NCBI RefSeq assembly: GCF_004010195.1
Contig: NC_057719.1
Coordinates: 20,163,433-20,227,432, forward strand
DNA length: 64,000 nt
Origin: Chiloscyllium plagiosum
Lineage: Eukaryota
Direction: 5' to 3'
The position numbers were made by a program, and so were the translations under genes. Shown here in pieces: positions 1 through 64,000 of the stretch. The notes under the pieces were generated by a model. The model saw nothing but the letters and a program-made list of their open reading frames with translations. It did no database searches and was not told where the DNA came from. How positions within the stretch are numbered: the first letter of the stretch is position 1; each line of letters opens with the position of its first letter.

Positions 1-507
1 TTTTGGGCAGGAGGTAGAAGCGGGCGGTGCGGGGTTGTGGGACTATGAGGTTGGAGGCGGTGGATGGGAGGTCCCCTGAGGTGATGAGGTTATGGATGGT
101 CTGGGAGATGATGGTTTGGTGGTGAGGGGTGGGGTCATGGTCAAGGGGACGGTAGGAGGAGGTATCTGCGAGCTGGCGTTTGGCCTCAGCGGTGTAAAGG
201 TCAGTGCGCCAAACTACTACTGCGCCTCCCTTGATGGTGAGTTTGGGGTTGGAACGGAGGGAGTGGAGGGCTGCGCGTTCCGAGGGTGAGAGGTTGGAGT
301 GGGTGGGAGGGGTGTGGGAGTTCAGGTAGCGGTTAATATCGCGGCGACAGTTTGCTATGAAGAGGTCGAGGGCAGGTAGGAGGCCAGCACGAGGTGTCCA
401 GGTGGACGGGGTGTGTTGGAGGTGGGAGAAGGGGTCGTCAGAGGGTGGGCGAGAGTCTTGATTGAAGAAGAAGGCACGGAGGCGAAGGCGGCGGAAGAAT
501 TGTTCAA
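1..507 (-). mobile_element. Penelope-like element, N-terminal part of RT ORF (runs off the window edge)
   Basis: Reverse strand reads EQFFRRLRLRAFFFNQ...SNLSPSERAALHSLRSNPKLTIK[PADK missing]GGAVVVWRTDLY...PRTARFYLLPK, the typical PLE RT N-terminal motifs. Confidence 0.9.
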
Positions 508-559
508 ACTAGGCAAATTTTTCAACCTTTTTAACCTTTTATGATGGGGTATTTAGTGG

Positions 560-1260
560 AAGAGTTGGCAGGACATGTTACAGTTGTATAAGACTTTGGT
601 TCAGCCACATTTGGAATACTGTGTCCAGTTCTAGTCGCCACATTATCAAAAGGATATAGATGTTTTGGACAGGGTGCAGAGCAGGACGTTACCTGATATG
701 GAGGCTGCTAGCTATGAAGAGAAGTTGAGTAGATTAGAATTATTTTCATTAGAAAGACAGAGATTGAGGGGGGACCTGATTGAGGTCTATAAAATTACGA
801 GAGGTATAGACAGGGTGGATAGCAAGAAGCTTTTTTCCCAGAGTGGGGTCTCAAATACAAGGGATCATGAGTTCAAAGTGAGAGGAGAAAAGTTTAGGGG
901 AATTATGCTTGGAAAGTTCTTTATGCAAAGAGTGTTAGGTGCCTGGAAGGCATTGCCAGGGGAGGTGGTAGAGGTGGGTATGATGGTGTCATTTAAGATG
1001 TATCTGGACAGATTCATGAATGGTCAGGGAGCAGAGGGAGACAGATCCTTAGGAAATAGGTGGCAGGTTTAGATAGAGGATCTGGATTGGCGCAGTTTGG
1101 AGCGCTGAAACCAGAACTGTATGCAGTATGCCAAATGTGTGTTGGATGCTAGGACAGTGAGCAAATTCAAGGAGGAGATGGACAGATTTTTAATTGCTAA
1201 TGGGTTGAAGGATTACGTTCCTGTGCTGTAATTTTCTTTGTTCTTTGTTTTTGTTCTTTT
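560..1260 (+). mobile_element. CR1/HER1-type LINE, 5'-truncated 3' end
   Basis: ORF 665-1072 contains LELFSLERQRLRGDLIEVYKI (CR1 ORF2 C-terminus); ends in a (ttctttg)n-like tail. Confidence 0.9.
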
Positions 1261-1984
1261 ATGAATTTGGTCTTCACTCCAAGCACGAGTTCAGGTTATA
1301 TGGTATGAACAATATAGTTTAATTTTCTCTGCTTAAACTGTAGATATAGTTCATTCTATCTTGGATTTATACATCTCAGTAACTGCATAACACACAGGGG
1401 AAAACTGCAACTGTCATCCCTCTGTGACATTTTTGGGTTTAATGTGAAGATTTTAATTTATTCTCAAAATGGCCTCCTCTAATTTCCATGGCAATGCAAA
1501 ACACATTTACCTTTTATTTGTCAGTTAGTTAGGGTTCTTTGATCCCAACATTCTTGCAGCTTGTCAGTAAGGAGGTGTATGACAAAACTGTTTGCAATGT
1601 TACAGGGACATCAAGAGACTCAAAAGCTGCTTTGAAACAGTTCTTATTTTCCCTAAGTGTAAATGCCTTGTCCTTCACACTAAGAAAAATTATCTGAATC
1701 TATGTTTGATCTTTAGCAATTAAACCACTCAGTTTAGTCTCAGGCATATGACCACTTTCATTTACCTTAAATTTAAAAATATGGTCTAAATGACAATAAT
1801 TTTAAAATCTAAAAGCACAGTCTTAAAATACAATGCTTTTCTAAATCCCACAATGTTAGCTATCTCTGCTGAATGCAAGCCATTCACAACTGGGGTAGAG
1901 TTGCTTAGTCACTGTCAACGATCCACTGTCTTGTCGCATTGATAATTTGCGACTTGTGAACTGCTGACATTGCTGCTTTTCAAG

Positions 1985-2005
1985 GGCAGGAGAATGAAGA
2001 TGAGG
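1985..2005 (+). other. Candidate 21-nt microexon of an unidentified host transcript
   Basis: ctgac..ttgctgcttttcaag|GGCAGGAGAATGAAGATGAGG|gtgaga; frame-preserving, purine-rich, in repeat-free sequence. Confidence 0.3.
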
Positions 2006-3087
2006 GTGAGATAGTGTTCCATCCTTAATAAGTGTATCATTATCTTTGATTCACTGGTTAAGGCACAGCATGAGTGTAAGCAAGTGATGCTAAGGGTACC
2101 CATAAAGTGATGCAGAGACAGGTGTACCAGTAAATGAATGTGAATAGTGAGTGATCTCTTCACTTTCCCTGTAAGGGCTAGTGCCTAGAATCAGGATGAA
2201 ACCTTTGCAAACAATTACTTCTTGTGTGGTCTGAAAATCAAAGCCTTTTTTTAAAAAAGATGTGACAAATAAAGCAAACATATTTTAATAATAGCTAAGA
2301 AGAATTAAAGGGTGATGGTTGTAAGTTGAAGTGAAGATTTTAAAAATGCTTTTGATCTTGAGTCGAAAAAAGAGCTGTGTAGTCATTTTAATACAGCATG
2401 GTTCATAAATAAAAGATTAGAAATGGTTTGTCATTGAAGGGCAGTGTAGAGATTTTATAGAGGGGAAATTCTGAATAATAACTGACCAAGAACTAATGCT
2501 ATCAAAGAGTTTCAGGGAGCACTTTGTACCTGAATTGTCTTTTTAGCTGAAGCTTGTACAAAGACAAGGGAATCCATTGTAACTTCAATGAAATTACTAT
2601 TAACATGAAGCTTGGCATATGATCAAGGTATGTACTATTCACAGCACAATTTGTTGAGGTCAATGTAGAACACAGGACAGACAATTATACATTCTCTCTG
2701 TAGGGCAAAATAAAATTATAAGCTGCATTTCACTGTGCAGTATAAATTTGTGACGTTGTCTTCCTTTCATAATTTTCATGTTTCAAATATAGTGGAATTG
2801 AACAGTGACTAAAGCAGGTGAAGTTGTTGAATACTGCATTTTTATACCTGGCTTTTCCCTGTCCAAGTACAATAAAAGGCATAGCGACTCAAGGGAGTAT
2901 TGGAGTACCATGTTTTAGAACACACAAAGCATTGTCCTTTCAGATTTATGTTCATCAAGGTGAGATAAATCAATGTTAGGGAAAGAAACCACTGCTTTCA
3001 GTTTTGTCCCTGTGAGCAGAAAGCATTTCTAGTGCCAAATCATCCACTGACTGAAGTTAATGACCTACTCATCTGTCCAGCATTAGT

Positions 3088-3261
3088 AGAAAGTGAGGAC
3101 TGCAGATGCTGGAGATCAGAGTCAAAAAGTGTGGTGCAATAAAAGCACAGCAGGTCAGGAATCCGGGATATTCTTTTGAAGAGCTTAAGCTCGAAACGTT
3201 GATGTCCTGCTCCTTGGATGCTGCCTGACTGGCTGTGCTTTTCCAGCGCCACACGTTTTGA
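3088..3261. mobile_element. Fold-back PLE mini-insertion with 15-bp TSD
   Basis: Inverted PLE terminal-repeat arms; ctgtccagcattagt at 3073-3087 and 3262-3276; hammerhead remnant gagcttaagctcgaaacgtt at 3181-3200. Confidence 0.85.
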
Positions 3262-4079
3262 CTGTCCAGCATTAGTCCTGAGTAAAAACACAGAGGCTGT
3301 CTTAGTATTGTTCTTAAAGGGTTCATAAGTCTGTTGATACAATTTTAATGCTGTTGTTACCACTTTCAGAAGTTCAAGTCCATCCCAATTTTTTTCAGTC
3401 CCATACCAAGGAAAGGTTCATCATTATTTTTAATCAGATTTCTAATTATAGACCTATTCATTTATGACATCAATTAAAGACTTCAGTTATGCAGCTGAAA
3501 ATTTTCCACTCGCTTCACTTGTATTGTGTTCACATTCAGGGATCAGAAATGAGACAGCCCAAAGTATCATTCAATCACAATCTATTTTAATGTCCAATCA
3601 ACAAATTTTTTCTTCAATGCCTATACTCAATCCACTTTACCAATTAGTTTGTCGACAAAAGGCTTCCGGAACTTGAGATTATGATGTAGTTTATAATCAT
3701 GAATAACTGGTCTGCTTTGTGGGTTCCTATACATATTTAAAGACATTTATATGTCTCACCTATTAAACACAATATACACAAAGCCCTCAGTATAAATCTC
3801 CAAGAGTAGTTTTCTCACTACTTACAGTGAGGTAGTGTATTTTCTGCATTTTTACAGAGTAGATTATGCTACACTAAAACCCATTTCTTCTTTCAGGATC
3901 ATCACATCAACATGTAAAATGATTGCCATCCAGACTCAAAATTTTAACTTGCTCTCCCTCCATGGATGCTGTTTGACCCAATCTGATCACCAGCATTTGT
4001 TGTTTTCAAAACATGAGACAACTTTATTGAGTGTGAATAAGACTGATCTCTGAATGTGAATAGGAATGGGACAGAACCT

Positions 4080-4825
4080 AGAGTTATAGAGTCATAAAGC
4101 ATAGGGATAGACCCTTCAGTCCAAAAGGTACACACTGACCATGATCCCAGATTAAACTAGTCCCACCTACCTACACTTGGCCCATATCCCTCCAAACATT
4201 CCTATTCATGAACTTATCCAAATGCGTTTTAAACATGCTAACTGTATCTGCATCCACCACTTCCTCTGGCAGTTCATTCCTCATATGAACCGCTCTCTGT
4301 AAAAATGTTGCCCCTCATGTCCACTTTAAATTTTTCTCCTCTCACCTTAAAAATATGCCCCCTAGTTTTGAACTTTCCCCTCCCTAGAGGAAAGTCTCTT
4401 GTCATTCACCTTTTCTATGCACCTCGTGAATTTATAAACTTCTAAAAAGTCACCCCTCAACCTCCTGTGCTCCAATGAAAATGTTCTGAGACTTTCCAGT
4501 CTATTATTATATCTCAAACCCTCTATTCCTGACAAAAACTTGATGAATCTTTTCAGACCATCTCGAGTTTAATAGTATCTTTTCTGTAATAGGACGACCA
4601 GGATTACACACGGTACTCCAAATGAGGCCTCACCAAAGTGAAGGAACCTCAACATGACATCACAACTCCTATACTCAAAGTTCTCAGCATTAAAAATAAG
4701 CTTTAAACATCTTCTTAATCACCCTGTCTACCTGTCAACCAAATTTCAAAGAATTATGTACTTAAACCTGTTGATCTTTCTGTTCTACAACCCCACCCAT
4801 GGCCCTAGTGTACTAATCTTCTGTT
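4080..4825 (-). mobile_element. CR1/HER1-type LINE 3' fragment
   Basis: Reverse complement of the CR1 3' region and tail (agagtcata..., ccaccacttcctctggcagttcattcc). Confidence 0.85.
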
Positions 4826-5462
4826 CATTGAAGAAGGTGTTTGGTATGCTTTCCTTTATTGGTCACAGTATTGAGTACAGGAGTTGGGAGGTCATGTTGC
4901 AGCTGTACAGGACATTGGTTAGGCCACTGTTGGAATATTGCTTGCAATTCTGGTCTTCTTCTTATCAGAAGGATGTTGTGAAAAGATTTACAAGGATGGA
5001 GCCAAATTTGGAGGATTTGAGCGAGAGGGAGAGGTTGAATAGACTGGGGCTGTTTTCCCCGGAGCATCGGAGGCTGAGGGGTGACCTTACAAATGTTTAT
5101 AAAATCAGGAGGGACATGGATAGGATAAATTGACAAAGTCTCTTCCCTCGGTTGGGGGAATCCAGAACTAGAGGGCATAGGTTTAGGGTGATGGGGAAAG
5201 ATATAAAAGAGACCTAAGGGGCAACCTTTTTGCGCAGAGGGTGTTATGTGTATGGAATGAGCTGCCAGAGGACGTGGTGAAGGCTAGTACAATTACAACA
5301 TCTAAAAGGTATCTGGATGGGTATATGAATAGGAAGAGTGTGGAGACATATGGGCCAGATGCTGACAGGTGGGGCTAGATTGGGTTGAGACATCTGGTCA
5401 GCATGGGCAGGGTGGACCGAAGGGTCTGTTTCCATGCTGTACATCTCTATGACTCTATGACA
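4826..5462 (+). mobile_element. CR1/HER1-type LINE 3' fragment
   Basis: LYRTLVRPLLEYCLQFWS...RRLRGDL; (ctctatga)n tail at about 5445-5460. Confidence 0.9.
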
Positions 5463-5609
5463 CTCAGTAACTATGGAGAAAATAATAGATTTTTCAATGA
5501 AGGCATTGTAAGATAGTCTAATTAAGTTAACCTTCAAATAATCTTCATCAACGGAATGCACTTGATAGAAATCACTCCTTTTATTCTTCACAAATCACTG
5601 CCTGGTTTT

Positions 5610-6908
5610 AGCTGAAAATGTGTTGCTGGAAAAGCGCAGCAGGTCAGGCAGCATCCAAGGAGCAGGAGAATCGACGTTTCGGGCATGACCTCTTCTTCAG
5701 GAATGAGGAATGTGTGTCCAGCAGGCTAAGATAAAAGGTAGGGAGGAGGGACTTGGGGGAGGGGCGTTGGAAATGAGATAGGTGGAAGGAGGGTAAGGTG
5801 AGGGTGATAGGCCGGAGTGGGGGTGGGGGCGGAGAGGTCAGGAAGAAGATTGCAGGTTAGGAAGGTGGTGCTGAGTTTGAGGGTTGGGACTGAGNNNNNN
5901 NNNNNNNNNNNNNNNNNNNNNNNNNNNNNNNNNNNNNNNNNNNNNNNNNNNNNNNNNNNNNNNNNNNNNNNNNNNNNNNNNNNNNNNNNNNNNNNNNNNN
6001 NNNNNNNNNNNNNNNNNNNNNNNNNNNNNNNNNNNNNNNNNNNNNNNNNNNNNNNNNNNNNNNNNNNNNNNNNNNNNNNNNNNNNNNNNNNNNNNNNNNN
6101 NNNNNNNNNNNNNNNNNNNNNNNNNNNNNNNNNNNNNNNNNNNNNNNNNNNNNNNNNNNNNNNNNNNNNNNNNNNNNNNNNNNNNNNNNNNNNNNNNNNN
6201 NNNNNNNNNNNNNNNNNNNNNNNNNNNNNNNNNNNNNNNNNNNNNNNNNNNNNNNNNNNNNNNNNNNNNNNNNNNNNNNNNNNNNNNNNNNNNNNNNNNN
6301 NNNNNNNNNNNNNNNNNNNNNNNNNNNNNNNNNNNNNNNNNNNNNNNNNNNNNNNNNNNNNNNNNNNNNNNNNNNNNNNNNNNNNNNNNNNNNNNNNNNN
6401 NNNNNNNNNNNNNNNNNNNNNNNNNNNNNNNNNNNNNNNNNNNNNNNNNNNNNNNNNNNNNNNNNNNNNNNNNNNNNNNNNNNNNNNNNNNNNNNNNNNN
6501 NNNNNNNNNNNNNNNNNNNNNNNNGTAGTCTAGGTAGCTGTGGGAGTCGGTCGGTTTATAGTAAATGTCTGTGTTGATTCAGTCACCCGAGATAGAAATG
6601 GAGAGGTCTAGGAAGGGGAGGGAGGAGTCTGAGACGGTCCAGGTAAATTTGAGGTCGGGGTGGAAGGTGTTGGTGAAGTGGATGAACTGTTCAACCTCCT
6701 CGTGGGAGCATGAGGCAGTGCCGATACAGTCATTGATGTAGCGGAGGAAAAGGTGGGGAGGTGGTGCCAGTGTAGCTGAGGAAGATGGACTGTTCCACAT
6801 ATCCTACGAAGAGACGGGCATTGCTGGGTCCCATGCGGGATCCCATGGCTACTCCTTTGGTTTGGAGGAAGTGGGAGGATTGGAAAGAGAAGTTGTTCAG
6901 AGTGAGGA
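5610..6908 (-). mobile_element. Penelope-like element (RT core plus terminal repeat), spanning an assembly gap
   Basis: Reverse strand LTLNNFSFQSSHFLQTKGVAMGSRMGP and FLRYINDCIG (YIDD motif mutated to YIND); terminal repeat with hammerhead motif at about 5668-5705, helix II mutated. Confidence 0.9.
5895..6524. other. Assembly gap (N run)
   Basis: Run of N. Confidence 1.
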
Positions 6909-7805
6909 CTAGTTTTAACTGGTTTTAACTGGTTTTTGTAAAGAAAATCCAGCTTTGTTTCAAACCTTCAATAAGGTTACTGGTAAACCAATTTAACACA
7001 TATCAGTTGCAACATTTTGGTTGCAATGGGGATATTGACTGGTAGTCACAGAGAATGCTGCATTGCCTCTTATTGGGAAGGCCTCTTGCATCTTGTTCTA
7101 GGGCCCAAGGGGTGAAGACACTGCCTACCAAGAATTACCAAGCAATCAATGTCATCACCATCAGGATGTCATGGCTGCTGCCAGTAAAACACCCACCAAA
7201 GTTCCAGGGTCATCACTGGATCACTTACTGAATGGGTGAGTAGATGAACAATGAGTGATCGGAGTTGAACGGATCAGTGGGTGGGTGACAGTAGGTGAAT
7301 GAGGAAAGTGGGTAGGATGGAGGGGTGGAAAGTGGGTAAAGTTTCAGGTGGTTAGAGAAAAGCTCTTGAGAAAGTAGGTCAGGAGGTAGTCAGATGAGGA
7401 GGAATAGTGAGGTCTGGTTGGAGGGACTATTAGATAGTGGAAATAGTCAGGTCTAGTCCTTGTAATAGCTGAGTGGTTAGGAGCTCTCAACAAGGGGTCA
7501 GACATGTAATGAGGGAATAGGGCTGAGTATTTGACAAGTCAATTCCAGAATTATGCAGGAGTTCAAATTAGACTTTTATGTGTCATGATTCCTGAGTAAC
7601 CATTCCAGTAAGTCCTACAAAATTTTCCTCAGTCTCGGACCTTGGCTCAGAGTCAGAGGCTTACAAAGCAAGTTCTGGGGAGAAACGGAATTGTCCATCA
7701 CAAGATTAAATGTCCCAAGAGTCTTCACATTTCAAAGACTGGAATATTTGGGCCATTCTATACTTCTGTAAGAAGCACATCCATTCTTCGAAACTTCATT
7801 TTTTT

Positions 7806-8148
7806 TTAGAATCCCCACTGCGTGGAAACAGGCCATTTGGCCTGATGAATCCACACCAACCTCCCAAAGAGCATCCAACCCAGACCCAACATCTTACCCT
7901 GTAACCATGCATTTCCCATGGCTAATGCACCTAACCTACACATCCCTGTACACTGTAGCATGGCCTATATACCTAACTTTGCACATCATTGGAATGTGGG
8001 AGGAAACTGGAGCGTCCAATGCAAACCCATGCAGACACAGGGAAAACATGCAAACTCCACACAGACAGTTGCCTGAGCCTGGATTCAAACCCAGGTCCCT
8101 GCTCCTGTGAGGCAGCAGTACTAACTATCAAGATACTGTGTCACCCCT
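7806..8148 (-). mobile_element. HE1-type V-SINE (tRNA-derived)
   Basis: Reverse complement of the HE1 head and core (ctgtgaggcagcagt; tgcaaactccacacagacag) and of the HER1-like tail. Confidence 0.85.
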
Positions 8149-8794
8149 AAAGTTATACCAGTGGCAGCTATCTAACCTGTGGGATGTTCAAATATACCTT
8201 TCACTCTTAACAGATTCACCATACAAACTCTTACAGCTCTGAAGGACATTATTTGTCCATACTGCCTATTGTGATTCAAGAAAGAACTATTCACTTCGTC
8301 TCACTCTGCTGTAATTTCCCTTTCGATTGTTTCTTTTCCTCCTTTTTGAGAATATATACAATTCCCTTTGGAAAGATGCAGTTGTAATTGTTTCACCCTT
8401 TGCAGGCAAAGTTTAATCATTAAAGTTTACTGCGTATTTTTCCCTTATCTTTCTTTGTTAGTTTTGCCAATTATGTTAAACATCTGGGGATCGGGTTGCT
8501 TTTTCAGAATGTATTAACAATATTTACCTGTCTTGGTAAAGGAGAATAAGTTATGACTGATTTCCCAATATGCTGGACGATTTAATGGTTTACCATCTTA
8601 AGTAGTTTGCAGTTACACTTCCAATTTGGTGGAAAAAACAATGATCTAACACTAACACTTGTATTGAGACTTTCAGCAAACCTGCTGACAAATAGCTATC
8701 TGATATTTTCAACAGTGTAATGTTACGTGAATGATCTGTTGCAAAATAGGTGACTGCATTCCATTGATAAAACGCATAAATCTAACATTAAAAA

Positions 8795-8925
8795 ATTGGA
8801 ACAAAAATACGAAAGATGCTGGGAATCTGAAGCTAACTTTAAAAAATGCTGGGAATATTCAACTGACCAGACTGCATCTTAGAAAGGAAAAGAGAGGTTC
8901 AGGCTGATTACCTGTCAGCAAATTT
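8795..8925. mobile_element. Old PLE terminal-repeat fragment (family 2)
   Basis: agatgctgggaatctgaa...aaatgctgggaatattcaactgaccagactgcatc resembles the family-2 arms at 11042 and 51190. Confidence 0.5.
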
Positions 8926-9018
8926 AGTCTTAGCCTTGGTTAATAACCAAATGATAAGACTGAATCAGGCTCCTTTGTGGCTATACAGGCTAAACCTACA
9001 AAACACGATTACTTATAT

Positions 9019-9078
9019 TACAATTATTAGATGAATATGGCATCAATACAATTATTAGATGAATATGGCATCAATACA
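9019..9078 (+). repeat. Perfect 28-bp tandem duplication
   Basis: tacaattattagatgaatatggcatcaa twice, plus taca. Confidence 0.95.
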
Positions 9079-9665
9079 GAGTTTTTCTTTACCGTAATTA
9101 TTTAACGATTGATGGTCCAATAGTTTTTTGTAAGCTTTCATACATGTAAATCAAATTAAAAGTATTGAAAACATGTTTTATGCAATGATAACTTGCTGTA
9201 TCATGTAAAGAGATGTAAATTAACTAAACCTCTAATCCAAAGTTGCTGGTTTGGCATTATTTTGTATAGAATTGATTTTCTACTGATCTTGGGTATTTTG
9301 CAATGCTGCGGATAAAAGAACATTTCTTTTCAGAAGATCACAAGATAGCATCAGATGAAAAGGGTGCTTGATCTCATCCTTTCAGAGCACCAATGTAGTG
9401 GTGTTTCTATTACTGTATGGGTGCATGTTGTTTCAATAAAATCCAATGCCTCGACCTCAAATCCTCAGCAACCTTCTCCTGGCTATTGAATGCCCAACGT
9501 GGAAATAATCCCTCCCTGAAATCTACTTCATTTCTCTCTTCACAAATTTAAATGTGTCCTATTGTTTGGTTGCAATGGCAACTACAAAAGTTCAACTTCT
9601 ATTCAAGTTTTTTTTGTATTTTATATTTTTCTTTTAACTTCCCTCAGAACATTTCTTTTCTAAGC

Positions 9666-10280
9666 AGAAGTCATCGAGTCCTGGAGTTGCGCACCATAGA
9701 AACAGACTGTTTGGTCCAACTCATCCATGCTGACCACAAATCCTAATTTAATACAGTCCCATTTCCCAGCATTTAGTCCATATCCCTCTAAACCCTTCCT
9801 ATTCATGTATGTATCCAGATGCCTGTTAAATGTTAGTAATTGTACCAGCCTCCACCACTTCCCCTGGCAACACATTCCACACACTCACCACCCTCTGTGT
9901 GAAAAGGTTGCCCCTTATGCTCCTTTTAAATATTTCCCCTCTCACCTTTAAACCTACCTCCTTTAGCTTTTGACTCCTCAACCCTGGGGAAAAGACCTTG
10001 GCTGTTCACCTTATCTATGCCCTTCATGTTTTTATAAATCTCTGCAAGGTCACCTCTCAGCCTTCAGGGAAAATAGCCACAACCTTTTCAGCCTCTCCCT
10101 TTTGCTCAAAGCCTCCAACCCTGGCAACGTCCTTGTAAATCCTTTCTGCATTCTTTCAAGTTTAACAATGTCTTTCCTCTAGTCGGGAGACCAGAACTGA
10201 ACACAGTATTCCAGACGTTGCTTAACTAATGTCCTTTATAGCAGCACAATGGTATGCCAACTTCTATACTCAATGCACGA
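9666..10280 (-). mobile_element. CR1/HER1-type LINE 3' fragment
   Basis: Reverse complement of the CR1 3' end; ORF 9660-9884 includes TFNRHLDTYMNRKGLEGYG. Confidence 0.9.
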
Positions 10281-11041
10281 TCGGTTTTACCTCAAGTATG
10301 GAGAACGCAAACAATAAGGTTCACAATAGCAATGTTCATCTGATTTGTTTTTATTCAGGTTTTTCAATATTTAGTTTATTTTGTTTTGTATAATATGAGC
10401 TGAGAGTTTATTAAACAATGTTAAGGTATGTGGGTGATAACAGTAAATAACCATTTATTTTGTTCATGTTTCACATCAATGAATTTATACTTCATTTATA
10501 AGCAAAGGATGTTGCAAAGAAGAGCTTTCCCATAAAATTTATTTGACTTATTTATGGAATGCTAAGAAAAGCATGAAAAAAATATAAATTTGGGGACATG
10601 TATCCTCACCATTTTTCTTGAAATCTATTATTTAGAAACTTACCAACTTGAGGTTATTTATCTGAGACTTTTGTCAGCTACAGTCAGTATAAGGAGTGGA
10701 TATATTAAGACCATAAAAAAAGAGAAACCTGAGTCGGCTGTTGGCTCCTTAAGACGACTCCATCAAATCAATAGGATCATGGCTGATCTAACTTTCGTCA
10801 CGTTCACTTTTGTGTGTTTTTCCCCATAACCCTCAATTTCCTGACTGTTCAAGAATCTATCTACCGCAGCCTTAAATGCACAAGGAAACCATGCTGATCA
10901 GCATGATAATAATGTCCAGTTTCCTACTCCGAGGTTATTTGAAAAGGTCAACACCAGGGAATTGCACCTCAATGCCAATTAATGCTGACTGTCTGCGATT
11001 GTTACTGAATGTCCAGATGGACCTGCATCCTAAGATGACCA

Positions 11042-11182
11042 AAACAAGAACATAAATTGCTGAAGAAACTCAGCAGGTATGGCAGCATCTTTGGATAGAA
11101 AGCAAAGTTAACGTTTCAGATACAGTGACCTTTCTTGTTCTTGTTTTGAATTTCCAGCATTTGCAGCTCTCTTTTTTTAACC
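11042..11182. mobile_element. PLE family-2 mini-insertion with 13-bp TSD
   Basis: cctaagatgacca at 11029-11041 and 11183-11195 flanks gaaactcagcagg..ggcagcatc..gttaacgtttc; short inverted end. Confidence 0.75.
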
Positions 11183-11374
11183 CCTAAGATGACCAGTTTC
11201 TTCAAAATATTAGAAAATGAAGCAGGTCACTTCGCCCCAGAGACTGCTCCACCATTCATTTAGATCATGGATGATCATGGAACTTTGCTCCATATTCTCC
11301 GGTATTCTTATCTCATAAAATCTCTCAATGTTGACCTTGAAAGCTCCAGTAATTGCCACATCCGCAGCATCTTC

Positions 11375-11650
11375 TGTATTCCCAATTGTGGGTGTCACTG
11401 GCTAGGCCAGCACTTATTGCCCATTTCCGGTTGTCCAGAAGGCAATCAAGCATCAACCACATTGCTGTGGTTCTGGGATCACATGTCCGCTAGGATGGCA
11501 GCTTTCCTTCAATCAGTAGGGTCATCATTTGACTAGTTTTTAATTGAACTCAAATTGTTGGGTCACACACCCATGACCTCATAACATTAGCCTGGGGTCC
11601 TATGTTATCAGACCAGTGACAGTACCATCATGCTATTGCGTGACCCTCAT
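11375..11650 (-). mobile_element. tRNA-derived SINE family B
   Basis: Reverse complement of the family seen at 47508 and 59370 (ggccagcacttattgcccat; caaccacattgctgtgg). Confidence 0.7.
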
Positions 11651-12404
11651 TAGGGAAGGGAAGCTGATGAAAGAATCATTAATGGTTATAAATAATTTTC
11701 CTATCACTCAATGGATATTGACCCAATTTTTCATGTTAATTTGGGGATGTAAGAAAGCTCATCTATCAGTTATTAATATTTCAAATCTAATATTAACATA
11801 AAAATGGCATAATGGTTTTGTTCTGCACTTTTGCAAAAGACTGCTATGTATCTTTTAGACAGAATTGCAGTACGGGGATGCAGTCAAGTGTAACTTGATG
11901 AATTCATAATGGATGTGACTCCCAGTCTGCATATCAAGGAGCAAGAGAAAATAATAGTCAACCTGTTCAGTTTATAGAATTGCCATAACATTAATCCTAA
12001 AGAAATGATGGTTGCAATGAAGATTTGATAACTGTAATTGGTAAGAAATACTGGCTTCAGGGAGGACAGTTTAAAAGACTCTTGAAATGTGATATGAATT
12101 TCTGGCTATCAGGCAAGAGGTTGTTCAATTATCAGAGTCAAAGGACAGACATCTTAGAATTAATCTGTTGCATATGTTCAATTCACATTCAAGGGACTTC
12201 GCTGGTATAAACTAAAATTCAATGCAATAACTAACACAACAGAAGATCGAACCAGACATCAATATCTGTCCCTAAAATACCATTTTCATTCACATGTTAA
12301 AGACAATTGCATTATTTCCAGTTTATTGTTTTATGGTAATTCAGAAAGGAAGGAAATATTGACAAGCCAGTTCAATGGTTGATCTTAGCTGTTGAATATT
12401 ACTG

Positions 12405-12695
12405 CAGGTTTTACTCAGGATCGTGTCCTAGGTCCAAAACTTCAGTTGCTTTATTAGTTCCTTCCATCATAAGGTTAGAAGCAGGGATGTTCCCTGATGA
12501 TTACACAGCACCACTCATGACTCCACAGACCCTGAAGTAATCCATGTCCAATTACAGGAAGATTTGGACAACATGCAGACTTGGAATGTTAAGGAATATT
12601 CATACCATACATATAGCAACCAATGGTAATTTTCAATGGCTATTTCCAACAAGAGAGAATCCAACCATTGCATTTTGACATTCAATGGTATTACT
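12405..12695 (+). mobile_element. LINE family B (L2/CR1 group), RT fragment, 5' part of a split copy
   Basis: Decayed PQGSVLGP-like (tactcaggatcgtgtcctaggtcca) and MFxDD-like (atgttccctgatgat) codons; continues at 15193. Confidence 0.75.
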
Positions 12696-14440
12696 GTAGA
12701 GTTGACTGTGGAGAAAGATATGGAAGCTATGGAACTTGGGGAAATAAATAGCAATATCTTGAAAAATGTCCATATTATGGAGGAAACAATGCTGGGTTTA
12801 TTAAATCGCATAAAGGTGGATAAATCCCCAGGATGTGATCAGGTGTACCCTGGAACTGTGTGGGAAGCTAGGGAAGTGATTGCTGGGCCCCATGCCAAGA
12901 TATTTGTATCATCGATAGTCACAGGTGAGGTACTGGAAGACTAGATGCTGGCAAATGTGGTGTCGTTATTTAGAAAAAAATGGTAAGGGAAAGGAAGAAA
13001 ACTATAGACCAGTGAGCCTGACATCAGTAGTGAAAAAGTGAGGAACAGGATTTACATATATTTTGAAAGGCAAGGACTGATTAGGGATAGCTTTGTGCTT
13101 GGGAAATCATGTCTCATGAACTTGCTTGAATTTTTTGAAAAAGTGACAAAGAGGATTGATGAAGGCAAGAGTGGTAGACATGATCTATATGGACTTTAGA
13201 AGTGTTCGACAAGTTTTTTCATGGTAGATTGATTAGCAAGATCAGCTCACATGGAAAATAGGGAGAACCAGCCATTTGGATACAGAACTGCCTCAAAGGC
13301 AGAAGACAGAGGGTGGTGGTAGAGAGTTGCTTTTCAGACTGGAGGCCTGAGACCAGTGGTGTGCCACGAGGATCGGTGTTGTATCACTGTTTTTCATTAT
13401 TCACATAAATGTTTTGGAAGTAAACATAGGAGGTAAGTTTGCAGAAGACACAAAAATTGGTGATGTAGTCAACAATGAAGAATATTGCCTCAAAGTACAT
13501 TGGGACATTGATCAGATGGGGATGTAGGCCAAGGAGTGGAAGATGGAGTTGAATTTAGATAAATGTGAGGTGCTGAATTTTGGAAAGGCAAATTAGAGCA
13601 GGACTTACATACTTAATGCTAAGGTCTTGCAGAGTATTGCTGAACAAAGAGACCTTGGAGTGCAGGTTCAGAGTTCTTTGAAAGTAGGTTCACAGATAGA
13701 CAGGATAGTGAAGAAGGCATTTGGTATGTTTGCATTTACTGGTCAGTGTATTGAGTACAGGAGTTGGGATGTCATGCTGTGGCTGTACAGGACATTGGTT
13801 AGGCCATTTTTGGAATATTGCGTGCAATTCTGGTCTCCCTGCTAGACAAAGGTCTTTTCCACAGGGTGCAGGAGTCCAAAACTAGAATCACAAGGGGATA
13901 CAATTTCATGTTGATTGTGGGAAGGTTTAGGGGAGATGCCAGAGAGTGGTGGGTGCGTGGAATGCATTGCCAGCAGTGGTAGTAGATTCAGATACAATAG
14001 GACAATATAAGTAACTCTTGGATAGGCACATGGAAGATAGTACAATGTAGGTTAGTATGATCTTAGAGTAGGATAAAAGGTCGACACAACATTGATGGCT
14101 GAAGGAACTGTACTGCGCTGCACTGTTCTATGTTCTATGCTCGATGTAGAGGGCATAGGTTTAAGGTGAAAGGGGAAAGATTTAAAAAGGACTTAAGGGG
14201 CAATTGTTTCATGTTGAGGGTAGTGCATGTATAGAATGAGCTTCCAAAGGAAGTAGTGGAGGTGGGTACAATTTCAACATTTAAAAGGTATCTGGATGCT
14301 TATATTAACATGAAGGAGTTAGACAGATATGGGATTAGCTAGCAAATTGGACTAGATAAATTAGGATATCTAGTCAACATGAACGAGTTGGGCCAAAGGG
14401 TCTGTTTCCATTCTGTACATCTCTATGACTCTATGACTGA
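12696..14440 (+). mobile_element. CR1/HER1-type LINE, 5'-truncated, with a nested second CR1 3' end at about 13890-14146
   Basis: KVDKSPGCDQVYP and QRDLGVQVQSSLKV...LVRPFLEYCVQFWSP; tails (ttctatg)n at about 14126 and (ctctatga)n at about 14421. Confidence 0.9.
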
Positions 14441-14444
14441 TGTA

Positions 14445-14582
14445 CAATACCCCATTGGTCCTCACCTACCACTCTACCAACCTCCAGATACATCGTATCA
14501 TCCTTCGTCATTTCCGCCACCTCCAAACAGACCCCACCGCCAAGGATATATTTCCCTCCCCTCCCCTATCAGCATTCTGGAA
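14445..14582 (+). mobile_element. PLE ORF fragment (linker between RT and GIY-YIG)
   Basis: PLVLTYHSTNLQIHRIILRHFRHLQTDPTAKDIFPSPPLSAF, homologous to the PLE at 56056-57048. Confidence 0.85.
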
Positions 14583-14899
14583 TGACCAGCTCTTGTAACC
14601 CTTGTATTTGTATGTTGATTTGACTTCAAGTTCTGGTAAATGGTAACCCTTGTGATCTGAACGGTGGGCGGATTCAGTGTCAGCCAGTATTCCATTAATA
14701 TTTTGAATAAGAGCTGCTATCAGTGAGTCTCATCTGGCGGGAGTACATTCTCTCTACAATGATTGTCAAATTCTGACTGGTAATTTCGAAGGATTGATCC
14801 TGTTATGCCAGTATTGTTGATTTAAACAAAAAAGATGCAATTTGTCACAGCACTCAGCAACAATATGTCATCGAATACTGAACGTCCTGAACGAAGAGA

Positions 14900-15192
14900 T
14901 TTGGCCTTCCTAAACTGCAATCTTCTTCCTGACCTCTGCGCCCCCACCCCACTCCGGCCTATCACCCTCACCTTAACCTCCTTCCACCTATCGCATTCCC
15001 AACGCCCCTCCCCCAAGTCCTTCCTCCCTACCTTTTATCTTAGCCTTCTTGGAACACCTTCCTCAGTCCTGAAGAAGGGCTTATGCCCGAAACGTCGATT
15101 CTCCTGCTCCTTGGATGCTGCCTGACCTGCTGCGCTTTTCCAGCAACACATTTTTCAGCTCTGATCTCCAGCATCTGCAGTCCTCACTTTCC
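14900..15192 (+). mobile_element. PLE terminal repeat (pLTR), well-preserved copy
   Basis: Near-identical to the reverse complement of 5610-5870; ends ctccagcatctgcagtcctcactttc. Confidence 0.9.
15065..15100 (+). ncRNA. Minimal type I hammerhead ribozyme motif, core intact
   Basis: agtc CTGAAGA a GGGC ttat GCCC GAAA cGTC gatt: catalytic boxes, 4-bp helix II, palindromic ACGT helix III, GUC triplet, 4-bp helix I. Confidence 0.75.
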
Positions 15193-15830
15193 CCCATTAT
15201 CAGCATCTTGGAGATTACCATTAACCAGACATTGAACTAGACAACCCATATAAGTACTGTGGCTCAATACTAGGTCAGGAGGTGTATAACGCACCTCTGG
15301 ATTCTTCAACACCTGGCACAGGTCAGGAGTATGGCGCAATGCTCCCAACTTGCCTTGGACAAGTGTTGTTGCAAAACCTCTCAAGACACTCAACACCATT
15401 CAGGACAAAGCAAACTGTTTGGTTGGCACTGTACGTTTAACACCTCCAACGTTCACTCCCTCCACACCAACATACAGTGGTGGCAGTGTGTCGTATCACA
15501 GGCTGCACTGCAGCCACTCACCAAGGCTCTTTAGACAATACCTTCCAAATCTATGCCATCTGTTTCTTAGAAGGAAAGGAATAACATTTCCATCAAAACA
15601 CTACCACATTCAAGGTACCCTCCAAGCCACACACTTTTGTGTTGCTTAACCATATCGCATCCCTTTGTTGTCTCTCTATCAAAATCCTGCACTCTCTCCC
15701 TAAAAGCACTGGGTGTGTTCTACAGACTGAAGACAGGTGACTACTGGCTTGTCATGTGCAATTAGAGATAGACAATGTATGCTGTCCTAGCCAGCAACAC
15801 TCACATCTCAGGCATATATCAAAACAAAAC
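15193..15830 (+). mobile_element. LINE family B, 3' part of the copy split at 12695
   Basis: Resumes at cccattatcagcatcttggagattaccattaaccaga, collinear with the uninterrupted copy at 50385-51190; 3' end gcaattagagatagacaa..ctagccagcaacactcacatc plus A-rich tail. Confidence 0.75.
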
Positions 15831-16787
15831 TGGGGTCAATCGAGAGTCTGGTTTCAAGACTGTGATAAACAGACATTGTCACATGGCATAGTGAGGAGTT
15901 TCTGAATGAAGACAGATGGATGGCTGGATATGGGGATGCATGTTCATGATAAAATTCCCATCCAATGTTATTTATCATTATTTACATCAATACAGCTCCC
16001 GAGCCTTTTAATCCTAGAGAAATGGAAAGCAAACTTAATCACTTTTATGACAGCAGATCTGAACATTGTGAATGATAGAATGTGTGCATGGCTTACTGCC
16101 CTGCTGATACCTGTTTTTATGTAAAAAATCAATTATTCACTGGGAGGATTCTAAAATGAATGATTTAGTATCATTCATCCTGATGACTAAGATAAACATA
16201 ATCATACAGTATTCTGTTGATGGACTATAACCTTTGTTCTTATACATAAAAAAATCAACAATCCAATTTTCAGTGTTTTCAATCATTTTTACGCTGCTAC
16301 ATTTGTGAAGGTACTAACCACCATTTTGATGGCTCTGGCAGTCATTCATGACCTCACTGAATTGACTATTCTTCATTCTCATGTTTAAACAGTTTATTTG
16401 ATTTGCAGAGAATTTGTAAGAGTTTGAACTGAATCTATCTTTCGTACATGTACATTTTTCATTTGAACACCTATCACAAACCAAATCCCCCATTGACAGA
16501 GACTCCACAGCCTCGTGTAATTGGAGTAAATGTTGCCAGCCATTGGGTGGTTGGAACAGAAATAGGAAGCTTGACAGAGAAAGGCAGATGTCCATGGATG
16601 TGGGCAGAAGATATTCATTATTAGGGCCTCACTTATGGGCCATTTTGGCAATTTGAAAATGTCAGGGTGGCTCATCCAAGTGGCCATCAAAAACAGGAGC
16701 TCCATGCCCCAAAAAGGGGGTGCTGGGCAGGGAAGGCCATTTCTATGGGCTCATTAGACCATCTGCTGAGATCTTCTTTCCATTCAT

Positions 16788-17128
16788 ATCATGGTGGCTC
16801 AGTGGTTAGCACTGCTACCCCACAGCAGCAGGTACCCAGGTTTAATTCTAGCTTTAGGTGGCTGTCTGTGTGGAGATTGTATGTTTTCCCCATGTCTGCA
16901 TGGGTTTCTTCAGGTACTCTGGTTTCCCCCCAACTCTGCATGTTGGTGGACTGGCCATGCTAAGTTGCCCGTAGTGTCCAGGAATATGTAGTTTCGGTGT
17001 ATTAGCCGTGGGGGATGCATAGTTACAGGGAAGGAGCAGAGGGACTCTGGGTGGGATGCTCTTTGGAGGGTTGGTGTGGACTTGTTGGGCCAAATGACCT
17101 CTTTCCACTCCGTAGGGATTCTATGATC
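16788..17128 (+). mobile_element. HE1-type V-SINE
   Basis: Head atggtggctcagtggttagcactgct, V-core ctgtctgtgtggag, HER1-like tail. Confidence 0.9.
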
Positions 17129-17479
17129 ATTCCTTTGTTGTCCACCACCATCAGTTACACTAAATTCTAATGTTTTCGTACCTCTTCAAAGGTACCTCCA
17201 TTGTGAAGAACCCTTGAGGTCTCCTCCATGTTTCAGCAACATCCACTATTACTGGTAGCAATGCTAAGCTTTCAGAACTCTCAGTTTTCTTATTACACTA
17301 AATAGGAGACTGCCTTTTGTAAAATCCTCAAGTCAGTGCTACATCCAGCAAGTGTGGACTCAGAGCTCTCTCTTCAGTGACATCAGAGACCTGAAGCCCA
17401 TGAAAGAACTTAGCCAATTGTGTTAAATTGTATCATCCTGAATTTCTCCCTTGACTGAGTTAAGTTAAGTAAGCATGAG

Positions 17480-17670
17480 GGAGAAAGTGAGGGCGACAGA
17501 TGCTGGAGATCAGAGTCAAAGAGTGCGGTGATGGGAAAGCACAGCCGGTCAGGCAGCATCCGAGGAGCAGGAGAGTCGTTGTTTCGAGCATAAGCTCTGA
17601 TGAAGAGATTCTCTTGCTTCTCGGATGCTGCCTGACCAGTTGTGCTTTTCCAGCACCACATTCTTCGAAC
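17480..17670. mobile_element. Fold-back PLE mini-insertion with 15-bp TSD (1 mismatch)
   Basis: ttaagtaagcatgag 17465-17479 and ttaattaagcatgag 17671-17685; inverted arms; centre has hammerhead halves on opposite strands (tttcgagcataagctc, ctgatgaagag). Confidence 0.85.
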
Positions 17671-17754
17671 TTAATTAAGCATGAGTCAGTCATTTCTCAT
17701 TTTCCGATGAGATGTGAGCTTCACTATGAAGACTAACATTTTTTTTCCTTTCAG

Positions 17755-17760
17755 AAGATG
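17755..17760 (+). other. Candidate 6-nt microexon (3 nt via NAGNAG)
   Basis: gactaac attttttttcctttcag|AAGATG|gtgagc: branch point, pyrimidine tract, acceptor and donor all near consensus. Confidence 0.3.
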
Positions 17761-17789
17761 GTGAGCAACCTTCCTGATTTTGTTTTTAA

Positions 17790-18500
17790 TCCATCCATGG
17801 AATATGAATGTCACAGTCAAGGCCAGCATTTCTTTCCCATCCCATCCCTATTGGCTTGGAATCAAATGGTTTTCTCGGGCATTTCAGAAGGCAAATATGG
17901 TTCTGCAGTCACTTATGACCCAGACCAAGTAAACATGTTTTTTTTTAATATAACAATCAACAATGGTTTCATGTTCCCCACTAGGAGCAGCTCTGACTTC
18001 TAGATTTTTAAATTCAATTGTCATTTAGCTCCTGTGATGGGATTTGTACCCATTTTTCAAGAAAATTGACCTCAGGATTACCAGTTTCATGACATTACCC
18101 GTTATGCCATCACCTCCCCATTCAGCCCATGTATTGAAAGTAAATCCAAAATACTGTTTGGGAAGGAATTACATGGTTTTGACGTAGTGTAAAACCATGA
18201 TTGTGTATGACTTAGAGGGAACCTGGGAGGTAGTGGATTTCTTTACAGCCCTTTCTCTTCCAGATGGTCAAAGTCATTGATTTAAAAGAGCTATAAAAGA
18301 AGCCTTTTGAATTGGCTTATTGAATTTGTATATGATACATCCTTGGCACTGCAGTAGAGGAAGTGAAAAATTAAGGTGGTAGATTGAAGTGCCAAGCAGC
18401 TGAGCACTTGTCCTGTTATTAAGCCTTTTTAGTCTTCTCAAGTATTATTTATTCAGGTAAATGTTGAGCATTTCATTGCACAATAGATCTGTGTTTGTAT
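17790..18500 (-). mobile_element. SINE family B (about 17790-18120) and LINE family B 3' fragment (about 18140-18500), decayed
   Basis: ggccagcatttctttcccatcccatcccta, gacattacccgttatgccatcacctcccc, gacttagagggaacctgggaggtagtgg. Confidence 0.6.
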
Positions 18501-18937
18501 CTTGGAAAATCTATTGTGAAGATAGATTTGTTGGAGGTTCACAATGAGGATAATCGATAATATATGATTATAAGCTATGATATTATCACACATACTCGAC
18601 AGAAAAACATCAAAGGCTTGACTCTATTGACTTACTTGCTACATCCTTAAAGATCCTAAATTGTCATATGGATATTCTTAGTCTGTTTGTTCATTATTGG
18701 TGTAGAATGCATTTGTTTCTTGGACACTAAATGTGCTCAATTTTCAAGCTCTTCTTCACTTCTTCTGAACTTGCCCAATACAATACGAGCATAATTAGTA
18801 GGAATAGTCTCATACCAGATATGCACTTCTTAAGTCAACATGAAAATAACAGACTGCTCCACACCCATTCTGTTCACCCTGTCAACCTATTTCCATTTCA
18901 CACCTCAACTTCAATGTATGCTCTTGATCTAAACTAA

Positions 18938-19061
18938 GAGAGAGAGAACTGCGGATTCTGGAAATCTTGAAGGAGGGTCAAGGAACCTGAGACACTAACT
19001 AAGCTTTTTCTCCACAGATGCTTCCAAACCGGCTGAGTTTATCTAGCAATTTCTATTTTTG
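18938..19061. mobile_element. PLE family-2 fragment
   Basis: ctgcggattctggaaatc...ctccacagatgcttccaaaccggctgagtttatctagcaatttc. Confidence 0.6.
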
Positions 19062-19478
19062 TATTCTCCTGACTGTCTGTATTTTCTTTAGGTCTTCTCC
19101 ATTGAAGATATTCTTGAGTAACAGACTGCATAGCTTTTTCTGTGCACCGCCTAAGCTGCGAGAACTGGAATGTGAACAACTGAGATCTTCATCTGAATCC
19201 AGCAATGTGACTTCTCTTCTTGGACCTGTTGCATCGCTGTGGCAATCTAGCTGTTTTCCACTCATCTGTCAATGATTTCCCACAGGAAGTGCTTGCCTGA
19301 ACTAACAAGTTATGTAAAAAGAAACAGATTTATGGCAGGACAGCTATGCGATAAAATAGCTTGTTGTATGGTTCCTACCAAAATTACACCTGACTGAGAA
19401 TTTTGATTTTGGATGTTTCACAATTCTATATTATTCCAGTTTGTTTAAATCCCACTTAATAATAAAACTGTAATCTCA

Positions 19479-19900
19479 GGCTGGGAATTTCAGTCTGGGA
19501 GGGGGGGGGTGGCATGCAGACTTAAAGATAGGAGGGCACAAAGCAATAGGATGGTTGTCTCATTGTTGTTGGCTATTCCCAATGGTGGCGATCACACACT
19601 GACGGTGGGAACCATTTGACAGCAGTTTTATTGGCACCTTTGTCTTTCGCATTCTGCTGGGAACCAGGAGGTTTGCCAAATCCCTGTGTGGTACAAGGAG
19701 GTGGCCATCAAGTGGCAGCTCTGTGCTGGCCTTTCATCGCAGCCATAACAAAAATCAAGGTGGGTGGGGCATTGTGTAAAAAGACTGTGGGGACATACTG
19801 TTAGATTCCTTTCAGTGCTTGAGCACTATAACTGAGGGTGGAGGACCGTATAGAATGGAAGAGTTGCAAACAACCATCTAATCAGTGGAAAATCCAAGCC
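19479..19900. mobile_element. Possible decayed MITE (PIF/Harbinger-like termini)
   Basis: Imperfect terminal inverted repeats ggctgggaatttc and gaaaatccaagcc bound a GC-richer block. Confidence 0.35.
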
Positions 19901-19944
19901 AAAAATTTTACATTACCATGAAGGGGAATGGTGCTCCAGTGAGT

Positions 19945-20175
19945 GCCTTAGAATCATCGAGTCAAAGAATCGTAGAGCACAGAAAGAGGTCCTTTGGCAC
20001 ACCATGTCTATTTTTTACATCCAAACAATGGCAGAAGTATGGAACACGCTGCCTGAGGGGATAGTGGAGGTAGGTATTCTTGCAACATTGAAGAAGCATC
20101 TGGACAGACACTTAAGATGCCAGGGAATAGTAGACTATGGACCAAGTGTGGGTGAACAGGATTAGTGTAGTTTCT
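19945..20175. mobile_element. Short CR1 3' fragments in both orientations
   Basis: agaatcatcgagtc..agagcacagaaagagg (minus tail) followed by ggaacacgctgcctgagggg..aagaagcatctggacagacac (plus). Confidence 0.65.
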
Positions 20176-21461
20176 ACAATCACATTTTTCTGTTTACCTG
20201 CCTTCTGTGCCATCAAGATTAACTGGAATCTGAATGGCTGCAATTAGTATCATTAATGGATATATTTATTTACAAGAGCAAAGCAAAGGTTCTTCATGGG
20301 ATTCTTGAAATCGTAGGGTCTCCAAAGATAATTCAGAAAGGTCTCCAGATGTTGGCTCCTTTACGTTGAAGAGTGCTAATGATGATATTGTTGAATCCCT
20401 CAACATAAGTATGTTTTAAATCATATGTAAGTAGCATTCCATGCCTGAGAAAATGCTTTATTTGCACAAAACTCTTACCAACTAGCATGAGCTGAATCTG
20501 AAATTGGTGGCTGGATCATGTGGAATAATCGCTTTTGCATCTTTCTGTTTTCTCAATGAAAGACAAACATGATTAGGGTTGGTAGAAAGGAACAGAAAAT
20601 GTCCAAGAAATCTACAGAGGATTGTTGCATCTTCAGGATGTTGTACTCCTGTTCTTACAAGTCCATACTCAGAATCTAAACTTCCACCACCAGAGGCGTT
20701 CAATGTTGAAAATATTTAAAACTGTTTTGAATTTTTTATTTCAACATGTAGCTGCTGCTTTGATAAATGCCACAGGCAATGGATGGAAAGTTACTGTTCT
20801 CAAGGGTGATGTACTTCCAGGGAGCTGTCTGTATAAACAGGAGACCAGTCAAGCCTATTCCAATATACAGTTGCCTCGTACCTAATCTGTAACTGTCTAT
20901 ATCTGATGTGAAGATAGGCTACCTGATATCATCACTGAATAGTTCTAACTATAATGTTAGGGCTTATTACTCTGGCTTCCCTGGAGAAATAAAGGAATTA
21001 CATTTTTGCTCAAGTATGGCTACAGAGCATGTGCAGAATGGAGTTATGTCATTGTAATATCAGGTCACATGAAACTCGAGCCTGAGTGTGTAAAGTTGCA
21101 GGTAAGATGATTTCTCTTATCATTCTCAGTAAATATGTTCAATAATCTAAACCTTTGTTCACTCACCAGCATGTAGATCTCACACAACCACACCCCTCAC
21201 AACAGATAATAGGTTCTAATCCTTAAATTATCTTATGCTTTGTAGTTTGACCAGCCATTGTGAGATGTGCTATAATCTGGTGAGTAAATACACAATTTGA
21301 GTTGGAGTCAGTGCATAATTTAGGAGCAGGAACCTCAAATATATCTTTTCTCTTCCTCTCTGCAGTCTGCTGAGATGAACTACATCCTGTGACCTTTATC
21401 AAAAATCCTATTTCGGGGTCCCCTGCAATGTTTTATTTCAACAAGTGAATATGTTGGAGTG

Positions 21462-21590
21462 TTGATTTGGAGACGCCGGTGTTTGCCTGGGGTGTACAAT
21501 GTTAAAAATCAAACAACACCAGTTTATAATCCAACAGGTTTATTTGGAAGCACTAGCTTTTGGAGCGCTGCTCCTTCATCAGGTGGTCAT
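21462..21590 (-). mobile_element. PLE family-3 terminal repeat with hammerhead motif
   Basis: Reverse strand cac CTGATGA a GGAGC agc GCTCC aAAA gCTA gtg at 21551-21585; G12 mutated to A. Confidence 0.75.
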
Positions 21591-23577
21591 GTTAATGTTG
21601 GAGTGTTATACAGGACAATATTTCACTTGAGTAATATCTGCTTTACATTAATAATGTCTGTGGTATCTGTCTCTTCATAGAACTGGTACACTAAACCTGT
21701 ATCTTCTATATTGTGTGTTTATTGTGCAATGAGACGTTATTGGCTTTTCCTAATGGCCAACTTTAATGTTATATAGTTTTTTTCTCAGTGTTTATCCTCC
21801 AAATTTAACACAATCAAGTTTCAATGTGGTCAGAAATTACCATGAACAGCTGATCTGTAAATAGCAAATCTCCCTATAAAATATGACAATAACATTTGAA
21901 TGGAAGAAAGCCATTCAATCTTTTTGGCTATTCAATTAATTCATGGTTGATACTCACCTTAACTTCATTACCCCAATTTGCTCTGATCTTTTGATACCCT
22001 TGTCTAACAAAAAAAGCAACATTTAAAACCCCAATTTTTCCAGTATCCATAGTATTTCAAAGTGGAAGTTATAGCTACTGTGGCTATGTAATGGACATTA
22101 CAATGACCAAGTTGATGCTTTTAAATTTTTCTAGTGAAACAGAATAAGTTATTTTTAAAAAAATTCCAACAACATAATCCAATAACATATTGGAGAGTGT
22201 CAGAACTGATACACTATGATGTCTCGAGTCAGGAATGTTTTGGACCGAGTAATTTCTGGATTTGAGAATTTTCTGACATTAGAAAGCCTAACCAATGGTA
22301 TGCAGACCAGGAGTGCAAAACAGCGATGAAACATCATAACATAGTGAAAAAAAAAGCTTTATTTATCCAAATAATGTATCTTCAATGTTTCCACTCCTAA
22401 TGTACTGGAATAACGTAATGCCAATTATATTGAGAGTCCTTATCACATTGCTCAAAGTATTTTCAGACAAGTTGCATTTCTGAACAATTGATTTCCAAAC
22501 TGGAAGGTTTCAGTGTAAAATGAATGCTTAAGACCTCTAGACCACGAAGATTTCCAAAAGATATAGACAGGAAGTAATTTGAAATGATGGGGAAAGGAGT
22601 ATTCTTTCTGCATGCACTATCCCATCATCATTATAATCAAGCCTTAATTCCTAAGAAGAATGCGAAATCATGGCTGAGCTTGCACAGTTTCAGGAGAAAG
22701 TAAGACTTTATATTTCGCTATGTACAAGTAGTAATTGCAATTGAATGTACAACTAACAATCTGGGATTAATTTGAAGAAATTGATATTGCACTGTATGAT
22801 TACTCATTCTCAATAGTCACTCACTCAGGCTTATATCCTGAGGGAAATCATTGAAAATATTGCTTCTATCCTCCATACAAAGATAAAAAAAATTCTCTCT
22901 CTGCCAAAATAAAATTTAAGATATGTTTCAGTGGATATAGATCATTAATGGATATAATGGATATCTCTGCTAATTGGTTTCTCAACCAGAAGGGAATATA
23001 CAATTCCAAATATAAAACATATGAAAGTAGTGATACCTTGGCATTTTGCCTTATAACCAGAAATGAACCAGGTTTTAAAAAAAAGTATTTAATTTAATAA
23101 AGCATGTTTTATGCAGCCAGAAACACATTAAATGATGTACAGGATTAGAACCAAATGCCTCTTTACTTGGATGGATGAATCTAACTTAGCAACCTTCCCA
23201 CCATTTCCCTCAGTCCTTTTATTCTGCAGAAATCCATCAAATTAGCACTTGGACATAATTATACTGTTGACTTCCCTTCTAATTTATCTTGGGAGTCTAT
23301 AGTCCTTCAGGTGAGAAAGTCCTATTGCAGTTCAGTGATTTCTAACTTGGCAGTTGTTAATTTGTTTCTTATGATGTATGATGGTTTTCTGTTGTATAAG
23401 ACAAAGTCAATTGTGATCACATCTTTGCCTTCCTGTAGTATTTCATTATATACAAGACTAAAAATATTCCCCCATCATAATTATATATCTATTTATATCC
23501 CTCATGATTATACATTTGCCTTTAATATGACCTACTTTTAAAGAAAATACCCAGTCTAGAAATGTTTCCTTTGATTT

Positions 23578-24425
23578 TGATCGAAGATCTTGATCAAATG
23601 GGCCAATTGGCCAAGGAGTGGCAAATGAAGTTTAATTTAGAGAAATGTGAGGTATTGCATTTTGGAAAGGCAAATCAGGGTAGGACCTATACACTAAATG
23701 GTAGAGCTCTGGGGAGTGTTGCCGAATGAAGAGACCTTGAAGTGCAGGTTGATAGTCCTTGAAAGTGGAGTTGCAGCTAGATACAATAGTGAAGAAGGTG
23801 TTTGGTACACTTGCCTTTGTTCGTAAGTGCATTGACTAGAGGAGTTGGGAGATCATGTTGAAGCTGCTTGGATGTTGGTTAGACCACTTTTGGAATACTG
23901 TGCATAATTCTGGTCTTCCTGCTCCAGGAGAGATAGTGCGAAACTTGAAAGGGTGTAGAAAAAAATTACAAGGATGTTGCCAAAGTTGGAGGGTTTGAGC
24001 TAAAGGAGAGGCTGAATAAGCTGGCGTTATTTTCTCTGGAGCATTGGAGGCTGAGGGATGACCTTAGGGGCTTATACAATTATGAGGGGCATAGATAGAG
24101 TGAATAGCCAAGGTCTTTTTCCCAGGATGGGTGAGTCCAAAACGAGAGAGCATAGGTCTAAGGTGAGAGGAGAAATATTTAAAAGGGACCTAAGGGCAAC
24201 TTTTTCATGCAGACTGTGGTGCATCTATGGAGTGAGCTGCCAGAAGAAGTGGTGGAGGATGGTACAATTACAACATTTAAAAGGCATCTGAATGGGTACG
24301 TGAGGCGGAAGGGTTTAGAGGGATCTGGGCCAAATGTTGACAAATGGGACAAGATTTATCTAGGGTATCTGGTCAGCATGGACGAGTTGGGCTGAAGGAT
24401 GTGTTTCCATGCTGTATAACCTTTG
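23578..24425 (+). mobile_element. CR1/HER1-type LINE 3' fragment
   Basis: KCEVLHFG-type codons at about 23640; TFKRHLNGYVRRKGLEG; HER1-like tail. Confidence 0.9.
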
Positions 24426-24439
24426 CGCCAGCTGCTCAG

Positions 24440-27400
24440 CGATCTAATATATCAAAAATCTATCCGCTTTCCCTTTAAATACCTTCATTAATCTAGTCTC
24501 CTCTGTTCTTTTGGATAGAGAACTCTCGGCGTTCACTACCCCGGGAGAAGAAATTTCAATTGTTATTCTTACTCTGTCATAACGTCATCTAGTTTGAGAT
24601 TTTCCGCACTATCTTCTCAATATCTACTCTGTCAAACATCCTTAGAATATTATATGCTTCTGTAAGATCACTCCTCGTTCTCCTAAAATCTGATAACACG
24701 TGCTTAAACTTGTTTATTCGTTATTGACAAGTCAAGATCTTCGACCCAGGAATCAGCCTGATAAATCTCTTTTAGAACATAGAACATAGAATAATACAAT
24801 GCAGAACAGGCCCTTCGGCCCTCAATGTTGCACCGACCTGTGAACTATTCTCAGCTCGTCCCCTACACTATCCCAATATCATCCATGTGCTTATCTAAGG
24901 ATTGTTTAAATCTCCCTAATGTGGCTGAGTTGACTACATTAGCAGGTAGGGCATTCCACTTCCTTACCACTCTCTGCGTAAAGAACTTGCCCCTGACATC
25001 TGTCTTAAATCTATTTGTAGTTATGCCCTCTCGTACAAGCTGACGTCATCTGCCTAGGAAAACGTCTTTCAGTCTACCCTATCGAATCCTCTGATCATCT
25101 TGTATGTCTCTATAAAATCTCCCCTTAGCCTTCTTCTTTCCAATGAGAACAGACCCAAGTCTCTCAGCCTTTCCTCATAAGACCTTCCCTCCAGACCAGG
25201 CAACATCCTGGTAAATCTCCTCTGCACCTTTTCCAATGCTTCCACATTCTTTGTGTAATGGGGTGACCAGAACTGTACACAATATTCCAAGTGTGGCCGC
25301 ACCAGCATTTTGTATAGTTGCAGCATGATATTGCGGTTCCGGAACTCAATCCCTCTACCAATGAAACCTAATACACTGTGTGCCTTCTTAAAAGCACTAT
25401 CCGCCTGGGTGACAACTGTTAGAAATCTATGTACACGGACTCCAAGATCCCTCTGCACATCCACACTACCAAGAATCTTTCCATTGACCCAGTACTCTGC
25501 CTTCCTGTTATTCCTTCCAAAGTGCATCCCCTCACATTTAGCTGCATTGAACTCCATTTGCCAACTCTCAGCCCATTTCTGCAGTTTATCTAAGTCCCCC
25601 TGTAACCTGTAACATTCTTCCAAACTGTCCATTACTCCACCTACTTTAGTGTCACCTGCAAATTTACTAATCCATCCACCTATGCCTGCATCTAAGTCAT
25701 TTATAAAAATGACAAACAGCAGTGGTCCCAAAACAGATCCTTGTGGCACACCACTAGTAACTGGACTCCAGACTGAATATTTTCCATCAACCACCACTCG
25801 CTGCCTTCTTTCAGAAAGCCAGTTTCTAATCCAAACTGCTAAATCACCCTCAATTCTATGCCTCTGCATTTTCTCAAACAGCCTACCATGTGGAACCTTA
25901 TCAAAGGCTTTACTGAAGTCCATTATACCACATCAACTGCCCTACCCACATCTACATGCTTGGTCACTTTCTCAAAAAACTCAATGAGGTTTGTGAGACA
26001 CGACCTGCCCTTGACAAAACCATGTTGACTATTTGAAATCAAATTGTTGCTTGCTGGATAATTGTAAATCTTATCTCTCATAATCCTTTCCAAAACCTTT
26101 CCTACAACAATGTAAGGCTCATTGGTCTATAATTACCTGGGTCATGTCTGCTGCCCTTCTTGAACAAAGGCACAACATTTGCAATCCTCCAGTCCTCAAG
26201 TACTAAACCTGTAGAAAATGATGACTCAAATATCAAAGCCAAAGGCTCTGCTATCTCCTCCCTAGCTTCTCAGAGAATCCTCAGATAAATCCCATCTGGC
26301 CCAGGGGACTTGTCTACTTTCACTCCTTCTAGAATTGATAATACGTGTGCAAAACTAACCTCGATCTTTTCTAGTCTAATATCTCGTACCTCATTCTTCT
26401 CCTCTACAATATTCTCCTTTTCTTGAGTGAACACCAATGAGAAATGTTCATTTAGTGTCCCTCCGATCTCTACACGGTCCACAATCAACTTCCCACTTTG
26501 TCTTTGATTGGCCCTATTCCTACCCTAATCATCCTTTTATTCCTCACATACCTAAAGAAAGCTTTAGGGTTCTCCTTTATTCTATTTGCTAAAGATTGCT
26601 CGTGTCCTCTCTTTGCTCTTCTTAACTCTCTCTTTAAACCCTTCCTAGCTCATCTGTAACTCTCCATCACCTCATCTGTACCATTTTGCCTCATCAACAC
26701 ATGAGCCGCTTTCTTCTTCTGAACAAGAGATGCATTTTCTGTAGTAAACCCTGGTTCCCTTACCTTATCACTTTCTCCCTGCCTTACAGGGATATACCTA
26801 TCAAGGACACGCAATATCTGTTCCTTAAACCAGCTCCACATTTCGATTGTCTGCATCCCCTGCATTTTGCTACCCCATTGTATGCATCCTAATTCTTGCC
26901 TAATCGCATTATAATTGCCCTTGCCCCATCGATAACTCTTGACCTGTGGCCCTTTCTTAAGCTAAACGTAACTGAATTATAGTCACTCTCTCCAAAGTGC
27001 TCACCTACAACTAAATCAAACACCTGGCCTGGTTCATTACCAAGCACCAGATCCAGTGTGGTCTCCCCTCTTGTCGGCCCTTCGACATACTGTCAGGAAA
27101 CCCTCCTGGACAAAAACTGATCCATCCAATGTACAGAGCTATAACATTTCCAATCAATGTTGGGGAAGTTAATGACCACCTATTCCTTTCACTCCTACCC
27201 AGAATAATTTTGCTAATCCTCTCTTCCACCTCCCTGGAACTCTGCGGAGGTCTATAAAAAACTACAAGAAGCATGACCTCTCCCCTCCTGTTTCTAACCT
27301 CAGCCCACACTACCTCAGTAGACGAGTCCTCATCAAAAGTTCTCTCAGCCACCGTTACACTATCTTTGACTAACAAGGCCACGCCTCCCTCTCTTTTACC

Positions 27401-27925
27401 ACCTTGCATGTTTTTAATGAAAGATCGAAACCCTAGAACCTGCAACATCCATTCCTCACTCTGCTCTATCCATGTCTCCGAAATGGCCACAACATCAAAG
27501 TCCCAGAAATTGCCTGCAATGCCAGTACATAATTGCCAAATACAAAGACCAAAAACTGTACATACTTCTTTGGGTGCAGTCTTATCAACATCCCATTAGT
27601 TGTGAAAAGACTTCCCTTTTTTAAACATCAGCCCCATAGGAATTAAGGCCAAAATTGAATTTGCTTTCTTAATTATTTGCTTTCTTAAATGCTTTGCACG
27701 CTAACTTGTATTGAATGCGCAAGGACATTCAAATCCCCAATGCTGTAATTTTTGGGAGTCTCTTCATTTAAATAACAGTCTGTGTTTTGATTGTTCCTAC
27801 CAAACTGCATGACCTCAAATTTATTACCATTAAACTCTAAGATTATGAGCACTCATTGCATCTATTTACATCCCTTGCAGTTTCCTAATGTCTTGATCAC
27901 AACATGTCTTCCCATCTATTTTTAG
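24440..27925 (-). mobile_element. Old CR1 copy (24440-24773 and 27506-27925) interrupted by a younger CR1
   Basis: Flanks join as continuous CR1 antisense sequence (ccaggaatcagcctgataaatctctttt then aaattgcctgcaatgcc..gaccaaaaactgtac). Confidence 0.65.
24774..27505 (-). mobile_element. Younger CR1 LINE, 2.7 kb, partial endonuclease plus RT, defective
   Basis: AISETW..GGVALLVKD..VFYRPP (APE endonuclease); DKSPGPDGI; DFSKAFDKVPH..PQGSVLGP..FAGDTK (catalytic FADD mutated); frameshifts; (ttctatg)n tail at 24774-24791. Confidence 0.95.
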
Positions 27926-28965
27926 AATGTGAATCATACTTTACAGAAGAGGCCCTTTGGCCATATGACCAAAGTTACGACAAAATCTACACTAGCCTCA
28001 CTTTCCAGCACAGCCTTTTAATTTTCATGTGATGATTCAAGTACTTTATAAAGATTGTGAGGTTTCCTGCCTCAACTACCCTTCCAAGACAGTGCCTTCT
28101 GGATCCCCACAACTGTCTAGGTGAAGAAATGTTTTCTCAAATCCCTATAAACCTCCTGCTTTGCACCCCTTTGTTATTGACCTGTCAACTAAGGGGAACT
28201 GTTAATCCCATCCATGCCCCTCATGATCTAATACATCACTATCAAGTCCCCAACCTACCACCACACTTCCCCCTCTCCCCAACTTTCTCTGCCCCAAAGA
28301 AAACAATCTGAGCTTATCCAAACTTTCTTTATAGGTAAAGTACTCTATCCGAGGCAACATCCTGGTGAATTTCCTCTGCGCCCATGACAATACAATCACA
28401 TCTTTCCCATCGGGTGGAGACCAGATCTACACACAGTACTCCAGCTGTGGCCTAACAAAAGTCCTGTACAATGCCAACTTTGGTGCTGTTTTAATCTATA
28501 CCTCAAAATGATAAAGGCAGGTGTCCTGTGTGCCTTCTTAACTACCTTATTAATCTGCCCTGACACGTTCAGGGATTTATAAACAACTACCCCCCCCACC
28601 AAGATCTCTCTATTCTTCTGAGCTTCCCAGTGTCCTACCATTCATCAAGTACTCCCTTGGCTTGCTGCATCTTCCAATGTACATCACCTCACACTTCTCA
28701 GGGTTAAATCCCATCTGCCCATCTGATCAATCCACTTATATCTTCCAGTAACCTACGACCTTCCATCTCACTGTCAACCAATCAGTCAATCTTCATGTCA
28801 TCTGCAAACTCACTTATCATCCCCCACACCTTTTCATCTACATCAAGAGCAATAAGGGAATCAGCACCAATCCCTGTGGAATGCCACAGGACATTGGCCT
28901 CCAGGCACACAAGAAAGGCTTCCACCACTACCTCTGTGTCCTGCTGCCAAGTCAATTTTGGAATT
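27926..28965 (-). mobile_element. CR1 LINE fragment
   Basis: ISEFADDMKI and RKFTRMLPRIEYFTYKESLDKLRLFSL on the reverse strand. Confidence 0.85.
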
Positions 28966-29179
28966 ATCGCTGTCAAATGAAAGAGCAACCTTATAGTATG
29001 GTAAAACCAAGATAACTTTATTTTCCCCATCTTACTCAATCCCTTTGTCCTTTGCTGAAATATAAAGAGCTCTTAATCCTTAATTTTTTATTTAGCCAGC
29101 TTTGTATGTCCCTTCTTTGGATCTAATACTATCCCCAATTTCCCTGGACAGGGCACCCTTCTTATAGGGCTATAAAAAT

Positions 29180-31345
29180 AATACAGCACAGAAGGGGATC
29201 GTTTGGCCCATCTTGTCCATGCTGACCCAAAGACCCCCAGATTCTCATTTCTAAACCCATTTTCCTGCATATGCCTCATAGCCCTGAAACTTACAACACT
29301 TAAAGTGCAGATCCAGGTACTTCCCAAAAAGGTTTCAGGTCTCTGCCTCCACTATCAACTCAGGCAGAGAAATCCAGACAACCCCCCCCATCCTCCGTGC
29401 AAAATAAAAAATTCCTCACATCCCTTCTCATCTTTCTGCCACTTGACTTGAAACTATAACCCCCTAGCTTTTGAATTATTTGTCAAGAAAATTGTTCTCC
29501 TGTCTACTCTTTCTCTACCCCTCACAATTCTGTAGACCTCATTCATGTCACCCCCTCAGTCTTCTCTGTTCCCAGGAAAACAACGCAAACCTCTCCAATT
29601 CCTCCTCGTAACTACAATTCTCCAGCTCTAGCAACATTCTAGTAAATCTTCTCTGCACTCTCTCCACATCAATTACATCCTTCCTGTTATGTGATGACCA
29701 CAACTGCACACAATACTCCAGTTGTGGTCTCACCAGTGTCTTATACAGTTTCATCATTATATACCTACTTTTGTATTATATACCTCTGCCAATGAAGGAG
29801 AGTATTCCACATGCATTCTTTATAACCTTATCTGCCTCTACTGCTACCTTGAGGTACCTGTGCAATTGCACATCGAGATCTTGACATCATCTACACCTAT
29901 CAGAACATACTCATTTATTATATATTCCCTTTTACTGAAGGACCTCCCTAAATGCATTATCTCACATTTATCAGTGTTGACTTCCACCTGCCCCCTTCCT
30001 GCCCACTTCACCAAGCCATCTATATCATTTTGGAGCTTAGAGCTATCTACTACATTATGTATTATATGGCTAATTTTTGACTTGTCTGAAAATTTCCCAA
30101 TTTTGTTTCCACCCCACACCTCCCCCAACATTCAAATCCAAATAGTTAACTTGTGAAACAAACAGCAGGGGTCCCAACATGAAGCTTTGAGGAACATCAC
30201 TTCAAACAGCCTTCCATTTGCAAGGGCAGCCATTGACCATTGCCCTTTGTTTCCTGTTACAAAGCCAGGTTTGAATTCGATTCAACATATTACCCTGTTT
30301 TACATGAGCTTTTACTTTTTCAATCAGTCTGCCATGTGTGACCTTGTCAAATGCCTATCTAAAATCCATGTGTATTTATAGAATCCCCACAGTGTAGAAT
30401 TAGGCCATTTGGCCCAGCAAGTTCATACCAACCCTCTGAAGAGAATCCCACTCTCATCCATTACCCTACCCTATCCCTGTAGCCCTGCATTTCCCATGAC
30501 TAACTTACCTAACATACACATCCTTGAACAGTATGGGTAATTTAGCATGTCCAATCCACCTAACTTGCACATCTATGGACTGTGGGAGGAAACCGGAGTA
30601 CTCAGTGGAAACCCACGTAGACATGGGGAGAACATGCAAACTCTTCATAGACAGTCGCTTGAAGCTGGAATCGAACCTGGGTCCTTGGCGTTATGAGGCA
30701 GCAGTCCTCACTACTGAGGCACCGTGCTGCCCCAAATATCCACTGCACTGCCCTTATCGATCCTCCGTGTCACTTTGTCAAAAACATTAATCAAATTTGT
30801 AAGGCATGACCTTCCCTTAACAAAGCCACGTTGACTCTTCCTGATTAGTCCATGCCTTTCTCAGTGACAGTTTATCCAATCTCTCAGGATTGATTCTAAA
30901 AATTTGCCCACTACCGGAGTAAGACTAACTGGCCTATAATTGTTTGCCATTTCCTTTTGTACACTTTTTAAACTATGGAAGCACATTTGCATTTGTCCAG
31001 TCCTCTGGCACCTCACTTGTCTCTAGTGAAGATTGGAAAATAGTCCTCAGAACATCTGCTATATCCTCTCTGACCTCCTTCACTATCCTAGAATCCAATC
31101 TATCCACTTTGGTGAATTATCTACTATCGAGAAGACCAAGTCCTCTGACCCGTCCTCTTTCATTATGATTATTTTGTCCAATATTTCACACTGCTCCTCT
31201 TGGATTACTAAATCCACATCATCTTTTTCCTTGGTGAATATGGAGTCAAAAAATTCACTTAAAATTCTTCCCATATTTTCTGCACCTTCACACAATTTCC
31301 CTTCTTTGTCTCTGATATGTCCCTTTTTTTCCCCTATGCTCCCCT
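29180..31345 (-). mobile_element. CR1 LINE fragment with nested HE1 SINE
   Basis: LYKTLVRPQLEYCVQLWS, KCEIMHLGRS and ILSEFFDSIFTKE on the reverse strand. Confidence 0.9.
30378..30733 (-). mobile_element. HE1-type V-SINE
   Basis: ggaatcgaacctggg (B box, reverse complement) and gaggcagcagt..ctgaggcaccgtgctgccc (head, reverse complement). Confidence 0.9.
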
Positions 31346-31834
31346 TTCTATTTTATTATTTTGCCAGACAAGAATGAACAATTCAGTCAGTGGTTAACTT
31401 CAATATTTAACCAATATATTGTGCTACTGTATTACATATGTAACTACATACATATATATTCCTATACACAGACAATTACACAAAAACACGCAAATGTTTA
31501 ATTTTAACTTTATTTATTACACTGCAATTCTTAAAAAGTCTAATTTTGCTGTAATTTTCCCTTCTGACTAAATTATTTCTGACTATATCTAGTCCCATTT
31601 ATACTTTTGCCAATCTCAATACTTCAGAGATTTAATACATTCACTGTATTATCTCTGGCCAACAGGAATCGTTTAATCATTTTATTATTACTGGCATTCA
31701 AATCTTCAATGAAAGTCAGATTTTCATTTAAACCAAGTCCCATCCAGATGTTCCGACTGAAGCATTACCTTTTCACATGTCACCCCCTTTTGTTTCTATA
31801 CATATAACATCAAGAAATAGTTTAGTTTAATACA

Positions 31835-32795
31835 GAATTACTGAATCACAAAATTGTTATAGTGAGGAAGAAGGCCATTTGGCCCATCGTCAGTGCAGCA
31901 GGTCTCTGAGTATTTGGATTTTTTGTTGCTTTCCCGCTGTTTCCCCACACTCTTGCACATGGATTCCACTTAAAGCATCATCAAATGCCCCTTTGAATGT
32001 CTCAATTGAATATCCCTCTACCACATTTCTAGGCATAGTGTTTCTGACCCTACATACTCACTGTGTGAAAGAAAATGTTTTCTCTGACCTTGCATTTGCT
32101 TTTTTGTAAAATTCTTTATCATTATTCTTTTTGCAAAAGGAAACAGCCCCAACGTCTCCAATCTATCCTCACGACTGAAGTTTCTCATTCCTGAAAAGAT
32201 TTCTTGTGAACCTCTTCTGCATTTCAATGCATTTACATCTTTTCTGAAATGTGGAACACAGAATATTCCAGCTAAGGCCTAACCATTATCTTAAACAAAT
32301 TCAGGAGAACCTCTTAGCTCATATACTCTGTGCCTCTACTAATCAATCATAGTATATCGTCTGTTTTATTAACAACTCTCTTCACCTGTCCTGCCACTTT
32401 TAATGATCTTAGCACATATACACTTGCTTCTTTCTACTCCTGCACACTCTCTAGAAACTACCTTTATTGTATAGTCACTGCCCGTGTTCTTTTTACCAAT
32501 ATGTATTGCCTGACATCAGAACTTCATCTGCCACCTGAATGCCCACTCCGCTGACTTGTCTGTAACCTAACAGAGACTAACCTTGTCCTCCTCACACTTT
32601 ACAATGCTCCAAAGTTTTTAATATCCATCAAGCTTTGAAAACTGTCCTGCAGACAACAACATCTAGATAATTTTACATGAAGAAAACCAGTGATCCCAAT
32701 ACCAATCCCTGCAGAATGCTAATATGAACAAAAATCATTAATAATGACGTTCTGTTTCCAATTCCTCTGCTAATTTTATATCCAATTTGCTACTG
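31835..32795 (-). mobile_element. Old CR1 LINE fragment
   Basis: MRNFSREDRLETLGLF on the reverse strand; CR1 tail at the left end. Confidence 0.75.
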
Positions 32796-33269
32796 ACTAT
32801 TTAATTTTATAAAGTAAACCAATGTTTCCTTTATTTTAATTTCAATTTGATTTTATGTTTGTGATCTGAGCAACACTGGCAATGCAGTAGTTAATGTCCT
32901 GAATCTTTGAAAAATCATCCACATGCAGTGGGAATAGAGGCATACATGATTAAGACCAAGTTTCTCTTCCCTTAACTACAATGCAAACAAGTTTTCCAGG
33001 CAAGTCTTTTGTTACTAGCCCACAAATCACCAGGCATTTTGAGGGAGAAATTGCTCTAATAAAAGGCATTTTTAACGATGTGTATCCAACCTGAACAAGC
33101 CTTAGTCCCATTGCTGATATACCACTGGCCTTTCAGATGGATGCTAAAACTGAGTAATAGATTCATTGAATGATTTAAGAAGGAGGCCTAAGATAAGACC
33201 TGTTGAAGGAACCTTTTAAAATTTAACATGTTCTCAACATGCTTCAGTGGGTGCTATAGATATTGATAG

Positions 33270-33687
33270 TAGAGGCTGGAAGAACACAGCAAGCAGGAGG
33301 TGCGGAAGTTGACCAGTCTTCAGGAATGGAGGTGGGGGTATGGGGAGCTGCAGATAAAGAGAGGGGGAAAGGATTTTGGTGGAGAGAGGGGCAGAGTGGG
33401 GTGAGGTAGTGATAGGTATACACAGGTAGAGGGTAAGATCTGGTTGGTCAAAGGGAGGGATAAATCCGATTGGTAGGTAGAATGGAAGGTGGGGGGGGGA
33501 AGGGCTGGAAAGGAAAGTTATTTGAAATTGGAGAATTCAATGTTGAATCCTCTGGGCTGTAGGCTGCCAAGGTGGAAGATAATGTGTTGTTCCTCCAATT
33601 TGCGGTCAGATTCACTGTGGCAATGGAAGAGGCAGAGAATGGACATGTCAGAGAGGAAGTGGGAAGGGGAATTGAAATGGGTGGTGA
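33270..33687 (-). mobile_element. PLE family-4 3' end: GIY-YIG C-terminus plus terminal repeat
   Basis: Reverse strand HFNSPSHFLSDMSILCLFHCHSESDRKLEEQHIIFHLGSLQPRGFNIEFSNFK*. Confidence 0.85.
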
Positions 33688-33689
33688 TA

Positions 33690-34022
33690 GATCATGGAAT
33701 CCCTACAGTGTGGAAACAGGCCCAATGAGTCCACACTGACCCTCTGAAGAGGATACCACACAGATCCACTTCCCAATCCTATCCCTCTAACCTTGCATTT
33801 TCCATGGTTAATCCATCTATACATCCCTGAACACTGTGGGTAACTTAACATGGCCATTCCACATAGCCTGCTCATCTTTGGGCTGTCGGAGGAAACTGGA
33901 GCACCCGGAGGAAACCCACGCAGAACATACAATCTCCATACAGTCACCTGATGATAGAATTGAACCTGGGTCCCTGGTGCTGTGAGGCAGCTGTACTAAT
34001 CACTGAGCCACCATGCCACCCA
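33690..34022 (-). mobile_element. HE1-type V-SINE
   Basis: gaattgaacctgggtccctggtgctgtgaggcagc..cactgagccaccatgcc. Confidence 0.9.
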
Positions 34023-34277
34023 AATGAAAGGTAAAATTCATTTAGAAGTATACTTTCATTCTGCAGTGGCAGGTAATTGATATGTATTGCTTATAAAGGA
34101 TAATGGGTACATGAATTTCAGTGCTGATGATAGGTATGTAGGCCAAACACTCTAATGATTCAGGGATCAAATCAAACAGGACATCCCTTGGACTGTCCTC
34201 AACAGGCAGAGGACTGAAAGCACTCAACCAGCACAGGCCTTGGAAAACACAGCACACAGAATCAAACACTTCATTAA

Positions 34278-34410
34278 CTGATGAAGAGTCACCAGACTGG
34301 AAACATTAACTCTGTTTTGTTCCTGCAGATGCTGCCAGACCAGGGTTTTGCCAGCAATTACTGTTTTGGTTTCAGATCTCCAGCATCCGCAGTTCTTCAT
34401 TTTAGTTTAA
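34278..34410 (+). mobile_element. PLE family-2 terminal repeat beginning at a hammerhead motif
   Basis: CTGATGA a gagtc acca gactg GAAA catt aactctg..cagatgctgccagacc. Confidence 0.75.
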
Positions 34411-34730
34411 AGCACATAGAATCACATGGATACTTAAACTGGACAGTATTTACTGAAGAATCCCAAACGTGCTAAGAATGACACTAGCAACCAATTTCAA
34501 GATAATTAGACTCACAATATGCCTTCTACAAGCAGAAAGAATTGTGCATTTGTCAATCAAACAAAAACTTGGAGAGGGAGTCACTGAACACCATTGCATT
34601 TCCCAATGCAATACCTCTAATTCCACTTGTTCACCAATCAGCAGTTCAACAATCTCTTAGAGACCACTTGAAGGCTCTTGCACAAAGTATATGAGAACTT
34701 CACATTAATCATGTTTGTTTCACAGTCTAA

Positions 34731-35030
34731 GGGCGGCATGGTGGCTCAGTGGTTAGCACTGCTGCCTCACAGCGCCAGGGTCCCAGGTTCGATTCCAGCC
34801 TCAGGCGACTGTCTGTGTGGAGTTTGCACATTCTCCCTGTGTCTGTGTGGGTTTCCTCCCACAGTCACAAAGATGTGCAAGTCAAGTGAATTGGCTGTGC
34901 TAAATTGCCCATAATGTCAGGTGTGTTAGTGGGAAGGAAATGGGTCTGGGTGGGTTACTCTTCAGAGGGTCGGTGTGGACTGGTTAGGCCGAAGGGCCTG
35001 TTTCTACACTGTAGGGAATCTAACCTAATA
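34731..35030 (+). mobile_element. HE1-type V-SINE with intact Pol III boxes
   Basis: A box tggctcagtgg 34742-34752, B box ggttcgattcc 34786-34796; HER1-like tail. Confidence 0.92.
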
Positions 35031-35790
35031 AGAGGTAAGCCATTCATAACTGAGATTAGAAAGAATTTCTTCACTCAGTGAATTGTGAAACCTGTGGGAT
35101 TATCTCTCATGAGAAGTTATTGGGGCTATTCCATTAGATATATTCGAGAGGGAGCTGCATGGGGCCCTTGCAGCTAAAGGGATCAGGGTGTTTGGAGAAA
35201 AAGTGGGAGTGGGATACCGAGATTGCATATTCATATTGAATGGTGGTGCAACTTTGAAGGGCTGAACGGCTTATTCCTGCATCTATTTTCAATGCTTCTG
35301 TAAAAGCACTCTTCACATATATGACAATGTATAAATTATTGTTCCCTTGGAAGTATGGTCAGTCAGCCCTGATTGGTGCAAAATGAATTCTGTGATGAAA
35401 CATCTTTTTTTCACCAGAGCTCAAGTTGTATATTACCAAAATATATTGTTTTTACATCTGATGAATAACTTTGTTTCAACAAGGTGATCGAGCAGATGTA
35501 AAAAAGTTGTAAATTAGTTAGCTTAGTCTTGGGACAACGACTGAGATAGGGAGAAATATCTTCATTCAGAAGGTTGTGAATCTTTGGAATTCCCTACCGT
35601 AGAAAGCTGCGGGAACTCTTGTTAAATATATTGAAGACGAAGATCATTAGGTGTTTGGTGATTAAGGAAATCAATAAGGGATTGGACAGGAAAGTTATAA
35701 AGTTTAAACACTATCTTCTTCACAAAAGAACAGGCTTTTGGGGGTTGTATGGCCTACTCCTACTTGTACTTCCTATGTCCTTTGTTCTTA
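35031..35790 (+). mobile_element. Two old CR1 3' ends (about 35031-35300 and 35530-35790)
   Basis: gaatttcttcactcagtgaattgtgaa; gaaggttgtgaatctttggaattccctacc; ggcctactcct tails. Confidence 0.7.
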
Positions 35791-36124
35791 ATTCCTATTT
35801 AATTTGGCAACTAGTATACTATTGTAGTCTGCAGTTAAATGTCTTATCTCTCCCAGGTTTTAGTGAAAGTTTGTTTCATAAAATCCCCCTTCACTTCCAG
35901 TTTCCTGCTCCCCTGTTGATATAAATGGCTCAGTGGCTGCATTTTGTTAACATTAAAGGCAATAGCTATTTGTTTTTGTATCTGTGCGCTCCTGATGTTA
36001 AATTTAACCATTTAACCTGAGACCAAAACAAACCAACACAATGACAGTTCTAAAGAAAGTTAAAGCGTCCCTGACTATTTGAGAACTCTTTTCTGGATGG
36101 ACGTGTTTTAGTGTCTACTCTAGA

Positions 36125-36700
36125 CAAAGTTAAAAATCACACAACACCAGGTTATAGTCCATTGGGTTTCTTTGGAAGCATTAGCTTTCGGAGCACTATT
36201 CCTTCATTAGGTGGTTATGGAGAATAAGATCATGATCACAGAATTTATAGCCAAAGGAGTTCAGTGTCATGGAGATATGATACATTAAACAATTTTAGAT
36301 TAAATCTTTGATCTTTTAGAATGGGATATGCTGGTTCCTGTTCTTTGATATGTAAATCCCAGAACTTATTTTAAATTATATTTTCAAGATAGCTCAGCTT
36401 TTCTAACAATGGGTGTAAAGTCTGTCTGTGTCCCCATGTTCAGTCAGACTGATAAGCCCTCTGCATAGTTTTACAGAGTTTTACATGGATTCATACAGTT
36501 TTTGAATAAAATAAAATGTAATTCTGCAAAAATAAATTCACCCATAAACTTATATGTGTGTGTGTGTGTGTATGTAGGAGTGGCAGAGTGAGTGTGCTTG
36601 TGAGTGTGCGCATGTGGGTGTGAGTGCACCCTGTTGGACAATAACCTGTGTGATTTTTAACTTTGTCCAGCCCAGTCCAAAACCGGCACCTCCAAGTCAT
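36125..36700. mobile_element. PLE family-3 insertion with inverted terminal repeat and 9-bp TSD
   Basis: tactctaga at 36116-36124 and 36700-36708; aaagttaaaaatcacac vs gtgtgatttttaacttt inverted; mutated hammerhead at about 36178-36215; internal (tg)n. Confidence 0.85.
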
Positions 36701-36854
36701 ACTCTAGATAGATGAGTGTAGAGCACAGCAATATCTATTTTAAAAGATGGGAAATTGTACAGAGAATAATTAAAACTTGATAAAGTGAAGCTCTCACACA
36801 CTTCGTGTAAGAGCCTTCAACTGGTCTCTAAGGGTGGGTGTCTTTCAAAGGCCT

Positions 36855-37156
36855 AATAGCATTACTGTAGCCTGTTAATCCAGAGACTCTTGGTAATGAT
36901 CTGGGTTCAAATCCCACCATGGCAGATGATGGAATTTAGATTCAATTTTGAAAAAAAACAATCTGGAATTGAGAGTCAAAGGTGACTATGAAACCAATTG
37001 ATTGTCAAGAAAGAAAAACATCTGGTTTTGTCTCGTGAAGGAAATCTGCCATTCCTACATGGTCTGGTCTACAAGTGTTTCCAGACCCACAGCAATGTGT
37101 TTAACTCTCAACTGGCCCAGCCAGTGATGCCCACCTCATGAATGCATAAAACAAAA
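36855..37156 (+). mobile_element. tRNA-derived SINE family B
   Basis: taatccagaga..gggttcaaatcccaccatggcagatg (B box) to cccagccagtgatgcccacctcatgaatg plus A-rich tail. Confidence 0.85.
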
Positions 37157-37179
37157 GATGGTCTAATTATGATAGATGC

Positions 37180-37682
37180 CTACTGGGCATTGCAACAGTT
37201 TGAGGATACTCCTTTGGCCAATGCCAGTCTTCAGCAGGCAAAGAGATCAGAAATGAACAAACACAGCTCTTCCCTGTGCCTGGATGGTGGGAGCTCCAGA
37301 CCAGTATCACCTCCAGGGACATCGATACTGCTGCCCATTCATTGGTACCTGTGTTGTCACTGTCAGAGTGGCTGGCTCTAGTGCTGGTATTCAGTAGCTT
37401 GATTTTTGGCTATGTTGGAACCCTTCCTTGAAACAGCAGCTTTTTTGATCTTGGGATTTGCCCTGTCTGAAGCTATGGGCCTTCTTGCTCCTGTTTGCCT
37501 TGTAAATTCCTGCAGGAGAATCCTTAAGATGGTTGAGGAAGAGTAAATTATTGTAGAGTGTGGCTTTGGCCTCTGTTACCAATGAAGTATTGAAGTAGGA
37601 TTTTTTTTCAATCCAATCGTGTTTTGAACTCTGATTTAATATAACATTGGATAGTGAATAAAATAGTTAGATAAAACAAAAA
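37180..37682 (+). pseudogene. ATP5MC: Processed pseudogene of mitochondrial ATP synthase subunit c (ATP5MC1/2/3 family, paralog unresolved)
   Basis: Reads ELQTSITSRDIDTAA/FIGTCVVTVRVAGSSAGI/SLIFGYV/NPSLKQQLF/ILGFALSEAMG/LLFAL* across frameshifts and small deletions; stop at 37503-37505; no intron; AATAAA 37657-37662 followed by an A-rich tract. Confidence 0.92.
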
Positions 37683-37929
37683 GTCCACATCAGCAGACAA
37701 AGCAGTCAAGTGAAAAACATGGCTTTATATTTTGACCTTGTAAATATTATTTTATTCAAAACATTCAATTAAGCTTCCTGGGCAGTTTGTACCAATGCAG
37801 CAAGTTGCATGGTACAAAAGTCTGAAGGAGGTAAGACATCCGTCCTTCAAGTAACCATTGAGAAAAATGTTGAAAATGTTTCTCGAATCAGAATGCAGTT
37901 AATCCCGAATGTGAATAATAGTTCGATTA

Positions 37930-38135
37930 TTTAACAGCAACATTGATTTATGATTACCAAGGCACTTTATCGAAGCATTGCCAATCAAAATTTGCTGCTG
38001 AGTTACATAAGGACAAATATTAGGACAATGCTTGATCTCAGATGTGACTTTTAGGAGCATCATAAAGAAGAACAAAGAAAGGGAAGCAACCCCAGAGCCT
38101 GGCTCCACGTATCTAAAGGAATTGGTGGAGCAATG
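37930..38135 (-). mobile_element. L2-type LINE 3' fragment
   Basis: ccaaggcactt..caaaatttgctgctgagttacataaggacaaatattaggaca..ttttaggagcatc, which I recognise as the antisense of a shark L2 3' end. Confidence 0.55.
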
Positions 38136-39099
38136 TACACTGCTACAAAATAGCTTTGACTCTCATGTGTTCTCATTACAAATTATAGCTTCCCACCTTT
38201 TGACTAAAACCTAAGGTGTTAAGGGATATATGCCATATGGAGTCAGATCTCAGATTAGCCAAGATCTCATTGAATGTTGGAAGAGGCTTGAGGGGTTGAG
38301 TGACCTACTCCTGTTGCTATGTTCCTAAAATAATCATTATAATAAAAAAACCTAAGTTCAACATTTCTAGTCAGTTTTCCTATTCACATTACCTTTAATA
38401 ATCAGAAAAATTAATGTTTCAAAATCTGTCATTTCCCTTGATTCTGTCACGGGTTTAAGTACTGAGAAAAATAAGCATTTTTAGTTTAGATAGTAAAACA
38501 AAAAATCTCATTTCATGGGTGGAAATGAGGTCCTTTTTAAACTGGGAACAGCGCCACACAATAAGATAATGATATCTCCAGGCATTTTTGACAATTACAC
38601 TGCAACACATATTTAAATAACATTGATTGTTTTAGCTACAATCGAGCAGATTCTAGCAGGGTAGTTTCTATATGTTCTAGTCAATCCATTCAAATATATT
38701 AACACACACCTCTAGAACAGGTTGGCACTTGAACTCAGGCCTTTTGGCCCAGAGCTAGGGTCATTACGACAGCACCACCACAAGAACCCATTGCAAGATA
38801 GTTCTGTGAAGCAAATCTGCCCAATTGATCAAACTACTAATCAATTCCTGTCATTTGCAACACAGTGCACTTACCAAGGGAATGTTCTATATTTGATTGT
38901 AAAAGGTGCATAGAATTGAAAGTTTATTTTTTTTTCTTTCTGTCTACCCAAGACACAGTGGAAAAAGATCTTGTCTTTGCTGTGTAGCAAAATAGTTCAA
39001 AACATATTTTCAATTCTGAACAAATGAAAGCTTTCCCTAATCTCTTGATCCCAACAGTTTGGGAATAATGGTCAGATTCATTCAGGCGGGCTATTATAT

Positions 39100-39207
39100 T
39101 CTGTTCTGAAGAAGCGTCACTGGACTGAAAGGTTAACTGTGGTTTCTCTCCAGAGATGCTGCCAGATTTCTTTTTGTTTCTGATTTCCAGCATCCGCAGT
39201 TCTTTCG
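39100..39207 (+). mobile_element. PLE family-2 terminal repeat with hammerhead remnant
   Basis: ctgaagaagcgtcactggactgaaaggttaactg..gatgctgccaga..tttccagcatccgcagt. Confidence 0.7.
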
Positions 39208-40404
39208 TCAGGCTATTACCTTTGTTATAAAGTCATCTGTTGATTTTGAAAAGCAACAGTAAGCATATATTGTGCCAAATCTTGGTGGGAAGGTAACAGC
39301 ATGATTAGCATGAATACTATTAATATGTTCAGATTGACCAACAAATTCAGGAAGAGACAGAATTGTTAAGAACAATACAGTCCCTGAATTAAATGAGAAA
39401 TTTATATCTTTCTGAGCTGGTGACATTGATTGACTTTGCAGTAATACTAATAAGATTGTTAAAAAAAAGTACTTCTAATTACTTGACTTGAATTTCTATG
39501 GTGATAGACATAAGAGATGGAGACAGAACTAAAGTATCCCACTGTGCCTAGCATTGAATCTGCACGTGAACAATGGTACATTGATGATACTTAAGCACTC
39601 TTCTCAGTTGGTTTTTTTCAAACATCCCCTCTGCTTAACCTGCATCAAGAAGGGGCGAGAGAATTTGCCTTCGACATTAGCTGTCTTGCTCCTTCCTACT
39701 TGGAAAATTGCATAGAGCAGGGTCACTTCTGTTGTCAAGAAACTAGAACATTAGAGATTTTGCAAAGGGTTGCAAGCATTAAGAATGAGAAAACAGCATG
39801 AAATAGTCTTCCTTCCTCTGGTTTTGGGGGAAAAATATTGTATTTCTTCATTTAAAATTATTTCAGCATATTTAATGGCTTGAATACATTTCTTTAGCTA
39901 AAATAGGAGGATAATTCTTGAAACATTTAGAAGATTTTTAACTTTAATTGAGAAAATTTGGATTTCTGAAGTGTAAATGAGTAGATAGAAATCAAATGTT
40001 TCCAAACATACAATGAAGCACTGAAAAATTATGCTTCATTGATGATTAATCTTAATTATGCAGTAATGAAATAAATAATTATAATCTTTATAAAGATTGT
40101 GAGGAAGATGTAACAGTTTATGCAAGTAAAATAATTGTACAATTAAAACACTGAACACCAAATCCATTGTATCAACAAAATGCTAAAAATAATCCATGCA
40201 ACAGCTTTCAAATAAATCACTTAAATAAGAGAAATATTAGTTAAATATAGTGGCAATAGAGAAAGAAATTTCTCTGAGTCAATTAAAAAGAAAACCAAAT
40301 ATGTTAGGTAGGAAATTGAAATAAACAAAAATTGAAGAAAAAATTCATAGATTCCCAGTACAGAGAGAAGCATGTGATTCTCTTCAAAGAGAATCACACT
40401 CATC

Positions 40405-40660
40405 CTCATAATCCCACAGTCAACACAACTAATCTATCAAACCCGCACATCCCTGGACTTTAAGGACAATTTAGCATGACCAATCCACCTAACCTATACA
40501 TCTTTAGATTGTGGAAGGAAACTGAAGCATCCAAGGGAAACCCACACAGACATGTTGAGAATGTGAAAACTCCACAAAGACAATCACTCAAGATTAGAAT
40601 AGAACCTGAGTCCATGATGCTGTGAGGGAGCAGTGCTAACCACTATGCCACCATGCCGAC
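40405..40660 (-). mobile_element. HE1-type V-SINE
   Basis: caatttagcatgaccaatccacctaacc..gtgctaaccactatgccaccatgcc. Confidence 0.85.
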
Positions 40661-40684
40661 CATATGAGATTCATGTGGGATAGA

Positions 40685-41172
40685 TACAGAAAGTACGGGA
40701 GGATCTCCACAGGTCTGGCAGCGTTTGTGGAGAGATAAATCTCTGAAGAAGAGTCATGCTGGATTTAAAATTTTAAATCTTTTCACGATCAAAACACCAT
40801 AGTTTTAGGCTAAGAAGTGACTGTTTTAAAACAGCAATAAGGAGGAGAAATTAATTCTGTTAAAGAGTTGTGAAACTGTGGAATTCACTACCCCAGAACG
40901 TGGTGGATGCTTGGCCACTGAATACATTTAAGGAGGAGGTAGACAGATTTTTAATCAGGTTAAAGGGTTATGGGGAATAGACAGGAAAGGGTACTTGAAG
41001 TTGAGATGAGATCAACCATGAATACATTAAATGACTAAACAGACTCGAGGTGCTGAATTGCCTTGTCTTGCTCTTAGTTCTTATGTTTACAGAAGCCATC
41101 AAACCTGCTGAGTTTTTCCAAAACTTCTTGTTTTTATTTCAGATTTCCAGCCTCCATCTTACTTTGCGTTCA
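40685..41172. mobile_element. PLE family-2 fold-back element with nested CR1 3' end (about 40790-41090)
   Basis: caggtctggcagcgtttgtggagag arm, ctgaagaagagtc motif, CR1 tail, then aacctgctgagtttttcc arm. Confidence 0.7.
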
Positions 41173-41179
41173 TAAAGAC

Positions 41180-42280
41180 AGAATTGTTTCAGGAATACAG
41201 AAAGAAACCAGAGAAGATCTAATGAATAAATTTCTGTACTCTGTTGTTCTGGTTTGGGATCACCTTTTAAAAAGACAGATTAAAATATAAGAAACAGATA
41301 TCTATGTGGCATTGTAAGAGCATTTGACAATTATTTTTCATCAAGTACTAACCATACAATAAAAAAGCAAAATTTAATAGAAGAATACAGCTTTGTGGAA
41401 AAGGCAATTTGATCTTTATACATTGTTGAAGCTTTCTGATTATGGTAGTTTACAACCAGCACTAATTTGAGAAAGACTTTTCATTGGAATTTCTGATATA
41501 TCCCTTCCTGTTATATTACACTCAAAAGAGAATCTCACATTGGAAAGAGCTGTTTGGGTTGTAAATAGAACTTAGATTCTGAAACAGAATGAGAGAATAA
41601 TAGGAATGGAAAGCTAATGTAGTTCACTAAGATAATCAAACTTCTTCAACATTCCAAGATGCAAAAATACCAAAGCATGATAGACAAACAGGAAATGTCT
41701 CTGAAAAATTTGATGTCAGAAGCATTCCAAAAATGGAGTTAAAATTCACATAATCAGAAACAATATCCAGCTTTATCGCACCAATGTAACCCTTGAAATA
41801 AAATGGGACATTTCCAGAGACTGCATGCAAGAGTCAAAAAGAACTGCTAAACCACAGAATTAATCGTACTAACTTGCACAAAGAGGTTAACACCTTACAG
41901 CAAGCATCCTTAGATGAAATCCCAAAATAACCAAAATATATCTAATTAGAATAATTTTCATTATGTAATGATATGCCACCTTTGGAATATAAAAGTCAAC
42001 TTTTCTTAAGGATAATAGGTGACTTATTTAACCAGATGTGACAGTATTCATCTGACTAATTTCAACTGTGGCACCTGGGCAAGTGTTCCTATAATAACCG
42101 AAATATTCCTTGGTTAATGAGAATGAAATTAGAACCACCTTTCAAACAATTGACTGAAAGAGGCAGAATACCACTTAAAATAAAAGGGATTGTTGAGAGT
42201 AGTCTTACAATAGAGAAAGTAATACTATGTTGAACAGGGGTATATCATCCAAAACCAACAAATCATTTTTGAGAAGGATG
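41180..42280 (+). mobile_element. Decayed Gypsy/Ty3 LTR retrotransposon gag-protease relic
   Basis: RIVSGIQKETREDLMNKFLYSV; VRAFDNYF..AKFNRRIQ; DLYTLLKLSDYGSLQPALI*ERLFIGISD..ENLTLERAV; zinc-knuckle remnant QYPALSHQCNP*NKMGHFQ at 41761-41817; protease remnant TNFNCGTWASVPII at 42055-42096 (FKLDTGA-like). Confidence 0.8.
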
Positions 42281-43219
42281 TCTGGGTTTAAGTCTCATCT
42301 GCTCCAGTTGTACAAGATAACATTTTTGAACAGTTTGATTTAAGATAAAATCTGTCACTTCTAAGCATGTCAGTTTGTTAACAATTACAATTCTACACTA
42401 TGTTGAAGAACCTCAGTCAGGTCAGAAGTCAAATACCAGTGATCAATGGAGATTGACTCAATAAGAGGAGGACTTCATTGGTCTCAGAGAAATATTTTCT
42501 GAATCTGAGAGAAAAAATTGTCACAGTTTGCAATTAATTAGGACCTTGTCCAAAAAAATCACTAGGGCTGCCAGATCAGAAAGTATGACTGATTTCACAT
42601 GTTTCAAATAATTATTAATGTGCCTTCCACACACAGACAAATCTTTAAACTCTGGTCCCTCAGACATCCTTGACACCACATTTACCAGGAGTTAGTAGTA
42701 AATTCCTGATAAAGTCAATTTAGCTGTTTCGAAAAAGTACCAAAACAATACTGTAAGCTTTACTGTTTATGGTGAATCTGGTACAATGTCAGACCTGTAG
42801 AAGAATGTGAGTGAGTATAAAAGGACAGACATGAGTATACCTCACTAAAATATCAAAAGTAGAAGATCAATTCTTTCAAAAACACACTTTCCTTTCGGAC
42901 ACAACAAGAAAACTAATAATCCTCATGGCAGTCAAACATTCAACAATGACATCGATGTTAGAGGGCATCCTCAGTTTCCAGTGCAGCAATGAATGTTACC
43001 TGAATATTTTATCTACTAACAGCATACTTTCAACCTGCCTAAGTTGTCAGTCATTAATAAAGTCAGAGACTTGAGGAGAGAGAAGAGGTCGTGATAAATC
43101 TGATTTATTTATTTGCAACATGCATGTTTTTAATGGTTATAAAGAGCTTTGTAACCATTAAAAGCCTTCATGCAGATGTTTTATAAAGAAGTTTGTACCC
43201 AAAACATCAAAAAATAAAT

Positions 43220-43316
43220 CCTGAGAAAGAGTCACTAGACTCAAAACATTAACTCTGATTTCTCTCTACAGATGTTGCCAGACCTGTTGAGCTTTTCCAG
43301 CACTTTCTGTTTCTGT
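43220..43316 (+). mobile_element. PLE family-2 terminal repeat
   Basis: agagtcactagactcaaaacattaactctg..cagatgttgccagacctgttgagc. Confidence 0.7.
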
Positions 43317-43463
43317 ACCATAATATAAACTCCACCCATTAGGACATAAGACATTGTTGCTGTTAGGGGCCAAGATGAGTTTTAAGGTGTGCCCATTATT
43401 CTATGATACATGGACCAGAATAGTTTAATAGCACTAATGTGAAGCTTACTCTTAAATTAAACC

Positions 43464-43834
43464 GTCTAGGAGAAAGTGAGGACTGCAGATGCTGGAGATC
43501 AGAGCTGAAAATGTGTTGCTGGAAAAGCGCAGCAGGTCAGGCAGCATCAAAGGAGTAGGAGAATTTTTTTTGAAGAGAGCTTCTTCAAGGAAGGCATCCT
43601 TGCAAGAGGATTCGCAGTAGGTTAAAGTCTTCTAGGATAAAGTGAGGACTGCAGATGCTGGAGATCAGAGCTGAAAATGTGTTGCTGGAAAAGTGCAGTC
43701 AGGCAGCATCCAAGGAGCAGGAGATTTTTTGAAGAGAGCTTCTTTAAAAGAAGGGCTCATGCCCGAAAACGTCGATTCTCCTGCTCCTTGGATGCTGCCT
43801 GACCTGCTGCGCTTTTCCAGCAACTCATTTTCAG
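43464..43834. mobile_element. PLE mini-insertion: two tandem terminal repeats plus one inverted, 15-bp TSD
   Basis: ctcttaaattaaacc at 43449-43463 and 43835-43849; repeat units at about 43468 and 43634; inverted arm from about 43750 with hammerhead 3' half. Confidence 0.9.
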
Positions 43835-44079
43835 CTCTTAAATTAAACCTAATGTCTCACAAGATAGGTCTCAGATTTAATGTAACTAGCTATGAAGTAA
43901 TTTGCAATTCAACTATTTTATTTTACTAAGAATAAGCCCACTCTTCTGCCTAAGATTGTGAGTAGTCTATCAGCACATAGACTAATGCCCATGAGAAGCA
44001 ATGGTAGTAGTGATTTTTCTCAAGATGTCCCCAGATTACTCCAGCAGAATCCATGGTCTAAAGATGGATCCAATGCGGA

Positions 44080-44460
44080 TTGTTTGAAGACTAAGTTCAG
44101 TCACACCATGCAAGAATATTGTCCAGAATGGTATTGAATGGCTTCAGCATTGCAGAACTAATTCAAGTAAGTGCAAAATATTCCATCATATTCCTGACTT
44201 ATGCTGCTCAGCAATAGAAAGGTTTTGTGGAGTCAGGAGCGGAGTCACTCACTGTCGAATGCTCGACGTTTTACATGAAGCCACGATGTTGACTTAGCTG
44301 GTCAACTGAAAGCACTGCTGAATGATAATCCTTGGGATGGTGATGGTAGAAATGCTATTGAATTTCAAGTGTTTGATAATTGCAATCTTGTTGGGGATGT
44401 ATGGTAATCATGTGGCGTGAAAGCTATTTTTCTGAATGCTATCCAGGCCTTGCTGCTTGA
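44080..44460 (-). mobile_element. LINE family B fragment
   Basis: ggagtcaggagcggagtcactcactg and atccaggccttgctgc are the reverse complement of the family at 50385-51190. Confidence 0.65.
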
Positions 44461-44609
44461 AGGTACCTGGTCAACAGCACAGTGTTTTAAGCATAATTGT
44501 GCAGCCATTGTTTTCTTTGAAACCATTTGATCCAGTATTGTACAGAAAATCAAAGCAACTTCAAATCTGAACGGGAAGGTAGACTTAATTGGCGTAACAC
44601 CACAATTTG

Positions 44610-44812
44610 GGTTCTGGATTAGTGGTGCTGGAAAAGCACAGCAGTTCATGCAGCATCCGAGGAGCAGTAAAATCAACGTTTCAGGCAAAAGCCCTTCATC
44701 AGGAATTCCTCACTGCTCCTTGGATGCTGCCTGAACTGCTGTGCTTTTCCAGCACCACTAATCCAGAATCTGGTTTCCAGCATCTGCAGTCATTGTTTTT
44801 ACCTAGTTGATT
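44610..44812. mobile_element. Fold-back PLE mini-insertion with 16-bp TSD and hammerhead in the loop
   Basis: gtaacaccacaatttg at 44594-44609 and 44813-44828; arms about 44612-44668 and 44712-44768; reverse strand CTGATGA a GGGC tttt GCCT GAAA cGTT at 44671-44707. Confidence 0.92.
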
Positions 44813-45654
44813 GTAACACCACAATTTGAATTACCTACTTAATAACCAACGATTGTTTCCTGGGAAATTGTGGTGTCAATATGCTTGCCACATAAGAATA
44901 CAAAATGAATTGTTGAAACAGAAATCATTTCTGAACAGTACAATTATCTCCAAAAGACTTTTTACATCACAGCAATGGAACACAAATTGACAAAATGAGA
45001 CTGCTTCTGGTTGTCAGTGAAGTGAGATCACAGAGACTGGCAGAAAACCAAATCTAGTTGATAAACTCACAATGAAAATTGTCAGTAGATGGCAGCAAGT
45101 TCATATAATACAACTTTAAATCTGAGGTACAAATGCAGGTGACAGAAAGCTATAATAAAGAAACATTTGAAATAAACTTTTTTTAAAAATATGAGCAAGA
45201 AGAAAGAAAGAAAATATGGTTCAACTTTTACTGAAGTAATAGATCCTTAGTTAACTTAGGGACATTTGACGAATCTTTTTCCATGGTGCATGACTAACAT
45301 CATGAGAGTTGCTAATGAGCTATAAAAAGTCCTAATTAGCCCCAAGAGATTTCCATCATTAATAATTAAAAGCTTGTCCACACTTAATAATTCTAGGACG
45401 GTGAATAATAATTTTACTGTCCGATAATGTGATAATTCACAACAATGATACTTAAGATGATCAAGATTCAGAGGTGACATTGCTCCATTCATTAGTTGCT
45501 GGATGGTTCTATTTAATTACTGTGAATATAGTTTTGTTCTCCTTCCTCTTCCTATGGAATAGAGCATGACACATCTATCCACTTGGGTTACCTGAGCTGT
45601 TGCTGCATCTTTTCAATATTCTCCTTTTGACATCATCTAATAGTGTATAACTTG

Positions 45655-46010
45655 CTTAAAGAGAGACATGTTGCTGAAGCTTTTCCTTTTGCATTAATTA
45701 AGAGAAAATCAAGAATGCCAAATTTCTAATAGTTACAACAATTTACACCATGGAGAAAGAGGCGTTTTTTGGCAGGTCAATATTAATTGGCCAGGGCATT
45801 GCTGTGGAAGAAGTGATAGGTATCTATCATTTCCCAAGCTCCCAGATTCCCAGAGTATTTAAGTTTTAATATGTTCCCTATGTATGAATGCATGTCACTT
45901 CTAGTAAATGCAAATGTGCCACATGACAAGCTTAAATGTTTGTCTTATATTAGTTATTAATGTGGTTCTTAACACACTCAGGATTGTTTCACATATGCCA
46001 TCCAGTCTCA
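45655..46010 (-). mobile_element. Possible old retroelement terminal fragment (PLE-like)
   Basis: gagagacatgttgctgaagcttttcc resembles a shark repeat end I recall; too decayed to classify. Confidence 0.3.
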
Positions 46011-46861
46011 GAATTTCATATAATGTTTGATATTTTATAATGGGATTTGTAAGGATACATTTATTGAGTATTATCTGTACCCTGTCTGTCACAAAGGAAT
46101 ATGCTGTTGACTCGCTCATGCAATTGTTGAGATGTTCAATCTATGTCCTTTACATTGTATTCTCACTGAAATTCAAACATACCATTGCTCAATTATGTGG
46201 TAGGTAGACTATCTACTTGGACTAATAACAGCTTCCTGTAAATGGAAGAGACCAGTCATGTAATCACTGCATAGTAACAACATGAAATAGCCTACTTAAG
46301 CTGTTGCTCAAATCTTTGAGACAATTTCTCTTTCCAGATTAAATTGAGGTAAACCATGTCCTTTTCAGGTCCTAATGTGGCTACTGTTGAAGTTAACTGT
46401 TGAAATTTGGCAATCTTATATTTGTGCTAACAAGTGCGAAATTAAAGTCTTCAGTGAATGTCTCATTTCTTTTTCCAGCAGTATTTCCTTACTAATTTTA
46501 TTAACATTTTATTCATGCATTGCTTTGCATTTTGTTTAAGGGATATTTGTACGACTGTGCGTTAATGTAAAGAGTCTGTTGTACGATTGATTTTACTTGT
46601 CCAGTATAATTGCATTCCATATCTTAGGACAGGGTCTTTAATTTTGTGAATCAGTTCTTGGCATTCGAAATCTTCATTTTGGCTGGCACAATATTTCTGA
46701 CATTAGATGAGTTCCAAATAAGGCAATCTATTCTGATAAGAATTACAAACAAATTACAAACATTTGTTTTCAATATTAGAAGACTAAAAACTAGGCAGGT
46801 GGCTGAAGACATCAGGAACGAGACAAAGGGCCTGCTGAATATTGATGTCCAGGTTTTAGAG

Positions 46862-47481
46862 GTAATGGTAAAGTTGCCACAATCCCAGAGAGCTGCTGTC
46901 TTGTTAGAGAGAGAAAGATGATAGGTGGTGAGTTTACCCTGAAGGTCGCCATGCTCCAGGCAAGGAACAAGGCTGGGAAGGCAGGATCTCAGCTTGTGTG
47001 GGAGTTGAACCCAGACTGTTGGTCTCACCCTACATCACCTTTTTAGAAGAATGAGGGGAGATCAAATTGAAGTATTCAAGATGATAAAGGATGTGCGTAA
47101 AATAGAAGTGGAGCGGATGCATCCTCTTGAGGGGCATTCTCAGATGAAAGGTCATAGTCTTAGGATAGGGGGTAACAAATTTAAAACAGAGTTGAGGAGA
47201 AACTGCTTCACCTGAAGGGTTGTGAATCTGTGAATTCACTACCCCAAAGTGCATTGGATGCTGGGACAGTGAGTAAATTTAAAGAGGAGTTAGACAGACT
47301 TTTAATTGGTAATTGGTTGATAGGAATAAGGAGAGAAGGCAGGAAAATGGGGGTGAGGAGCATATCAGCCATGATCAAATGGCAGAGAATACTCGATGGG
47401 CCAAATGGCCTAATTCTGCTCCTACACCTTATGGACTTAAGAGTCTATGAACAAACTAGCCAACTGAGTTAACCAGCCCTC
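46862..47481 (-). mobile_element. tRNA-derived SINE family C, split by a CR1 3' end (about 47040-47448, + strand)
   Basis: Reverse strand A box (ggttaactcagttgg, about 47460-47475) and B box (gggttcaactccc, about 47000-47012) are separated by the CR1 insert. Confidence 0.7.
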
Positions 47482-47507
47482 ACTTCATGCTCATAAAAAC
47501 ACTTAAT

Positions 47508-47898
47508 AGGAGGCAGTGGCGTAGTGCTGATATCAATGGACTGGTAATCCAGAGACCCAGCCTCATGTCCTGGTGACTATAAGTTCAAATCCCACCAAGA
47601 CAGTTGGTAAAACTAGAATTTCATTAAAAGTCTGGAATTAAAAACTAATCTAATGGCAACCATGTAACCATTACCAATGGTCATAAAAACCCATTCAGTT
47701 CACTAATGTTCTGTAAGAAAGAAAATACACTGTCCTTATCTAGTCTGCTCTTGCTGCGATTCCAGCTCATGAGAGCTCCACTCTCCACTATCCTTCGAAA
47801 TGGCTTTCAGAAACACTCAGCTCAAGGACCACGATGGATGGATCACAAGTCCAGTCCTTGCCAGCAATGCCCATATCCCATACAAGATTAAACAAAAG
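47508..47898 (+). mobile_element. tRNA-derived SINE family B, near full length
   Basis: ggaggcagtggcgtagtg (A box), gttcaaatcccacc (B box), 3' end ccagcaatgcccatatccca plus A-rich tail. Confidence 0.85.
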
Positions 47899-48339
47899 CT
47901 TTCTGAAAGCTCTCTGGAAAATTTGTTTAGCAAATACTAGTTAGCTCTGCTTTTGAACTGTGTGGAATGACAGAGATTCAGGTGTCTTTGGGGATAATGT
48001 TGCATACACAGGACAAACAGTGCCTGGAGCTCTTCACTTGGATTTGGTGCTGAGCTTTTGAATTGATATGGAATGCTAAGATGCAGCTGCAGCAGCTCCT
48101 TTGTCCTTGTTCTCAACACGGAAGTCTGGCAAGAACACTAACAGCTCTTCTGGTACTGGTCCAGCAACAATCATTGAAAGGCTAGACAGCTTGGCTGCAA
48201 CCTGTTGGATGAAGGGAAGAAGGTGGACTGGTGTGGAATTCTTACCAACCCAACTAAGCCAATGGGGTACTCAGATAAGACTTCATAGATCTCAGAGACA
48301 AAAGGCAGCTTTTCTTTCTTTCTGTGCTGCACAGTGATT

Positions 48340-48880
48340 TAAATTGGAATTTGAAAGTTTTATTGTCACTTGCATGTTACAGTGAATAATGCAGTAAAAT
48401 ACAGTGAAAAGCCTCACCTGTCATCACACTGAAAGAGAGTCTATCTTCATTCCACCCCCTCCACCATGAGTCCTGAGTTGGCTCACCAATGCCATGACAC
48501 CCGCGCTGCTAGCCCTCCTCCACAACTTTGCCGCTGTCTGTACTGGACTCACCATTCTAGGAGTTGCCACTCTTTAGGCACAGTCTCTTTGCCGTTGGGT
48601 CCATCTCACAGACGCCACCGCTCTGCTGAACACAGACATGCCCTGCAATGAGGAATCCACTGCTGTCGCCATCTCACTGATAACAAGGAGTCCCTTCTCT
48701 GGGCATACCATCACCACAACCAGGAATTGCTGGCTCCACTGCCTCACCAATGGCAGGAGACACCGCTGTCACCACAGCAGCCACCACCTCGCCAACGCCA
48801 GGAGTCTTCGTTGTGGGCCTAATGCAATTGGGAGTCCCTGGCTCCACTGTCAGGTCAGGCCGCCTGCCACTTTTATAATA
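48340..48880 (-). mobile_element. Probable LINE 3' UTR fragment, GC-rich; related copy at about 49550-49860 on +
   Basis: ttttattgtcac..aaatacagtgaaaag is the reverse complement of the end type cttctcactgtattt..gtgacaaaa..aaatcaaatca at 49808-49859. Confidence 0.45.
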
Positions 48881-50384
48881 ACACAAAGCTTCAGTGCTTC
48901 ATTACTTCCCATGGCTTTTGCACAAAACTGAAGTTGACAAAGATGGCAACTGAACTGGACACAGGCAGATGAATAGTGACTTATTAATCCACTAGGACAT
49001 TTCACTATAAAGGAACATTGATTTCAAGATCCCATACTGTGGCCACACTGAGATTCCATCTGCTCTGGCCAGGACAATGCTTCTGATCCTGTTGAGAACT
49101 AATGATTTTCATTAGTGCCCTTGTGCCTGCAGCAATCATGAAACAGCTCGGGAAAATGCTCATTGTAGAGTGGGGCAATCTGCAAGTTCTAGCATCTATC
49201 AGCTGTTAGGTACCAGTGATATCAATTCAGCTGTGGAATGAAGAATTAGGCGAGCTTCTGAGTGCAGTTTTATAGGAGCCTCAATGACGTGGGCTGAGGC
49301 AAAAGCTCTGGGAGGATCAGAAAGGCCAGGAAACTCTAGTTCAACATCACAAGCAACTGGCTGCATTTTCCAAGAGAGAGCCAGGCATTGAGACCAGATT
49401 CTTGCCAGCCAATAATGAGTTGTTTATTAATGGGGGTATTATTGCTTGTTGTCAATCTTATTGACTGCAGATCTCATCTCATGTCCTACTATCCACGGTG
49501 AGGAAACTACATGTCAACACTTCCTGATGTGCAAGCTTGAGACTGTACCTGGTGATTCCAGTTTGTTGCTTCCACCTTCTGTCTTCCTTGTCATTTGGCA
49601 ACTTTCATTCCAGCGATGGTGGTGTGGTGAAGGGGATTTGTGCCTGACCACCACGCCTATGGGCCATGGCTGAGCACTTAACAAGAAGGACTGTAACGTC
49701 AAACACATTTTCTTCATTTCTTCATTCTTCTGCCTTTGTGGTTCAATGTTTTGGTTCATTTTTCTGTGTTTTAAAATGATGCCAGAAAGTGGTGACACTA
49801 TGCAACACTTCTCACTGTATTTTGTAACAAAATACATGTGACAAAAGTAAATCAAATCAGGTCTGGAGTTTGAGGTAGTACAGGCTACCTTCATCTTGCA
49901 GATACTCAAGAACTTGAACCTGTCCAGGCAGCGGCTGAAGACCCAGGGTTTGAAGAGCAATATGACAGAGATGAAGTAGAAACAGCTTCACTCAATCCCA
50001 CAGACACAACCACCAGCTTACATACTGACATTATGCATACTTATAGGATAACTTCAAATTACGAACTGTATATGTCAAGACACCAGTCAAGACTGACCAG
50101 CAGCTAGATGACAGAAAAGAATCAGGAAGGTGCCATCTCCCCAAAAGATTAAATTACACAAATGTCTTTCCATTCATCTGCTCATGACAAGGCCAGAATT
50201 TTCCTCCCATCCTTCAATATCTTTGGGAAGCAAGTACCCCTGTAGTGAGAAAACTCCTTCAATCTCTGTTCTTCATGTGGTACAGGTACAGTGCTGTTAG
50301 AGAGGGAGCTACAAGATTTTTAATTTTCAAGGGAAGTAAAAGTTCAAATTACAGAGGATTGGGTCATATTCTTCAATTAATGTG

Positions 50385-51190
50385 ATGTTTGCACCACCAA
50401 AATGCCAGGCAATGATCATCTCTAATAAGAGAGAAGTAGAAACTTTTGCTCCTTGATGTTCAACGCCATTACTACCATTCAATCCCTGACTGTCAACTTC
50501 CTGGGATCACCATTGACCAAAAGCTAGACAGGACCAGCCATATAAATACTATGGACACAAGAGTAGCTCAAAAGCCAGGAATCCTGCAGTGAGTAACTCG
50601 CTTCCTGACTTCCCAAACTTTACCTGCTATCTACAAGGCACAAGTCATGAGTGTGCTGCAGTACTAAATATACTCAAGAAACTTGACATCCAGGACAAAG
50701 CAACCATTTGATTGGAACCACATTCGCAAATGCCCTCTACTATCAACCCTCAGTAGCACCAGTGCTTGCCATCTACAAGATGCACAGCAGAAATTCACAA
50801 AGGCTCCCCAAGTAGCATCTTTCAAATCCATGAGCTGTACTATCTAGAGTAAAAACAGAGAATGCTCAATAGACTGAGCATGCTTGGCACCATTTAAGAA
50901 GAAACAAACAGAGTGAAAGTTTTGACTCCAATGTGATTACTTTGACTAGGAACATTAACTGTTTCTCTCTGCACAGATGCTGCCAAACCTGCTAAGTTCC
51001 TCCAGAAATTTCTGGGTTTTATTTGAGATTTTCAGTATCTGCAATATTTTGCTTCTAGCTTGTGCCAATTAGATGGCAAAGAGTAGCATATGCATGGGGA
51101 AAACACCACCTGCAAGCTCCCCTCTAAGTCACTCACCATCCTGACTTGATAATATACCAACAATCTGTCAGTGCCATTGGGACAAAGTAC
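50385..51190 (+). mobile_element. LINE family B fragment with nested PLE family-2 fold-back (about 50850-51058)
   Basis: tgccaggcaatgatcatctctaataagaga..ttcaacgccattac..catataaatactatgg..ctacaaggcacaagtca. Confidence 0.75.
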
Positions 51191-51510
51191 TGCAGTTGCT
51201 GGAAATCTGAAATAAAAACAGCTACTGGAGAAACTCAGCAGTCTGGCAGCATGTGTGGAAACAGAAACAGAGTTAATGTTTCAAGTCAAATTTGATTTTT
51301 ACTTCAGAACTATAGGAACATATCAGATTCAAAATATTAACTCTGTTTCTCTCTCAGCAGCATTTGGTTTAGTCTCTTTGGGGTTTCTAAAGCTGTTGGA
51401 TAATGTATCACATAATAGACTTGCAAGAAAAATTGAAACCCATGGGATTAATGGGGCAATGGTTGGAAGGATAGAAAATTGGCTAAGCAACAGAAAGTTG
51501 TGGTAACTAG
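51190..51510. mobile_element. PLE family-2 fold-back (about 51190-51357) followed by a CR1 RT fragment
   Basis: gaaactcagcagtctggcagc..cagagttaatgtttc and aatattaactctgtttctctc; then DNVSHNRLARKIETHGING..IENWLSNRK. Confidence 0.7.
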
Positions 51511-52779
51511 CTGAATCTTTTTATTCGGACAGTAAGATTTGTGCAGAACACATTGAAGTTTGAAAGGATAATAATCAAATGTGTGCAGATGACTTTTGCA
51601 GTTTTTAAAAATAGAACTGAAGACAATACTGTCTCTTCAATGGGCAGAGAGCCACTATTGCAGGAGTCACAGAAAAGACACATGCTATCCTGTCTCCTAT
51701 GGCTGTTTTGATCTGCATTTCCTTCCTGCAAATGTCATGATCAGACATTAACAATAATCTCCAGCAGATTATTTGTATCCCAATGGAAAACTACATTATC
51801 AAAACCTTGCTTTCAGCGCAGAACATGTGTGGAATTTAATTGCTGTACTTACAACCTTTAGCCCAGTTAGGAAAAAATTCTTTTTGTGTTCCAGTATTCT
51901 TTCCATTTTAATATTTATTGGATTGAACACACTTGGTACTGGAGATTGGAATGTTTCCTTCAGTTAAATCTATTGATAGTTAATTAAATGGTGAGATACA
52001 GTGAATTAAAAGGTAAGGAGTTCTTCCACTATAAAACTTGACAGCAAAAAATTAACCCATACAAGTGATCAGATTCTTTGATGGAAATCTGTCAGTCGAT
52101 TCCCCCATTTGGAGAGCTGTCTTGTCTTATATTCTGTTACAAAGGAAAGCGAACAAAAGAAGAAAAGTACCTACATTTTTAAGAGAACACATATTCAGAA
52201 TACCATTGAGAAAGAAATGTTTTAAAGAATAGCAAATGCGGGAAATCTGAATTTTTCTCATCCCTTTTATCCTTCTTAATTTCTTCATATTTCATCTTTC
52301 CTTTCAAACCCATGCTTTGTCTGATTTTCACAAACTCCTCTGACCTCAAAACAATTATCTTAATTGTCCTACAGCTCCAATTCGGTGTTTAGCACATTGT
52401 TTCATCTTCTGTTCTTCTTTCCACACTTATGTTTTTGCTCTGGGAGTATCCATCTTCAAGCTGACTATTTCTTCCACTTTCAGCTTCTCAATCAATCTGA
52501 ATTATTCCATCTAGTCTCCTCTCCTTTATTTTTATTATTAGGGGTTCACACCATGTTATTTACTATATTTCTCACTCTCTTGCTCTCTAGCTCATCTAAT
52601 CCTGACATAATTCGTCGAAACTGCTGACAACCCGCTATTGCGAAGTGGAAGAATCTCTCCATCAACATGGCTGATCTCCAACACCTCCTACTGCCCTGAT
52701 CAGAACCTCATGACTGAATATAAAACCATCATTTACTAGACCTTTACTGACGACAGCTCCTCTGGAGATCTTCTCAGAA

Positions 52780-55500
52780 TATACGAAATAGGAACAGGAG
52801 CAGGCCATTTAGCCATTGAAAAGGATTGTGACTGATCCAACATTCCTGATGTCTACTTTCTTGTCCTTTCCCTGAAGGCCTTGATTTCCATAGTTGCCAA
52901 TAATCTATTTATGACAACCTTAAAATGTACAATGTACCAGGAGATCTCTAGCAAGGACTTCCAAAGACTCTCAACAGTCTTAAATTGATGCCCTTTTATT
53001 CTGATACTGTGCCCTCTGGTCCTCGACTTTCCAATGAGAGGAAATACCCTCTTAGCATTTACTCCATCAAGCTCCTTAAGAATCTAACATGTCTCAACAA
53101 GATCACCTTTTAGTTTTCTAAGTTCCGATGAGTTGAATCCCAATCTGTGCAATCTTTGTTCATATAACAGTCTCTCCAATCCATTTTGGTGAACCTTCTC
53201 TGAAAACTCTCCAATGAAATGATATCTTTCCTTAGAGAAGGGAAACCAAAACAGCTCTCAGTTTTCCAGATGTGGCCTCACCAGCATGTTGTACAGTTGC
53301 ATTAAAACTTCCCTGGTCTTTTACTGCAAGTTCCTTTGCATTACAGTTTTCTGTAATATTTCTCCACTTAAATAATATTCAGTTCTTTATTCCTCCCTTC
53401 CAAAATGAACATCTTCATATTTTTCCATGCTCTGTTTTCCAAATCTTTGCACATTTACTTAAAGTATCAGTACCTCTCTGTAAGTTGTTTATCCATCTTG
53501 CAACTTGTCTTTCTGCCTATTTTTGTACTGTCTATAAATTTGGCTGCAGTATATTCACATCCTTCCTCCAAATCATTAATATATATTGTAAACAGATGCA
53601 GTCCCAGCACTGATCCCTGTTGAACTCCACAGGTTACAGGTCACCAACCTGAAAAGGAATCCCTTATCCTCATTGGTGGTTTCTTGCACAACAGCCAGTT
53701 CTCTATGTCAATTTATTACTTCCAATGTCATAGGATCTCACCTTATGATTTAATGTTTTGTGAGGTACCTCATCAAATGTCTTCTGGAAGTTCAAATACA
53801 ACACATCTGCTGGTTTCTCCATCCCTCTGGTTGGAAGTTCCTCAAATCTCTTATAAAATTCATCATGCATGATTTTCCTTTCATGAAGCCATGCTTGATT
53901 AGATTAGATTTTCCAACTGTGCTGTTATTATTTCCTTAATAATTAATTCCAACATTTTTCCAACAAGTATTTGGTTTATCATAACCCCTTTTTTGCCTCC
54001 CTCCCTTTTTATAAAAGAGTTTCATATTGGTTGTTCTTCAATCCTCCACTTATCCAGAGTCCAAGGACTTTTATAAATCATAACAAATGTATCCACTATC
54101 TCTATAGCTTTTAGGATCCTAGGATTCAAGCCAACAAGGTCAAGAGTGTAGTGCTGGAAAAGTCCAGCAGGTCACACAGCATCCGTGGAGCAGGACAGTC
54201 GATATTTCAGGCATAAGTCCTTTATCAGGAAACCATCAGGGTCAAGGGACTTTGTTGCTTTAGTTCCATTAGTTTGTTTAATATTACTTCTCCAAAGATG
54301 GTGATGGTATTTAATTCCTTCTCCTGTATTCTTTGGTATTGATGGAATGTTCAAAGAATATTCCACTGTAAAGTTGAAAGCAATATATCTATTTAACTCT
54401 TGTGCCATTTCCTTGCACCTAAAATCTCCTGGGATTCATATTTTAAGGAGTCTAAGTTCATTTTGATAGCTCTTTCTTTTTTATATATTTAAAGAAGATC
54501 TTCTTGTCAGTTTTAATATTCTTTGCTAGTTTGCTCTTGAAATTTATTTTCTCCCTTTTTATTATCATTTTAACCTGCCTTCTCTGGATTCTGAATTTAT
54601 CCTGATCCTTGAAGTTTTCATTGATTTTTACCTCCCCAAATGCATTTTCTACAATTTAGTATTCTCCTTAATTTCCTTGGTTAGCCATACTTGGCTGATT
54701 TGTCTTTTTAGAATCTTTCTTCCTTACTAGTATATATTTTCGCGGATGGTTATAAATTACATCCTTAAATGCCTACCACTGCTTGCTTACCATCTTTCTG
54801 CTAATCTATGTGCACAGTCTATTTTAGCTAACTTTGTCCTCTTTTCATTGTAATTCCCTTTCTTTAAGTTAAACAGACTTACTTCCAACCTAAGTTTCTC
54901 ATATTCAAACAGAGTTTATTAAATTTTGTCATGTTATGATAACTATTTTCTAAGAGAGCTTCTACTCTGAGATAATTTATTAAACTGGCCTCATCATCTA
55001 TTGCCAGATCTAAAATAGTTAATCCCCCAATTGACTCCATGACATATTTCTCTAAGAAACCATTCCCAATGCACTCTATGAATTGATTGTCATAGCTACC
55101 TTTTCAAATTTGATTAATCCAATCAACATGAAAATTAAGTTATCCATAATTATTGCCCTAACTATTTTGCATGCTTCCATTATTTGGTGATTGATACCCT
55201 TTCCTACAGTGTGATTACTGTCTTGGGATTTATACACTACTCCTACCAATGTCTTCTTTCCTTTGTTGTTTATTTCCTTCACCCAAGTGGATTCTACATT
55301 ATCCAAGTTTAGACCATCTCCTTCAACTGTCCTCATTTCATCTCTTATCAATGGTGCTACTCCAACACCACTTCCCTGTCTTTATGAAAGTTAAAATATC
55401 CCTGAATGTTAAGTTCCATGTTTTGGTCTCCTTGTAACCCAGTATCCATAATGGCTATGAGATCATATCCATTTGACTCAATTTGTTCTGAGATATGTAC
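52780..55500 (-). mobile_element. Old CR1 LINE (endonuclease to 3' end), with nested PLE arm at about 54145-54232
   Basis: VESTWV..KGKKTLVGVVYKS, MAQELNRY and KSLDPDG on the reverse strand; CR1 tail at the left end. Confidence 0.85.
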
Positions 55501-56146
55501 AGCAAAACTGTGCCATAGACCCTGGAAATATTTTGCATGCCAGCCAACAGTTTTTATACTGCTGGAAGTTCATTAAGCAAGAAATAATTGGATTCTTGTA
55601 ACAAGAGCTAGGTAACAAGCATGGTCTTTAATCTTCATAGAGTTTGAACAAAACAAATTGGCAAAGACAGTATCAAATTAGCTATTGGCATAACTTTGCA
55701 AGTTTCCTAAAACAAGATAAAGTGGAACCAATTACGGATAAAACAATTTGCACCCTATATTATGTATTTAAGAAGATGTAATTGGTAATGTCAAAGTAAA
55801 AGATCCTCTGGTAAAAAGAGATTACAATGCAATTGGATTCTATCTTACATTTGAGTGATGCTCCTCCATTGCAAACAGGAACCTTGAAAGTAAACAAATC
55901 CAATTATATAAGAATGATTAGATTAGGCTAAGGTTTATTGGGCAATAGAATAAATAGTAGTGCAGTAAGCCTTGGGTACTAAATAGTTAAAGAAACAGTC
56001 TAACATGTTCAACAAAAATACACTCCATAAAAAGAACTCAGCAATCAAGAACCATGGGGTAAAAATAATGACTGCAGATGCTGGAAACCAGATTCTGGAT
56101 CAGTGGTGCTGGAAGAGCACAGCAATTCAGGCAGCATTCGAAGGCA

Positions 56147-56184
56147 AAATCGACGTTTCGGGCAAAAGCCCTTCATCAGGAATA
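56147..56184 (-). ncRNA. Minimal hammerhead ribozyme motif, core intact
   Basis: Reverse strand CTGATGA a GGGC tttt GCCC GAAA cGTC; helix I only about 2 bp. Confidence 0.65.
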
Positions 56185-56223
56185 AAGGCAGAGAACCTGA
56201 AGCGTGGAGAGATAAGCTAGAGG

Positions 56224-56647
56224 NNNNNNNNNNNNNNNNNNNNNNNNNNNNNNNNNNNNNNNNNNNNNNNNNNNNNNNNNNNNNNNNNNNNNNNNNNNNN
56301 NNNNNNNNNNNNNNNNNNNNNNNNNNNNNNNNNNNNNNNNNNNNNNNNNNNNNNNNNNNNNNNNNNNNNNNNNNNNNNNNNNNNNNNNNNNNNNNNNNNN
56401 NNNNNNNNNNNNNNNNNNNNNNNNNNNNNNNNNNNNNNNNNNNNNNNNNNNNNNNNNNNNNNNNNNNNNNNNNNNNNNNNNNNNNNNNNNNNNNNNNNNN
56501 NNNNNNNNNNNNNNNNNNNNNNNNNNNNNNNNNNNNNNNNNNNNNNNNNNNNNNNNNNNNNNNNNNNNNNNNNNNNNNNNNNNNNNNNNNNNNNNNNNNN
56601 NNNNNNNNNNNNNNNNNNNNNNNNNNNNNNNNNNNNNNNNNNNNNNN
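56224..56647. other. Assembly gap (N run)
   Basis: Run of N. Confidence 1.
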
Positions 56648-57961
56648 NGGGTGGTAGGGGGGCGTGGACCTGACCAGGTAGTCACGGAGGGAACGGTCTC
56701 TGCGGAGAGGGGTGGGGAGGGAAATATATCCCTGGTGGTGGGGTCTGTTTGGAGGTGGCGGGAATGTCGGCGGATGATTTGGTTTATGCGGAGGTTGGTA
56801 GGGTGGAAGGTGGGCACCAGGGGCGTTCTGTCCTTGTTGCGGTTGGAGGGGTTGGGTCTGAGGGCGGAGGTGCGGGATGTGGATGAGATGCATTGGAGGG
56901 CATCTTCAACCACGTGGGAAGGGAAATTGCGGTCTCTAAAGAAGGAGGCCATCTGGTGTGTTCTGTGGTGGAACCGCTCCTCCTGGGAGCAGATACGGCG
57001 GAGGCGGAGGAATTGGGAATATAGGATGGCATTTTTGCAAGAGGTAGGTGCTTCTGTTTTTTTTTATTACCATGCAGATCCACCTCACGTATGGTTGGTA
57101 TGGTTCTTGACTTACTCAAGAAGTTAAGAATAGTGTTAAGTTAAACAAAGAAACTTATAATATTGCAAAGGATAATAATAATGCTGAGGATTGGGACAGT
57201 TTCAGAAAGCAGAAAAAAAGCAATAAAATAAAAGTTGATTTAAACGTTTAAACAAAGATAAACTACATGCAAATACATTGACAAATTTTAATGATTCTAA
57301 AGAAGAGTCACATCAGACTCAAAACATTAATTTTGTTTCTTTCTCCACAGATAGTGCTAGACTTGCTGAACATTTTTCTGTTCCGATCTCCAGCATCCAG
57401 AGTAATTTGCTTTGACTAAAAAAGACTAGGGAGCTTTATGCAATTAATATCAGTAAAGAAAAAAGTATTGCAAAAACTTGAAATGAAATGGCAACAATAT
57501 AGCCTGTTTACACACTGTAGGGATTCTACTATTCTATGAATTCTCCAAGATCTAATAATTTACGCGAAAGATTCTAAAAGATGTATTTGCAAAGTCAGTA
57601 GATGCATTGGTAATAATATGTTAAAATTCACTAGATCCAAAGTAGTCTGAGCAGATTACAAGTGAATAAACATAACACAGGCATTTAGGAAAGGAAGAAG
57701 GTAAAAGAAAGGAAGAGATCAGACCATCAGAAAGTGCTGGAATTATTATTAAGGGAGTCTTAACAATGCATTTGAAAATCATAGTGTGGATAGGGTTGAC
57801 ATGACAACAAGGTGGCAAAAGTGAGGTGGATCTGCATGGTAATAAAAAAAAAACAGAAGCATACAATATTTATTTCAGGCAATAAATTTCTGAAGGTTGA
57901 TGTTCAGTGAGAGAGGTGGATATACAAGGAGCAGAAAAGGTTTAAATGCAGATATAGCCAG

Positions 57962-58270
57962 CATGGCACGGGGCGGCACGGTGGCACAGTGGTTAGCACT
58001 GCTGCCTCACAGCGCCAGATGCCTCAGGAAACTGTCTGTCTGAAATTTGCACATTCTCCCCTTGTTTGCATGGGTTTCCTCCGGGTGCTCCGATTTCCTC
58101 CCACAGTTCAAAAAATGTGAAGGTTAGGTGAATTGGTCATGCTAAATTGCCTGTAGTGTTAGGTGAAGGGGTAAATGTAGGGGAATGGGTCTGGGTGAGT
58201 TGCTCTTCGGAGGGTCGGTGTGGACTTGTTGGACTGAAGAGCCTGTTTCCATGCTGTAAGTAATCTAATC
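57962..58270 (+). mobile_element. HE1-type V-SINE, B box deleted
   Basis: gggcggcacggtggcacagtggttagcactgctgcctcacagcgccag joins directly to gcctcagg. Confidence 0.9.
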
Positions 58271-58297
58271 ATGAAGGAAGACAAAGGGCATTTTTAA

Positions 58298-58655
58298 AAA
58301 CATTCAGTCACATGATGAGGGCATCATTGGCTAAGCCAGCATTTACTGCCCATCCCTAATTGCCCACTGGGCAGTTAAGAGTCAACCACATTGCTGTGGG
58401 TCTGGAGTCACATGTACCAGACGATGTAAGGATGGCAGTTTCCTTCACTAAATGACAGTAATGAACCAGATGGTTTTTTTCTGACAACCAGCAATGTATT
58501 AAAGGTTGCCGTTAGACTATGAAGTCCAGATATTTCTTAAATTCAAATACCACCATCCTCTGTGGCAGGATTCGAACCTGGGTCCCCAGAACTTTGCCTG
58601 GAACAGTCTCTGGATTAACAGTCCAGCAATAATATCACAAGGCTATTGCCTCCCA
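58298..58655 (-). mobile_element. tRNA-derived SINE family B
   Basis: ccagcatttactgcccatccctaattgccc..ggattcgaacc. Confidence 0.85.
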
Positions 58656-59369
58656 TGTGCTTTCATTGGAAAGGGATTGGAGCACGAATACTGTAATTGT
58701 GTAGGGCATTGGTGAGACCACACCTAACGTTTTATGCACAGTTTTCATCTCCATGCATAAGGAGGGCTTTCCTTACCTTGGAGGTGATAGTGTGGTCCAT
58801 TAGATTTACTCCTGGATCTATGGATTCTCCTACGATGACAGGCTAATTTAATCAACATTATGCTATCTACAGCTTAGAACATGCGAGGTGATCTCATTGA
58901 TACTCCTACAAAATTCTGATGTGACTTAATAGGGTTGACTAATAGGTTGCTTCCCTGATTGATGTCCAATGGCACTTAGGTGTCTTTGTTCATGAGCAAT
59001 TAAAAATGCAACATCTAGTTGATCTCTATCACAAAGGGATTTGAGCACAAGAATAAAGATATCTTGCTGCAATTGTATAGCATCTTGAGACTGAGCCTGG
59101 AGTACTATTTTCCGTGGTCTTCTTACCTATGAAAGGATGGAATTGCCATAGAAGGATTGCAACATAGATTCACCAGATTATTCACTTGGGTGGGGGGTGT
59201 TGAGATCCTTTTATTAGGAAAACTTGAAGAAATTGAGTTTGTATTTTGTTGAGTTTCAAAGAACAAGAGGTTATCTCCGCAAAACTTACAAAATTCTTCA
59301 AGTGTGACAGGGTAAGTGTGAATAGGATGTATCCTGTAGCTGGTGAATCTAGAACCAGGGTACATAATG

Positions 59370-59885
59370 GGGAGGCAATGGCTTAGTGATGTTATTGCTC
59401 TGTTGTTAATCCAGAGATTTAGGTAATGTTCTGGGGACCTGGGTTTGAATCTTGCACGGTAGATGGTAGAATTTGAATTCAATAAAAATCTGGAATTAGG
59501 AGTCAAATGATGACCACGAATCCATTACCAATTATTGGAAAAAGGTAGTCAAGCAGGACACTGGAAGAACACAGCAAGCCAGGTAGCATCAGGAGGTGGA
59601 GAAGTCAACATTTCGGGAGTAACCCTTCATCAGAAATGTTGACATCCTCACCTCCTGATGCTGCCTGGCTTGCTGTGTTCTTCCAGCCTTCTGCTTGTCT
59701 ACCTTGGAACCCATCTGGTTCACTAAAACACTTTCAGGAAGCAAATTGCTATCCTTATCTGGTCTGGTCTTCATGTGACTCCAGACCCACTGCAGTATGG
59801 TTGACTCTTAACTGCCCTCTGGGTAATTAGGGATGGTAATAAATACTGGCCTGGCCAATGATACCAACATCCAATGAATAAAAAA
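59370..59885 (+). mobile_element. tRNA-derived SINE family B, interrupted by a PLE fold-back
   Basis: Head ggggaggcaatggcttagtg; end ggtaattagggatggtaataaatactggcc..catccaatgaataaaaa. Confidence 0.85.
59541..59703. mobile_element. Fold-back PLE family-4 mini-insertion with hammerhead motif
   Basis: Inverted arms ctggaagaacacagcaagccagg and cctggcttgctgtgttcttccag; reverse strand CTGATGA a GGG ttact CCC GAAA tGTT at about 59601-59636; ttggaa on both flanks. Confidence 0.85.
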
Positions 59886-59889
59886 TATT

Positions 59890-60440
59890 TGAATAAGGGG
59901 CAGGGCAATTAGGACTGGAAAAAAAAGTCTACACTTAGAGGGTGATGATGGTCTATTCCAGAGGCCTGTAAAAGATCAATCATTGGGTATATTCAAGACA
60001 TAAATTGATAGATTTCGGGATATAAATGATATTAAGCAATATGAAGATCATGGAGAAATGACATTAAGTAGATGATCAGCCACAATCTGTTTGAATGACA
60101 GAGCAGGCTCAACTGGTCAAATATTGCACCCCTGCTTCAATCTTCAAGAATTTAAAACATGAAGAACATTTCAGGATATGGGGTGTATCATTTAAGACTT
60201 GGATGAGAGCTTTCGTAACTCAGAGAGTGATGCTTCTGCATAATGGTCTAGCCCAGAGAGTTATCGCTGCTCCATTGTTGAGCATACCTGACTTGAGGCA
60301 GTTAGATGTTTAATTCTCTCAGGAAATTGAGGAATATGGGAAGCAGGTGGGCGAATGCATTTGAGAAGATCATTGAAATCCTTGCTGAATGGGGAAGCGG
60401 TCTAAATGGGCTGAATAATCTACTCCTGTATTTATTTGTG
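59890..60440 (+). mobile_element. Old CR1 3' ends
   Basis: gatcagccacaatctgtttgaatgacagagcaggctc; gaatggggaagcggtctaaatgggctgaataatctactcctg. Confidence 0.6.
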
Positions 60441-61776
60441 CTTAATCTCACCTTCCACACCACTAGGTCCGATGTCACACTCGTTTACAGTTTTTCTCAA
60501 CTCCGTTCTTGCTTCCTCCCAAAGAAAAATGCATGTTCCCCTCCACTTGGCTATTTGAACAAACCATTCCATTTATGATACCATGATTTACTTTATCTCC
60601 ACCTTTACAATCTTCTCTCCTTCACTACTGTTTTTTTAAAAAAAGATTTGCAACACCTGTCCCTTTTATTTCCTGTAGCTGCCAAAACCCTTCATGAGGG
60701 TTATAATACTTTCCATGTCCTTCATTGTTACTTACTGCTCTTGTAATCAGTATTTAAAGTAATGACCCCACTTTCACACATTTATAAAAATGACAGAATT
60801 AATCTGAATTTAGTTGAAGGCTGTTTTATATTCAGACCCAATTGACTTGAAATGATTTCTTGCCTTTCACATTTCTTCTTTCCCCAAGTGCAAACCCAAG
60901 CTTCTTACTAGTTTCCACTTCTGTTCCTTATCTCAATCTCATTCTGATCTCTAAGTCTTTGTCTCCTGAACTGTTCCTTTAAAATTTGTAGACCTTTGCA
61001 GTCACAGGAAGTGTTGGTATTGTAGAAGAGATGCAGTGGGTTTTCTGTGGAGGGCAGGATTAATGATAAGTTTGTGCTGGTGACATCTTGCAATGAAGTG
61101 TGCAGTGTTGATAATCAGACAACTAAAGGAATTGGAAAATTGAGGGATAAAGTATCACTGCACACAATTTGTCCCTAGCAAAATTTTATTGTTACATAAG
61201 ATCCATAAAATGTAAGAGAAAACGTTAAAACTTTTGCTGTATATCCATTCACACTTATTGTGGATAATGTCACAAAATGAATGAATCATCAAGGTTACCG
61301 AAACCAATTTCTAGCTGTAAAGTCAGACAGAATATAATCACTTCAATGTTCCCTACTCAGGGTCAAGCACAACCAGCTGCTAATTGAACTGAAGTCCTTG
61401 TCTTTGTGAAAAGTAATTTTGGATGGATTCTAATGCTGACATCTAAACCTGATTGGTTGTACTATTTCTTTAAATAGACAGTTGAACTTTGACCTGTGTT
61501 CCATATACCAGATGGCTACAAGCCATGCATGGTCAACTTTGAGTTTTGCACCAGATGTGCTAATCTCTATTGGAGTGGAATCCCACTAGCCTCCCAGTGA
61601 AGCTAGAGATATTGAATATTTCATGCACAGCTGCCACAACAGCTGTAATTGATGTTGCCAATTTAAATCATGAAATGCATGTGTTGACGACTTGATTTAG
61701 CAGCTTAATTGTGAATTGTGTTAAAACTTGCTGCACTTATTCATCATCAGCATGGCAATTTTCCATTTCCGATCAA

Positions 61777-61875
61777 AGTTGAAACTTTATTGCTGGAACA
61801 GCACAGCAGGTCAGGCAGCATTCCAGCAATAAAGTTTCAACTTTGATCTCCAGCATCTGCAGACTCACTTTCTCC
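61777..61875. mobile_element. 99-bp fold-back PLE remnant with 15-bp TSD, no ribozyme
   Basis: tccatttccgatcaa at 61762-61776 and 61876-61890; perfect 28-bp inverted repeat 61771-61798 and 61821-61848. Confidence 0.9.
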
Positions 61876-62034
61876 TCCATTTCCGATCAATCTTGCGCAT
61901 CCAATGACCACCATCCACTTATTTAACACAAGACATAGTTACTGAAATTAGTCTCCCCGACAGATTTATTCACAATATTTATTCGCTTAGAAATTCTGCA
62001 TGATTCTAACTAATGTGATATACATTGTTTTATT

Positions 62035-63600
62035 TTCATAGAAGAAAAAACAGTACAGCACAGGAATAGGCCTTTTGGCCCACCACTGACATGATGCTTT
62101 TCTGAACCAAAAGCCTTTTACCACTATGTGATCCATATCAATCTTCCTTGCTCATTGATGAACTGTAAAGATGCCCCTTAAATGTTGCTATTGTACCTGC
62201 TTCTACCACTTCCTCTGGCAGCACATTTCAGGTACTTACCAACCTCTGTGTAAAAAACCTTGCCTTTCTCATCTCTTCTAAACTTTCCCCCTTTTACCTT
62301 AAACCTACATTCCTCCAGTAATTGACATTTCTACCCTGGAGATCAGGTGCCAATTATCCATTCTATTCATGCCTCTTGTAATGTTGTAAACTTGTATCAG
62401 GTAACCCCTCAACCTCCAAAGTTCAAGTGAAAACAGCCAAGTTTGTCCAATCTCTCCTCATAGCAAATACCCTCCAAAACAGGCAACATCCTGGTAAACC
62501 TTTTCTGTACCCTCTCCAATGTATGACATCCTTCTAGTAGCGTGGCGTCTACAACTACATGCAATATTCAAAATTGGCTTAACTAATGTTCTATTCAGCT
62601 GCAACATGACTTGTCAATTTTTATACTCTCTGCCTCATTCAATGAAGGCAAGCATGCCATGCACCTTCTTGACAGCTTATTCACTTGCGTTGTTACTTTC
62701 AAGGAACTGCGGACTTATCTTCTTTGATCCATTTTAAAGTTAACGTTTCTCAAGTTCTTCCATTTACTACATACTTTCCTCCTACATTAGACCTTCTAAA
62801 GTGCATTACCTCACATTTGTTTGGATTAAACTGCACCTCCCTTTCTCTGGCCAAATCTTCAGTCTAAATATATCCTGTTGTATTCTTTGGCAATCCTTCC
62901 CACTATTTGCTGCTCCCCAATCTGTGTCGTCTGCAAGCTTACTGATCAGACAATTTATATTCTCCTCCAAATTATTTATATATATTACAAACAGCAAAGA
63001 TTCAGCACTGATCCCTGTGGAACACCACGAGTCACAGATCCGCAATCTGGAAAACATTCTTCCACTGCTATTCTCTCTATCTTCTGTGACCAAGCCAGTT
63101 TTGTATTCATCTTATGAACTCACCCTGGATCCCATATGACTTCACCTTCTATATCAATCCGCCAACAGGGATCTTGTCAAAGGCCTTGCTGAAGTCCATA
63201 TAAAAATCATCCATTGCCCTACCCTCATCAATCATCTTTGTCACTTGCTCAAAAAACTCAATCAAGTTTGAGAGACACAACCTCCCCTTCACAAGCGCTT
63301 GCTGCATATTACTAATAAGGCCATATGTGAGTATATCCGGTCTCTAAGAATCTTCTCCAATAATTGCCCTACCACTGATATAAGTCTCATCGCCTGTAAT
63401 TTCCCAGATTATCCCTGTTGCCCTTCATTAACAAAGGAACTTTGGTTATCCTCCAGGACCTCTCCTAAGACTAAAGAAGACACAAAGATTTTGTACAATG
63501 CCCCAGCAATTTCCTCCTTTGCCTCCCTCAATATTCTAGGATAGATTCAATAAGATCCCGGAGACTTGTCCAACTTAATGACATCTATCATCTTTAAATA
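62035..63600 (-). mobile_element. CR1 LINE RT fragment to 3' end
   Basis: LLFVIYINNLEENINCLISKLADDT on the reverse strand; DFSKAFDK-like codons at about 63175-63200. Confidence 0.88.
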
Positions 63601-64000
63601 CAATCGGTAATCCAAATTTCCCTTACTTAATAATAAGAGTTCAATTGCTTACAGATGTATCTCCTTAAACATAATTGGTTCATTAATAATCAAATTGTCA
63701 TTGAGCTCCAGATGCTTCCATAGGGCATGTGGAACAATTAAACAGAACTTACAGCATGGAAACAGACCATTTGAATCAACTGGTCAATATAAATGTATGA
63801 ACTCCATTCAGGCCTTTGCCCTCCTCCCATTTCATCTAACCCCATCACCATATCCTTCTATTTCTTTTTGATATATTTAACTATCTTTCTCTTAATTGCA
63901 TCTATCTTGTTCACCTCACATTACTTATGGTAGCGAGTTCTGCATATGAACTGCTGCTTGGTAAAATATATTTCTCCTGAATTCTTCATTGGGCATATTA

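Follow-up and report, generated by a model that had tools for sequence, protein, structure and literature searches.

The canonical insertion of an EN+ Penelope-like element (PLE) comprises an inverted, 5′-truncated copy with a tail of 30–40 nt at one end and a duplication around the whole unit (Craig 2021, PMC8557442; Arkhipova 2013, PMC3846280). For the Anolis element Poseidon, in vitro work has established that both target strands are cut and extended and that two internal start sites bound the tail, and a dimer is predicted; the joining of the two cDNAs is not described in the part of that report available here (Frangieh 2024, PMC11167929). The minimal hammerheads of metazoan PLEs occur mostly as single motifs in truncated copies, opposite-strand pairs 100–700 bp apart are already on record, and a cleavage-and-circle route has been proposed without in vivo evidence (Cervera and de la Pena 2014, PMC4209133). 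In retrozymes the units are arrayed head to tail, and every one of them carries a ribozyme (Cervera and de la Pena 2020, PMC7229834; Li et al. 2026, bioRxiv 10.64898/2026.07.22.740005). In L1 twin priming, both target ends prime on the RNA, the duplication is kept, microhomology is 2–5 nt and the cDNAs are joined in mid-element (Kojima 2010, PMC2912911).

We have analysed 64,000 nucleotides of the shark Chiloscyllium plagiosum (contig NC_057719.1, positions 20,163,433 to 20,227,432), referred to as the window and numbered from its first letter. PLE repeats are dense here, with 25 loci in 64 kb, made up of 12 fold-backs and 13 non-inverted copies.

Structure of the fold-back inserts

Eight inserts spanning 99–575 bp were confirmed in the window, bearing out a first-pass annotation of the sequence that had placed eight insertions of about 100–580 bp at these positions.

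3073–3276: unit of insert 3088–3261; exact 15-bp duplication (3073–3087, 3262–3276); tail-bearing antisense arm 3088–3159, 18 nt of filler, tail-less sense arm 3178–3261, which begins within the hammerhead core
11029–11195: unit of insert 11042–11182, family B; 13-bp duplication; tail-less antisense arm 11042–11134, tail-bearing sense arm 11136–11182, overlapping by only 11–13 nt
17465–17685: unit of insert 17480–17670; duplication of 10 bp exact, or 15 bp with one mismatch; tail-bearing antisense arm 17480–17598, core piece of 10 nt, sense arm 17607–17670, which begins at the predicted cut site (+1)
36116–36708: unit of insert 36125–36699, family D; 9-bp duplication; long tail-less antisense arm with a mutated hammerhead near 36185–36210 and then about 400 bp of upstream sequence including a TG repeat; short tail-bearing sense arm 36628–36699
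43449–43849: unit of insert 43464–43834; 15-bp duplication
44594–44828: unit of insert 44610–44812, family C; 16-bp duplication; tail-less antisense arm 44612–44706, palindromic centre, tail-bearing sense arm to 44812
44675–44702, minus strand: minimal hammerhead with its core whole, lying in the loop of insert 44610
59535–59709: insert 59541–59703, family E, located within a SINE-like repeat; duplication of 6 bp, no more than chance; arms both stopping at the same point; whole hammerhead core 59606–59633, minus strand
61762–61890: unit of insert 61777–61875; 15-bp duplication; tail-less antisense arm 61777–61821, tail-bearing sense arm 61822–61875; tail-less end with 6 nt of microhomology; hammerhead absent

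Target duplications of 9–16 bp enclose seven of the eight inserts and measure 15–16 bp in five, as first annotated. Random flank pairs, used as a chance control, had at least 9 letters in common in 57 of 3000 cases and at least 13 in 3 of 3000. The insert without a clear duplication, 59541, is missing from all three SINE paralogues that span its site. The base composition of 11 duplications in the window (AT 62% versus 60%) reveals no AT bias in the target consensus. Tail ends cluster at 43466–43469, with 246–862 contigs per row and unrelated flanks, and a G stands at one register, 14–17 nt outside the junction, in all nine such DNA rows as counted by eye.

In every insert, a PLE terminal repeat is present first as an antisense and then as a sense arm; the two lie head to head and never come from different families. 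The four families originally proposed are recovered under one lumping and become five under another. A tail of 30–40 nt is found on one arm, the other being tail-less, in seven inserts; the exception is 59541, whose ends are alike, although the window has no family-E tail with which to compare them. In the seven, the tail-less arm holds upstream sequence that is absent from the tail arm. Each arm therefore has sequence missing from its partner, and neither is a plain copy of the other. The first description of the inserts as mostly a repeat plus its inverted copy is correct as to the inverted arms, present in all eight, but overstates their share: the paired-arm share is 0.87, 0.65 and 0.56 in three inserts, 0.44–0.48 in three others, and 0.16 (11042) and 0.11 (36125) in the remaining two, which are barely hairpins. 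Target and template have at least 2 nt in common at five of the eight tail-less ends, where 0.07 per end is expected. The inserts are non-coding, with no ORF and mostly without a whole ribozyme.

Other PLE copies and their coding sequence

Besides the eight inserts, the window has 13 copies that are not inverted and four older fold-backs, none of the latter with a clear duplication.

18945–19069: older family-B fold-back; tail arm of 26 nt, other arm beginning at the core; no clear duplication
40681–40783: decayed family-B fold-back; no clear duplication
50852–51061: older family-B fold-back; no clear duplication
51185–51360: older family-B fold-back with its junction at the hammerhead; one arm contained in the other; no clear duplication
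5610–6918, minus strand: long 5′-truncated family-A PLE, from RT remains to terminal repeat, with an internal N gap, a tail-less end and a 9-bp duplication
14905–15195, plus strand: 3′ end of a family-A copy that retains the tail and a whole hammerhead (15069); used as the reference for arm positions
56057–57050, minus strand: long family-C PLE; its coding piece matches a shark RT/GIY-YIG protein at 91% identity
33273–33760, minus strand: family-E copy linked to GIY-YIG endonuclease remains
21451–21607, minus strand: solo family-D terminal repeat with a 13-bp duplication; stops about 10 nt upstream of the core
54139–54230, minus strand: solo family-A terminal repeat; stops at the hammerhead 5′ border
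34278, 39106, 43222, 57297, 41084, 8814 and 3931: further solo copies

The junctions of the twelve fold-backs (the eight inserts and these four) are all different. Families A, C and E have long copies in the window that are 63–91% like shark proteins, and families B and D have no linked ORF within it. The long copies with ends like those of the inserts encode RT and GIY-YIG. Protein P0001, 91% identical to a window copy, gives RVT_1 and GIY-YIG matches just or well below the Pfam cut-offs, and P0009 gives a GIY-YIG match above the cut-off; two short PLE pieces from the window gave no Pfam match. A CX2-5CxxC linker from RT to endonuclease occurs in P0001 and in 127 of 141 relatives having the endonuclease motif, and is read from relatives, the window's own linker position falling in the N gap. 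This linker is also described in Nematis (Craig 2021, PMC8557442). Judged by sequence, the source families would be several autonomous Penelope-like families with a Neptune-type linker.

Hammerheads and the positions of arm ends

A whole CTGANGA..GAAA core is present in two of the eight inserts (44702 and 59633, both minus strand) and also in the reference copies; its cleavage activity is predicted. Broken or mutated remains are found in five inserts, none in 61777, and in 36125 they lie about 400 bp from the junction. The claim that many inserts carry the motif at or near the loop is thus only partly right. Rfam searches at E ≤ 1 gave no hammerhead match and ten matches in all, each below its gathering score; the microRNA matches were rejected as reflecting hairpins. 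Minimum-energy folds of six cores contain stem II in several cases and no full hammerhead, as expected of a dimer-type motif. In a covariation analysis of 11 copies, the signal was no stronger than in shuffles, 137 of 500 scoring as high, although slid controls were beaten on cells paired.

Seventeen of the 22 arms that reach the zone −20 to −39, the hammerhead 5′ border, stop there, compared with 14 ends in 144 arm-bins elsewhere, and for families with an upstream reference the figures are 7 of 12 arms versus 8 of 85; the zone was picked after seeing the data, independence of the bins does not hold, and an upstream reference is lacking for the family-B ends. Six of the eight inserts have an arm ending at this border, and unfolded solo copies stop there likewise. 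The arm-end position is where reverse transcription stops, common to solo copies and mostly not the cut site. The proposal that the fold-back point is set near the ribozyme accordingly survives as a statement of position and not as one of cleavage.

Insert 43464

43465–43564, minus strand: tail arm, first lap, reaching from the tail end to +2 past the predicted hammerhead cut
43565–43571, minus strand: A-run (7–8) linking ORF codon 9 to the +2 end; non-native to the element
43572–43630, minus strand: downstream continuation of the PLE past its tail, including the ORF start codon at 43597 (MPSLKKLSS); multi-copy depth
43631–43744, minus strand: second lap 43631–43724, ending at +4; second A-run 43725–43730; first 14 nt of a third lap
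43748–43834, plus strand: tail-less opposite arm, beginning at −25 and crossing the cut site uncut

Organism C, a relative, lacks the whole unit at once: its orthologous site has 23 letters, as against 15 for one duplication copy or 30 for two. The match in organism B covers 21 letters inside the insert, below the 31-letter rule, and is only suggestive of its presence. A contig over the junction has a depth of 9.7, set against 7–27 on the flanks, and so is single-copy. Insert 44610 is also found in organism C.

The tail arm of 43464 stops 1–3 nt from the predicted ribozyme cut and jumps to an A-run at ORF codon 9, and it does so twice. The insert contains a 166-bp head-to-tail repeat, which Tandem Repeats Finder did not report. 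The hammerhead is absent from both laps of the tail arm and present in the opposite arm. We ruled out the A-runs as native sequence, since shark protein P0275 reads S-L-Y-K after a matching start and one contig departs from the alignment at 43572 with nine unlike letters.

It is conceivable, although we consider it doubtful, that 43464 is a genomic record of self-cleavage in vivo by a minimal PLE hammerhead, joining an arm from a cut RNA to one from a second, uncut RNA. The cut-derived arm would have as its template an RNA of 160 nt, with one end at the ribozyme cut and the other, oligoadenylated, at ORF codon 9; this RNA would have been copied about 1.7 times, through template jumps or round a circle, and two templates would be as expected of a dimeric enzyme with two RNAs. 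Were this true, similar junctions could be counted over hundreds of thousands of shark copies, and their enrichment at the cut site would answer the questions of in vivo cutting by minimal PLE hammerheads and of cut RNA as the template.

Origin of the inserts

As a class, the inserts fit the already published PLE insertion layout, which supports one of the two origins suggested in the first-pass annotation, that of a common end product of abortive PLE insertion. They are probably one-off, extremely 5′-truncated insertions of several autonomous Penelope-like families. The duplications suggest that the GIY-YIG endonuclease cuts with a stagger of some 13–16 nt. Both target 3′ ends would then prime reverse transcription in the element RNA, which is what happens in vitro with the anole element; priming would begin at the tail end for one of them and 30–40 nt upstream for the other, aided there by 2–6 nt of template pairing. 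The resulting cDNAs would be short, copying usually stopping at the hammerhead 5′ border, most simply because the template is the mRNA's upstream terminal repeat and the RNA starts there. End joining would unite the two cDNAs head to head, by way of microhomology or filler or with the palindrome centre lost afterwards, and the product would not be a self-copying hairpin. An additional feature of 43464 would be two jumps of the enzyme, from the +2 and +4 ends onto an oligo(A) 3′ end. Counting against this account are the lack of mass start points in the RNA run described below, the palindromic centre of 44610, which fits snap-back equally, the two like ends of 59541 and the nested arms of 51185.

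Snap-back or self-priming, in which the inverted arm is copied from a cDNA or antisense RNA that has folded back at its end and deletions at the centre afterwards make the arms unequal, was put forward for head-to-head palindromes by Arkhipova 2013 (PMC3846280). It accounts for arms of one family in all eight inserts and for the centre of 44610, a perfect 10-nt palindrome followed by a 32-nt loss, and the centres of 17480 and 59541 also look trimmed. However, it would require the loss of about 450 nt from one arm of 36125, and it sits poorly with a hammerhead found in only one arm of 43464. Moreover, solo copies 5610, 54139 and 43222 also end at the tail-less site, which needs priming there. 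We regard snap-back as unlikely for the set.

The other origin first suggested, a self-propagating class of non-autonomous hairpins, in which PLE protein would recopy the transcripts of a few fold-back masters into fixed-junction families, is improbable. Terminal repeats are enough for mobilisation in trans, and 44610 folds with a z of −14.9 and a whole core in its loop. Three fold-back-like joints, among the 15 of 1268 joints listed, have depths of 292–737 compared with 7–28 for single copies, and count against one-off junctions: 44706 to 44750 (737; one contig, organism A), 44706 to 44780 (529; two contigs, organism C) and 43657 to 43767 (292). Yet the two deepest have sides of 22–23 letters and are unreliable, each occurs in one of three organisms, and all three make up less than 0.05% of the summed repeat depth. 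Within the window the refuting outcome named in the first-pass annotation is observed, with a common junction in none of the twelve fold-backs and single-copy depth at the 43464 junction, and six of eight inserts lack a whole ribozyme. A few small shared-junction subfamilies may exist elsewhere in the genome. In a poly(A) single-cell run, which cannot reveal circles or small RNAs, 3183 of 12,955,460 reads aligned, on both strands, 305 of them at 99% or more alike. No mass RNA start or end points were seen in the 2 in 100 of the run that was read, and 98 of 100 RNA reads continue into unrelated flanks. No RNA datasets containing the sequence are listed among the indexed runs. A pattern scan gave no matches in viral contigs and 21 in metagenome contigs, none like the window over more than 26 nt and hence attributable to chance.

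That ribozyme cutting sets the fold-back point, with cleaved RNA as the usual template, is highly improbable: the right arm of 17480 begins at +1 and the left arm of 43464 ends at +2 and +4, but only 2 of 28 arms reaching +4 end at +1 to +4, 26 of 33 reaching +20 cross the cut site, and ribozyme mutants leave insertion in vitro unchanged (Frangieh 2024, PMC11167929). Events in DNA after insertion, bringing two separate copies face to face or switching replication templates, would be favoured by the density of copies but are scarcely credible when a single duplication encloses both arms in seven of eight inserts, the entire 43464 unit is absent at once in organism C, and the arms are always of the same family and always head to head. 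LINE mobilisation was ruled out, the outer ends being PLE start sites and not A-tails. MITEs and other DNA transposons have inverted repeats at both termini and a fixed duplication length; they too were ruled out by the non-inverted tail at one end and by duplications of 9–16 bp.

Taken as truncated PLE insertions, the inserts are ordinary debris as a class, and annotators should label them neither as a new element nor as MITEs or microRNA hairpins. They are useful as an extensive natural archive of a reaction that is still poorly understood, from which the fixed start sites, the stagger of about 15 nt, the pairing at the second start site and the preferred stop can be read.

Comparison with known systems

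The arms of L1 inversions barely overlap, whereas the overlap in the inserts reaches 89 nt and calls for two RNAs or strand displacement. Twin priming resembles the insert reaction in its working only, through microhomology of at least 2 nt at the internally primed end in five of eight inserts; the outer ends of the inserts differ in having no poly(A) or A-run, and both start sites are fixed.

Retrozymes of the non-LTR kind are likewise non-coding and PLE-related with long duplications, and the 166-bp repeat of 43464 recalls their arrays (PMC7229834; 10.64898/2026.07.22.740005). The inserts, however, have their arms head to head, and the core is missing from each tandem unit of 43464, where a retrozyme would be expected to have at least two units with a whole hammerhead. 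Like those of metazoan PLEs, the hammerheads have a single unpaired base ahead of stem II and a palindromic stub as helix III (Cervera and de la Pena 2014, PMC4209133); the available part of that survey names no shark, and most shark copies here are decayed. Insert 43464 may bear on the cleavage-and-circle route proposed there.

With Poseidon the inserts would have in common the cutting and extension of both strands, two start sites bounding the tail and a template across the junction of terminal repeat and ORF (PMC11167929). Poseidon belongs to another clade, the relatives here having the Cys linker; its ORF starts inside the hammerhead, whereas that of the shark elements starts 135 nt past the cut, and set against Poseidon the 11 window duplications are without AT bias (PMC11167929).

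The closest likeness is to canonical EN+ PLE insertions, in the head-to-head arrangement (8/8), the tail at one end (7/8), the duplication (7/8) and the minimal hammerhead in the terminal repeat. The inserts differ in being 100–200 bp long, without an ORF and very dense, and most copies have duplications of 13–16 bp compared with 8–10 bp in the rotifer examples.

Inserts, target duplications and empty sites

All eight of the short Penelope-like (PLE) fold-backs listed in the first-pass annotation and named by their start coordinates (3088, 11042, 17480, 36125, 43464, 44610, 59541 and 61777) exist in the window. Clean target duplications had been claimed for most of them, and duplications of 9–16 bp are found in seven of the eight; the exception is 59541, where the duplication of only 6 bp is at chance level, random flank pairs sharing at least 9 letters in 57 of 3000 cases and at least 13 in 3 of 3000. 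The description of the inserts as largely a repeat and its inverted copy fits the upper but not the lower part of the observed range, in which paired arms make up 0.11–0.87 of the insert. Similarly, the CTGA(A/T)GA..GAAA motif was attributed to many inserts, but a whole hammerhead core is present in only two of the eight.

Contigs from three organisms (A, B and C) were compared with the window. A 984-nt contig of organism C aligns to 43335–43462 and then to 43864–44668, and the 43464 unit is therefore wholly missing there; insert 44610 is present in this organism. The contig has 23 letters at the empty site, where 15 would be expected for one copy of the duplication and 30 for two. Insert 59541 is missing from all three site-spanning paralogues of its host, a dispersed repeat of ~340 bp with copies at 59370–59900, 58314–58654, 36873–37117, 47509–47765 and 11387–11556, which resembles a SINE.

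Element identity and sequence context

The window has a G+C content of 39% and two gaps of N. It contains the following PLE coding remains and, among many, LINE-like reverse transcriptase (RT) fragments of another class:

2–508, minus strand: PLE RT fragment
6525–6915: PLE coding remains
14449–14595: PLE coding remains, thumb fragment
33371–33760: PLE coding remains
56648–57048: PLE coding remains
635–1072: LINE-like RT fragment
4642–5133: LINE-like RT fragment
13508–14438: LINE-like RT fragment
25069–25932: LINE-like RT fragment (RVT_1 match at 25069–25929, E 5e-20)

The PLE remains are up to 91% identical to proteins assigned to Chiloscyllium punctatum and Stegostoma tigrinum, and the genome is therefore carpet-shark-like; the fragment at 2–508, which runs off the window start, is 81–84% identical to shark proteins. 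The closest protein comprises an RT, a Cys linker and a GIY-YIG domain, the linker being described in Craig 2021 (PMC8557442) as a mark of Neptune or Nematis elements. One Stegostoma protein model continues past the endonuclease and enters the hammerhead region, thereby linking the terminal repeat to the PLE element.

Several other features were observed. The thumb fragment and a family-A 3' end (14905–15195) are separated by 310 bp of unrelated sequence, and represent either two copies or one with an internal replacement. A near-perfect inverted repeat of 37–41 bp (57049–57093 and 57816–57861, 720 bp apart), possibly a DNA transposon, adjoins a truncated family-C PLE end. A 28-bp perfect tandem duplication (2.1 copies) lies at 9019–9078, and 44170–44229, where depth rises to 150–1000 from 7–90 alongside in all three organisms, is a short, lower-copy repeat.

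Arm architecture and priming

Arm positions are counted from the predicted cut, which was placed after GAAACGTC by hammerhead rules, its position being inferred. In all eight inserts an antisense arm is followed by a sense arm, with 3' ends facing outward. At the outer ends of seven, one arm extends to roughly +90 to +103, its partner to +58 to +66; the tail lies on the left in three of the seven tailed inserts and on the right in four.

In each of these seven, either arm contains template sequence that is missing from the other, so that RNA is the simplest template for both, though in the shorter inserts later central deletions could mimic this. Frangieh 2024 (PMC11167929) describes a PLE protein that cuts and extends both strands, starting at two sites bounding the tail. 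At eight tail-less ends (seven inserts and the long 5'-truncated family-A copy 5610; 59541, without a duplication, was excluded), the start of the duplication and the template continuation have 2, 1, 4, 0, 6, 2, 2 and 1 letters in common, the placement at 17480 being weak (6 of 10). At least two letters are shared at five of the eight, against 0.07 expected per end. This microhomology resembles the internally primed end of L1 twin priming, as outlined in Kojima 2010 (PMC2912911). At the 5' junction of copy 5610 (6908–6936), a 10-bp unit occurs about three times, target duplication included, like the product of slippage or repeated priming. The junction of 3088 holds an 18-nt filler (3160–3177), and its target (3073–3087 and 3262–3276) resembles the template tail beyond a 2-nt microhomology, with the run CCAGCAT in common; this likeness may have guided priming.

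Hundreds of contigs from the three organisms leave the tail at 43466–43469 into unrelated flanks. The flank consensus has a G, often within GGC or GAC, at one register 14–17 nt outside the tail in nine of nine rows, a count made by eye on rows that share ancestral copies and with an agreement of only 0.33; one family-C row is its mirror image. A duplication of 15 nt would have its far end at this register, which fits a fixed stagger combined with a nick preference or template pairing.

Arm ends at the 5' border of the hammerhead

Arm ends were counted for 37 arms at 25 loci, leaving out the second lap of 43464. Seventeen of the 22 arms reaching −20 end at −20 to −39, which is the hammerhead's 5' border, against 14 ends in 144 arm-bins outside this zone, statistics that are descriptive, since the zone was chosen after inspection and family B offered no upstream reference for judging its ends. 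For families with such a reference, the figures are 7/12 in the border zone and 8/85 elsewhere. Just one arm ends above +60, and six solo (non-inverted) copies share the border stop. At the start of one solo copy, 34278, a short sequence (34265–34290) imperfectly mirrors the copy's hammerhead core, a possible miniature snap-back.

The fold-back point had been placed near the ribozyme. It does lie near the hammerhead, but mostly not at the predicted cut, because only 2 of the 28 arms reaching +4 end at +1 to +4, whereas 26 of the 33 reaching +20 continue across it. The simplest cause of the stops, we infer, would be a template RNA that begins a short way upstream of the motif, with copying initiated within the upstream mRNA repeat. 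No common RNA ends were found in a poly(A) single-cell RNA run.

Insert 43464

From the tail, the left arm of 43464 reaches +2; next come an A-run of 7–8, 59 nt with an ORF start, the repeat again as far as +4, a second A-run, of 6, and a further 14 nt, before the opposite arm, which starts at −25 and spans the intact cut site. The 59-nt segment is multi-copy in all three organisms and encodes MPSLKKLSS; shark protein P0275 opens with MPALKKFSSSLYK, and P0278, P0276, P0038 and P0070 start similarly. It is therefore real element sequence and, by comparison with P0275, the A-run is not native. The template thus spanned the repeat–ORF junction. The two laps have no derived change in common relative to the references, which places them at the insertion or shortly after it.

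This one locus can be accounted for by a template that begins at the cut and finishes in oligo(A). Pausing of the enzyme at the folded ribozyme and subsequent jumps would also account for it, and the 3-nt difference in position between the two junctions leans towards separate jumps rather than a circle. Frangieh 2024 (PMC11167929) found no RNA ends at the hammerhead cut in vivo. Chance would account for one such end a few times in a hundred, several ends having been looked at.

Contigs with fold-back-like joints

A self-propagating hairpin class had also been proposed, but no two of 12 fold-backs (the eight inserts and the older family-B copies 18945, 40681, 50852 and 51185) share a junction, the four of family A included, and the contig spanning the inner junctions of 43464 has a depth of 9.7, similar to its flanks. 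Three fold-back-like joints at depth 292–737, among 15 of 1268 joints (some uncounted), may mean tens of copies; however, two of them have sides of only 22–23 letters, each appears in one organism only, and their depths are very small compared with the millions reached by summed repeat depth, which is not a copy number. Of 100 RNA reads on the repeat, on both strands, 98 continue into unrelated sequence, as passive read-through would give.

Comparison with known elements

Among the openly accessible papers searched, none was found that describes short fold-back copies of PLEs in sharks or the joining of an A-run to the ribozyme cut. Retrozymes, MITEs and a fixed-junction family were considered, and the inserts in the window do not match any of them. 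They do have the inversion, tail and motif of the PLE insertion class, and we conclude that they are real and mostly ordinary members of it, their interest lying in the mechanistic detail and in 43464. Hammerhead pairs on opposite strands, 100–700 bp apart, already appear in Cervera 2014 (PMC4209133). The inserts match the layout of Fig. 2 in Craig 2021 (PMC8557442), an inverted 5'-truncated copy with a 30–40 nt tail at one end, and the same layout, with 8–10 bp duplications and junction palindromes, is found in Arkhipova 2013 (PMC3846280).
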